Below, piece after piece: positions 1 through 64,000 of a DNA stretch of 64,000 nucleotides. The DNA lies in NCBI RefSeq assembly GCF_035084215.1, contig NC_090343.1, positions 10,292,001 to 10,356,000 on the forward strand, given 5' to 3'. Source of the DNA: Heptranchias perlo. Taxonomy: Eukaryota. The first letter of the stretch is position 1, and each line of letters opens with the position of its first letter. The notes below the pieces were generated by a model. The model saw only the letters and a program-made list of their open reading frames with translations. It searched no databases and was not told the origin of the DNA. Made by a program: the position numbers and the translations under genes.

Positions 1-1515
1 ATTAACTTTTCCTCTCACTAACTGATCCGTTGAGAAGAGCTTTCCCCTACCCCAAGATGCTGATTCATTCTGGGATATGGTTCCATGGTTGTCAAGTGCC
101 CTTTGCTACCCCACCCAAGTAGCCATTTTTCAGGTGTGAACCTAGACAGTGAGTATCACGAGACTATGGGGGACATCATTGCCATATGCAATCTTGTCCT
201 CACCCATCCACACACAAACACTTTCAAGCAGCGATTGCTGGTTGGCAGTCTGGCTGATTTTTCTCCTACCTAGGTCAGGGATGCCGAGGACAATTCTAGT
301 GCTCCTCTTTCCACCGTCTCTGAGATTAGTGCTGAGTGGGAATAGACTGCCACCTTCAGAAATTGTACCCTGGGCACCCAGATAATTTGTTTCTAAACCG
401 CATGCTTTTAAACAGAAAGCACAACACAGTAGCATTTATTATTGTAAAATCTATCATCTTCCTGAAGACAATCCTACTCTCCTTACAATTACATGCTGTA
501 ATGGAATTGAACAGAAATAACTGACTCAGAGCAGAAAATTATTGGCATACAAGTAAATACAGAAAAATATGTGTATTGAGCAGATTTCCTCTCAGCAGCC
601 TCAGTGTTCTTGAGAACTGCTTTATTTGGCCCTGTGTTATAGAGCTGTGCTGAAACCCCATGAGGCCACAATGCTCTTTGTGGCTGGGCTTGAAATGAAG
701 GAAGGACCACAGTATGTATATGTGGTGGGGTGTGTGGAGTGTGCGGTGGGGTGGGGGTGAGAGTCTGGTCTGGCTATTGAGTATGGTGGAAATGTATTGG
801 AATCATGTGGGCCCTTATTTTAGTGGTCAAATGAAGCATAGGGAAGGCAAAGATAAGGGTTTTTAATTATTCTAAATTTTGTCTGTCTAGGTGTTTTATC
901 CACTCCATGTGGCTAATACACAGACAGAACCTGCCTCGTTTTTGATGGTACAACCCAGTGTGCAATGCATGAACCACACTTGGGAGAAATGGCATATTTT
1001 GTAGATAACGTGACAATCTCGAGTCAGATTAACAGAGACTGATGCTGACCAGACTCAAAATTCTTACTAAATGGCAGGATAGGAGAGCCATAGAAAGAAA
1101 CCTGGTGTCAGCTTGTTTGGTATCTTCTTGGGCTGAGAATGATGATGGAAGAGGAGGAGGAAATGAAATGCTAGAAAATTGGGGTGGAGAGGAAGGGACT
1201 GTTACTGATTCAAGAGATCCCTCAGTTCAGAGTGTTTGGCTTGAGCAGAACTGGTGTAGCATTATAGCCAATCACCTGCTTCCTTCCAAATTGGTTGGGG
1301 GATGGCATTTGGTATGCAAGTGTTTTTCTCGGGGTGGGGGATAATTTACAGATTAGTTTTTTTTAAACACAGAAACAAATCCCATTGAACTGAAATCAAT
1401 TTAATAATGACGCTGATGAATTGTAAATCCACAAAATAAATCTGACTTAACAGTAAATATTTTACTTCTATTACGTTAATAAAAGGAACAAAATATGAAC
1501 AGGGACAAGACTTAC

Positions 1516-1619
1516 ATTGCTATTCCCAGGAATCCTTTAAGTGGAACAACTCCCCAGATAACACCTAAAATAATTGCAATTATTTGACGAAACCAGTAGA
1601 TCACATCTAGAAACTCATC
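1516..1619 (-). CDS. RAB5IF: RAB5IF/C20orf24 (OPTI) coding exon 2; remaining exons lie left of the window
   Basis: Minus-strand translation DEFLDVIYWFRQIIAIILGVIWGVVPLKGFLGIA+2 nt matches the recalled human RAB5IF segment DEFLDVIYWFRQIIAVVLGVIWGVLPLRGFLGIA. The acceptor is ...ttcacag after a long pyrimidine tract (1623-1669) and the donor is GTAAGT (1515-1510). Phase 0 start fits exon 1. Confidence 0.95.
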
Positions 1620-3324
1620 CTGTGAAGGGGGGGGGGGGGGGGAAGGAGGAAGGGAAAGGAAAAAAAAAATCAATTAACTTATGTACAATTTGCAGTCACC
1701 ATTCTTATATAGCCCTGGTCTGCAACTCGTAAAAAGATTAACATTATCAGCTAAGAATCAGTTAGTTCCAATAAACTTCAAGACTGTGACTTTTTCAAAG
1801 GATATTTTGATAGAAATCTGCAACAAATCAGAAATTATACAGTAACGGAATCTTGTCTGAATGTACAGCACATACTGCAGGAGGTGAAAATATACTTGTA
1901 CAGCACACTGCAGGGTGGAAATCCATGACAATTTATACCTTATAGACTAACACAACCTTTCCGATTTATGCATAGGGTCCTACTCCTCAAATTGATGTGC
2001 TGGATTTTAAAGCAGTAATCACTAAATCTCAGGATTTAGTTGCTCTGAATAATATCCAACCCCCTATTTAAAAAGTGTTGTGTATCTGCTGACTAAAATA
2101 GGTTGTACATTATGTATAGCGCATAAAAAAGATACATATTTACCTCATATAATGCACTCTGCAGGGTTCCCATGGTTTAATTTTTGTTTACAGTTTTCAG
2201 CAAAGAACAGCCCGATTGATTTTGCAGGCATCAGAAAACTCCTGCAAACCGAAAGAGATGTGGAATCTGCGATCCAAGACTAGGAAGTTTTAACATTTAT
2301 CTTATAACTGCAAACTTTCATGTTTACAGTGCCTGAAATTTGGACTTTAATTTGTAATCTGTGTAAAACACTAAAGGCTAAATATACAAATTTCAGCCCA
2401 AGTAGGGTTTTTGCCAGCTCATTTGAAATTTCACAAGATTAGTTTCTAAATTTGAATAATTAAATCCAGGTGAGCATGAATGCAAGCTACACAAAATACT
2501 TAGTGACTTTTTGTATTTCACTGGTTATGAGACAAATAAAAGAATTGAGTGATTTTGATAAACTGCACAATTTTCTGAATGTCAGTTTTTGGATGAAAGT
2601 CAATGAAAAACGATTAGGTACAACACCCGGGATTTATCAGTGGAAATCAATAAACCTGGAAAAGAAGAACCTTAATACAGTGAGCCAGTCCTCTGGATTT
2701 TTAACAGTGCAACAAACTGGCCCGTCAGCAGCTTCAGAGTTTACACTTTTTAAAATCTGGGATAAATTTTGCACTTATTAGGTTAACCTTTAAATCCCTG
2801 GCAAGTTCAGGGAAATCTCTATTTCATTGGGTTCATCTTTTAAAAAAATTTCCAGCCTACATAGTAATGCTGAATCAAAGCCTAGTACAGGAATAAAGCT
2901 AGTCAGGAGTTACAACTGTCATTATTATTATAGCATTAACCCTTTACAATCCAAACACACATTTAAATCATTTACTTCTGTTTGCCCCAACCCATGTTCT
3001 CTATTTTTATTTTAAACATTCTTTTATTTAATCTGTAACTAATAAAACCTATTCAATACGTTCTAATCTTTTTTTAAAAACATGTTTGCTTAATTATTTT
3101 CCTTTGCTTCCCATGTCCCACTGTCTATACCACTCAGTTCCCAAAACGTTTTTTTTAAAACTTGAATGCTTTGTTGCCATTGGAGTTGACAAAGAGTTAG
3201 GGTGGAAACCTGGAAATGCCTTAGTATCACCTCATGCATTGCTCTTCAGCTATTACTAGATATCTTCAGCTCAGCCTTTTTATCCCCCTTTTAAAAAATA
3301 CTCGAAATTCTCCTGTAGTGTTGC

Positions 3325-3480
3325 TCACAACAACAACAACTTGCATTTATTAGGGCAGATGACCAAAAGCTTGGTCAAAGAGGAAGGTTTTAAGGAGGGA
3401 ATTCCTGAGCTTAGGGCCTAGGCAGCTGAAGGCACAGCCGCCAATGGTGGAGCGATGAAAATCGGGGACGCGCAAGAGTT
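3325..3480 (-). mobile_element. L2-type LINE/SINE 3' tail fragment
   Basis: (CAA)n tail plus gaccaaaagcttggtcaaagagg...ttagggcctaggcagctgaaggc. The same family recurs at about 9805-10040, 22870-23165, 26310-26510, 40870-41330, 52410-52610 and 59060-59400. Confidence 0.65.
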
Positions 3481-6400
3481 TGAGGCCCAGAGCATGGCTA
3501 TAATGTTGAGTTACTAACCTGGGCTCTCTAAAGGCATTCCTCAGGTATTTCTTGTAGGCAAGTGGTGTAAATAGGTCCTGGGGTCAGATATTCATTGATG
3601 TTGTGGTCATTGAAAGCTCGCCTGGACCAGCAGGTAAGTGGATTGTCTTGGGTCTGGAACAGAATTGTGGTGTTTTGCTGCTAAACTGCAGTGCCTTTAG
3701 GATCACTGCTTTAAATAGGCTAATATATCTAATTGTAGCTACTGGTAAACTGAGGTCAACCAGAGGGCAGTGCAAATTTCAGGATCCAGGTCAATGACTG
3801 GCTTCCTCTCTATACCCAAATGTGACATCTGGGTGTGTGACGGATGCCACAAGACCTTTAGATAGATAGAAAAAGGCTGACATAATAATAGGATAACAAT
3901 GCAAGAGTAAAAGTGCCAGCAAAGCTCAAACTTTCCTACAAAACAGGACTGGCTTTACTTCAAAAGTATTTAATTAATGTGAAGCGCTTTGGAAGACATG
4001 AAAGGTGCTATATAAATTCTTTCTTTCTTTCCTTCCCTTTTTAAGTTAAAGCCAAATCTTCATGGGTAACTTATTTTCTAAACAGCAAAAATCTAAAATG
4101 TAATCTGCAAAAAAAAAACTTGAAAATTTAATTTGAAAATAGTCCTTCCCCACAATAAAACTAAAATTGTACTTTAAAATCTCAAGAGCAAATAAGAACA
4201 AAAAAAACCTCAAATATAAAACAGAACACTGTGTTGGAAATATAGGTCACACAAACTGTACCTCATGTATAAAAATTCTATGAAACACCAACATGACACC
4301 CTCTGTACATTTTAAAGGAGGGATATACCTTACTTTTTATTTTAAATGTGTACTTAGACTGCTTTCTAATTATTTCTAGATAGTCTCTCCACATTTAATT
4401 TGCACTTTGCTGATGGTGAATTGCAATACTACTGTTTCCACCACCAATTAAGCAATGTAACTCCCTTAAAGGAATGAGATTCAACATTTTAATCCTTTCT
4501 AGGGAGATTTTCTTTAAAAGCACATAACCCTTCAGGGCAAACACTTTCACTATACATGACAAAGGTTAAAACATGCATGGTTTCATTAAGGGGCATGACA
4601 TCATAAAACAGATATTTCAGAAAATTCTTTTCATCTTCTTTGAATTCTGAGGCCTTTGGAAAAATAAGTCGATGTAACTTGTAAAGTGTTGTACAGTCAG
4701 GTGGAATGCAGAGTTTATGTAATCAAACCAGACTTCTACCTAAATCTATCAATTTAAATCAATGATCAGAAAAGAACTCTCTTTTAAAGTGTAAATGAGC
4801 TGATCTTGCATAACCACTTTTACTGTACAGGAACTTTCACATTGATACAGATCTCACATAATACATTAAATAATAACCTCCACTGACTAAAATTCAGTCA
4901 TACAATTTTAAAATCTTCTGTAGTTATAATTGCATAAAAGTAACTCAAATGTAAACTCCTCCATTTATTTGATTTGTTTTACTCACTTGTGTGACAACTC
5001 ACATCTCACATGCCTTTATAGGCCCATACACTTTCACTATACACAATGTCACCCGGAATAAATCAAAGAATCCAACTAGCATTCACAACTCATGAGCAGT
5101 TACACATACTTGTACACTACTTCATATGGAAGGGCATTATTTCCTTAAAAATATTTCCCATTTCACTGAGATAGCATTGTATTTAAGAGCTGGCACAATA
5201 AAAACATTTCTCTACAAATTACTGAAACCAATCTTTTAATCACATCAATATAAATGCAAGTTCTTTCTATTCTTAACACAATTTGCATATAAAATGATTA
5301 AATGATCAAATGAATTGCTAATTACTTATAAAACATGTTATAAACAGAACACATGATGAAAAGCCATAGGATACAATTTATATTTCACAAGATGGACATA
5401 ATTTATACCACATGGTTCACCTTTCATTTTCATATCACAATGATTACACACACTCTTACTATCTCAGACATTTGTCTACCTACTGACATTTTGAAATGTT
5501 GCAGTTGAAGCTTACAAACTTGCAATGAGTTAAAATTCTTATCCCCACTGCAACCAATTATTTTTAATAGCCACTTCATTTTTCTCTTTTCTTATTTTTA
5601 TGAAAGGACAGTCAAGTATCACACCAATCTACTCAGAACCTTAATCTTAACTGGTCATTAACTAACCCATTCCAATCCAACCCTGCTTCAATAAATGCTC
5701 TAAACTGACTTTTCAGATGTGTACCCTTCATCAGAATTCCAAAACTGTCTGGTCACTATGCGCAACATTGCTTAACAATCATAATTTTCACAAGAGCCCT
5801 TTGGGGTTTTTTTAGTGTTCCATGTGCACACTGATGCATAAAGCTATATACACAGATACATAAACTCTTCATTTTTTTTAAATAACAGCAGTTTCTGGGA
5901 GGTAAGCTTCATATACTTATAAAAATATAATAATTTCAGGTAAACCTTTACAGAACTACTAAATTGCATATTTAACACAAACCGTCCATTCCTTTATTTG
6001 CAATTGCTCTTTGGTTACAACATGTTGCTATTCCTTTTTAATGTGCAAGATGTCCCAATTTCTCAAATTTGAGGTATTCAAATTCTTGATCACTGAGCAT
6101 TTGCAAAGAAGCAAAATAACGTCATGAAAATGACACCCCTTTAAGATGCTTCCAATCCTTCACACGAATTGTATTATAATTCATGATTATTATACAGACT
6201 GCATTATTATTGCTAGCGGTGTCACAGGACACGTTTAGCATATTGGTACCAAATGAGAATAATTTGCACTGAAGCCCATACTCTTTTAACTTGTGGGATG
6301 CTCTTGATTCATTATCTCAAGTTGCTGCCACAAGTGACAGACCTGTAACTCACCCCTAGTGTTTATGTGGCTAAGGGGGGAGAAAAAAAAAGCCTTTTTC

Positions 6401-6717
6401 TAGACCACAGCCCAAGTTGGGGTGGGGATAACCTCCCGAGTGTAGTTCTAGGAGATTGTCATTGCTTAATTGGCCATAGTATGAACATTTCCCGCGGGTA
6501 CGGTCACACGGTACTGAAATGACGGTGACAGCACTGACAGCCCTCAGTGGCTGAGCCCGCTCTGATGGTGTCACTCACACACACACACACACACATACAT
6601 ACATACAACGCGCTGCTGGCTCGGGCCTTCTCTCGCTCTGGCCCAGGCCGGGGCCCCCCCTTTTTTTCTCACTCACTCACTCACTCCCAGACAGACGGGA
6701 CCCACTCGGGTTCTCAC

Positions 6718-6819
6718 CTTATCTTCCCAGGCCGCGTTACTCTTCAGCACTTTACTCCAGACGGATACTTTCAAACCGCCATTGGCCAGGAGGTGTTCTC
6801 TGGACTTCACCCCGCTCAT
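6718..6819 (-). CDS. RAB5IF: RAB5IF/C20orf24 coding exon 1
   Basis: ATG at 6819 gives MSGVKSREHLLANGGLKVSVWSKVLKSNAAWEDK (human ...LANGALKVSVWSKVLRSDAAWEDK), followed by donor AG|GTGAGA. It is 102 bp, phase 0, inside a CpG-rich island. Confidence 0.95.
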
Positions 6820-7065
6820 TCTCCTGTCACCCCGGCTCCTTCCTCGCTCGCTAACCCCCCGCAGCACCACCACACTTTGCTCGCGCTCTGCCAGCCTCGC
6901 TGACTCGGCTCCAACTGCAGACGCCACATCTGCGCACGCGCGCCCGTTCTCCGGCCGGCGGCGAAGTCCTCCGGTATACCGGCATGCACGGCGGTGCAAC
7001 GATGCCGGCATAACCGTCGCCATCTTCCCTGGTCAGGGGAGCTTGGCCCTGGTCACGTGACAAGT
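6820..7065 (-). promoter_or_regulatory. CpG-island promoter/5'UTR of RAB5IF
   Basis: High CpG density against an AT-rich background. Motifs: NRF1-like TGCGCACGCGCG (6931-6942), YY1-like CGCCATCTT (7018-7026) and palindromic E-box GTCACGTGAC (7052-7061). Confidence 0.75.
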
Positions 7066-7179
7066 GCCATTTGGTCTCCTGAGCTGAACATTGTTGGATT
7101 TTTTTCTTCATCTCCTTCTGTTTGAACGTTACAAGGTGCACAGTACCATTTTGTGGTCTCTTCAGCTTATACAGGGCCA

Positions 7180-7502
7180 GTGGTGGCTCAGTATGCAGCA
7201 CTCTTACCCACCCAACCCCCCCCCCCCCAGTCAGATGGATGTGGGTGGGTTCAAGCCCTACTCCAGAGATTTGAGCACAAAGTCTAGGCCGACACTCCTG
7301 TGCAGCCCTGAGGGGAGTGCTGCACTGTCAGATGAGATGTTAAACCAAGGTCCCAGTCTGCCCTCTGAGGTGGACGTAAAAGATCCCATGGGCTGCTGTA
7401 TTTCCTACATTACAACAGTGACTAAACTTCAACATTGGCTGTAAAGCGCTTTGGGATGTCCTGATGTCGTGAAAGGCACCATATAAATGCAAGTCTTCTT
7501 TC
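7180..7502 (+). mobile_element. SacSINE1/Deu-domain-like SINE (internally deleted)
   Basis: tRNA-like head (ggctcagt...ggttcaagccc), body ctgaggggagtgctgcactgtc...gatcccatgg, tail atataaatgcaagtcttcttt. Multiple copies in the window. Confidence 0.7.
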
Positions 7503-7653
7503 AGCATTTAAAAAAAAAACTTAATGCAAAGTGTGATTAGATTAAAAGACAAATAAGGATGAGTGGGTGAGTGCATCCCATGGTTTGCCAGTACAATACA
7601 ACCAGGAAGATGAGGTCCTGGGACGATTGTGTTTGTCTATGTTTAGTTAAACA

Positions 7654-7855
7654 ATCTTACAACACCAGGTTATAGTCCAACAGTTTTATTTGAAAATCAC
7701 AAGCTTTCGGAGCTTACCTCCTTCGTCACTCACCTGACGAAGGAGGTAAGCTCCGAAAGCTTGTGATTTTCAAATAAAACTGTTGGACTATAACCTGGTG
7801 TTGTAAGATTCCTTAAATTTTTCCACCCCAGTCCATCACCGGTATCTCCACATCA
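7654..7855. mobile_element. Palindromic Penelope-like (pLTR) insertion no. 1
   Basis: Inverted arms atcttacaacaccaggttatagtccaac.../...gttggactataacctggtgttgtaagat. Target-site duplication tagttaaaca at 7644-7653 and 7856-7865. Confidence 0.8.
7730..7766 (+). ncRNA. Minimal type I hammerhead ribozyme motif
   Basis: tcac-CTGACGA-a-ggag(gtaag)ctcc-GAAA-gctt-gtga: core boxes CUGANGA and GAAA, stem II ggag/ctcc, stem I tcac/gtga, and palindromic AAGCTT in place of stem III, as in Penelope-associated minimal hammerheads. Confidence 0.7.
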
Positions 7856-9124
7856 TAGTTAAACAGTCTCAGCGCTCCTGGCTAGTGAGAGAAATTTTTA
7901 CCAGCGTTCACAATAACTTACATTTCTGTAGTACAGAGTGCTTTACCAGGCTGAGAAAGCAGAGGGCACCAACCAGAAGGGAATGGTGGAAATGTTGGGA
8001 GGGTGAGGAGGATTTTTAAAGTGGTAGTGGGGTTGAAAAGGCAGAAGAGTTAGGGGAGGGAGTTACAGGGCAGTAGAGGCTGAAAAAATACACAATTGAC
8101 AGTAGAGCAGCAAGAGCAGGGCAGGAAAAATAACCTCTAAATGCAATTTCTTTAATCTGGTATTTGAGCAACCGAGGCTATATGTTGGGACACATGGTTG
8201 TAGGAGATCTTTCAGGTAGGGTAGGATTTATTGAGGGATTTGAAAATGAGAACAAGGATCTTGAAGTCAATTCTTTGGGACTAACCAAATTATTAGACCC
8301 ATGAAGGACACTGGGTATTTTTGTACATTCCAAATCATACCAATTAGATACAGGAAAGGTTCAATTACTGGGAAGGATTGTCTTTTGTTCAGGCTGATAG
8401 GGGTAGACCAATGCCTCCAGAACAATCTCAAGCAATTCCCTCCCCCCAGAAGAAGGACACTGCTCATAAATAATGGACAGCCTGTTCAAACTCAAAATGC
8501 ACATCAGTGAAATCTTTTAAGCTGTAATTTGGGTAGTTGAAACAATTGATGACTTGCAGTGCCCACTGGTCATTGGAAAGCTTCAAGTAAACCAGCAGGC
8601 ACAGTGCCACTGGTCCATGGTCACCTGATTTTCACTAAAGATCTAAACATGTTACAAGCATCCTAAATGGTTGAACAATCAAGGGAGCTTTGTAAGAGAA
8701 GTTTAAGGTACACATCGTTTAAGTCATTAACAAGTCCTGGGCAACAGCCAACTTGTTCATTGGCATGGAGTACAAACATCTCAAATTGTTTGTTTGAATT
8801 TGACTGATTGACAGCTCCTTATTCAGAGGCCTTCTGTTTAAAATATATACTGCAGACTTTTCTCAATATCTTCAGTTCAGTTTCTACAATTGGCACTTGA
8901 ACTCTATTTGGGCCAAATTACAAATCATATCACCTACTTACAGCATTGAATTGTTGAAGTTCTACAAAAGGCTGTTTCATTTAAAAACCTTATTAGATAA
9001 TAAATTGTGCAAGAAGTACATTCTAGAAAAAGGCAATTTAACTCCTTGTTAACTGATTCGATATATTGTTTTAAAGTATTAGTATCTTCCTGTGTCGTAC
9101 TGAACTGTATATTATCATACTTGG

Positions 9125-10497
9125 AAATAAATATGAATACTTTAACTGACAAGGTGGTATTTACCACTTTTCAAATGGAAAACATGGTAAGCATCCCATG
9201 TAGTCTCAATTCTAACATACTGTTGGTGAGGGTTAATAGTCCTCTAGCATGCATAAGGTTGCTGGCTCAGTTCATAGAAGACTGCTTCTGTTTATAGAAA
9301 CTGTCTTTTTGCTGTGAACACAAACAAAGTATTGGGAGGGGAAAAAAAATAACATGCAACAGCTTTAGAATAAAACTCCCTCTGTCTCAGAGACATTCCT
9401 GCTGTACCATTATATAATCCCCAATGTCATCCTTGCAGCTAGTGTGAGTGACACAGCCAGTTTAAAGACATATTATGGGCAGTTTTGTGCTGTGTACGGT
9501 CATGCTCACAAGCATCTTGGTTGAAAGTAACAAATTTCACTTAGAACTGTTACAGCAAGCAAAGACAGAAAAGCTTTCACTACATATATAAATCCTGGCA
9601 AGATTTGCACCTAGGTCTTAGAGGTGAAAGGATGGTGCACCTATGGGAACAAGTAGAGGTGCTTCGGCAGCAGATATGATGCACCCAAGACCATTGGAAC
9701 GAGTAGAGGTGGTTCGGCTGCAGCTATGATGCACCCATGGCCATGGGAAAATTGGCATGGTTTGGCTGCAGATATGCCACTTCTTGCAAGAAACTACATT
9801 TTTCCTCAGCTGCCCAGGCCCTAAGCTCTGGAATTCCCTCCCTAAACCTCTCCACCGCTCTACCTCTCTCTCCTCCTTTAAGACACTTCTTAAAACCTAC
9901 CTCTGACCAAGCTTTTGGTCACCTGTCGTAATATCTCCTTATATGGCTCGGTGTCACATTTTGTTTAATAACGCTCCTGTGAAGCGTCGTGGGACATTTT
10001 ACTAAGTTAAAGCAGCTATATAAATGCAAGTTGTTGTTGTTATGCATTGATCTTTCACCTCCATGACTTAAGTTTAAATGCAGCCCAAACTGATGGGATG
10101 AAAGTCTTCTCTGTTTCTGGAAGGGTGCTGCAAGAATATTGGAAATAGGGAAATCTTTTTCTTGATGCTACTAACCGTCATGCTCTGCAGGCTGTGCTGC
10201 ATATTTTGCTTAGTGTGCAGTTTATTTTGTTGAACTATAAACTGCTAACCTTTGACGAATGACTGACCCTTGTTAGTCATTTTGAAGCAAGGTAGCTATG
10301 TGGTAAAAGAGGAATAATGACCCAAAAAGTGGAACAATAAAGATAGCGATAAGACCAGGACAATGACGAGATAGCTAGAGGAGTGCAGTCAAACAAACTG
10401 GCCACCTTGAAAAACAACCTTATAAAGGGTCTTGTGGATTGCCGAGTAATGGTAATGCAAGCTGATCACCTTGAATTCTTAGAAAAACAACTTTGTT
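9125..10497. repeat. Local segmental duplication, copy 1 (paralogue of about 12815-15110)
   Basis: Colinear similarity from aataaatatgaata... to ...cttgaattctt..gaaa..caactttgt. Copy 2 carries two extra Penelope-like insertions and an expanded minisatellite; copy 1 carries an L2 tail. Confidence 0.9.
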
Positions 10498-10912
10498 ATT
10501 CTATAAGGGTCTTATGAATATTGTTCCATATATGGTGTGAAGTTCCTGCCAGGGGGGACATAAAAACCCAACATTTTTTGAGCTCAGGGTAGGGGAATCA
10601 GTGACGATCACCCAACTATCAGAAGAACACCTAGATCACCTGACTATCAGAAGACTACCTCACTATCGGAAAACTTGAAACGACCACGTCACAAACTTAA
10701 TGATGACCTTTGCCCAGAGATCAAACAGGGTAATATTGTTTTGATCTTTGTTGGCTAATATTTTTTAACTATTAATAAATGAGACATTGATTACCATATG
10801 GTGTCATGTCCGAATCTGTTACAAAATGGCGACCATAGCAGAACGTGACCAATCAATGTTATGTGTTGACATAAAATAAAGCATCTGAAAGAAAATATGT
10901 TTAAAAATCGAC

Positions 10913-12244
10913 AGATGGTACACACTGCAGCCACAGTGCTCCGGTGGTGAAGGGAGTGAATGTTTAGGGTGGTGGATGGGGTGCCAATCAAGCGGGCTGC
11001 TTTGTCCTGGATGTTGTCAAGCTTCTTGAGTGTTGTTGGAGCTGCACTCATCCAGGCAAGTGGAGAGTATTCCATCACACTCCTGACTTGTGCCTTTTAG
11101 ATGGTGGAAAGACTTTGGGGAATCAGGAGGTGAGTCACTCGCCACAGAATACCCAGCCTCTGACCTGCTCTTGTTGCCACTGTATTTATGTGGCTGGTCC
11201 AGTTAAGTTTCTGGTCAATGGTGACCCCCAGGATGTTGATGGTGGGGGATTCGTCAATGGTAATGCCGTTGAATGTCAAGGAGAGGTGGTTAGATTCTCT
11301 CTTGTTGGAGATGGTCATTACCTGGCATTTGTCTGGCGCGAATGTTACTTGCCACTTATCAACCCAAGCCTGGATGTTGTCCAGGTCTTGATGCATGCGG
11401 GCAAGGACTGCTTCATTATCTGAGGGGTTGTGAATGGAACTGAACACTGTGCAATCATCAGCGAACATCCCCATTTCTGTCCTTATGATGGAGGGAAGGT
11501 CAATGATGAAGCAGCTGAAGATGGTTGGGCCTAGGATATTGCCCTGAGGAACTCCTGCAGCAGTGTATTGGGGCTGAGATGATTAGCCTCCAACAACCAC
11601 CACCATCTTACTTTGTGGTCGGTATGACCCCAGCCACTGGAGAGTTTTCCCCCTGATTCCCATTGACTTCAATTTTACTAGGGCTCCTTGGTGCCACACT
11701 CGGTCAAATGCTGCCTTGATGTAAAGGGCAGTCACTCTCGCCTCACCTCTGGAATTCAGCTCTTTTGTCCATGTTTGGACCAAGGCTGTAATGAGGTCTG
11801 GAGCCGAGTGGTCCTGGTGGAACCCAAACTGAGCATCGGTGAGCAGGTTATTGGTAAGTGCCGCTTGATAGCACTGTCGACGACACCTTCCATCACTTTG
11901 CTGATGATTGAGAGTAGACTGATGGGGCAATTGGCCGGATTGGATTTGTCCTGCTTTTTGTGGACAGGACATACCTGGGCAATTTTCCACATTGTCGGGT
12001 AGATGCCAGTGTTGTAGCTGTACTGGAACAGTTTGGCTAGAGGCGCGACTAGTTCTGGAGCACAAGTCTTCAGCACTACAGCCGGGATGTTGTCGGGGCC
12101 CATGGCCGTTGTTGTATCCAGTGCACTCAGCCGTTTCTGATATCACGGAGTGAATCGAATTGGCTGAAGACTGGCTTCTGTGATGGTGGGGATATCGGGA
12201 GGAGGCCGAGATGGATCATCCACTCGGCCCTTCTGGCTGAAGAT
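10913..12244 (-). mobile_element. Decayed non-LTR retrotransposon RT fragment (CR1/L2 group)
   Basis: Frameshifted ORFs GPDNIPAVVLKTCAPEL...WKIAQVCPVHKK, QFGFHQDHSAPDL...AAFDRVWH and MFADDCTVF (RT catalytic FADD motif). The 3' part of the same family is at 30050-30710. Confidence 0.9.
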
Positions 12245-13263
12245 GACTATCAGAAGACTACCTCACTGTCGGAAAACTTGAAACGACCACGTCGCCAACT
12301 TAATTACGAACTCTGCCCAGAGATCAAATGGTGTAATATTGTTTTGATCTTTGTTGTCTAATAATCGATACTTTTACATGTTTGATTTAACTATTAGTAA
12401 ATGAGACATTGTATATCATTTGGTGTCACGTCCGAATCTGTTACAAAATGGTGACTGCGGCAGGCCGTGACCAATCAATGTTTTGTGTTGACATAAAATC
12501 AAGCATCTTAAAGAAAATACGTTTAAAAATTGACATATTTAATTTGATTACAAAATACGCAATTGTTCAAATTCAAGAAGTGAGATTTTGTTTTAGTATA
12601 AGTGATCATGGCAAGTGTCCATGAAATGTTAGAAAAGAAACTAAAGGGATCCGAGGAACCTTTGGAATTAATCTCCAAAATAGTGGAGAAGGATGAGGCT
12701 GAATGGGTCGAGGATCAAGTTCGAAGTTAAAAAGATGAAGGTGAGTTGGCAAACGGACCCTTATGTGGGCGGCTAACTTGTGTGCACTTTAGAATGAGGA
12801 ACGTATTAAACAAAATAAATATGAATATTTTAACTATTTACCACTTTTAAATAGAAAACATGGTAAGCTCCCCATGTAGTCTCCAGTGTAACATATTGTA
12901 GCGTAGGTAAGGGTTAATAGTCCTCTGGAATGCTATCCCCCCTCGTGGCATGCATAAGGTTGCTGGCTCAGTTCATAGAAGACTGTTTCTGTTTATAGAA
13001 ACTGTCTTTTTGCTGTGAACACAAACAAAGTATTGGAAGAAATAAAATATAACATGCAACACATTTAGAATAAAACTCCCTCTGCCTCAGAGGCATTCCT
13101 GCTGTACCATTATATAATCTGCAATGTCATCCTTGCAGCAAGTGTGAGTGACACAGCCAGTTAAAAGACAAATTATGGGCAGTTTTGTGCTGTGCTGGGT
13201 CATGCTCACAAGCATCTTGGTTGAAACCATCAAATTTCACTTAGAACTGTTATAACAAGCAAA

Positions 13264-13430
13264 TGTAAAGAATCTTGCAACACCAGGTTATAGTCCAACA
13301 ATTTTATTTGAAAATCACAAGCTTTCGGAGGCTTTCTCCGATTTTCAAATAAAATTGTTGGACTATAACCTGGTGTTGTAAGATTCTTTACATTTGTCAA
13401 CCCCAGTCCATCACTGGCATCTCCACATCA
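13264..13430. mobile_element. Palindromic Penelope-like insertion no. 2 (hammerhead core deleted at the centre)
   Basis: Same arms as 7654-7855. TSD taacaagcaaa at 13253-13263 and 13431-13441. The paralogous site near 9550 is empty. Confidence 0.8.
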
Positions 13431-13509
13431 TAACAAGCAAAGGCAGAAAAACTTTCACCACATATATAAATCCCAGCAAGATTTTCACCTAGGTCTTAGA
13501 GGTGAAAGG

Positions 13510-13810
13510 ATGATGCACCTATGGGAACAAGTAGAGGTGGTTTAGCTGCAGATATAGTGCACCCATGGCCATGGGACCAAATAGACATGGTTTGGCTGAA
13601 GATATGGTGCACCCATGGCCATGGGACCAAGTAGACATAGTATGACTGCAGATATGGTGCACCCCATGGCCATGGGACCAAGTAGACATAGTATGACTGC
13701 AGATATGGTGCACCCCATGGCCATGGGACCAAGTAGACATGGTTTGGCTGCAGATATGGTGCACCTATGGGCATGGGAACAAGTAGAGGTGATTCAGCTG
13801 TAGATATGCC
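13510..13810. repeat. Minisatellite, 50-51-bp unit with internal palindrome cccatggccatggg
   Basis: About 5-6 units of gcagatatggtgcacc(c)catggccatgggaccaagtagacat... A shorter, more degenerate array is at the paralogous site about 9635-9780. Confidence 0.9.
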
Positions 13811-14404
13811 ACTTGTTGCAAGAAACTACTTTTTTCCAATCATTAAACAAGAATTAACTGGAACTGGGTAATGTAGTGGATTGTCCATTGTTCTTTCATC
13901 TCCATGACCTAAGTTTACATGCAGCCCAAACTGAAGTGATGTAAGTCTTCTCTGTTTCTGGAAGGGTCCTGTAAGAATATTGGAAATAGGGAAAAATTGA
14001 CATGTTTTTCTTAATGCTACTAACCATCATGCTCTGCAGGCTGTGCTGCGTATTTTGCTGAGTGTACGGCTTATTTTACTGAATTGTAAACTGTTAACCT
14101 TTGATGAGTGACTGACCCTTATTACCTTCATTTCGAAGCAAGGCAGCTATGTGGTAAAAAAGGAACAATGACCCAAAAAGCAGAACAATAATCCAAAGGT
14201 AGCGATAAGACCAGGACAATATCGAGATAGCTAGAGGAGTGCGGTCAAACAAACTAGCCACCTTGATAAACAACCTTTCAAAGGGTCTTGTGGTTAGATG
14301 AATAATGTTAAAACATGATGTGGAGATGTCGGTGATGGACTGGGGTGGACAAATGTAAGGAATCTTACAACACCAGGTTATAGTCCAACAGTTTTATTTG
14401 AAAA

Positions 14405-14441
14405 TCACAAGCTTTCGGAGCTTACCTCCTTCGTCAGGTGA
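14405..14441 (-). ncRNA. Minimal type I hammerhead ribozyme motif
   Basis: The reverse complement reads tcacCTGACGAaggaggtaagctccGAAAgcttgtga. Confidence 0.7.
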
Positions 14442-14972
14442 GTGAGTGAAAGGTTCTCAAATCGCATCGCATATATTAGGCTGGGAGACGATCACACCAA
14501 TCAAAGGTGTCGTTGGTGTTCAGACAGGTTAGCCACGGAAAACATTACATCCCAGTATATTGAATACACAATGGGTCAGGTTACAAAGCCAGAGAGAGAA
14601 AGAGACCCGAAAGGCAGAGAGAGAGAGAGAATGTCCAGTTGTATTAAAAACAGATAACTTTTTTTTCCTGCTGGTCGGGTTACGTGTAGCGTGACATGAA
14701 CCCAAGATCCCGGTTCATGTCATGCTACAAGTAACCCCACCAGCAGGAAAAAAAAGTTATCTGTTTTTAATACAACTAGACATTCTCTCTCTCTCTCTGC
14801 CTTTCGGGTCTCTTTCTCTCTCTGGCTTTGTAATCTGACCCATTGTGTATTCAGTATACTGGGATGTAATGTTTTCCGTGGCTAACCTGTCTGAACACCA
14901 ACGACACCTTTGATTGGTGTGATCGTCTCCCAGCCTAATATATGCGATGCGATTTGAGCACCTTTCACTCAC

Positions 14973-15009
14973 TCACCTGACGAAGGAGGTAAGCTCCGAA
15001 AGCTTGTGA
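14973..15009 (+). ncRNA. Minimal type I hammerhead ribozyme motif
   Basis: tcacCTGACGAaggaggtaagctccGAAAgcttgtga, identical to 7730-7766. Confidence 0.7.
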
Positions 15010-15114
15010 TTTTCAAATAAAACTGTTGGACTATAACCTGGTGTTGTAAGATTCCTTACAAATGTTAAAACAAGCTGACCATCTTGAATTCTTTGAGAAA
15101 CAACTTTGTCAATC

Positions 15115-15490
15115 CTGCAGCAGAGGCAGGAGCAGACCTGATCGGGGACCGGAGCGGAGCAGGTAAATAAAGAGCAAGGAGTGAAGGCCAAAGCTACTGG
15201 GAGCAGTGGAGGCATTTATATTCAGTATATATTCGGTCGGATCGAAAAAAAAATCAAGGAGCAAAGTCACAGGACAGCAGATAGGTGATAGGTGAGTATT
15301 ACAGCTTTTTTGCTCTCTAAATTAGGGCAGCGAGTTAAATTAAGAGCAGGGAGAATATAACTGCTATTACTTTATTAAATTAATAACTTAAACTAGATTA
15401 ACAAATTAATTAATAAAACTATAAATAATCGACTGAATAAAAACTATTTAAAAATGAATTAAATAAAACAAGGTTAGATAAAGATGGCTA
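15115..15490 (+). mobile_element. Probable CR1 5'UTR fragment
   Basis: Similar to 27640-28020 (gtcacaggacagcag...ggtgagta...tttgctctctaa...AT-rich tract), which is joined to a CR1 endonuclease. Ends at ...gataaagATGGC. Confidence 0.5.
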
Positions 15491-16205
15491 TGGGCTAACC
15501 TTCCAAGAGGAAACGCTGGTGGATGGGTTTTTGTTGTATAGTTTGCCCATCATAGTCTTTGGAAAAAAGGATTCTCCTCTGCTTCAATCTCCCCTATTCC
15601 CACCCCCCCCCAAAAAAGTCATGTGGCTAGCTCGAGAACATAAAATTTCATTTTGATGCAACAAAGCTCAATTATTTTATACAAAAAGTAGCATTCCATC
15701 CTTATAATGCAAAGCCAGTCAGAAGCAGAAAATAATGATATAGTGGTATCACAAAGTCCCTTTGGTAGGCTATGCCAATCCCCTCTATAGGATGGAAAGC
15801 GGAGGGAGAAAAAAAAATACAAGCCAACCTATATTAATCTGATGTGCCTCCTAAGACTGATTAAAGAAAACAGTAATTATATGTTAAGGACCTTGAAGTG
15901 TAAAGCAGCTCTTCAGGAAAACTTTGTGCAAACTCCTAAAAAGTCTTGAAGATTTTTCTGTGGCTACTGGAAAACATTAAAACAGATTATACAATGTCAA
16001 TTACTGATTCGAAAAAGTGGAATTAAAAAGCCAAAAGAAAGTCAAGATAGAAGCTTATAAGAATCAAAACTTGATATTACCCAGAGAGTGGCTAGAATGT
16101 GGAACATGCTATCACATGGAGTAGTTGAGGCAAATAGCGTAGCTGCATTTAAGAAGAAGCTAGATAAGTACATGAGGGAGAAAAGAATAGGATATGCAGA
16201 TAGGG

Positions 16206-16527
16206 TGTAAGATTATACCGTCACCTGTCCGATGGAGCAGGACTGAGGACAAGGAGTCCAAGAGGTCACCCCTGGCAGGGTAGAAGACATGTGAACCGAT
16301 CAGTGGATGAGGGAATCCCAGGCAGGGTGGGAAGTGCTTCCATCTAGACTCATGAGGCAGACACATCTCTACCCAGTGCGGAACGGGTGATGTGATCTCT
16401 TGTGCTGTGCTGTAAACTACTGCCCCAACATCATGTGTGTTGGTTCTTGTGTGAAATCTAATAAAGCACCTTTTTACTAAATTGGAGTCACGCCAACTAT
16501 CGGCAACAGGGAATAAAAATCCCTACA
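16206..16527 (+). mobile_element. Solo LTR (322 bp) inserted in a CR1 3' tail (about 16070-16632)
   Basis: Termini TGTAAGATT...AATCCCTACA, 4-bp TSD AGGG (16202-16205 and 16528-16531), internal AATAAA. The host CR1 tail gatagggttagatga is restored when the insert is removed. Confidence 0.8.
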
Positions 16528-16861
16528 AGGGTTAGATGAAATAGGGTGGGAGGAGGCTCGTGTGGCGCATAAACACCGGCACAGACCAGTTGGGTCGAAT
16601 GGCCTGTTTCTGTACTGTAAATTCTATGTAATCTTAAACATCAGCCAGACAGCTCTTGCAACCCATCCCAGTAAAAGATGCTAAACTTCAGTGCAGCCAC
16701 ATTGATAGCTCAAGTTCAATTTAAATTGCAACAGAAACTACGAAAAGCCATGGAAATCCAATATAATGGTTAATTAATTCCAAAGATGAATTTATCATTC
16801 ATGACATCTCTCTGTTTGTAATTGTGGTTACCTGGACAGCCACTTTGTTGGTTTGCAATCT

Positions 16862-17434
16862 TGTAAGGAGTTCTTGCTGCAATTATATAGGGTTCTGGTG
16901 AGACCACACCTGGAGTACTGTGTATAGTTTTGGTCTCCTTAGGAAGGATATACTTGCCTTAGAGGGGGTGCAACGAAGGTTCACTACATTGATTCTTGGG
17001 CTGAAAGGGTTGTCCTATGAGGAGAGATTGTGTAGAATGGGCCTATATTCTCTGGATTTTAGAAGAATGAGAGGTGATCTCATTGAAACGTATAAAATTC
17101 TTAGAGGGCTTGACAGGGTAGATGCTGAGGCTGTTTCCCCTGTTTGGAGAGTCTAAAACAAGGGGTCATAGTCTCAAGATAAGGGGTCGGTCATTTAATA
17201 CTGAGTTGAGGAAAAATGTCTTCACTCAGAGGGTTGGAAATCTTTGGAATTCTCTACCCTAGGGGGCAGTGGATGCTCTGTCATTGAGTATATTCAAGAC
17301 TGAGAATCAGGGGATACGCGGATCGGACAGGAAAGTGGAGTTAAGGTAGAAGATCAGCCATGATCTTATTGAATGCGCAGCAGGCTCGAGGGGCCGTATG
17401 GCCTACTCCTGCTCCTATTTCTTACATTCTTATG
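16862..17434 (+). mobile_element. CR1 LINE 3' fragment
   Basis: RPHLEYC...LEGVQRRFT...RRMRGDLIETYK motifs and an (ttcttatg)n-type tail. Confidence 0.9.
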
Positions 17435-17855
17435 TACTTGTTGCTGTTTTAGCAGCCCTGATTTTGCTTTATCACTTTGAGAAATCTGCAAAAGCAGCAA
17501 GTTTGAACTTTTCTTCCTAGATCCTTTTTCATTTCCCCTTTTTCAAATAATTCTGTAATCAGCAGTGTATAACCTGTTTTGATGTCTCTTTTGAACACTT
17601 GCCTACAGGTCTGTCCTCTTGCGCACAGAATGATCTGTGGCACATGAAAGGGGGAAAGGACAGAAAAAGACAAAATAAAAATGAAGAAAAAAAGAGCCCT
17701 TTTGAATCCACCCATCAGTAACTGTCCCAAAATTGATTAAAAAATTGAACTCACAAAAATAAATGTAATCACATAAATTCAAACTTTATTTTTTTACAGA
17801 TTTTGGTGAAGGCTTTGAAAATAAAAATTAAAACAGGAAAATTAAAACATTTTCA

Positions 17856-18334
17856 CTATCCAACCATTGACCTTTTCCTCCCTCTCTGTCTAACTTCATC
17901 AAGTTTTTTTATCACAGGGCCTGACTTTTTAGAAGTGATTGAGTAGCTCTTCAGGAAGACTTTGAACACGCTTTCTGTGTTGGGATGACTGCTCAGGAAA
18001 GCTTTCTCCAAAACATAAAGGTCGACTCCTTTATCTTCTGGCAGAGCAGAGATAAAACTCAGGCCAAAATCAATCAGTACCAAACTCAACTCTTTCTCAG
18101 GCTGCCGTATCAGCATGTTCGAGGTGGTGAGGTCCCCATGAATGACATCCTCATCATGCATTTTTGCCAGGATCTGCCCAATTCTTTCAGCCAAGGGAAA
18201 AAACTTTGCTGTATCCTTTGTAGACTTCTGAGTCAAAGCTATATGGTCACGGACAGTTACAGCCCCAACTAAATCTTCGAGGTAGATGCAATTTGCATTG
18301 TAGTCCACAAAATACACCACAGGAGTTGCAATAC
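17856..18334 (-). CDS. TP53RK: TP53-regulating kinase (Bud32/PRPK, KEOPS subunit), last coding exon
   Basis: [11 protein letters not shown]...[10 protein letters not shown]...IDFGLS...[19 protein letters not shown]...RGRKRSMVG* is the diagnostic Bud32/PRPK C-terminus. Acceptor ttttag at 18335-18340; phase matches the upstream exon. AATAAA on the minus strand at 17785-17790. Confidence 0.97.
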
Positions 18335-18389
18335 CTAAAAAAAATATAGAAAAATGGACTTCCTGCATATTTTATTTTATCACGATCAA

Positions 18390-18770
18390 TTTTCTTCCTT
18401 CTCATCTCCTAAAAGTTTTGACTCCTGTTGGAATACGGTTCGAGAGCTGTCGGCCGCCCTCTGCTACTGTGCCCAAGTGGCTAATGTAATTGAGTCCACG
18501 TAGCAAGTATTGGCAGGCTGTATGGGGTATCACAGCCGAGCCCAATATTGTCCCACCCAATACTTACGCTTACACACACTTTCCAGCATGAACCCTGGCT
18601 GATTTCCCCTTCCCTAGCCCAGCTGCAATAAAGTCAGTTGTTGTGCCCCTTCTGTGATCTCAGCTGAGATCAACTAACAGGGCACAGGCTAAGGATTGAA
18701 CTCAGCCAACCTTATTGTCTGTATAGCTCAATTATACACTACTCTTACAAACTGAGCCACTGTGGGAGCC
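18390..18770 (-). mobile_element. Old tRNA-derived SINE-like repeat
   Basis: Minus strand gtggctcagt...gttcaatccttagcctgtgc...gatctcagctg...gggaaatcagccaggg. Related pieces at about 25150-25260 and 58900-59035. Confidence 0.45.
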
Positions 18771-19137
18771 CTAGATTCATTTTATATAGAACCATGAGTT
18801 AGGATTTTAATTAGAAGAGATCCAAACTATATATAAAAAAAGCAGAATTGGACTGCTGTCAAAATAATAATGTTCTATTACAGCAGGATAGTAAGTATTA
18901 CCTCACATCATATCTACAAAGTATGATAAAAGACACCCAAGCCTCAAAATTACTGTTGGCAAATTAGCAGATGAAAATTTAATACTTTCGTATGACACTT
19001 CTTTGTTCACTATTAAATATAGGTGTTAACCAGTTTATTTAAATGGCTTAACACCTCTGCTAAAATAATAAAGGAACGTCATTCAAAGGTATTAAGCGTT
19101 TGTCCGCGAATATCGGCTACAGTAATTTTTAGATCCT

Positions 19138-20397
19138 AGGTAAATCGTGTTTAACTAACGTGATTGAGTTTTTTGATGAGGTAACAGAGGGGGTTGATAT
19201 GGGCAATGATTGTGGTGTATATTGACTTCTAAAAGGCGTTTGATAAAGTGTCACATAATAAGCTTGTCAGCAAAGTTGAAGCCCATGGAATAAAAGGGGC
19301 AGTGGCAGCATGGATACAAAATTGGCTAAGTGACAGGAAACAGAGAGTAGTGGTGAACAGTTGTTTTTCGGATTGGAGGAAGATATACAGTGGTGTTCCC
19401 CAGGGGTCGGTACTAGGACCACTGCTTTTATTGATATATATTAGTTACTTGGACTTGGGTGTACAGGGCAAAATTTGCAGATGACACAAAACTTGGAAGT
19501 GTAGTGAACAGTGAGGAGGATAGTGATAGACTTTGTAAAAGGACATAGACAGGCTGGGGCAATGGGTGGACACATGGCAGATGAAATTTAACGCAGAGAA
19601 GTGCGAAGTGATACATTTTGGTAGCAAGAATAAGGAGAGGCAATATGAACTAAAGGGTACAATTCTAAAGGGGGTGCAGGAACAGAGAGACCTGGAGGTA
19701 TATGTGCACAAATCGTTGAAGGTGGCAGGGCAGGTTGAGAAAGCAGTTAAGAAAGCATATGGGATCCTGGGCTTTCTAAATAGAGACGTAGAGTACAAAA
19801 GCAAGGAAATTATGATAAACCTTTATAAAACACTGGTTTGGCCATAACTGGAGTATTGTGTCCAATTCTGGGCACCGCACTTTAGGAGGATGTGAAGGCC
19901 TTAGAAAAGGTGCAGAAGAGATTTACTAGAATGATTCCAGGGATGAGGGACTTCAGTTACGTGGATAGACTGGAGAAGCTGGGGTTGTTCTTCTTAGAGC
20001 AGAGAAGGTTGAGAGGAGATTTGATAGAGGTGTTCAAAATCACGAGGGGTCTAGACAGGGTAGATGGGGAGAAACTGTTCCCATTGGCGGAAGGGTCAAG
20101 GACCAGAGGACATAGATTTAAGGTGATTGATAAAAGAACCAAAGGTGACATGCGGAAAAACTTTTTTACACAGCAAGCGGTTATGATCTGGAATGCACTG
20201 CCTGTGTGGGTGTTGAAGGCAGATTCAGTCGTGGCTTTCAAAAGGGAACTGGATAAGTACTTGAAGGGAAAAAATTTGCAGAGCTATGGGGAAAGAGCAG
20301 GGGAGTAGGACTAGCTGGACTGCTCTTGCAGAGAGCCGGCACGGGCTCGATGGGCTGAATGGCCTCCTTCTCTGCTGTAACCATTCTATGATTCTAG
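19138..20397 (+). mobile_element. CR1 LINE RT/3' fragment in TP53RK intron
   Basis: SGVPQGSVLGP, KFADDTK, WQMKFNAEKCEV and RRLRGDLIEVFK motifs; attctatgattcta tail. Confidence 0.93.
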
Positions 20398-20812
20398 AGA
20401 CAGAGGCTGAGATTTTCTGCTTTAGTGCTGCTCAACCTGTGATTTCCTGTCCATTAAAATGAATGGGTGGAAAATCATTACTGTAGCTTTACTCATCCAA
20501 TCTAAAATTGAATTCCCAAAAATGAAGAAACAAAAATCTGGATCTCAATTTCTAAATTTTCACTTGGGAGATAGAGCCAGCGCACTGAACTTGGGGCAAA
20601 AAAGACTAAGAAAAACACAAAAAATTCATAAATTATGGCTTTTAAAAAAAAAATCAAAACAACCGCAAATGCTAGAAATATAAAATTAAAACAGAAAAAT
20701 CTTCTGACATGGGGGTCTCCATTTGAAACGTTAACTGCTAGTTTCTTTTCAGATGCTGATGGGATTTCCAGCATTTAATTTGGGAGAAAAATCCATTACT
20801 ATAGTTACTCAC

Positions 20813-21062
20813 CAGCTTTCCTGCACCTGAGGATAGATCGCACTTCCTGAGCAGTTCTGCGATGTGTGAGTTTCTTGTCCAGAGCAGGATGTCGGTAAGA
20901 TTTTGGGAATCTCTCCTTCACAACGGTTGGCTTCCCAAGGAAATCGCCCCTGTAGATTTTGGCTTCGGCGCCTTGTTTGACCATCTGGAAATGCTGAAGG
21001 AAGCCTTGAACCCGGAGCCTCCCAAGTGTTTCCAGATCATCCTGCTGCGGAGTTTCTGCCAT
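20813..21062 (-). CDS. TP53RK: TP53RK first coding exon (exon probably begins at 21100 with 5'UTR)
   Basis: MAETPQQ...KQGAEAKIYRGDFLGKPTVVKERFPKSYRHPALDKKLTHRRTAQEVRSILRCRKAG. Donor G|GTGAGT at 20812; upstream acceptor ttgattgcag ending at 21101. The spliced product is about 242 aa. Confidence 0.95.
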
Positions 21063-21609
21063 TATTGTGTGGGAAACGAGAGACCAGCCCAAAGAGAAAT
21101 CTGCAATCAAAATGAGGCCACAGGAAAACAGTGAGTCAAAAATACAATAGAAGGTGCTGTGGTGTACTCTATCTCATCATGCTACAAAATGGTGGACCAA
21201 AGGTTTGCATCCAAAATTACTCACACAGCATATTCCCCAAATTTATGTATTTTAGGTGGATTTTTATGATCATCAGTTGAAGATGATAGGCAATAAACAT
21301 TCCCAAGTCAGATATAGCATATGTTAGGTGCAGAGTAAGGCCTGCTCTGGCCTGCCTGAATGCCAACCTCAAGAGTACCTCCTATTGTACCAGTGAGATT
21401 TTTTTTTGTCTGTTCCCATATCAAACATCTCCCCATAAAAAAAAATCTTGCCACTTGCCTGCAGCCAGAGCTCTTCTGCACCAGCTCATTGGAGAACACT
21501 TCATCTGAACAATCCCAGCATTAATATTCATGTACAAATATCTCACCCACTCCTTCCATGCTCAAATAAACCCCATCTGCCCAAAGACCAACAATGATAT
21601 TCATGGAAT

Positions 21610-22855
21610 TACGTAGAATCTATGGCACAGACACAGGTCATTCAGTCCAACTGGTCTATGCCGGTGTTGATACTCCACATGCGCCTCCTCCCACTCTGCT
21701 CTGATATCCCTGTTTCCTTATCCCTCATGTATGCATCAATGCTATCTGCTTTAACCACTCCATTTGGCAGCAAGTTCCACATTCTCACCACTCTATGTGA
21801 AGAAATTCCTCCTAAATTCTTTATCTGATCTGTTAATGGCTATCTTATATTTATACTTCCTTGTTCTACACTCATCCACAAGTGAAAACAGTTTTTTCAC
21901 ATTCACCCTATCAAACCCCTTCATAATTTTAAAAGATCTCTATCGGGTCGTCATTTAATCCTCTAGTTTCCAGAGAAAAGAGCCCCAGCCTGCTCAATCC
22001 TTCCTGATAGTTGCATTCTCACAATTCTGGTAACATCCTTGTAAATCTTTTCTGCACTTTCTTTGGTGCTTCAATGTCCTTTTTGTACTTTGGAGACCAG
22101 AACTGAACACAGTACTCCAAGTGTAGTCTAACCAAGGTTCTATATAAATATAACATTACTTTCCTGCTTTTGGATTATATTCCTCTAGAAATGAACTTTA
22201 GTATGCAGTTCAATAATCTATTATTTTTGTTGATTGTTGCTCTGGATTGGTTGGACATGTTGAGTGTCGAGTTTACTAAGACTCCTAGTCTCTCTCAACA
22301 TTGTTATTAGTTATTTCTACATTGTTCATGGAGTACATGCCACTTTTTTCCTTCCTATGTGCAGTACTTTACACTGGTTTGATTTCAATTTCATCTGTCA
22401 CTGTTCTGTCCACTTAAATATTTTGTCCAACTCATTCTGTAATTTCTGAGCTGCCTCCTCCAATTCCACTCCCCCTCCTAGTTGTGCATCATTTGCAAAT
22501 TTGACAAAATTTGCACCAAGTTTCTGAATCCAAGTCATCGATGTGAATTAGAAACAGGTATGGTCCCAACACCAAGATCTAGATCACCCCATTCAGTATT
22601 TCCCTCTTGCACTGACATACTTCTGAGAAGTATCTGTTGTTTTCTACTCTTGAGCCAATTTTTTATCCATTCCGAAGATTTAAGCTTGGTGACCCAGCTT
22701 TGAGTTTAACTAGTGACGTTGCGTGTAGAACTTTGCCCGGAAATCTAGATGCACCACATTGTGGGGTTTTCCAGAGTCCACTTCTGTAAAGAAGTAGAGG
22801 AAGTTGGTAAGGCAGATTCTTCTCCTTTCTAAACCCATGTTGTCTGCTGTTTAGG
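21610..22855 (-). mobile_element. Old, degenerate CR1 fragment
   Basis: Recognisable CR1 3' end (aagttccacattctcaccactct; acagtactccaagtgtagtctaaccaagg) with many mutations. Confidence 0.7.
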
Positions 22856-23167
22856 TTAGGGGCCTCACCCCTCCCGATCTCTACAACCTTCACCAGCCCT
22901 ACAACCCTCTGCGATCTCTGCACTCCTCCAATTCTGGCCGCTAGCGCATCTCTGATTTTCATCGTTCCACCATTGGCAGCTGTGCCTTCAGCTGCCTAGG
23001 CCCTAAGCTCTGGAACTCCCTCCCTAAACCTCTCCACCTCTCTCTCCTCCTTTAAGATGCTCCTTAAAACCTACGTCTTTGACTAAGCTTTTAGTCATCT
23101 GTCCCAATAACTCCTTATGTGGCTTGGTGTCAAATTTTGTCTGATAATGCTCCTGTGAAGCATCTTC

Positions 23168-24765
23168 ATAGAATCATAGGTTACAGCACGGAAGGAGGCC
23201 ATTCGGCCCATCGGGTCCACGCCAGCTCTATGCAAGAGCAATCCAGCTAGTCCCACTCCCCCGCTCTTTCCCCCTAGCCCTGCAAATTCTTTCCTTTCAA
23301 GTACTTATCCAATTCCCTTTTGAAGGCCATGAATTAATCTGCATCCACCACCCGCTCGGGCAGTGCATTCCAGATCCTAACCGCTTGCTGTGTAAAAAAG
23401 TTTTTCCGCATGTCACCTTTGGTTCTTTTATCAATCACCTTAAATCTATGTCCTCTGGTCCTTGACCATTCTGCCAGTGGGAACAGTTTCTCTCTATCTA
23501 CTCTGTCTGGACCCTTCATAATTTTGAATACCTCTATCAAATCTCCTTGCAACTGTCTCTGTTCCAAGGAGAACAACCCCAGCTTCTCCAGTCTATCCAC
23601 GTAACTGAAGTCCCTCATTCCTGGAATCATTCTAGTAAATCTCTTCTGCACCCTTTCTAAGGTCTTCACATCTTTCCTGAAGTGCGGTGCCCAAAACTGG
23701 ACACAATACTCCGACTGTGGCCGAACCAGTGTTGTCTAAAGGTTCATCAGGACTTCCATGCTTTTGTCCTCTATGCCTCTATTTATAAAGCCCAGGATCC
23801 TGTTTGCTTTTTTAACCATTTTCTCAACCTGCCCTGCCACCTTCAACGATTTGTGCATGTCTACCCCCAGATCTCTCAGTTCCTGTACCCCTTTTAGAGT
23901 TGTGCCCTCTAGTTTATATTGCCTCTCCTTGTTCCTCCTACCGAATTGTATCATTTCGCATTTTTCTGCATTAAAATTGATTTGCCACGTGTCCGCCTAT
24001 GCCACCAGCCTGTCTGTAACCTCTTGAAGTCTATCACTAAGCTCCTCACTACCCTTCCAAGTTTTGTGTCATCTGCAAATTTTGAAATTGTGCCCTGTAC
24101 ACCCAAGTCATTAATATATATCAAGAAAAGCAGTGGTCCCAGGGGAACACCACTGTACCCCTCCCTCCAGTCCGAAAAACAACCGTTCACCACTACTCTC
24201 TGTTTCCTGTCCCTTAGCCAATTCTGTATCCATGTTGCTACTGCCCCTTTTATTCCATGGGCCGCAATCTTGATGATTAGCTTACAGTGTGGCACTTTAT
24301 CAAACTCCTTTTGAAAGTCCATAAACACCATGTCAACCTCATTGCCCTCATCTACCCTCTCTGTTACCTCATCAAAAAACTCTATCAGGTTAGTTAAACA
24401 GGGATATGCCTTTAACAAATCCGTGCTGGCTTTCCCTAATCAATCCACCCTTGTCCAAGTGACTGTTAATTCTGTCCCGGATTATTGTTTCTAAAAGTTT
24501 CCCCACCACTGAGGTTAAACTGACTGGCCTATAGTTGCTGGGTTTATCCTTACACCCTTTTTTGAACAAGGGTGTAACATTTGCAATTCTCCAGTCCTCT
24601 GGCACCACCCCCGTATCTACGGATGTTTGGAAGATTATGGCCAGTACCTCCGCAATTTCCACCCTTACCTCCCTCAGTAACCTAGGATGCATCCCATCCG
24701 GACCGGGTGACTTATCTACTTTAAGTCCAGGTAGCCTTTCAAGTACCTCTATCAATTTTTAGCCC
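23168..24765 (-). mobile_element. CR1 LINE RT/3' fragment, same subfamily as 19138-20397 but inverted
   Basis: ORFs with KSPGPDGMHPRLL, NYRPVSLTSVVGK, KFADDTK and KRTKGDMRKNFFTQQAV (the last shared with the + copy); catagaatcatag tail. Confidence 0.93.
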
Positions 24766-25969
24766 TTGGGATGTTTTATTATATTAAAGACCATATAAAT
24801 TTATGTTATTATTGTACAGATAATCAACTTTACTCTTGATAATTAATTCCATTACTTTACACAGAATTGAAGTAAACACAGGATTGAATCCACGAATGAC
24901 TTGTATTTATATAGCGCCTTCACAACCTCAGGATGTATTGGTGGTGGTGGTGGTGGTGATGATGATGATACTCCAATACCTTACCCAAGTGGGGATTCTT
25001 CAGTTGTGAGACCAGTGAGCATTAGAAGGTTGTTTCACCACAGGAAAGAGTCACACTTGAGCCCAAAACTGTTCTCACCCAACACCATCTACAAACCCCA
25101 TTCCAACAAAGGGTCACTGGGGAGCAATCAGAAGCTCTCCGCTTCTGGATGATTTTCTCTTCCCTGGCCCAGGGCCTCTGAAGCCAAAAGTGTATAATTC
25201 CCACTGTGACTCTGGCTGAAATCAGCTGACTTGAGCACAGACCAAGGATCAAACCTGGAACATTCATTATATAGAATGTACAGCACAGAAACAGGCCTTT
25301 CAGCCCAACTGGCCCATGTCAGTGTTTATGCTCCACACCAGCCTCCTCCCACCCGTCTTCATCTAATCCTACCAGCACATCTTTCTATTTCTTTCTCCCT
25401 CATGTGTTTATCTAACTTCCCCTTAAAGGCATCTATGATATTTGCCTCAGCTATTCCATGTGGTAGCAAGTTCCACATTTTAACCACTCTCTGGGTAAAG
25501 AAGTTTCCCCTGAATTCCCCTGTTCAGTGCCAAACCACATAGTGCAGTTACCTACTGAGCCATCAGCAGAACCTTCCCCTTTTATTAGAGCTAAAGCATT
25601 GCCTTCATTGAAAAACATGGGCAATTCTGATTGGAGATCCAGAAAAGAGGTGCATTACTTTTATTAGATGATGCAATTCAGCACAATTGACATCAATACA
25701 TTTGTAAGAAAACTGACAAATGGCTGACAAACACTTTCATGAAGACAATGTAATCCCATCCCTTATATTCAAGGTATTTTAACCCTTAATTTCTGCTGCC
25801 GCCTTTTCTTCTTCTCCTCCTCTTCCCCATGCTGACTGCTGCATTGTTCCCCCTCGGTTGCTGAGCTCCCTCTGACAGCGGCCACTCACACGGCAGGCCC
25901 GGGCCTTCTCCTGCTCCAGGCAGGTATTTCTCCTCCCTCCCCTCTCTGTCTCACAGCCCCAGCTCTCAC

Positions 25970-26200
25970 CTTATCCTCACAGGCCTTGTTACTCTACAGG
26001 AATTTCCTCCAAACGAAAACTTCCCAAACCGTCAAGAGTGGGTGGAGTAAATTTTCAGCCGCCGATTCTGCGCATGCTCCCTGGTATCCATGGGGAGGAG
26101 AACATCCCGCGGCGGTCCTCCGGTATCCCGGCACTGATCGCGGCTGGGTGAAGCTGACATGGGTGCGGCCATTTTTAGTCCTGGCACCGCTTATGTCATT
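25970..26200 (-). promoter_or_regulatory. Probable TP53RK promoter and non-coding first exon
   Basis: CpG-rich patch, donor-like AG|GTGAGA at 25970/25969, NRF1-like TGCGCATGC (26069-26077) and YY1-like CGGCCATTTT (26166-26175). The coding exon at 21100 has an acceptor, so it needs an upstream exon. Confidence 0.6.
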
Positions 26201-26639
26201 TGGCAGCTGTCAATTATATCTTTGTGTAGGAATTTACAGTTACGCGATTGTCCATGACTTTTTCATTTGTGTTATATCCCAAATATTACGCAGTGAAACT
26301 AGGGCCTACTTTGGAATTTACTCCCTAAACTTCTCCACCTCTCCATATTCCTCTCCTTCTTTAACACCTTACTTAAAACCCATCTGTTTCGCCAAACTTT
26401 TAGTCCTTCCCAATATCTCCTTCTTTGGCTTGGAGTTTAATTTTGTCTGATTTTTGCTCTTGTGATGCGCCTTGGGACGTTTTTCTATATTAACGGAGCA
26501 AGTTGTTGTAGATGAATAAAGTGAACCATAAAATACTTGCAAACACAATATATATTTTCTAAATGAACTAAAAAGAGCAGTTGTATTTATTTTTTACTTA
26601 ACAAGAAAATTACATTTGTTTTCACACGGTTTGAATCAT

Positions 26640-27040
26640 CAGTTGGTATCATCGATTCTCACCTCTGAGTCAGACTCAGAAGGTTGTGGGTTTAAGTCCC
26701 CATCCAGAGACTCGAGCACAAAAGTTAGGCAGACACCTCAGTGCAGTACTAAGAGAATGCTGCACTGTCAGAGGTGCTGTCTTTCAGATGAGACATTAAA
26801 CTGAGGGCCCATCTGCCCTTTCAGGTGAACGTGAAAGATCCAATGGCACTATTCGAAGAAAAGCAGGAGAGTTCTCGCGGAGTCCTAGCAAATATTGATC
26901 CCTCAACCAATATCATTAAAACAGATTAACTGGTCATTATCTCATTGCTGTTTGTGGGACCTTGCTGTGTGCAAATTGGCTGCCACATTTCCTACATTAC
27001 AATAGTGACTACGCTTCAAAAGTACTACATTGGCAATAAA
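26640..27040 (+). mobile_element. SacSINE1/Deu-domain-like SINE
   Basis: Near full-length copy of the family also at 7180, 38440, 51940, 53490 and 57105. Confidence 0.75.
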
Positions 27041-27639
27041 GCAGGCTGCGTTTAGTGACACCACCCGATGTAATTAACAAGATTTGTAGTTGCACTTCCC
27101 GGAAGTGGGAGAACAATAATCAACCAACCCTTTCCCTGGAATGTCCCTTTTCTTAATTAAACGATAAGGAGACACCAGGTTGTCCCACTGTCATCAAAGA
27201 AAACAAACATTTCATTTCTAGAGGGATAGAATTGAAAAGCAGAGAAGTTATGTTAAAAACATAAGAAATAGGAGCAGGAGTAGGCCATACGGCCCCTCGA
27301 GCCTGCTCCGCCATTCAATCAGATCATGGCTGATCTTCAACCTCCACTCCACTTTCCTGCCCGATCCCCATATTCCTTGATTCCCCTAACTTGTTAAACT
27401 TGTATAGAACCTTGGTTAGTCCACACTTGGAGTACCATGGTCTAACGGTTCTGTTCTCCATATTATAAAAAGGATATAGAGCCACTGGAGAAGGTGCAAA
27501 AAAGATTTACTAGGATGATACCAGAACTGAGAGGTTATACCTAGCAGGAAACATTGAGCAGGCTTGAGCAGAGCAATAAAAGCCAACATTCCGTTGGCGT
27601 TCTTGATCACCTGCTGCACCTGCATACTAAATTTGATTT

Positions 27640-30043
27640 TCTGAGCAGAGCATGAAGGGAGCCGCACGAGGAATCAAACAAAAAAAAGTCAAAAGTGACG
27701 TCACAAGACAAGGAGGAGCGCTGAGGGTAAGTCAGTAAGTATTTAGTTCATTGGTTAGTGATTTTAGTGGTTATTGTGGTTATTGGAATTAAAAGGAGTG
27801 GGAGCGGAGGCCCAAGAGCAGAAGGAGCGGGACCAGCGACCAAGAGCAAAGCAGGGACATAAAGCTGAGACCAACTCAAACACAGGCAGAAGTTTGAAAA
27901 AGTGACATCAGCGGACAGCAGGTTGGTGACTAGTTGGTGAGTAATACATTTATTTTGCTCTCTAAGCTAGAGGAGTGGTTTAAACTAGGAACCTATAACT
28001 TGCTAATTCTTTATTAAATGAATAACTTAAACTGGATAAGAACAAGTGAAAGGGAAAAGCGTAGAGCAGCGGAAAGAAAGTGTACTTTAGGCATGACAGA
28101 TAAAATAAAAACTAGAAGGCGTAAGGCAATTAACCCAGCATCAAAGCTGTGGCAGGGGGTCGGGAACCTGAGCAGGGAGACAGAGGAAAGCGTGTCAGGA
28201 AGGGACAGAAGGTATGGAGTAAAAGGTAAAGTGTTAAAAAAGGAAAAAGCAGGAACTCAGTGTCACAAAACATATCTGAAAGTTCTTTATCTGAATGCAC
28301 GTAGCATTCGTAACAAAATGGACGAGTTAACGGCACAAATAACTACGTATGGGTATGATCTTGTGGCCATTACAGAAACATGGCTGCAGGGTGACAACGA
28401 CTGGGAATTAAATATGCCAGGGTATTTAACAATCAGGAAGGACAGGCAGGAAGGAAGGGGAGGTGGGGTGGCTATGTTAATAAAGGAAGGAATCACTGTA
28501 ATACAGAGAAATGATATTGGGACAAAGGATCAGGATAATGAAACAGTTTAGGTAGAGATAAGGAATAATAAGGGGAAAAAAACACTCGTGGGCGTAGTAT
28601 ATAGGCCTCCTAATAGTTGCACCTCTGCTGGATACAAAGATGGGAGGGAAAGTAGAGAGTGAGGAGGACATAAAAAACCTACAAGGGGATATAGACAGGC
28701 TGGGTGAGTGGGATCTGGGGGTCCTAGTGCAAGAAAATCAAATTTAGTATGCAGGTGCAGCAGGTGATCAAGAAGGCCAACGGAATGTTGGCTTTTATTG
28801 CTAGGGGGATAGAATATAAAAACAGGGAGGTATTGCTGCAGTTATATAAGGTATTGGTGAGACCGCACCTGGAATACTGCTATTCAAACAAGAGGTTGTT
28901 ACACAAGATTAGGGCTCATGGGATTGGGGGTAATAGATCAGCATGGATTGAGGATTGGTTAACGGACAGAAAACAGAGAGTAGGAATAAACGAGTCATTT
29001 TCAGGTTGGTAGGTTGTAACTAGTGGGGTGCCACATGGATCACTGCTTGGGCTTCATCTGTTTACAATCTATATCAATGACTTAGATGGGGGGAGCGAGT
29101 GTAATGTATCCAGGTTTGCTGATGATAGAAAGCTAGGTGGGAAAGTAAGCTGTGAGGAGGATGCAAAGAAGCTGCAAAGGGATAAGACAGGTTAAGTGAG
29201 TGGGTGAGAAGGTGGCAGATGGAGTATAATGTGGGGAAATGTGAGGTTATCCACTTTGATAGGAAGAATGGAAAAGCAGAATATTTTTTAAAAGGTGAGA
29301 GACTAAGAAATGTTGGTAGTCAGAGGGATTTTGGTGCCCTTGTACATGAATCACAGAAAGTTAACATGCAGCTACAGCAAGCAATTAGGAAGGCAAATGA
29401 TATGTTAGCCTTTATTGCAAGGGGGTTGGAGTATAAGAATAAAGAGGTCTTACTGCAATTATATAGGGCTCTGGTGAGACCACACCTGGACCACTTGTAC
29501 AATTTTGATCTCCTTACCTAAGGAAGGATATACGTGCCTTAGAGGGGGTGCAACAAAAGTTCACTAGATTGATTCCTGGGATGAGAGGGTTGTCCTATGA
29601 AGAGAGATTGAGTAGAATAGGCCTATATTCTCTGGAGTTTAGAAGAATGACAGGTGATCTCATTGAACTGTATAAAATTCTTAGAGGGCTTGACAGTGGT
29701 GGATGCTGAGAGGCAGTTTCCCCTGGCTGGACAGTCTAGAACAAGAGGTCATAGTCTCAGGATAAGGGGTGGCCCATTTAGGACCAAGATGAGAAAAAGT
29801 TTCTTCATGCAGAGGGTTGTGAATCTTTGGAATTCTCTACCCCAGAGGGCTGTGGATGCTCAATCGTTGAATAAATTCAAGACTGAGATCAATAGATTTT
29901 TGCATGCTAAGGGAATCAAGGGACAGGGGGATAGGGCGGGAAAGTAGAGTTCAAGTAGAAGATCGGCCAAGATCTTATTGAATGGCGGAGGATGCTCAAG
30001 GGGCCGTACGGTCTACTCCTGCTCCTATTTCTTATGTTCTTAT
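27640..30043 (+). mobile_element. Rearranged CR1 LINE composite (5'UTR, APE endonuclease fragment, two RT pieces)
   Basis: LYLNARSIRNKMDEL...DLVAITETWL...DRQEGRGGGVA (CR1 endonuclease), RT segments out of order, and a cttatgttcttatg tail at about 30030-30043. Confidence 0.88.
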
Positions 30044-30049
30044 GACTGG

Positions 30050-30710
30050 AGGTCACCATTGACCAGAAACTTAACTGAACCAGCCACATAAATACTGTGG
30101 CTAGAAGAGCAGGTCAGAGGCTGGGTATTCTGCAGTGAGTAACTCACCTCCTGACTCCCCAAAGCCTTTCCACCATCTACAAAGCACAAGTCAGGAGTGT
30201 GATGGAATACTCTCCACTTGCCTGGATGAGTGCGGCTCCAACAACACTCAAGATGCTTGACACCATCCAGGAAAAAGCATCCCACTTGATTGGCACCCCA
30301 TCCACCACCTTAAATATTCACTCCCTTCACCACCGGCGCACCATGGCTGCAGTGTGTATCATCTACAAGATGCACAGCAACAACTCACCAAGGCTTCTTC
30401 TACAGCACCTCCCAAACCTGCGATCTCTACCACCTGGAAGGACACAAGCAGCAGGTGCATGAGAACACTAACACCTGCATATTCCCCTCCAAGTCACACA
30501 CCAACCTGACTTGGAAATATATCGCCGTTCCTTCATCGTCGCTGAGTCAAAATCCTTTAACTCCCTACCTAACAGCACTGTGGGAGAACCTTCACCACAC
30601 GGACTGCAGCAGTTCAAGAAGGCAGTTCACCACCACCTTCTCAAGGTACAATTAGGGATGGGCAATAAATGCTGGCCATGCCAGCGACGCCCACATCCCA
30701 TGAATGAATA
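30050..30710 (+). mobile_element. 3' fragment of the non-LTR family seen at 10913-12244
   Basis: MEYSPLAWMSAAPTTLK...LNIHSLHHRR is shared between the two; tail cacatcccatgaatgaataaa. Confidence 0.85.
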
Positions 30711-30914
30711 AAGCATAGATAAATTTAAAGGGAAGCTAGATAAACACATGAGGGAGAAAGGAAAAGAAGGATGCGTTGATAGGGTTAGATGAAGTAGGGA
30801 GAGAGGAGGATTGTGTGGAACATAAAGACCGGCATGGACCCATTGGGATGAATGGCCTGTTTCTGTGCTGTAAATTCTATGTAAAAAAAAACCTATCAAA
30901 AATGCCCCCTTTTG

Positions 30915-31260
30915 GGAGGGGCACAACTAATAAAGAACTTAAGCAAAAACAAAGGAAACTTATGAACGTAAATACTATTATTTATACTATCCCCCATGCC
31001 CTTCAGTCTCTGACTTGCCCATCGGTCGCGGAAGGCCTCAAGCATACTGGTCGACACCGCGTGCTCCTTCTCCAGGGCCACCCGAGCACAGGCAAGACTG
31101 CGGAAGAGAGGCAGGCAGCCAAAGCGGCCACCCTCCACAGGCCGCGTCAAACCTGAACCTTTTGGTAGCCACCTTGGCCAGGCCCAGGAGCAGACACACG
31201 AGGTGGTCCACCAACTTGACGCCCCCCCACCCACCGCTCCCCCGGCCCCCGCACCTTGCC
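30915..31260 (-). mobile_element. Tx1-clade L1 3'-end relic downstream of OCSTAMP-A (paralogue at about 57390-57700)
   Basis: LLLGLAKVA...CLPLFR...ARVALEKEHAVSTSMLEAFRDRW resembles Tx1 ORF2 C-termini. Present in both duplicated units. Confidence 0.65.
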
Positions 31261-31542
31261 TGGAATGTGTACTTTGATGCAGTCAACACTACCGAGTGGG
31301 ACTGTACAAGGGGCCGAACTCTGGGGCTCTTCCATTACAATTCTATATGATGTTCTGCATTGAAGTTCTCTACTGCAATGTATAATGCTACAACGCAGCC
31401 CAGCACTAACACTTGGGCCGGGCTCGAGCGACGCCACATATGGCATGTCATTGGCTTGATATTCACATCCGAATTTTTTATTTTATTTCTATCCTCTAGT
31501 TTTTTAATATGTATCCCAAGAAGCCAAGCCAGTAGACCACAG

Positions 31543-31917
31543 TCACATTCTGCAGTGTCTTTCGAAGGTCACAGCGCTGCATTGTTCTGACACAGTGGAA
31601 ATAGCCATATTGTTCTCGAATTGATGTTCTGAAACTTTCAGCACCTTTTGGTGGAGATACTTGATCCTCTCGTCTTCCCGTTGCTCAAAGAAGGTTGCGG
31701 AAATTTTCCTTCGTGCACGCGAGGCATAGGTTTCCAAAAGCACCGTTATATAAGCAATAAAGTGCAGCAGGCAGACAAAGTAGATGATATTGCTGTTTGG
31801 GGGAGACGGCTGCAACATGCAACTATCGGATACAAAGGTGAAATTCCAGTGGAAATCAGCTTCCCGTGTTACTATGTTCTGGGTCTCAGTGACTACTCCA
31901 AGAATCACCATATCCAC
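31543..31917 (-). CDS. OCSTAMP: Osteoclast stimulatory transmembrane protein, copy A, exon 3
   Basis: Acceptor ttttcag|GTG; VDMVILGVV...CMLQPSPP...VLLETYASRARRKISATFFEQREDERIKYLH is the DC-STAMP-family C-terminal motif. 375 bp including stop; AATAAA at about 31477-31487. Confidence 0.9.
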   Translation of the reverse strand: MDMVILGVVTETQNIVTREADFHWNFTFVSDSCMLQPSPPNSNIIYFVCLLHFIAYITVLLETYASRARRKISATFFEQREDERIKYLHQKVLKVSEHQFENNMAISTVSEQCSAVTFERHCRM

Positions 31918-32585
31918 CTGAAAAAGACAATTCATGTTTAAAGTCCTGTCAGAAATAAGGGCATCCATTATACAGAAACGGGATAAACCTGATTGGTCTA
32001 TGGGATGTGAGATTAACAGTGATCCAGCCTTTAGTCTAGAGCCTCATTTACTTGAGAAAGTTTACTTGTTTGTAGTGATATATATAAAATAAATGAATCC
32101 ACTGGAATAACGTTACGCTTGTCAGATTTTCTATTTCTAAACAAATCCTTGTTTCCATTCAGTTCCAATCTTTGAAAGCTTTATAATTTGATATCGTTTG
32201 CCAGAAGTTACTCCTCTATTTGCCCCTGGCCATGGATACTCAAAAAATTCTCTCCTATATATCAACCATTTGGATCCCTCTATTCAGTTCCTGCCTTGAA
32301 GTAGCCTGTGCCTCTGCTATAATTTTCTCCCATGTTGTTCACCCATGAAACTCTAACACGTTGTCTCCTAAGAAGGGTATTTCAACTTGGCAATGAACAA
32401 TCTGCTCCAGTTGGAACTCCTCCCAAAAACATAATAAAAAAACAATCCTAACAACACAGTATGTAATTATACAATACTGTGCATCATTAAATTTACTCAT
32501 AGAGATGGTTGTCTTGCAAGAATTTCACAGAAAATGATATAGCTCATTTTGACATGAATGATTAGAAAACACCGCACCATGTATA

Positions 32586-32815
32586 GAACATAAGAACATA
32601 AGAAATAGGAGCAGGAGTAGCATACGGCCCCTCGAGCCTGCTCCACCATTCAATGAGATGATGGCTGATCTTCTACCTCAACTCCACTTTCCCGCCCTAT
32701 CCCCATATCCCTTGATTCGCTTAGTGTCCAAATATCCATCTATCTCAGTCGTGAATATACTCAATGACTGATCATCCACAGCCCTCTGGGGTAGAGAATT
32801 CCAAAGATTCACAAG
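32586..32815 (-). mobile_element. CR1 3' tail fragment
   Basis: cataagaacataagaaataggagcaggagtagg tail and VNLWNSLPQRAV motif. Confidence 0.85.
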
Positions 32816-33197
32816 CCTAGATATTGTGGAGCAGAAGCTAAATAAAAAGGTGACATGATAATGCAAGCTGATAGTGCTAGTATACGGTACAACAAGAAGC
32901 CGTAAATCATCCCAGAATTCCGTACACGGTGAGTGTCCATTCTGAGCCTGTAAGTGACAAAGAGCAGAGGGTGCACCGTGCTTTTTGCTTAGGTAAAAAT
33001 TGTACAGTTAAAGTAATCCCTTTAAGTTTCACACACATTCCTAGCGCAACAGAAGCAGAGAGCCCTTGGAAACAGCTATCTGCCCATCATCTCAATTAGG
33101 GGCATGGAAAGGCCCTGAGGAAGCAAGGGAAATATAATATACTAAATAAAAATCTGGGGAATGGTAAGAATTCCTCTAATCAATGTGTGTTCATAAA

Positions 33198-34500
33198 AAC
33201 ATAAGAACATAAGAAATAGGAGCAGGAGTAGGCCATACGGCCCCTCGAGCCTGTTCCGCCATTCCATAGTATCGTGGCTGATCTTCGACCTCAACTCCAC
33301 TTTCTTGCCCAATCCCCATATCCCTTGATTCCCCTAGAGTCCAAAAATCTATCTATCTCAGCCTTGAATATGTTCAACGACTCAGTATCCACAGTCCTCT
33401 GGGGTAGAGAATTTCAAAGATTCACAACCCTCTGTGTGAAGAAATTATTCCTCATCTCAGTCTTAAATGGTTGACCCCTTATCCTGAGACTATGCCCTCT
33501 AGTTCTAGACTCTCCAGCCAGGGGAAACAACTTCTCAGCATCTACCCTGTCAAGTCCCCTCAGAATCTTGGATGTTTCAATGAGATCACCTCTCATTCTT
33601 CTAAACTCCAGAGAGTATAGGCCCATTCTACTCAATTTCTTCTCATAGGACAACCTTCCTACCCCAGGAATCAATCTAGTAAACCTTCGTTGCACCGCCT
33701 CTAAGGCAAGTATATCCTTCCTTAGATAAGGAGACCAAAACTGTACGCAGTACTCCAGATGAGGTCCCACCAAAGCCCTGTACAATTGTAGTAAGACTTC
33801 CTTACTCTTGTACTCCAACCCCCTTGCAATAAAGGCCAACATGCCATTTGCCTTCCTAATTGCTTGTTGTACCTGCATGTGTTTCTTGTACGAGGACACC
33901 CAAATCTCTCTGGACACCAACATTTAATAGTTTCTCACCATTTGAAAATATTCTGTTTTTCTATTCTTCCTACCAAAGTGAATAACCTCACATTTCCCCA
34001 CATTATACTCCATCCGCCACCTTCTTGCCCACTCACCTAACCTGCCTATATCCCTTTGCAGACTCTTTGTGTCCTCCTCGCAGCATACTTTCCCATCTAG
34101 CTTTGTATCGTCAGCAAACTTGGATACATTACACTCGGTCCCTTCATCTAAGTCATTAATATAGATTGTAAATAGCTGAGGCCCAAGCACTGATCCTTGT
34201 GGCACTCCACTAGTTACAGTCTGCCAACCTGAAAATGACCCGTTTATCCTTACTCTCCGTTTTCTGTCCTTACCCCATCCTCTATCCATGCTAATATATT
34301 ACCCCCAACCCCATGAGCCCTTATCTTGCGTAACAACCTCTTGTGTGGCACCTCATCAAATGCCTTTTGAAAATCCAAATATACTACATCCACCGGTTTC
34401 CCTTTGCTAGCTACATCCTCAAAAAACTCCAATAACTTTGTCAAACACAATTTCCCTTGCATAAAACCGTGTTCACTCTGCCGAATCACATTATGATTTT
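33198..34500 (-). mobile_element. CR1 LINE RT/3' fragment in OCSTAMP-A intron 2
   Basis: YLDFQKAFD, SGVPQGSVLGP, KFADDTK and PHLEYCVQFWSP motifs. Confidence 0.93.
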
Positions 34501-34724
34501 CATAAGCCATGGTAACTGCACTTGTGAACATTTTCCCTGGTCAGTATATCCAGCAAGATCATAAACATGTTCTTTCTTATTTACAATTTCATAAGAATTA
34601 ACGAAGCAGAAAACTTCCAAAAACCCACTTATTGTGTTGTTACGGGTAGCAACCAGAGTAAATCTTCCAACGCCTCATCCTCGGGAGGGAAACAGAACCA
34701 AAAAAAAAGTATAGTCATCTTTAC

Positions 34725-35787
34725 CTTGTATGTAAATCCCACACTGATAGGTACAGGCGGAATCTCAACAATCCAACCCAGGAACTGCGAAGTGAGGCTG
34801 AAGACAAGAAAATCTGTTGCTATGACAATTGCAGACAGCGCTAAGTACACTGTGCTGATCACCATTTGCATCACACATCTGGCTACTTCCTCTGAGGACA
34901 TTTTCAACCCTGTGGATCTGATTAACTTTCTGCTCTTGGTTCGGCATAGTACGGGCTCCCCGTTGCTTGTCTGTACCAGCTGAGCCAGCCTGCTAGTTAT
35001 ATATACGTTGTCAAACTGCAAATTCATCAGATAGCCCCTGAGATACCAAGCTGAACTTATAATCAGATAAAAGAAAACAAAGCCAGCAAGTGCTCTGTTG
35101 GTGTGCAGAGTGGTCTCACTGAGTACGGTCTCAATTGTAGAAAAGTCGCTTTGGATTTCTTTGCCAACAGTTTGTAGATGAGTCTTGACTGCTGACTGAT
35201 TGATGTCTGAATTAAAATTCAATTTTGTTTTCGATGTTCTAAGCTTGCTCTCTGCAATTTTGTCCACGATCGTGATGATATCTGCATCCAGCACATCTTT
35301 AACCTCCCTTACAATGTTGGACGAGTTCATGAGGTTTTCAGTTGAGGTCAGAGCGACACACTCAAGTACTTGGAGAATCATCTTGATATTTCCCAGAATA
35401 TTGGGGATTATGTAGACGGCTACAAGCATGAAGCACGTGGAAAGGAGCAGACCACGACCTTGTTTTGTGCCTAACGTGGGGATCACTATAGTGAACACGC
35501 AGCGCACGGGATGGACCAGGAAGAGAAGCAGGAACATGGTGCCCGCGAACATGCTGGTTATTGTATTGCACATGTGTGCTCTGTATTTCAGAGTTGAAGA
35601 CATCCAGTTGTGGAGCAGGGCACTGCTGATCACAGATATACTTGAACATAACAGAAAGAGGGCAAGCAGTTCTCTCCAGCAGCCTGGAGTAGGCTTGCAG
35701 TAAGCAGTCCACAAGATCTGGATGACTTTCTTCATTTTCTCTGGCCAATTATTCCCGCACAAAAAGGAAGTCTTCAAATTACAGCAT
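34725..35787 (-). CDS. OCSTAMP: OCSTAMP copy A, exon 2 (1063 bp)
   Basis: LVHPVRCVFTIVIPTLGTKQGRGLLLS...PNILGN...QVLECV...SAWYLRGYLMNLQFDNVY aligns by eye to human OCSTAMP (VPPVRCLFALSVPTLGMEQGRRLLLS...SAWYLHCYLTDLRFDNIY). Acceptor ccgcag, donor AAG|GTAAAG, phases 2/0 consistent with the flanking exons. Confidence 0.93.
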
Positions 35788-36699
35788 CTGCGGAGGAAAG
35801 AAATTAATTTTTAGACAACTAAAATGTTCAGATGTTTTTGCAAATCTGCTGAGTATAAATTCATAGAGATCATTAATGGTAAGACCGCACTCACTGTAGG
35901 CAGTACATTTAGAATTGTACACACTGCTTCTAAATTCTGCTTCCATCTCATAACATGTGCAAATTCAATGGGGATCCTAAGCATTTTCCCTCAACAAAAA
36001 ATTTACATTTTGAAATTCAACATTTCTCTCTTAACCAACATCACCAAAAACAAATTATTTGGATATTCATTCAGTTGTTGTTTGTGGGATGGTGTGGCTG
36101 TGTGTAAAATTGGCTGCCACCTGTGCTTAAACAGTAACTGAGCTTCCAAAGTAATCCATTGCTTGTAAAGCGTTTTCAGACATCCTTGGGCTGTGAAAGG
36201 CACTTCACGAATGTGAGTTCTTTCTTTCTCTCTATTTTAAATAGTCCACCTTTTTAATTTTAAACACTTTTTGTTTATTTTAAAAAATAATTTACAAGAA
36301 AATTAAATGATATTTAGGTTTGTCCATTATAAACAGACCAACTGATCACCTCTCCCCCAAAAACTGCTTGAATAGTCATCAAGTGGGACTGAGAAAGTTA
36401 GTTCTTGCAAGATTAATCAGAAAGCTGGCTCTTGCTCATACTGACATGCTTTCAGATCTTTAGCACTTTTACCCTGTGTTTCTTTTTATGCACCTTCTCT
36501 TTCCATTCCTCTGCCCCCTTCTCATTCCCTTCCATCTCCCTCTTTCAAATCCCCCTTCACAGAGGCACTCTCCTCTCCCCCTTCGCAAGGGCTGTTTCTC
36601 CCTTCTGTTCATTGAGGCACTTGGCCTCCCTCCTCCTGCTTCTTGATGGGCTTCTCACTGCCAGCATTGGCTGCAGCTCCTACCCAATGCTACTGCTCC

Positions 36700-36935
36700 A
36701 CAGGTGAATCTGTGGAATTCTCTACCACAGAAGGCAGTGGAGGCCAAGTCATTAGATGTATTCAAGAAGGAGATAGATATATTTCTTGATGCTAAAGAGA
36801 TCAAGGAATATGGGGAAAAAGCGGGAACCGGGTACTGAGTTAGACGATCAGCCATGATCATTTTGAATGGTGGAGCAGGCCCGAAGGGCTGAATGGCCTA
36901 CTCTTGCTCCTAATTTCTATGTTTCTATGTTTCTA
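36700..36935 (+). mobile_element. CR1 3' tail fragment
   Basis: gtgaatctgtggaattctctaccacagaaggc...gaatggcctactc...(tttctatg)n. Confidence 0.8.
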
Positions 36936-38439
36936 TTTCAGGGGAGGACTGTTTCACTGCGGGACAGGATCCGGCAAAAAGCATTGCCATACCAGAACCT
37001 CCCATCCGGAGCTTGCGGTCGAGATCTCTCTTCAGGAGTGAAGCTGCAATGCCAGGAAGGAGCCAGGTCCAACAATGAGGAGTGGATCAGGGAGTGGAGC
37101 TTAGGTATTCCCCCTGGGAGGTGGTCCTGATCCACAAGTTATAAGGTCAGGTGTTGCAACTCAATTAATGTCATAGGATGTCCAATGATCACGAGGTTTC
37201 CAATTTTCCAGTAGACAATGTATATTGGTACTCCACATTGGGTGCAAACCAAGGATTAAAACTTGGGCAAGCAGGTAGAGAGACCTTGCTCAATGCTCTT
37301 ACACATCCTAGACTTGTGTATAATAGAAAGTATAGGGCTGATATTCCTCCCCCGACCCTGAGCCTGGGCGCTAGTCAGGCAGAGTGTATCCAAAGTGATT
37401 TGCCCTGAACTCACTTGTATTTGCAGGCTCAGGTAATTAACCTAGGCCCAATACACCACAATTCCAGGCCTGCCACTTGGCATGGCCTTACGTTTGGAAA
37501 TGGGTGTGGAAATGCAACTGCCAGTGCAGGCCTGAGAGAGGGTAAAACAGTCAGAAGGCTTCACGACTGACCCCTCCCCTGCTGTCCATGAAAGAAAAAA
37601 GGACACCCTTTTCTGACATTCAGGACTTTACTGCCTCCTCCTTTCTGAGGCCCAGTTCTTTTGGTGCTGCCCTGCTGGCATTGGGGAGGAAACTGAAGCA
37701 GGAGGGCTGATTACTTCCCCTCCCCTCTCATTAGCATGTCTGGTTTTTGCTTATGTCATCTGAGGGCGCTAGGACACCATACCTCCTCAGTGAAAACTCT
37801 GGAAATCCCCAGGCATCATTAATGGGGCGGAGACCCAGTGTCATGGGTATGGTAGCATATTGGTTACATATTGGTGGGACCACCATCACCACAAGCACTG
37901 CCGTGATTCAAGGAGAAGGCCCATTATCGTCTTCTCACAGCAAATAGGGATGGGCTACAAATAGGGTCTTGCCCGTGTTGCCCATGTCCTGAGAACAAAT
38001 TTTAAAAACTTTTTGATCAAAATTGATTCAAATAGAATGTGAATAAATTAGGTTGAAAAGCATTTCCTCTTTCAAAGAATGTCCCTATTAAACCATATCC
38101 CCATTAAGTGGTACCAACAGTATCATTTTCAAACTTGCCACCACACCAAAGACTATGATCATCCAGAATCTATACCATACGTGTAACTTTCCTGTTGATG
38201 GATTGTTTTTATTGATTGATTAAGTCGTCCAGAAATTATTATTTACTGTTACATTTTGAGGGTAAGTTTTTGTGCTTTGTGACGCCAGTGATACCAGCTG
38301 GGGAATGGAAAACCTTTCACATTTGCTCCTGCTCCTCAGCAACTCAAATATAACATGAATAAGTGAAAAGTAGAGGCTCATCTACTCTGCCTCAGCAATA
38401 TGTCTTAATCACAAGGCTTGTGTCCCAGCAATATAGAAA

Positions 38440-38850
38440 GAAAAAAAGCACCTTTCACAACCTCAGGACATCCTAAAGCCAATGAAGCACATTTGAAGTG
38501 TAGTCACCATTGTAATATGTATGGATATGCAGTAGCCAATTTGTGCACAGCAAGGTTCCACAAACAACAGTGAGATTAATAACCAGATAATTTGCTTCAG
38601 TGATGGTGGTTGGGGGATAAATGTTGGCCAGGACACTGGGAGAACTCTCATACACTTCTTCCAATAGTGTCATGGAATCTTTTATGTCCACCTGAGAGGA
38701 CAGTAGGGGCTCAGTTTAACATTTCATTTGAAAGACAATGCAGCACCCCCTCTGTTCTGCACTGAAATGTTATCTTAGATTTAAGTCCCTGGAATGGAGC
38801 TTGAGCCCATGACCTTCTCAGAGGCAAGAGTGCCGGCACTGAACGAAAGC
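38440..38850 (-). mobile_element. SacSINE1/Deu-domain-like SINE
   Basis: Reverse complement of the family at 26640-27040. Confidence 0.7.
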
Positions 38851-39060
38851 TGCCACCTTGTGAATGTCTTAATCACAAGACATTCTTCCACAGAAATTTG
38901 CCTTAGCCACAAGGCATTTGCTCCAGCAATGTGCCTTAATCACCCAAAGGCATTCTACACCAATAATATATCTTAAATCCAACACACTCTGCTCCAACAA
39001 CATGCCTTAATCACAATCTCAAACAAGTATTCCCTACAGCACTAAAGTCGTTTAGACATT

Positions 39061-39180
39061 GGGAGTGAAATTGGACTTGGACGGTTACGTAAAATGAACG
39101 GTAGTGAATCAGCCGCCCATTTTACACCCGACCCAATTTTCTTTCCCACAATAGCTACTGCTCAAGACCAATTTCACCCC
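39061..39180. mobile_element. Small MITE-like element
   Basis: Terminal inverted repeats gggagtgaaattggacttg / caagaccaatttcacccc; GGG...CCC termini as in the Harbinger elements of this window. Confidence 0.5.
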
Positions 39181-39538
39181 TGTTGTTTTTTGCTCGGTAT
39201 TGGAGTGTTTTAGATGCAAATTGCTATTGATAAGTGTCTGTATATGAATTAATATTTCAGGTTGGAAGGTTGTGGAAGGTGGGGGTGGGATGATCCCCCT
39301 ACTGTTCTATCTGCGATGACCTACCTTGGCACAGACCAGGGATTGAATGTGCTGATACTCTGGTCTCTGCGGCTCGGTATCGACCAGTGAAATGTCCAAC
39401 AAAGCCATCAGGAAAGGGTACAAAAGGTGATTTTTCAATGGTGATGACAATAGCAAATGTTAATGAAAATCACTCACATCTACTCTATATTTGCTTAGCA
39501 TGGAAACTGAAGCACAAAAACAAAAAGAATTTACTTAC

Positions 39539-39588
39539 TTATATGTGTTACAGCCAGTGCAGCCACACTTCTTATCCTGTGTCACCAT
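39539..39588 (-). CDS. OCSTAMP: OCSTAMP copy A, probable coding exon 1
   Basis: gaaATGG start, MVTQDKKCGCTGCNTY+AA, strong donor GTAAGT. Phase 2 joins exon 2 in frame (K-C-C-N-L-K-T-S-F). TATA-like TTTATAA about 80 bp upstream. Confidence 0.7.
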
Positions 39589-42500
39589 TTCGGATGTAAT
39601 TCTTATCTGTTGCATAGTTACTGCACCTTCAGTTTAATGAATAAATGGAAAGAATCAAAAGTGAATTATAAACTGCGTTTCCAGCTTTACGCTCCTCACC
39701 TCAACCTTGATGATCACACATACAACTTGGCACGGTTACTATAATAATGCAAACAACTTCACAGCTTCCTGATTTATATAATATCCTGATCATATCGATA
39801 TTTCACTGTTCCCTCTTCTTAAAAAAAATTTGAGTTTGCTCCCTTGTATGGATTCAGTTCATAATTAAAAACATTAAAAATGCAATCTAAACAGGTATAT
39901 ATATTGGAGGACATTTGTGCTCATCAGATATCTATATTGTGAATTAAAACTATTTTGCCAGGATTGAGCCATTGCATGTAAGCATGAGCCATCTTTTACA
40001 CCCTGCAATAATATGCCTCAATGTCGACCTCAGAGGAGCAGTCTGAAGCCTCACATACTCTTGTCACTGGGTAGCATATAGAGGACCTGCAAAACAAGGT
40101 TTAAGAGGACATCACACACTATCACCAAGAGGAAGCATTGTGGCAGCAAACACAAGGGATTCATACAAGACATGTTTGGTGATTAGAAATATAGTTGTAC
40201 TAAGGTTGTTGCATTTGCTGACAGTATTCCTGCAAAGGTTGGTGAGCATGTTTCAGAAGACGACATGAATGGGAAATTTTTGACTTGCAGGGAAGGTTTA
40301 CGGCACTATAGGTGAAGTCATATTTGTGAGGCCATGAGAAAGCTGTGGACGGGACCGTTAATGCAGTGGGCACATAACCAAGCTAAGAGTCTTCCTGTAT
40401 GAGAGCTTGACGAATGCCACTCTCCCAGCAAGCAATTGATTATCTAGCTGCTGCTTCTTCAGGCTGCTCCTGCTATTTGATCGCCCCTTTGATGCACCTG
40501 GGCCTTTCCTGCTTTGGGGCCTCCACGATGATGCCTCTTCGTTGGGTCAAGTTGTGTAGCATGCAGCGGGCTACCATGATTCTTGCAACCATGGCCCTTG
40601 AGGAGCTGTCAACTCTTCTGAATCTGTTGGTCAGGTTTTGCTAGTTTTCTAGGTTGACATGTATAAGGGAATGGAATAATTTCCTATCCCACCTATCCTG
40701 AATTTGCCTTTTGCCAGTTTGCACCAATATCCTTCAGCCATGTTTTAACCTGAAATAGTACATTTCCACTCCATTTAGTATCATATATACCTCTATAAAG
40801 TATATTCATTTAATTGCCTCCTTTCAAAGCTGAAGAGTACAAATTTTTCTAACCGTTCCTCAGAAATCAGCAACTTGCATTTATATCACAATTAGGTTTA
40901 AGGCAAACAGATGCCAAGCCAGAAGGGTGAGAATAGGAGGGGTGAACAAAAGCTTAATCAAAGTGATGGGTGTTGAGGAGGTTTTGAAAGGGGGAGAGCC
41001 TGAGATGTTTAGGTAGGGAGTTCCAAAGTTTAGGACTGGTGCAGCTGATTGGTCTGCCACCAAGTGAGGGGCAAAGAGAGAGGGCTTTGCACAGAAAGCT
41101 GGAGTCAGAGGGACTGAGCATTTGGGATGGGATTTAGGGCTGGAGGAGATTGCAGATGGAGGGATTTATAGACGAGAACAAAGGCTTGAAATGTGGTATG
41201 TTGGGGGGACAGGGAGCCAGTGTAGATCAGTGGGGATGGGGTGATGGGCAATCAGGGCGTGTCAAGTTGGAGTTTTGGACAGGTTGGAGTTTATGGAGGG
41301 TGGAGGATGGGAGGCCAGCAAAGAAATTAGTTCGCTGACTTTTGAGATCAGCCTTGTGACTCCTCTCTGCACAGCTTCCAGGACTTGGATTCACTTGTGT
41401 CTTGGTGACCATAAGTGAATGCAATTCTCAATGTGCGGCCTGACTGCAGCACTGTACAGGTCCAGCTTTACGGGCTTCAACTTATACTCTACTGATTTGG
41501 CAATACAACTCAACATTCTATCTGTTTTTGTAATTGCTACAATGGCTTGACATTGTAAGTGTTGAGTCTATTGTCATTTCCAGTTCACCTCCTCTTCTCT
41601 TCTGGCCAATTCAATGTTATTCATTAAGTAAGTATATTCTCCATTTATTTTTCTTCCAATGTGTAGCAACTTACACCTATCTGTGTTGAATTTCTGTCAT
41701 AGTGCTGCCCATTTTCATAGAATCATAGAATGGTTACAGCACAGAAGAGTCATTTTCGCCGAGAGGGTGAAGAGACACAATTTGGACAGGTAATTTTGCT
41801 GTTATATGCTTTTCTATTAATTGCACACTGTCTTGCTTTGGCCTCCTTGTGTGAGCTTCTTCAAGTGCTCAGAGATGCTGTGTGAAACATTTTGTGAATC
41901 TGTTGTGCTCTTTTATGGTATTCCATTTGGGGTGGCAGGGGGTAATTCTGCCTTCTACTTGATTCAACAAAAAGTTCATGAGCTGCTCAAATGTCACTCT
42001 TACACAAGAGTGTTTGGTACCAGATCTCAAATGGCCAGTAGTGACTGTTAACCCAGAGATTGTGGGCTTGGTTTTCAAGCTGAAGTGCTGGTGCGTTGAG
42101 GGCGGGTGGGCTCCGAAAATCAGGGAAAATCCCGAGCTGGTGCGGAAGCCACCTCCAACCCACCAACTTCCGGGTTCCCCACAGACACATCTGTGTGCGC
42201 GCACGCCTCACGAATGCAGAAGTCCCACCAGCAATTAAAGCCGGCGGGAGATGAAAGTTAACACAGTTATTTAGATAGTTTAAGTATTTGAAGTAGTTAA
42301 TTTCATGGTGATTGAGGTACGGGACCGATTTTCATTCAGCCTCAGTGTGTTTCCCGTGCTGTGGGAAACACTCCATTGTTTTAGGAGACATGTTTCAGCC
42401 AGCAGCCAGTTGGATATTGAAATGCTTGTTTGACAGATGGGGAGAAAAGGTGAGTTATTGCAGCAGGATATCTGTTCTTTCAGACAAACTTTTGGCTGGG

Positions 42501-42629
42501 AGATCTTTGTGTTTACACTGAAAATGTTTAGTTTCTACTCAGAATTGTTCTGTTGACGCATACTTACCAACTTTTCAGACCCCCTCAAACTGACACCATC
42601 AGGATGAGGGGTGGGGGGGGAACGCATGG

Positions 42630-43510
42630 CTGCATTTGCCACTACATCCGAGGTCGAGCAACATCACCAGCCTCGCCAGGCACGGCGTGCACTTCTGCCA
42701 CTTGGAGCTCCACAATACAGTGCTGCACCACAGGCACCTGCACAAGAGCACAGAGAGCAACAATAGAGAGAGCGATGTCGCAGGAGGCACTACCCTCGCC
42801 AGAGGGTCCACAGACCAAGGCTCAGCTTCCTGGACCTCTCTGAGGAGCAGTGCACACGGAGGCTGAGAGTGAATTGCCAAGTGGTTGCAGACATCTGCAG
42901 CCTCCTTAATGCCGAGCTGCTCGCGGCTGGGCAGAGCGGCATCTCATCACCTGTCAACGCTCAGCTCGTTTGTGACCACCGCAAAAGATTCCTTCACGTG
43001 TGTGCCAGATTCCCTGGCAGCTGCCACGATTCCTTCATTCTGATGGATTCCAACATCCCGGGCCTCTTCCACACACCGAACACCCTTAAGGGCTGGCTCC
43101 TCGGGGACAAGGGATACCCCCTGCACACGTTGCTCACGATACCTCTGAGGAACCCCATCAACGAGCAACAACGTCAATACAGCGACAGCCACGTCGCCAC
43201 CAGGTCTACAATTGAGCATGCTACAGGGCTGTTCAAGATGCGATTTAGGTGCCTTGATCATTCTGGGGGAGCGCTTCAAAACGCACCAGACAGAGTGGGA
43301 TGCATTATAGTATTGTATTGTATCCTTCACAACATGGCACAACAGAGAGGGGTACCGCTTGAGGAGGCCCCATCCACATCTGCTATCCACATTGAGGAGG
43401 AGGTGGGAGAGGAGGAGGAGGAAGATGAGGATGAACCCATGGCCAGAGCAGTGGCTCACTTGGCTGCTTGTGAGGCCAGGGAATCACTGATATGTGAACG
43501 GTTCTCCTAA
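42630..43510 (+). pseudogene. Harbinger (HARBI1-like) DDE transposase relic, internally deleted
   Basis: NAQLVCDH...ARFPGSCHDSFIL...WLLGDKGYP...RSTIEHATGLFKMRFRCLD...CILHN. The segment carrying the first catalytic Asp (GxIDxTH) is missing. Confidence 0.88.
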
Positions 43511-43813
43511 CATCAGAAAGTGTGAAGAGTCCAGTCCTCAGACCACCTGGAAAGGGCAGGGCCCACACCAACCCCCCATGCCCCCGCACAAAACAGTCCT
43601 GCAAGTACACATACACCCCACTGTGAAGTGATCCAATGGGTGGCATGAAGTGTCGCCGTTTATGCTGAAGCTCATGAAAGAGCCCTATCACAAAAGCCAG
43701 TCAAGGATGGGGAAAACGTGAGAATGATAACATTTAATGTGAATATAACAAAAAACAAATATAAATGGATAACATGACAGTCTGTCAGACTCCCTTGTGC
43801 ATACACTTTGTGC

Positions 43814-45440
43814 TCACAAATCCTTAGCCTTCCTCTTCCTATGGCTTCTATGTGGTGCATCCCCTATGGCTGCAGCAGAGGTAGTGGCAGGTTGCTCATG
43901 TTCATGCCCTGACTGCTTAGATGCTTTCAGCTTACGCCCTCTGGGGTTTGGAGCCCATGAAGGCCCCTCCAAAGACTGTTCCACCTGCACCTGTGCAGGG
44001 GCAGACTCGGTCACCTGGCGAGGAGGCAGCATTGTGGGTACTGGTTGAGAGGGGGGCAACGGGTGAGACGTGGGAGGGCTTTGAGTGGTGTCCCAGCTTC
44101 CATGTCCCCTTTCCCCATCATCTCTCTTCTGGGCCAGGCCCACATCACTCCTACCACCCTGCTGGAGAACAGTTTGAAAGACATGTGTGATGCTTTGTAA
44201 GGCCACTTCTAAAGTATCTGTCAGTCTGTTTAAGGCGGCAGAATGTTGTTCACCCTGAGTCCGAATGACAGTGGTCAGGGCCTGAATGGACTCATTTGTG
44301 AGCCGAGCTTGAAGTTTAATGGAGGCTGCCATTCTCTCCATTGCAGACATTCCCGCACTTACCTGTGCCACCATTCCACTAATGCAGGAGTTGGACTCCT
44401 CCATCCTCTGAGTTATTGGAGAATGATGGAGGGACAGCAGCACATTTGCGAGGTACTGGAACAGGTGCCACGCACACTCTCCACCCAACTAACTGACTAC
44501 TAGGACCCACCAAGGTATGAGTATCTGCGCTGGTGGATGGCTCGCTATGATGTGACGGTCCACCCGCAGATGCCTGGAACTCCTCTGAGGAATTGCCCTC
44601 TGCTGTCACTGTGGACGTTGAAGGGCCTGTAAGAGAACAGAAGGCAATATTAAGCTTCATCATAGATGTGTCCTGTTGCGATGAGCATACTGAGGCGTTC
44701 AACATGGCAAGCATTGTTAACATCAATTCATGTTGTGTGTGATAAATGTTAAAGTTGTGTCACCAGACGTTTGTGGGGTGCCAGTCTCGCCGTCCCTGAC
44801 GGACAGGCACTCCAGGGTGCGGCTGATCTCCAGCGCCTCCTGCTCCGTGTCTGTGAGGACCGCTATTTGTTGTGGCCCCCCTCCAGTCCTTGTCCTCTCG
44901 GGTGCATTTTGCGCTCCCATCTAGAAGGGGAGAAAGCACAGACATGTGAGTGAGTGATGGTGAAGTGGCCAACCAATGAATGCATTGCTTTTGGTGAGGC
45001 TGACTGTGAAAGAGATGCATCAGAGGGTGAGTATGAGACGGAGACATCACATTGGATGAGGATTGGGGTGAGTGGTAGTGGTGGGATGACTAATGGGGAG
45101 ATGAGGAAGTGCTGAGGAAGTGCAGGTAAGTTGAGGATGAGCCTTAAGTGGGTGTGAGGAGTGATGTGATGGAGTAGTCATGGCAGTGCAGAATGAGTTG
45201 GGGTGGGGGTGTTGATGTGCGACATGGAATGTAGGAGAATCAGTAAGTGTACTCACTTTTGCTGACCTAGTTAGGTCATTGAAGCGCTTCCTGCACTGGA
45301 CCCAGGTGCAGGAGATGCTGCTGCTGCTGGTGCCCTCCTCTGCCACCTCGAGCCAGGCCTTCTTGGTGGCAGAGGCGGGGCACTTCCTTCCGGCTGCGGG
45401 GTAAAACACTTATCTCCTCATCCTCACCCCGGCCAGTGAG
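43814..45440 (-). pseudogene. Harbinger Myb/SANT-like DNA-binding protein relic (intron-containing)
   Basis: TKKAWLEVAEE...WVQCRKRFNDL and ERTRTGGGP motifs; GT-AG bounded pieces; low-complexity C-terminal exon 43814-44488. Confidence 0.8.
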
Positions 45441-45935
45441 CAGCCTTGCCCCTGAGCTGCTTCATTGTGACTTCTGGGTCTTTGCTGCAGCAAAAGCCTT
45501 TGGAGCAATGGCCCCTTAAATAGAGCTGCTCCAGCTGGCAGCCTGTCACGCGGGTGCGCAGTCCACTCACTGCGCAGCTTTCGGATGGCAAACCCGGAAG
45601 CCACGTTAAGGTCCACCAATTAACGCGCGATCACATGGGAAACGGTAAGATTTTATTAGTCGGGTTACCCATGTGCCCATTGACCCCTCACCCCACCCCT
45701 GCTGCCATCTGAAAATCGAGCCCTGTGAGTTGAAGTCCAACAATTCACTGGTGGCTTATTGGGCAACTACAGGGCAGGTGGGAGGAGACTCATAAATGGA
45801 GATGGGGGTCCTAGGGCCCTGTTTCTCAGGTGATAAACTCTAAAATCACTTTTTGAACACCAAATAAACAGGCAAAACGCACCCAAAATTTGTGTGAAAA
45901 ATAAACTGGCTCGGGAAATTAGGTGACTCGTGCCA

Positions 45936-45954
45936 CAGCACCACCTAGTGGTGA
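45936..45954. promoter_or_regulatory. Candidate CTCF site
   Basis: cagcaccacctagtggtga closely matches the CTCF core GCGCC(A/C)CCTAGTGG. Confidence 0.45.
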
Positions 45955-46229
45955 GGTACTTGTAACTGCAGCATGAAGGCTGGTAGGTTTGTCCCATTGT
46001 GAATTGTTGACATATCTGACTGGACTCTCCCTCTGGGTTCCTGCCAGAAACCGGATGGGATAGTGGCGGAGAATGATAGAAAATCTGGGTTTAGCCCAAC
46101 CTGCATTTCCCTCCCTCCGCTCCCCCCCCCACTGGACCGCCGCTGGCCGCTTCTTCCCCACACACCACATGCAAATGGTGGTGGGGAGAGGGCAGGGCTC
46201 AGGTCCCTGGCCGATTCCTTCCCATCACC

Positions 46230-46660
46230 CAGATGTTAGCTGTCCACGACCGAGTGTTGCCGCCTGGCACACTCCAAGGTGCAGGAGTACGTGCTGCGGG
46301 AGGTACTGAGGTGAGGTGCGACCTACGCAGAGGCTTTACGGGGAAAGGCCACCGTTTAGAGCCCTCCTGCCATTATATACCGAGGGGCTGGAATCAGTGA
46401 AAAACCCCTTCAGGCAGAAAGTAAAATGATAAATGAATGTAACAAAATGTACTGTATCTGTAATGACTGTAATGCAAGGAGGCACCCTTGGGTGCCATGA
46501 ACTGTATTTACAATGCATGGTGCGTAACTATTGATTGTACCGGGACGGTTGTTTTGTGCTGTATGTACGTTGCAAATTGTATGATCTGTATTGTTTGAAT
46601 TACATTGTTTATACCTTTACAAATTTTATGAATAAAGCTTATGTTGAAATATAAAAAAAT
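46230..46660 (+). mobile_element. 5'-truncated Tx1-like L1 3' end
   Basis: TECCRLAHSKVQEYVLR, homologous to about 51660-51720, followed by a TG-rich 3'UTR, tttatgaataaag and an A-rich tail. Confidence 0.8.
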
Positions 46661-46689
46661 GTTCCCAGTAACTCAATACTTTAATGCCA

Positions 46690-49600
46690 GAGGTTGGCAC
46701 AATGGCTCTTTCTCTGCACTGCCCCCGTGCCTTGAAATTTCCCCTATACCTTGATGACCAAACTGGTCGGGATGCCTTTTCCCAGGAAGGTGAAGACGGT
46801 TTCTTTCTCGCAGCAGACATGGCGACCAAAGATCCAGAGCACCAGGACATGGGGTGCGCAACACGGTCAGGCTGACCGCAAAGACGGGTGAAAGACCCAC
46901 GCCATGGCAACGGGACGTCTTTGTGAGGAAGGTTCTGTTGGGAGCCTGTGGATTCATGCCAAAGGACATCTTCTGCCTGCAGGACTTCCCAAAGAGCGGC
47001 TATTTCGACATGACCTTCAAGAACGTCGAAGGATGCCTGAAGATGTTCCAGGCTGTCAAGGAGAAGGGGAAGGAAGCGCCGTTGTTGCTTCTCAGTGCGG
47101 AACTGCTCTTCGCGCTCCCGCAGGAGAAGGAACGGACGCTAACGATCCACATGTTCAACCCGCATGTGCACGTTGTGGATATGGTGATGTTCCTCAAGCG
47201 GTACGTGGACGGAGCAGAGCGGGTCATCGGCATGGCGGACATGCACAGGGTCTGGACCAGCAAGAGGAACATCCAGGCGAAGCTGAGGGCGGATGCCGAT
47301 GGAAATATCATCCACCTACCATCAAGCTTTGCGATTGGGACGAGTCGAGGGTATGTGGTGTAAGCGGGGCAGCCCGGAGTGTGCCGATCCTGCGGCAATC
47401 CCGGGCACGAAGCAGCCTCCTGCAAGGCGGTGATCCGCAGGAACTGCAGGAAGGAGGGCCATCAGACACTGGACTGTCAGGAGGCCAAGTGCTGCAACCT
47501 GTGCGGAGAGGCTGGTCACCTGTACAAGACCTGCCCAAACCGCAAACTAAGCAATGCACGGGCAGCGAGAGGTGAGGTGACGCAGGAGAAGAGAGTAGCA
47601 GTCGTAGCTGCCCCAAAGGAGACCAGACCACTCCCCCCCCGCTGTGGTCCCACGTGAAAGGGCCAATGACCAGGAGGAGGACAAAGAACAGGAAGGGAAT
47701 GTCGAGGAAACCAACCAAACCCCGACACCCAGCCTCGAAACTACCCCTGAGAACGCAGAGCCAATGGAAGGCGAACCAGAGATGGATAAAGGATGGATGA
47801 TGCAAGCAAAGAGAAAACGGAAGACCTGCAGGACCAGAGGCATGAACGCCAAAGGTGCGGCCAGCAGCAAGAGGAGCTTAGAGTCCCCAACATACAACAG
47901 CGACCACTCCTCGGACGATGACCAAAGAAAGGGGGGGAAACCCCACCTTCATCAAAGGAACAGGCAAAACGCGATGGTGACCAGCGACACCGACAACGTG
48001 CTCCAACTCTAGGACAATGGGAGCAGCAACACCCAGCTTCAGGACACCGGGAGCAGCAACGCACCCAGCACACCCCAACTCCGGGACACCGGGGAAAGCG
48101 ACGCGGAGAGCGAGGTGCCCCAAACTCCGGGCAACCGGGAGCAACACGACAGACGCAGAGAGCGAACCACCGGCGAAGAATGAGGAGCTGGACCTGGTTG
48201 TGGATCTCATGGATTTACCATCATCACGGAGACCCCTGAGCAAGGACCCTCCCCAAACGGAGGACAGGCCTCCTTCCTCAGCCCATGGACTGTCCAGAAG
48301 TTCCTGCACACCACACAAATGCAGAATCTGGACCCAGGGTCCCAAATGGACGGTAACGTAAACCCCGGACTGATGCAATAAGTAAGACCTGAATGTTTTG
48401 CTTTCCTTTGTATTTTAAAATGGATTTAAAAATTGGATCCATAAACGTGCATAGCATCAAATCAACTACACGATGTGTCGCGACCCTGGACTACCTGTCC
48501 AGGGCCAAGAGGGACCTGCTGTTCTTGCAGGAGAGCAGGATCCCGCACCTCAGCAACTACCAGCAATGGTCATACATATGGACCCAGAGGCAGTCGATCT
48601 GGTTGGGAGGCAGCGATAGTTGTTCCTTGGGCCTGGGATTTCTGCTGCGAGGAGGTCAATTCACCATCGCTGAGGTTAAGGAGGTGGTGGGGGGGCGCCT
48701 GCTCGTAGCAAACGTTCTGTACAAGAACACCCCGCTCTGACTGATCAATGTGTACGCCCCGACCCTTTGGAGTGAGCGGATGGAAGTCTTCCAGCATCTC
48801 CCGATTCTGCTGGCGATCTCCAGGCCGATCGTTCTCGCCGGAGACTTCAACTTCATCATCGATGCAGCTGGACGATCCAGCAGAGGCGGTGGTATACTGG
48901 ACACCACGTCCAAACTCCTGATAGAGGAGGTGAAAGACGCAAAGTTTCGCGACGTCTTCAGCACACCTGCAGATGGAGCACCGCAGAGATACACCTGGTC
49001 CAGACGAGACAGGTCCGTCCGTTCCAGGATAGACTTCCTTTTTGTAACCTCAACGCTCAACGTCAGATCCACCGACGTTCCAGCCGGTGTTCTTCTCTGA
49101 CCAATGCCTCCTACTGGCCGACTGCCAATCGCAGGAGGATCAGAGGGCGGGCAGAGGGAAATGGAAGCTGAACGTGAGACTGTTGACCCCAGAGAACATT
49201 GAGGAACTAAAGAGGGATTACACAGGTTGGAGAACCGTGAAACCCCTCTTCGACTCCACAGTGCACTGGTGGGAAGCGATCAACGCCAACATCGAGAGGC
49301 TCTTCATCCTCAAAGGTGTTCAGAAGGCGAGAGAGAGAGAAGTGTCACAACTCCAGAAAAGCATGCAGGATCTGCTCCAGCTACAGTCGATGGGGGTCAA
49401 TGTCAGGGGGGATCTCCAAGAGGTGAAGGGCCAACAAACCTCGCTCTTCGCCTCTGAGGCCTCAGTGATTATCTCCCGGTCCAGAGTCCGCTCCATGGAG
49501 CAGGACGAGACGTGCTCGCGCTTCTTCTTCCAGAAACTGCACAGAGAGACCTCTAATCAGCAGCCTGAAAGAGGAAGACGGCTAACTGACGTCCTCGCAG

Positions 49601-51940
49601 GCCGACGTACTGAGGATCAGCAAATCTTTTTATGCTGGGCTGTATGACGTGAAGCCCACAGTCAGCACGGCTTCCCAGTCCTTCCTATCCTCTATCATGG
49701 AAGTCTTATAGGACAGCGACCGGGAGTGCATGGATCGTCCACTGACAAAAGCCGTTCAGTCTTTTGAGAAGAGTAGAACTCCCGGAAACAATGGCTTACC
49801 TGTCGAGTTATACTTGGCCCTGTGAGACTGGATAAGCCCAGACCTACTGGAAGTGCACAGGGGTATGCTTCTAGCAGGCGGCATGTCAGAGTCCACGAGG
49901 AAAGGCATTATCGCCCTCATCTATAAGCGGAAGGGGGAGAGGGAAGTAATCAAAAATTGGCAACCCATTTCCTTGCTAAATGTCGACCTCAAGATTCTGT
50001 CTAAGGCCATTGCCAACAGGATCAAGTCTGCTTTGGAGCGGGTGATCCACCCGGATCAGACCTGTACTGTACCCGGCAGGAAGATTTCTGATAGCCTTGC
50101 TCTGCTCAAAGATACGAGCGCCTACGTGCAGGACAGGGGGGTGAACACCTGCCTCATCGGCCTGGACCAGGAGAAGGCCTTCGATAGAATATCCCACATG
50201 TGCATGATGGATGTGCTCTCCAAAATGAGTTTTGGGGAGGGAATCTGCGATTGGATCCGACTGCTCCACGCGGACATCCGTAGCGCAGTCCTAATCAACG
50301 GGTGGGAGTCAGAGAGCTTTCCGATCAGATCTGGAGTCAGGCAGGGCTGTCCTCTCTCCGCATATGTTGTATCGAGCCGTTTGCCGCATCCATCAGGAAG
50401 GACGCGGGTATCGGAAGGGGGGGCGGGGTGACGATCTCAGGCAGCGGAGGCTCTCAGGTTAAGGCCTCCCGTACATGGACAATGTCACCATCTTCTGCTC
50501 CAACCAGCAGTCGGTCCACACACTGATGGGCGTCTGCGACTGTTTCGAGCTAGCCTCGGGGGCCAGAGTGAACCAAAATAAAAGCAAGGCAATGTTCTTT
50601 GGCAGGTGGGAGGCCCGGTCCCTTGTCCCCTTCATTGTCAGGTCCGACTATCTGAAGGTGCTGGTTCAGGTGGCCCTTGGCCTGCGCAAAGAACTGGGAG
50701 GAGCGGATCACCAAGGCCAAACAAAAGCTTGGTATGTGGCTGGGGTGATTCATCTCCATAACCGGCAGGAACCTGGTGATAAGGTGTGAGATACGCATGG
50801 TGTTGCTCTACATGGCCAGGGTCTGGCCCATTCCCCACAATGCCACAATCACAGTCACCTGACCTATCTTCCACTTTGCCTGGAGGCCCAAAATAGAACG
50901 CGTCCACAGGACCACCATGTACAAGACCCCCGACAAAGGCGGGAAGAGCATCCCCAACACTGCTGTGATGGCCACCTTTGTGTGTGGCTGCCTCAGGATA
51001 TGTGTAGAGCCCCAGTATGCAAACACCAACTGGGTGCTGGGTTTCTACCTGTCCAACACACTGAGAAGGCTGGGTATGGCCATGCTGTCCAGGCATGCGT
51101 AGGACGTCCTATCCAACTGGACCATCCCCAGTCCCAGGTGGAGAAGTTCCTGAGGAGGAACCCCTTTGACCACAAGGCCGTCAGACAGTGGTAGACACGA
51201 AATGTTCTCAGAGTCCTGCAAGGGTGGACTCGATTGGTTTCTTCCCCGACCAGATGGTCGATGCCATTTGGCAGAACGTCTCAACGCCAGAACTGACCAA
51301 CAGGCACCAGGATGTAGCCTGGATGGTGGTGAGAAAGGCCCTCCCAGTGCAGTCCTTCCAACATGCACGGAACCTCAGCGCTACCGCGAGCTGCCCTCGA
51401 GGCTGTGGCGGGGAGGAGATCGTCGTCCACCTCCTGATGGGCTGCCCCCTTTGCGCAGAGGGTGTGGAGAGAGATGCGTTGGTATCTGTCCCGATTCATC
51501 CAAAACAATTCGGTAACACAGGAAGCTGTGCTCTACGGACCGTTCCCCGGGACACACAACGAGACAGATATCACCTGTGGCTGGAAAACCATCAACTCGG
51601 TGAAGGAGGCCATTTGGTCTGCCTGAAACCTGCTGGTCTTCCAGCTGAAGGAGCTGTCCACGATCGAATGTCGCCACCTGGCACACTCCAGGGTCCAGGA
51701 GTACGTGCTGCAGGACGCACTGAAGCGATCTCGCAAAGGCCACCGTATAAAGCTACCCCACCCTGTATTGTGCAGAATACATTAGAAAATATGTACTGTG
51801 TTATAAAATTGTAACAATAAGATCATAGTGCATACGATCTGTACTGTGTTGCTTTGAACTTCTGTGCTGCATTTTGCGCCCGTTATTTGAACTGTGTAAA
51901 CCGTGTGTATCTTTAAATTTTATGGAATAAAGTATATTTT
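46690..51940 (+). mobile_element. Near full-length decayed Tx1-clade L1 retrotransposon (5' boundary approximate)
   Basis: ORF1 from about 46819 has an RRM-like region and three CCHC knuckles (CRSCGNPGHEAASC, RNCRKEGHQTLDC, CNLCGEAGHLYKTC). ORF2 from 48420 has the APE endonuclease (LFLQE, AGDFN, SRIDF) and RT (NWQPISLLNVDLKILSK, LDQEKAFDRISH, GVRQGCPLS, YMDNV). Many stops and frameshifts; 3' tttatggaataaagtatatttt. Confidence 0.93.
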
Positions 51941-52300
51941 AGGGACTTGAACACATAATCTAGGCTGACATTTCAATGCAGTACTGAGGGAGTGCTGCAC
52001 TGTCGGAGGTACCGTCCTTTGAATGAGATGTTAAACAGAGGCCCTAACTGTTCTTTCAGGTGGATGTAAAAAATCCCACAGCACTATTTCGAAGAAGAGC
52101 AGGGGAGTTCTCCCCGGCCAATATTTATCCCTCAACCAACGTCACTAAAATAACAGATTATGGGATCTTTATCACATTGCTGTTTGTGGGAACATGCTAT
52201 ACGTAAATTTCCTGCCTTACAACAGTGACTATACTTCAAAAGTACTTCATTGGCTGTAAAGAGCTTTGAGACGTCCTGAGGCCGTTTCTTTCTTTCTTTC
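51941..52300 (+). mobile_element. SacSINE1/Deu-domain-like SINE, 5'-clipped by the Tx1 element
   Basis: Family body and (tttc)n tail. Confidence 0.75.
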
Positions 52301-53489
52301 TTTATTGAGAGTCTGAGGTCTCTGCTCTAAATACACACTTTTGCATATTAACCCATTCTTTTCTGTTCTTATAGCACTGTAAACCTGCAGTGACAGATTA
52401 TAAATTAAACAACAACGTGCATTTATATAGTGCCTTTAACATAGTAAAAAGTTCCAAGGCACTTCACAGGAGTGATTATCAAACAAAATTTGACACCGAG
52501 CCACATAAGGAGATATTAGGACAGGTGACCAAAAGCTTGGTCAAAGAGGTAGGTTTTAAGGAGCATCTTAAAGGAGGAGAGATAGAGAGGCGAAGAGGTT
52601 TAGGGAGGGAATAAATGCATGCATAAAACACATATGTGACTTGCTAAAAACATTGAATAAAACCTTAAAATCCTTTTAATCCTCCATGGCTGGGTCCTAT
52701 TTTACAGCTCGTCCGCTGCATGAGTGCAACAGAAGGGCTGAGGACTTTTGGCCGAAGTGTGTTAGAACACGAGAGGCTGACTACGGCCATCAACATTAAA
52801 TCCAACCGTAGATAATCCTGGATTAACCAGACATAGAATTTTACAGCCCATTTTTATTTTCTCAGGAATTAATGGAGCACTATGCTTAAAAAACATTTAA
52901 TATATATATATATATATTTTACAAATCTTGGTGTCAATAAACAAAAGCAAATGCCTATTAAGTATAAAAGATAAACTTTTACACAGAGCCCACTGTGTTA
53001 CTTTTGCGCAGTTTCATCTGTGAGCAGGTCTAACACCAAGGTGGGTATTCGCAGGGCTCAGCTCCAGATGCAAATTATTTTGCACTTAAGATATTGTTTT
53101 GTTATATTCTTGAACTAAAATGCTGATTCAAGAGGAGTCACCTGTGAGGAACTAGTTTTCGCTGGTGACTACTGGTTGCTGTCAGGTCACAATAATCTAC
53201 AGAGAGGGACAGAAGTTGATTATAAAGGACTGAGCGCGCACACATCAAACTGGGCCCTTCAGCGCCCGTTTCTCGCCTGGAAAATGGTTGCTGTCGGGTT
53301 GTTGACTTTATTATGGTCCTGACATGAGCATGTTGATCTTCAGTGATATTGGCTTAACTTGGCCAAAGACACCTTGCCTTTGGAGATGGTTTTTAGCCAA
53401 TCAGAGTCCGATTTTTTTTTTATCGTGGGTCCCACTTCCAAACGAATGGCATGACACTGGAAGAAAGGTACGGTAAGTAACTACATTGA

Positions 53490-53790
53490 ACTGAGATGTG
53501 AAACTGAGGCCTGCCCTCTCGGGTGAACGTAAATGATCCAACGGCACTATTCGAAGAGGAGCGGGAGAGTTCACCCCGGAGTCCTGGCAAATATTGATCC
53601 CTCAACCAACATCACTAAAACAAATTATCTGGTCATTGCTGTTTGTGGGACCTTGCTGTGCGTAAATTGGCTGCTGCGTTTCCTACATTACAACAGTGAC
53701 TACACTTCAAAAATTCTTCATTGGCTGAAAAATGCTTTGGGCTGTCCTCGTGTTGTGAATGGCGCCATTTAAATTATTTCTTTCTTTACT
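53490..53790 (+). mobile_element. SacSINE1/Deu-domain-like SINE fragment
   Basis: ggcactattcgaagaggagc...ttgctgtttgtgggaccttgctgtgc...cattggctg. Confidence 0.7.
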
Positions 53791-54564
53791 ATGCTTATCA
53801 ATTAAATAATTAGAGTGGCCACATTCTGGTTTTGGCTGGACAGTCTGTTGAGCAGATTGTTTAGAAATTACTAAAGTATAACCTGGGTACCAAAAATATT
53901 GGTTTTCAAATTAAATCTGTTTTTTGTCTATTGATTTGGAGGCATTAGTTTAGAGCAGACATTAAACAGGTCCCATCAGCCTAGTCAGGTGTATGATAAA
54001 GATCCCAAAAAGAGCAGGGTGCTCTCCCGTTGTGCTAGCCAACGTTCCTTCCTCAACCAACACTAACAAAACAAATTAACAGGTCAGTCATCTCATTCCT
54101 GTATGTGTATAGTTGCTTTTGCAACATGACGGCTACACTTGCCGACGTAACAGTTGCAGGAAGAGAGAGCCCCAGCCTACAGTTGTCACCCGGAAGGGGA
54201 ATCAGACCCATAGTGAACACGCTATTGCCAAAGTCTTTTACATGAGAAGCTGGATGAAGCAGTTGGTGATGAGTAACCCTGATAGATGGCATCCGATTTC
54301 GATGTTTAGAATATCAGGATGGCTGACACTTCACAAGTTGTACTATGTAGGTCCTTTCGCCACATTGAAAGGCAGATGTCTATTGTACGACAACAGACAA
54401 CTCTGAGACTTGAGAATTATCATTCAATGGCTTTAAACCACCCCCATTCTCCAAATACTTGTGTTTTCAGGCTGGGAACTAATACGTGTTCCTAATTTAT
54501 CTTAAAAATTATGTTTTTAAATAAAAAATGTCAGCAAAAGCACTTTAGATGCTTCAGGGACGTA

Positions 54565-54925
54565 GGAACATGTGTAGGTCATTCAGCCCTTCGAGCTTGT
54601 TCTTCCATTCGATTAGATCATTGTTGATCTGTACCTCAACTCCATTTACCCGTCCTTTCTCCATATCTCTTGATACCCTTACTTAATAAAAATCTATCAA
54701 TCTCAGTCTTGAAAATTTCAATTGACCCAGCATCCACAGCCTTTTGGGGGAGAGAGTTCCAGATTTCCACTACCCTTTGTGTGAGAAGATGCTTCCTGAT
54801 TGCAATCCTAACTGGCCCGGCTCTAATTTTAAGATTATGCCCTCTTGTTCTGGATTCCCCCACATCGATTTTCTGTATTATTTTAAACACTTCAAATAGA
54901 TCACCCCTCAACCTTTTAAACTTGG
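54565..54925 (-). mobile_element. CR1 3' fragment
   Basis: RLRGDLFEVFKI...SRTRGHNLKI...QRVVEIWNSLP. Confidence 0.85.
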
Positions 54926-57104
54926 GGGAAGCGCAAAGCCCTCTTTCCATGGGTAAAACTATGTGCTTTATGAAGTAAAATGCGACCTTTGTCAGAATGA
55001 TTCGACTTGACTCCAATTGGATATAATGGTACTTTATTAACTTCACGCAAGGAACAACACATGCAAGAGTCAAAGCAGGAGTTAACAGTACAGAACAAGA
55101 ATTATATTACCCGTTCTGTTCTCGGTAGAAGATGTGTCCGCTTCTCACCCCTCATGCTTCTACACTAACAAAGTCTCAGACTCCCCCGGTTGTACCCCAA
55201 AAGAACGGAACTGTGGCAAAATACATCAAATTAGGTATTTTCCCAAATACTCCCCTTTTCACTGCAGCAAATTTAAGCCACTTATAGATGGTTCTCTTAT
55301 CAGCACTTTTAGGGGCCGATCAATCGTTCTTCCTTGATTCCGGAATGTAGTTGCTTAGCGACATGTTCGGACATACATGCCCATCCTTTGTTTCACTGTT
55401 TTTGCCTCAGATAGCATGATTGTGTGTTTTTAACCACGAGTATTACTGCACTAAGGCTGGTTCCTGTTGTTTCTCACCCATAACCCCGTTAAGTCTACCC
55501 CTTTGAATTCCTTATACATTTGTGTGAAAACTATATTCCTTTACACCTTATGCGCAAATTAATTTGGGATAGCAGACTTCAGAATGAACAATTAACCCTT
55601 TTACCGATGAGATAGACGCTGGAAATAATAAATTATTAATGTAGGGTCTGGATCGCTCCAACTGACAGGTAAGTAACACTTGATAGACTGTATATCCCAG
55701 GTTACAACCACACATCAGGTTTATTAAGAAGTAAAATTAAACAGAAACAAGGGCAAATCCAGCAGATTTCACTGGATTACAGAACTTTATTTAACTCGCA
55801 TTCCCTGTTTCAAAGTCTGATTATTCTTTGCAATATTACACTTCTACTTTTTGCCAGTGCCTGTGATGTAAAGTTTATATATGAAATCGGATAATCACGG
55901 AGTGTTCTACTATCCTCAGCTTGTTAGTTGCCTGGTAAAGCAAAGATTCCATGAAGAAAGCTTCAACGGTTATACTCCTGTTTGCTTTAACGTCCAAATT
56001 GGGACAAAGGAAGTTCAAAAGATAAACTTTCACAATTAAATAGAGCTGTCAATGACAAACAGGTTTCAAAGGCAGAAAGGTTGCCTGACAGGTTTTCCTG
56101 ATATAATGTTTGTGAAACAAAGCAACTCTCATTTGTTTAAAACACATTCTCAGGATGTGGGCATCGCTGGCAAGACTGCCATTTATTGCCCATCTCTAGT
56201 TGCCCTGAGAAGGTGTATGCAGGCGACCTTCTTGGTGGCAGTTTGATACATCTGAGGTGCTTGCTAGGCCACTTCAGAAGGCAGTTAGGAGTGGTGTGGG
56301 ATTGGATTCACATATAGACCAGACTGGGTATAGGATGGCAGGTTTCCTTCCCTAAAGGAAATTTTACCAGCAGTGATTTGTTTTACTCAGGAGATTAAAT
56401 GGGGCAGGGTCCATGCTAATTATAAAAGGCCTGCTGGAAGGAGTCGACTTCACGAACTCCTCTCGTTAACTGTTTCCTTATGTTCTATGAGAACAGGGGC
56501 GATCTGGCTCCCCTCAGTGGGCGTGGGATTCTTCGGGATTTTAACAAAAAAGGGGGAGCGGTTGCTGCTAATTTGCGCCATGGAACCATTCACGTGGACA
56601 ATCGGGAAATGTCCCGATTTTCCATATGCCTCGTCCAGCCCAGAGGGACCATCAGTGAATAATGAAGAGGGCAAGAGTTGAACCTATTTTTGTTTGTGTG
56701 TGTGAAAAGTGAGTTTGTGGTAATTTTATTGGCTGCGTTTAGTGACACCACCCGATGTAATTAACAAGATTTGTAGTTGCACTGCCAGGAAGTGGGAGAA
56801 CAATAATCAACCAACCCTTTCCCCTGAATGGCCCTTTTCTTCATTAAACGATAAGGAGACACCGGGTTGTCCCAGTGTCATCAAACAAAGCAAACATTTC
56901 ATTTCTAGAGAGATAGAATTAAAAAGCAGAGAAGTTAAACTTGTGTAAAACCTTGGTTAGATCACACTGGGAGTACTGTGAACAGTTCTGGTCTCCTTAT
57001 TATAAAAAGCATTGAAGAAGGTGCAAAAAAGATTTACTAGGATGGTATCAGAACTGAGAGGTTATAACTATCAGGAAAGATTGAGCAGGCTTTTTTTAAA
57101 GTTA

Positions 57105-57375
57105 TGTTGGTTGAGGGATGAATATTGGCCAGCAGACCATGGATAACTCCCCTGCTCTTCTTCAGAATAGTGCCATGGGATCTTTTAAGTCCACCTAAGA
57201 GGGCAGACAGGGCCTCGGTTTAATATCTCATCCAAAAGACAGCACAGCACTCCCTCAGTACTAACACTAAAGTGTCAGCTTGGATTATGTGCTCAAGTCT
57301 CTTGGAGTGGGACTTAAACCCACAATCTCCTAACTCAGAGGTTCTGAGGCAAGAGTGTTACCAACTGAGCCACAG
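57105..57375 (-). mobile_element. SacSINE1/Deu-domain-like SINE fragment
   Basis: Reverse complement of the head and body of the family. Confidence 0.7.
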
Positions 57376-58107
57376 CCTGATGCAGTAGAGGGGCATAACT
57401 AATAAAGAACTTAAATAAAGACAAAGGAAATTTATGAACTTAAATAATAATATTATTTGCACTATCCCCCATGCCCTCCAGGTGCCCACCGGTCGCTGAA
57501 GGCCTCAAACGTACTGGTGGACACTGCATTCTCCTTCTCCAGAGCCACCCGGGCACAGACAAAGCTGTGGAAGATAGGCAGGCAGCCAGAGCGACCGCCC
57601 TCCATGGACTGCATCCAACCTGGACCTTTTGGTGGCTAACTTGGCCAGGCCCAGGAGCAGACCACGAGGAGGTCCTCCAAGTTGCCCTCCCACCTTGCCT
57701 GGAATGTATAATTTGATGCAGTCAACACTACAGAAGAGTAGAAATAAAATTAAAAATTCGGACACTGCCGCCAAACCAATTCAAGAGCCCCAGAGTTGGG
57801 CCACTTATTCAGTCCCAATCAGTAGTGTTGGCTTAATTTGATGCAGTCAACACTACTGATTAGGACTGTACAAGGGGCTCAACTCTGGGGCCCTTTCATT
57901 ACAATTCTGTGTGATGCTCTGCATTGAGGTTCTCTACTGCAATGTATAATGCTACAACGCAGCCCAGCACTAACACTTGGGCCGGGCTCGAGCAACGCCA
58001 CATGTGGCATGTCATTGGCTTGATATTCACATCCGAATTTTTTATTTTATTTCTACTCCTCTGGTATTTTAATATGTATCCCAAGAAGCCAAGCCAGTAG
58101 ACCACAG

Positions 58108-58497
58108 TCACATTTTGCAGTCGCCTTCGAAGGTCACAGCGCTACATTGTTCTGACACAGTGGAAATAGCCATATTGTTCTCGAATTGATGTTCTGAATC
58201 TTCCAGCACCCTTTGGTGGAGATACTTGATCCTCTCGTCTTCCCGTTGCTCAAAGAAGGTTGCGGAAATTTTCCTTCGTGCACGCGAGGCATAGGTTTCC
58301 AAAAGCACCGTTATATAAGCAATAAAGTACAGCAGGCAGACAAAGTAGATGATATTGCTGTTTGGGGGAGACGGCTGCAACATGCAACTATCGGATACAA
58401 AGGTGAAATTCCAGTGGAAATCAGCTTCCCGTGTTACTATGTTCTGGGCCTTACCGAATCTTGGTATAAGATTAGTCAGAACAATTATCATATCCAC
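58108..58497 (-). CDS. OCSTAMP: OCSTAMP copy B, exon 3
   Basis: Acceptor gtttcag|GTG; 390 bp open frame nearly identical to copy A except the first ~17 codons. Confidence 0.9.
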   Translation of the reverse strand: MDMIIVLTNLIPRFGKAQNIVTREADFHWNFTFVSDSCMLQPSPPNSNIIYFVCLLYFIAYITVLLETYASRARRKISATFFEQREDERIKYLHQRVLEDSEHQFENNMAISTVSEQCSAVTFEGDCKM

Positions 58498-60280
58498 CTG
58501 AAACAGACCAATTCATGTTTAAAGTCCTGTCAGGAATAAGGACATCAACTGTATAGAAACTGGATAAACTACAAAAAAAATTTCAAGGTCATCTATATCC
58601 CAAGTTACTAGTGATAGCATGTTACAATCAATTGTAATATTAAAAGAATTACATTATAGTGAGAGGGAACGATTAATTGTATTTGGGATTTAACAGTTCC
58701 AGTGACTGTAAGTGCCCACCCTGCAGCCTTATTTGATGGCTAGCAGTATAATATATCATGGTCAGTCTGGCTTCCCAGAATAAAAGCGTACCACACTTAT
58801 TGCAAAAAAAAATTTTTAACGTCGCACTTTTAAAGAACAAAAAAGCACAGAGCTCCCCCACACCCCCAGTGGGCTCCTGAGAGGTAAGTGGAACGTCCAT
58901 TGTGATATTGAGCCGTACAATATCACAAAGTCTGATCCTTGGTCTGTGCTGAGTTGGCTGATCTCTAGCAGGTGGCAATTGAGGTGCTACAAGTGACACC
59001 CACAACCTGGGGGTAGATAGAGGGAAAATCAGTTTCATTGGCTCCCAGTCCGGGAACATTGCAATTTTAAAATTCTCATCCTTGTTTTCAAATCTCCCCC
59101 ACCCCCCCCCACCTATCTCTGTAACATCCTCCAACCCTCCAACCCTTTGAGATCTCTACGCTCCTCCAATTCTTGCCTTTTGCGCATCCCCGATTTTAAC
59201 CGCTCCACCATTGGCGGACGTGCCTTCGGCTGCCTGGGCCCTGAACTTTGGAATTCCCTTCCTAAACCTCTCCGCCTCTCTCTCTTCCTTTAAGACGCTC
59301 CTTAAAACCTATCCCTTTGACCAAGCTTTGGTCACCTGTCCTAATTTCTCCTTATGTGGCTCAATTTTGTTTGATAATGCTCATGTTGTTGTTGTTGTTA
59401 ATAATAATAATAATATTATTATTATTCAACTGTCCAGATGCAGCCAAGGAGTGACAATTGATGACAGCAGATGGTCAGGCCATCTTCTAACTGGTCTTAT
59501 TCCAGACTCTGGTAGTAACAAAAACTGAGGCTGACTCACCATCCTTTTCAATCAGCAAATCTTTCCCCAGCTTTGGTGATGTCATCTTACAGAAGGCATT
59601 TGTGGCGGGAGAAAAAGACAAAAGGGTAGAAATCGAAGCTCGTTGCGCCCCTATTTTACAGGCTTAAAATGGGGGCAATGAAGCCCAATTTCGGAGACCA
59701 AAGTCCTGCGCCCCAAGGATGCCTAAAAGACGTCTGACCCGAAATTGGGTCGGTGGGTTTTTCAGGAGTCTCTAGTGGTCACCTGAAACAGGCATTAGGC
59801 CCCTTAATATATAAATGAGGGGCTTAATGCCAGTTTTAGGACCACTCAGGAAATTGGTGTCCTGAGTAGCGGAGCAGGTACTGGCCACGCTCTGCTCAGC
59901 TTCACCTGGCGTGAACACGGCCTAGGAAACGGCTGCCACCGAAAAGGTGAGTTTTAGTAATTTAAGAAAAAACCCATGTGGAGCCAGAAGTAGCAGGAGT
60001 GCTGCACTCGGCTCCACAGCATTGCTGCCGACCACGATCAGCCCCCTCCCTCCCGCTGTCATCCCCCCATTCCCCCCACACCCCCTCTGGCAGTCAACTG
60101 AGGCATCTGCCAGTGAGGCAGGTGGCCCGAAATTCCTTCATGCAGAATTAACAAACACAGGAAACTTTTCACAAACCCACTTATTGTATTGCTACGCGTG
60201 GCTACCAGAGTAAATCTTCCACCGCCTCACCCTCAGGAGCGAAACAGAACCAAAAAGATATACAGTAAAGTCATCTTTAC

Positions 60281-61340
60281 CTTGTATGTAAATCCCACAC
60301 TGATAGGTACAGGCGGAATCTCAACAATCCAACCCAGGAACTGTGAAGTGAGGCTGAAGACAAGAAAATCTGTTGCTATGACAATTGCAGACAGTGCTAA
60401 GTACACTGTGCTGATCACCATTTGTATCACACATCTGGCTACTTCGTCTGAGGACATTTTCAACCCTGTGGATCTGATTAACTTTCTGCTCTTGGTTCGG
60501 CACAGTACGGGATCCCCGTTGCTTGTCTGTACCAGCTGAGCCAGCCTGCTAGTTATATATACGTTGTCAAACTGCAAATTCATCAGATAGCCCCTGAGAT
60601 ACCAAGCTGAACTTATAATCAGATAAAAGAAAACAAAGCCAGCAAGTGCTCTGTTGGTGTGCAGAGTGGTCTCACTGAGTACGGTCTCAACTGCAGAAAA
60701 GTCGCTTTGGATTTCTTTGCCAACAGTTTGTAGATGGGTCATGACTGCTGACTGATTGATGTCTAAATTAAAATTAATTTTTGTTTTCGACGAAGCAAGC
60801 TTGCTCTCTGCAATTTTGTCCACGATCGTGATGATATCTGCATCCAGCACATCTTTAACCTCCCTTACAATGTTAGACGAGTTCACGAGGCTTTCAGTTG
60901 AGGTCAGAGTGACACACTCAAGTACTTGGAGAATCATCTTGATATTTCCCAGAATATTGGGGATTATGTTGACGGCTACAAGCATGAAGCACGTGGAAAG
61001 GAGCAGACCACGACCTTGTTTTGTGCCTAACGTGGGGATCAGTATAGTGAACACGCAGCGCACGGGATGGACCAGGAAGAGAAGCAGGAACATGGTGCCC
61101 GCGAACATGCTGGTTATTGTATTGCACATGTGTGCTCCGTATTTCAGAGTTGAAGCCATCCAGTTGTGGAGCAGGGCACTGCTGATCACAGATATACTTG
61201 AACATAACAGAAAGAGGGCAAGCAGTTCTCTCCAGCAGCCTGGAGTAGGCTTGCAGTAAGCAGTCCACAAGATCTGGATGACTTTCTTCATTTTCTCTGG
61301 CCAATTATTCCCGCACAAAAAGGTCTTCAAATTACAGCAT
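60281..61340 (-). CDS. OCSTAMP: OCSTAMP copy B, exon 2 (1060 bp); exon 1 expected beyond the window
   Basis: Intact frame, same splice sites as copy A, one in-frame codon deletion (KTSFL vs KTFL). Confidence 0.92.
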
Positions 61341-61639
61341 CTGCGGGGGGAAAAAAATTAATATTTAGATAACTAAAATGTTCAGGTGTTTTTGCAGATC
61401 TACTGAGTATAAATTCATAGAGATCATTAATGGTAAGACCGCACTCACTGTAGGCAGTACATTTAGAATTGTACACACTGCTTCTAAATTCTGCTTCCAT
61501 CTCATAACATGTGCAAATTCAATGGGGATCCTAAGCATTTTCCCTCAGCAAAAAATTGACATTTTGAAATTCAACATTTCTCTCTCAACCGACATCATTA
61601 AAAACAGATTATTTGGATATCCATTCAGTTGTTACATCA

Positions 61640-62341
61640 AAATCACAGCACAGAAACAAGCCGTTCGGCCGAACTGGTCTATACCGGCGTTTATGTCCAC
61701 ACGAGCCTCCTCCCTTCCTACTTCATCTAACCCGATCCGGATACCCTTCTATTCCTTTCTCCCACATGTGCTTATCTAGCTTCCACTTAAATTTATCTAT
61801 GCTATTCGTCTCAACTACTCCTTGTGGTAGCATGTACCATATTCTTGGGTAAAGAAGTTTCTCCAGAATTCCCTTTGGATTTTTGAGCGACTATTTTATG
61901 TTTATGATCTCTAGTTTTGGACTCCTCCACAATTGGCAACATTTTCTCTATGTCTACCCTATCATTATCTTAAAGACCTCTATCAGGTCACCCCTCTGCC
62001 TTCTCTTTTCTCGAGAAAAAAGTCCCAGCCCGTTCAGCCTTTCCTGATAAGGATATCCTCTCAGTTCTTGTGAATCTTTTTTGTACTCTCTCCAATGCCT
62101 GTATATCCTTTCTATAATATGGAGCCTAGGACTGTGTGCAATACTCCAAGTGTGGTCTAACCAAGGTTCTATACAAGTTTAACATAACTTCTTTGCTTTT
62201 CAATTCCATCCCTCTAGAAATTAGCCCTACAGCTTGATTTGCCTTTTTTTTGTGGCCTTATTAACCTGCGTTGCTACTTTTAGTGATTTGTGTATCAATA
62301 CCCCGAGATCCCTTTGCTCCTCTATCCTGTTTAGACTTATT
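61640..62341 (-). mobile_element. CR1 3' fragment interrupted by a Harbinger element
   Basis: CR1 tail and aatactccaagtgtggtctaaccaagg (LVRPHLEY on the minus strand). Confidence 0.8.
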
Positions 62342-64000
62342 GGGCTCGATATTAGCACCCGCTATCGGATGCGTTCCTGGCGGGGGGGGCTCCGAAAATC
62401 GGGGAATCCCGGAGCGGGTCGGGAGCCCAGCTCCAACCCGCCCACTTCCGGGTTCCCCACAGACGCGCTGACGTGCGCGCGCAGCCCCCGCATGTGGGAC
62501 TCCCGCAGGCAATTAAAGCTGGCGGGGTGCCACTTGACAGTATTTATGTAGGTATTTCAGGTCGTTAACAGACCTGATTAAGGGAATATTTCAGGAGGGG
62601 TGGGATTTTACAAACAACTGGGACTGTTTCCCGTACTGGGGGAAACACTCCCAGTTGAAATGGACATGTTGCAGCCATCAGCCTGTGGCAGCTGCAAAGT
62701 TCTATTTGACAGGTGGGGTGGGGGGGGAGACCCTTACTCATTGCAGGAGGACACTCTGTCACTTTGGACAAAGTTTGGCCTCCACCACCCTCCTCCTAAC
62801 AATCAAATTCACCAACTTGCACACTTACCTCGGGGTCCAGACACATGTACCTACCTTGCGGACCCCCTCAGATGTACATCTTCTGGATGGGGGCCGCCGT
62901 AGCAGCAGTCATGACCTCCTCGGAGGGCGAACAGCATCACCAGCCTCGCCGGCCACGCCGTCCACCTCTGACACGTGGAGCTCCACAACACAGTGCTGTG
63001 ACACATTCACCTGCACGGCAGGAGTGAGGGCAAAGGCAGAGAGAGATGCTTTGCAGAGGGCACTATCCTAGCCACAGGATCTACAGACCGAGGCTCAGCT
63101 TCCTGGACCTCTCTGAGCAGCAGTGCACACGGAGGCTCAGAGTCACTCGACATGTAGTCGTTGACATCTGCAGTCTCCTTCATGCCGAGCTGCTCCCAGC
63201 TGGCCCGAGCACCATCTTCTTACCTGTTGCTGTCAAAGCCCTCAACAACTTCTCCTCCGCATCCTTCCAGAGTGCCACCGGGGACATCGCCGACATCTCT
63301 CAGTCGTCTGCACAAAAGAGCCCTGCAAATACACCTACACCCACTCTGTAGTGACACAATGGGTGCCATCAGGTGTGGGTCTTCATTGTGATCCTCAGGA
63401 AAGGAAACCAGACAAGATTCGGAAAGACGTGGCAGTAGTGGTGCCAATATAATAAGTGATGTGAGTTGGTCAGAAATTAAATATAAGTAAAAATCATGAC
63501 AAACCCTCAAACACCCTTGTGCATCCCCTTCATGCTCACAACACGTTTGCCTTACGCTGCCTACTGTACATATGTGATGCATGCCCTGTGGCTGCAGCAT
63601 AGGTAATGGCAGGTTGAGTGAGGCTGACCGTGAAAGAGATGCATGAGAGGGTGAGTATGAGATAGACCCATGAGATTGTATGAGGATTGGGTTGAGTGGT
63701 AGTGACGGGATGAGTACTGGAGAGGTGAGTAAGTGCAGGTAAGATGAGGATGAGGTTTGAGTGGGTGCGAGGTGTGATGTGACAGAGTAGTGTTGGCAGT
63801 GCAGAAGGAGATGTGGGGTGGGGATGGTGATGTGGCAGACGGAATGTAGGGGAATGAGTAAGTATACTCACTTTGGCTGACCTACTTAGGTCATTGCAGC
63901 GTCTCCTGCACTGTGTGCAGGTGGGCGATATGTTGGTGGTGCAGGTGACCTCCTCTGCCACCTTGAGCCAGGCCTTCTTGGTGGCAGAGGCAGGCCGCTT
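62342..64000. mobile_element. Second PIF/Harbinger element (deletion derivative), runs off the window
   Basis: Begins GGGCTCGATATT like the TIR of 42064-45723. Homologous subterminal region, transposase N-terminal relic (YRPRLSFLDLSEQQCTRRL) and Myb/SANT piece (AWLKVAEEV...QCRRRCNDL) on the minus strand. Confidence 0.85.

What the first reader, a model, noticed from the sequence alone, without database searches (positions are those of the whole stretch)
31543..61340. Tandem OCSTAMP paralogues, both with intact frames, in an apparently cartilaginous fish
Seen: two OCSTAMP copies about 26 kb apart on the same strand, with open frames and conserved splice sites. Known: OCSTAMP is, as far as I know, single-copy in mammals and is required with DCSTAMP for osteoclast and foreign-body giant-cell fusion. 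Inference: the repeats indicate a shark, which lacks endochondral bone. Retaining and amplifying this fusion regulator suggests a lineage-specific cell-fusion or macrophage system (odontoclast/chondroclast resorption of teeth, denticles or tesserae, or immune giant cells). The array may continue to the right.
Basis: partly seen in the sequence, partly recalled or inferred. Interest (0 to 1): 0.8.

Follow-up and report, generated by a model that had tools for sequence, protein, structure and literature searches.

The report
Two intact shark OCSTAMP gene copies
This shark carries two intact, side-by-side copies of the cell-fusion gene OCSTAMP that are both spliced and differ most at a predicted outward-facing loop tip; it is likely a fairly ordinary gene duplication, and a second shark species has a similar pair.

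Summary
The duplication is real. Two complete three-exon OCSTAMP genes (495 and 499 aa) lie in a tandem unit of about 26 kb. Exon 1 of copy B lies right of the window. The array stops at two copies. Non-coding divergence of 5.5% and different transposon insertions argue against a haplotype artefact; read depth was not obtained. Contigs of runs guessed to be RNA hold one spliced A-type and one spliced B-type junction. Both copies are already annotated, OCSTAMP is present in 19 elasmobranch species seen, and zebra shark has its own pair, so this is not a lineage-specific novelty, and no link to tooth or tessera resorption was found. Frames are kept (0 frameshifts against 6.7 expected), yet amino-acid changes are not depleted at conserved sites (dN/dS 0.84-0.94). 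Two leads remain. In both species the copies differ most at the apex of a predicted extracellular beta-hairpin, although that apex also varies between orthologues. And a broken, much older paralogue lies 2.3 Mb away; it groups with a full-length sawfish protein, pointing to an ancient second OCSTAMP lineage in cartilaginous fishes.

The parts
39539..39588 (-). Copy A exon 1, coding part (50 nt, phase-2 donor); identical to exon 1 of copy B, which lies outside the window at G000:C22:10365307-10365356
   Evidence: tblastn with N-termini of P0121 and P0003; alignment; splice ends
34725..35787 (-). Copy A exon 2 (1063 nt)
   Evidence: spliced A-type contig joins this donor to exon 3 (X6 record 9)
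31543..31917 (-). Copy A exon 3, coding part to TGA
31882..31908 (-). Copy A hairpin apex (short form); five codons shorter than in B
   Evidence: apex position by alignment to the model of copy B
60281..61340 (-). Copy B exon 2 (1060 nt)
   Evidence: spliced B-type contig (X5 record 1)
58108..58497 (-). Copy B exon 3, coding part to TGA
58447..58488 (-). Copy B hairpin apex (long form); predicted short helix between two beta-strands
27044..53487 (.). Duplicated unit A; colinear with unit B
   Evidence: colinear low-copy matches; the left edge rests on one 207-nt match and is approximate
56731..64000 (.). Duplicated unit B, left part; it continues to G000:C22:10376353
31989..34593 (.). Core of intron 2 of copy A: LINE/SINE pieces and unique DNA with no counterpart in the core of B intron 2 (58570-60143)
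   Evidence: 0 of 5 intron-2 comparisons beat shuffles; part of B's core is a dispersed repeat
17856..21173 (-). Neighbouring TP53RK-like kinase gene, not duplicated
   Evidence: ORFs, kinase-like Pfam hits; the gene name is recalled from the sequence, not given by a call

Best explanation
A tandem duplication of about 26 kb gave this shark two complete OCSTAMP genes that are both intact and both seen spliced, and that likely act largely redundantly as six-pass membrane regulators of macrophage-lineage cell fusion. Shown: exon structure, open frames, spliced contigs of each type, two copies only. Inferred: origin by unequal crossing-over; selection (or conversion between copies) has kept both frames open, while redundancy has relaxed constraint on amino acids, so both copies drift, fastest at the apex of the extracellular beta-hairpin, which is a fast-changing segment in orthologues too. 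Inferred from mouse knockouts: the role is fusion into giant cells or clast-like cells, not anything specific to bone.
For: Colinear unit with 325 mismatches in 5907 non-coding columns, 5.5%, against mean diversity 0.002 reported for another shark (PMC10587355, passages); different transposons in the two units; no N in 264 kb. A and B are sisters (support 100) nested among single shark orthologues (quick trees). 0 frameshifts where 6.7 are expected from the non-coding indel rate, P about 0.001. Spliced contigs: X6 record 9 joins the A donor to the A acceptor through the A apex with 1 other letter; X5 record 1 shows 11 and 4 other letters and 47 unplaced letters, the numbers expected for B by my hand count. 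dN/dS 0.94, or 0.84 without the apex; 7 of 22 differing columns are at least 90% conserved against 36.6% of 459 columns, Fisher P 0.82; changes fall on both copies. The apex differs also between close orthologues: 7 of 13 identical between two Chiloscyllium species that are 97.4% alike elsewhere. Three-exon layout, sequon and topology match mouse OCSTAMP (PMC4456411, passages).
Against: The apex is more diverged than neutral DNA (about 13 of 33 aligned bases by hand count plus a 15-nt indel; P 0.001 even at 16% background, 0.04 with a cautious 9 of 30). Both ends of intron 2 are 15-16% diverged (30 of 192 columns) and its core does not align, which hints at an older duplication patched by gene conversion. 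dS rests on 9-12 changes and is lower than non-coding divergence (Fisher P 0.04); against the non-coding rate the ratio is about 0.44, i.e. some purifying selection. No orthologue dN/dS baseline was available. The runs are only guessed to be RNA, are contigs of one sample, and give no tissue or level.
Confidence: 0.6

Rival explanations
1. The pair is older than it looks and is kept alike by gene conversion except at the hairpin apex, where selection holds two different forms; the apex would set which partner or opposing membrane the protein engages, so A and B would serve different fusion events.
For: Apex identity 7 of 15 against 454 of 479 elsewhere; the zebra-shark pair repeats the pattern, 5 of 13 against 398 of 429, also long versus short. 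Patchy divergence 2.5-16% along the unit. The apex tops the only beta-hairpin of the model (strands 328-340 and 355-368) in extracellular loop 3 of the mouse topology. A Tx1-like LINE end sits at matching places in both units yet is only 82% alike.
Against: The apex is variable in orthologues too, and lies at an exon junction where gene models err (RefSeq's own model of A reads through the donor). Windows as diverged as the intron-2 ends occur elsewhere in the unit (241 of 5313 and 93 of 4791). The LINE ends are no closer to each other than to other family members (81-89%), so independent insertion is possible. Model confidence is low (mean pLDDT 60, pTM 0.37). The zebra-shark models were not checked against DNA or RNA.
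Confidence: 0.2
2. The pair is transient: one copy is on the way to loss, as already happened to the older paralogue 2.3 Mb away.
For: Each copy has changes at columns invariant in 18 of 18 other elasmobranch rows (A: N142Y; B: S209L, K461R); dN/dS near 1; the older paralogue is broken here.
Against: No frameshift or stop in either copy; both are seen spliced; damage is not concentrated in one copy.
Confidence: 0.12
3. One reading: extra dosage was selected for a lineage-specific clast system that resorbs teeth, denticles or tesserae.
For: Both copies intact and spliced. DCSTAMP exon is open in the same genome. A reference title reports bone-resorbing cells in elasmobranchs (seen only in a reference list).
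Against: 17 of 19 elasmobranch species seen have one annotated canonical copy. Dosage selection should conserve the protein, which is not seen. Remodelling of chondrichthyan bone-like tissue is called untested (PMC8727550, passage); no multinucleated osteoclast resorption found in ray bucklers (PMC12404806, passages).
Confidence: 0.05
4. The two units are divergent alleles assembled in tandem.
For: Read depth and spanning reads were not obtained; contigs of both types from one sample fit alleles as well as paralogues.
Against: 5.5% divergence, non-homologous intron core, different transposons, a 3.2-kb spacer and no gap.
Confidence: 0.03

Closest known systems
Mouse/human OCSTAMP (OC-STAMP; DC-STAMP family, PF07782)
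   Same: Three coding exons with a short first exon and the bulk in exon 2, N-glycosylation sequon at the position of mouse N162, hairpin segment in extracellular loop 3; SLC13-type neighbour.
   Different: Two tandem copies here, differing at the hairpin apex; single copy in mammals is recalled, not tested. Function in sharks untested.
Zebra shark OCSTAMP pair (XP_048406446, XP_059508878)
   Same: Two copies on one contig, sisters in the tree, 92.8% alike outside the apex, long versus short apex.
   Different: Groups within its own order, so an independent event by the quick tree (or separately homogenised); adjacency not checked; one model is partial.
Ancient OCSTAMP-like paralogue of elasmobranchs (sawfish XP_051887639, white shark XP_041061369, relic L003 here)
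   Different: About 35% identity to canonical OCSTAMP, own clade with support 100, hairpin apex absent in the sawfish model; broken in this genome.
DCSTAMP and DCST1/DCST2
   Same: DC-STAMP-like domain proteins needed for cell fusion or sperm-egg interaction (PMC8989947, passages).
   Different: The DCSTAMP-like exon on C3 is only 23% identical; DCST1/2 were not put in the tree.

Membership tests
OCSTAMP orthologues | DC_STAMP domain PF07782 | tested here: met
   4 of 4 exon ORFs above the curated cut-off
OCSTAMP orthologues | Groups with OCSTAMP, not DCSTAMP | tested here: met
   Quick trees; 54-77% identity to other chondrichthyan OCSTAMP against 23% to the DCSTAMP-like exon
OCSTAMP orthologues | Three-exon gene, short coding exon 1, large exon 2 | tested here: met
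   against PMC4456411 passage
OCSTAMP orthologues | N-glycosylation sequon in extracellular loop 2 (mouse N162) | tested here: met
   N-S-S at the matching place in A and B; use of the site not tested
OCSTAMP orthologues | Synteny with SLC13A3/TP53RK | tested here: met
   Sodium:sulfate symporter exon about 92 kb right of B exon 1; kinase gene to the left; gene names and the mammalian order are recalled
OCSTAMP orthologues | Six-pass membrane topology | tested here: inconclusive
   Mostly helical model with one hairpin, mean pLDDT 60, pTM 0.37; no solved relative by sequence
OCSTAMP orthologues | [quoted passage not shown] | not testable with these tools
   Known for mouse; no shark data found
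True tandem paralogues (not false duplication) | Divergence far above allelic level, no gap | tested here: met
   5.5% non-coding, different insertions, no N
True tandem paralogues (not false duplication) | Diploid depth and spanning long reads | not tested
   No depth or long-read result was obtained; listed runs are kept as contigs
Concerted evolution with a diversifying segment | Patchy divergence and a segment above neutral rate | tested here: inconclusive

The most novel reading that the evidence does not exclude
Cartilaginous fishes have duplicated OCSTAMP at least three times (an ancient paralogue that lost the hairpin apex, plus separate tandem pairs in two sharks), and each time the copies part at the apex of the extracellular beta-hairpin. 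The apex would be the specificity or membrane-contact element of DC-STAMP-family fusion proteins, and these natural long/short pairs, 95% identical elsewhere, would be ready-made swaps to test how the family drives fusion.
Probability: 0.2. Interest if true: 0.7.

Novelty: new member of a known kind. Interest (0 to 1): 0.36.

Why it matters
How OC-STAMP and DC-STAMP promote membrane fusion is open, and no solved relative was found. Two expressed proteins that differ mainly in one predicted extracellular apex give a simple swap test. The ancient second paralogue, if confirmed, changes the family's history in jawed vertebrates; a 2015 paper still noted a lack of strong fish homologues (PMC4456411, passage). 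Without such tests the finding is an ordinary, already annotated tandem duplicate.

Tried and rejected
Further copies to the right: none in the genome searches or in 140 kb fetched. Copy B lacking exon 1: rejected. RefSeq's model of A with a later donor (P0001): not supported, the A-type contig uses the canonical donor. Exon 1 had no cover in 4 of 4 runs laid: no evidence either way. No listed holder is on record as RNA. A second laying over copy B with a DNA run gave no result, so depth is open. Homology between intron-2 cores: 0 of 5 comparisons beat shuffles. Exon 3 of the relic: not found in 100 kb around it nor genome-wide. Short exon-3 relatives: none. Solved structures: only one chance-level hit, E 0.94; the fold search never ran. 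The Atlas gave only the DC_STAMP family for the relic. The careful tree did not finish; quick trees were used, with long branches for the relic and DCSTAMP. Dating by the per-generation rate was dropped: generation time unknown. NFAT- and ETS-like words upstream of exon 1 were seen by eye and not tested. Literature: no listed title on OCSTAMP in sharks or its duplication in searches (3 of 4 listed; 0; 20 of 23 listed; 20 of 19,646 listed; 5; 2); listings only; PMC13188829 has 0 mentions in its main text; supplements were not read. Earlier findings: none.
Full report
Observation. The window is G000:C22:10292001-10356000. Self-comparison shows two duplicated blocks, 31270-31988 with 57834-58569 and 34594-36079 with 60144-61633. 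All 4 exon ORFs carry the DC_STAMP domain. Searching with N-termini of other shark proteins found a 50-nt coding exon 1 for each copy, at 39539-39588 and, outside the window, at C22:10365307-10365356. All introns are GT-AG and the spliced frames give 495 and 499 aa without internal stop. The databases already hold both, one as OCSTAMP and one as OCSTAMP-like partial, labelled Heptranchias perlo.

Copy number. Genome searches with exon 2, exon 3 and a distant paralogue return only these two close copies, a weaker locus at C22:12.642 Mb and a DCSTAMP-like exon on C3. The array does not go on.

Duplication or artefact. Low-copy matches are colinear from about 27044-53487 to 56731-84353 in extended window coordinates. 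Nine non-coding blocks differ at 325 of 5907 columns, 5.5%; the TE-derived blocks and the intron-2 ends were left out of that pool and are given below. The units carry different transposons and the 264 kb examined has no N. Mean diversity in another shark is 0.002 (PMC10587355, passages). A false duplication is therefore unlikely, but depth and spanning reads were not obtained.

Expression. Four runs guessed to be RNA, kept as contigs and all from one sample, were laid on copy A. X6 record 9 joins 34723 to 31915 with contiguous record positions, runs through the A-specific apex and has 1 other letter: a spliced A-type transcript using the canonical donor, not the later donor in the RefSeq model. 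X5 record 1 covers both exons with 11 and 4 other letters and 47 letters that do not fit; my hand count of A/B differences over the same ranges is 11 and 4, so it is B-type. Tissue and level are unknown; exon 1 had no cover.

Selection. Non-coding blocks hold 27 indels not divisible by three in 5997 columns, predicting 6.7 in the coding length; 0 are seen, and the two coding indels are 3 and 15 nt. So the frames are being kept. Amino acids are less constrained: dN 0.034 and dS 0.036 overall, 0.024 and 0.029 without the apex; 7 of 22 differing columns are at least 90% conserved in 18 other elasmobranch rows, against 36.6% of 459 columns (P 0.82; apex and poorly filled C-terminal columns left out). 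Against this, dS is based on few changes and is below non-coding divergence (P 0.04); scaled to 5.5% the ratio is about 0.44. No orthologue baseline was available.

The apex. The copies are 454 of 479 identical outside, 7 of 15 inside, the first codons of exon 3. In a low-confidence model of copy B this segment is a short helix between strands 328-340 and 355-368, the only hairpin; in the mouse topology it falls in extracellular loop 3 (PMC4456411, passages). Zebra shark has two annotated copies on one contig that are sisters in the tree and differ in the same way, 5 of 13 against 398 of 429. But the segment also varies among single orthologues: 7 of 13, 11 of 13, 14 of 19 and 13 of 16 identical in four close pairs, with lengths from 8 to 19 residues, and it sits where gene models are least reliable. 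At DNA level it exceeds neutral expectation (about 13 of 33 by hand count, P 0.001 at 16% background; 0.04 for 9 of 30). The two ends of intron 2 are 16.4% and 15.2% diverged and the core does not align, though equally diverged windows make up 2-5% of other non-coding windows. A LINE end at matching places is only 82% alike, like unrelated family members. An older pair patched by gene conversion is possible, not shown.

Distribution. A canonical OCSTAMP is annotated in 19 elasmobranch species and a chimaera in the outputs seen (120 of 154 hits listed); 2 of the 19 have two such copies. This counts annotated proteins only. Retention in a boneless fish is thus the rule.

An older paralogue. The locus at C22:12.642 Mb, beside an NCOA-type gene, has OCSTAMP exon-2 splice ends, a stop, a deletion of about 40 codons that removes a membrane helix, and no exon 3 found. 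Its two best matches among 62 hits are a 494-aa sawfish protein (53%) and a 355-aa white-shark protein (67%), both labelled OCSTAMP-like and on contigs of the same length as those species' canonical genes. The three form a clade (support 100) outside all canonical chondrichthyan OCSTAMP including the chimaera's (98), inside a chondrichthyan group (94); this is a quick tree with a long stem, so the date is unsure, but sharing by a ray and two sharks puts it before their split. The sawfish model lacks the apex.

Mechanism. Most likely unequal crossing-over gave two whole genes; both are transcribed and would act, as in mouse, in fusion of macrophage-lineage cells (inferred from PMC4456411 and PMC8989947, passages); redundancy lets the proteins drift, fastest at an exposed loop. 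Nothing links the pair to resorption of teeth or tesserae: remodelling of chondrichthyan bone-like tissue is described as untested (PMC8727550, passage) and one study found no multinucleated osteoclast resorption in ray bucklers (PMC12404806, passages).

Verdict. Real, already annotated tandem duplicate of a known gene; modest interest. I found no paper on it in the searches listed under Tried and rejected. The recurrent divergence at the hairpin apex and the ancient second paralogue are the leads worth following.

Noticed in passing
L003:1410-2340 (G000:C22 about 12642024-12642954, +): Broken exon 2 of an ancient OCSTAMP paralogue beside an NCOA-type gene; groups with a full-length sawfish protein P0133 and a patched white-shark model P0134.
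   Followed up: partly
window 34699-34724: The RefSeq model of copy A (P0001) reads through the exon-2 donor and adds intron-encoded residues; an RNA-like contig supports the canonical donor. The sawshark model P0003 may have a similar error.
   Followed up: partly
P0008 and P0010 (zebra shark): Second shark with two OCSTAMP copies on one contig, long and short apex.
   Followed up: partly
window 42092-45622, 62370-64000 and L007 region: Three Harbinger/PIF-like transposon remnants (DDE_Tnp_4 hit); two lie at roughly matching places in the two units but are only 70-80% alike, while the two in unit B are 91% alike.
   Followed up: partly
window 46238-51933: Long GC-rich Tx1-like LINE remnant (class recalled from its ORFs); a truncated relative lies at the matching place in unit B, followed by the same SINE.
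   Followed up: partly
window 17856-21173: TP53RK-like gene lies downstream of OCSTAMP, with the SLC13-type gene upstream; as I recall the human order is OCSTAMP, SLC13A3, TP53RK, so the order differs.
   Followed up: no
window 35785-35787 and 61338-61340: Exon 2 begins with an out-of-frame ATG followed after one codon by a stop in both copies.
   Followed up: no
L004:1360-2640 (G000:C3): Open DCSTAMP-like exon, one match in the genome searches.
   Followed up: no
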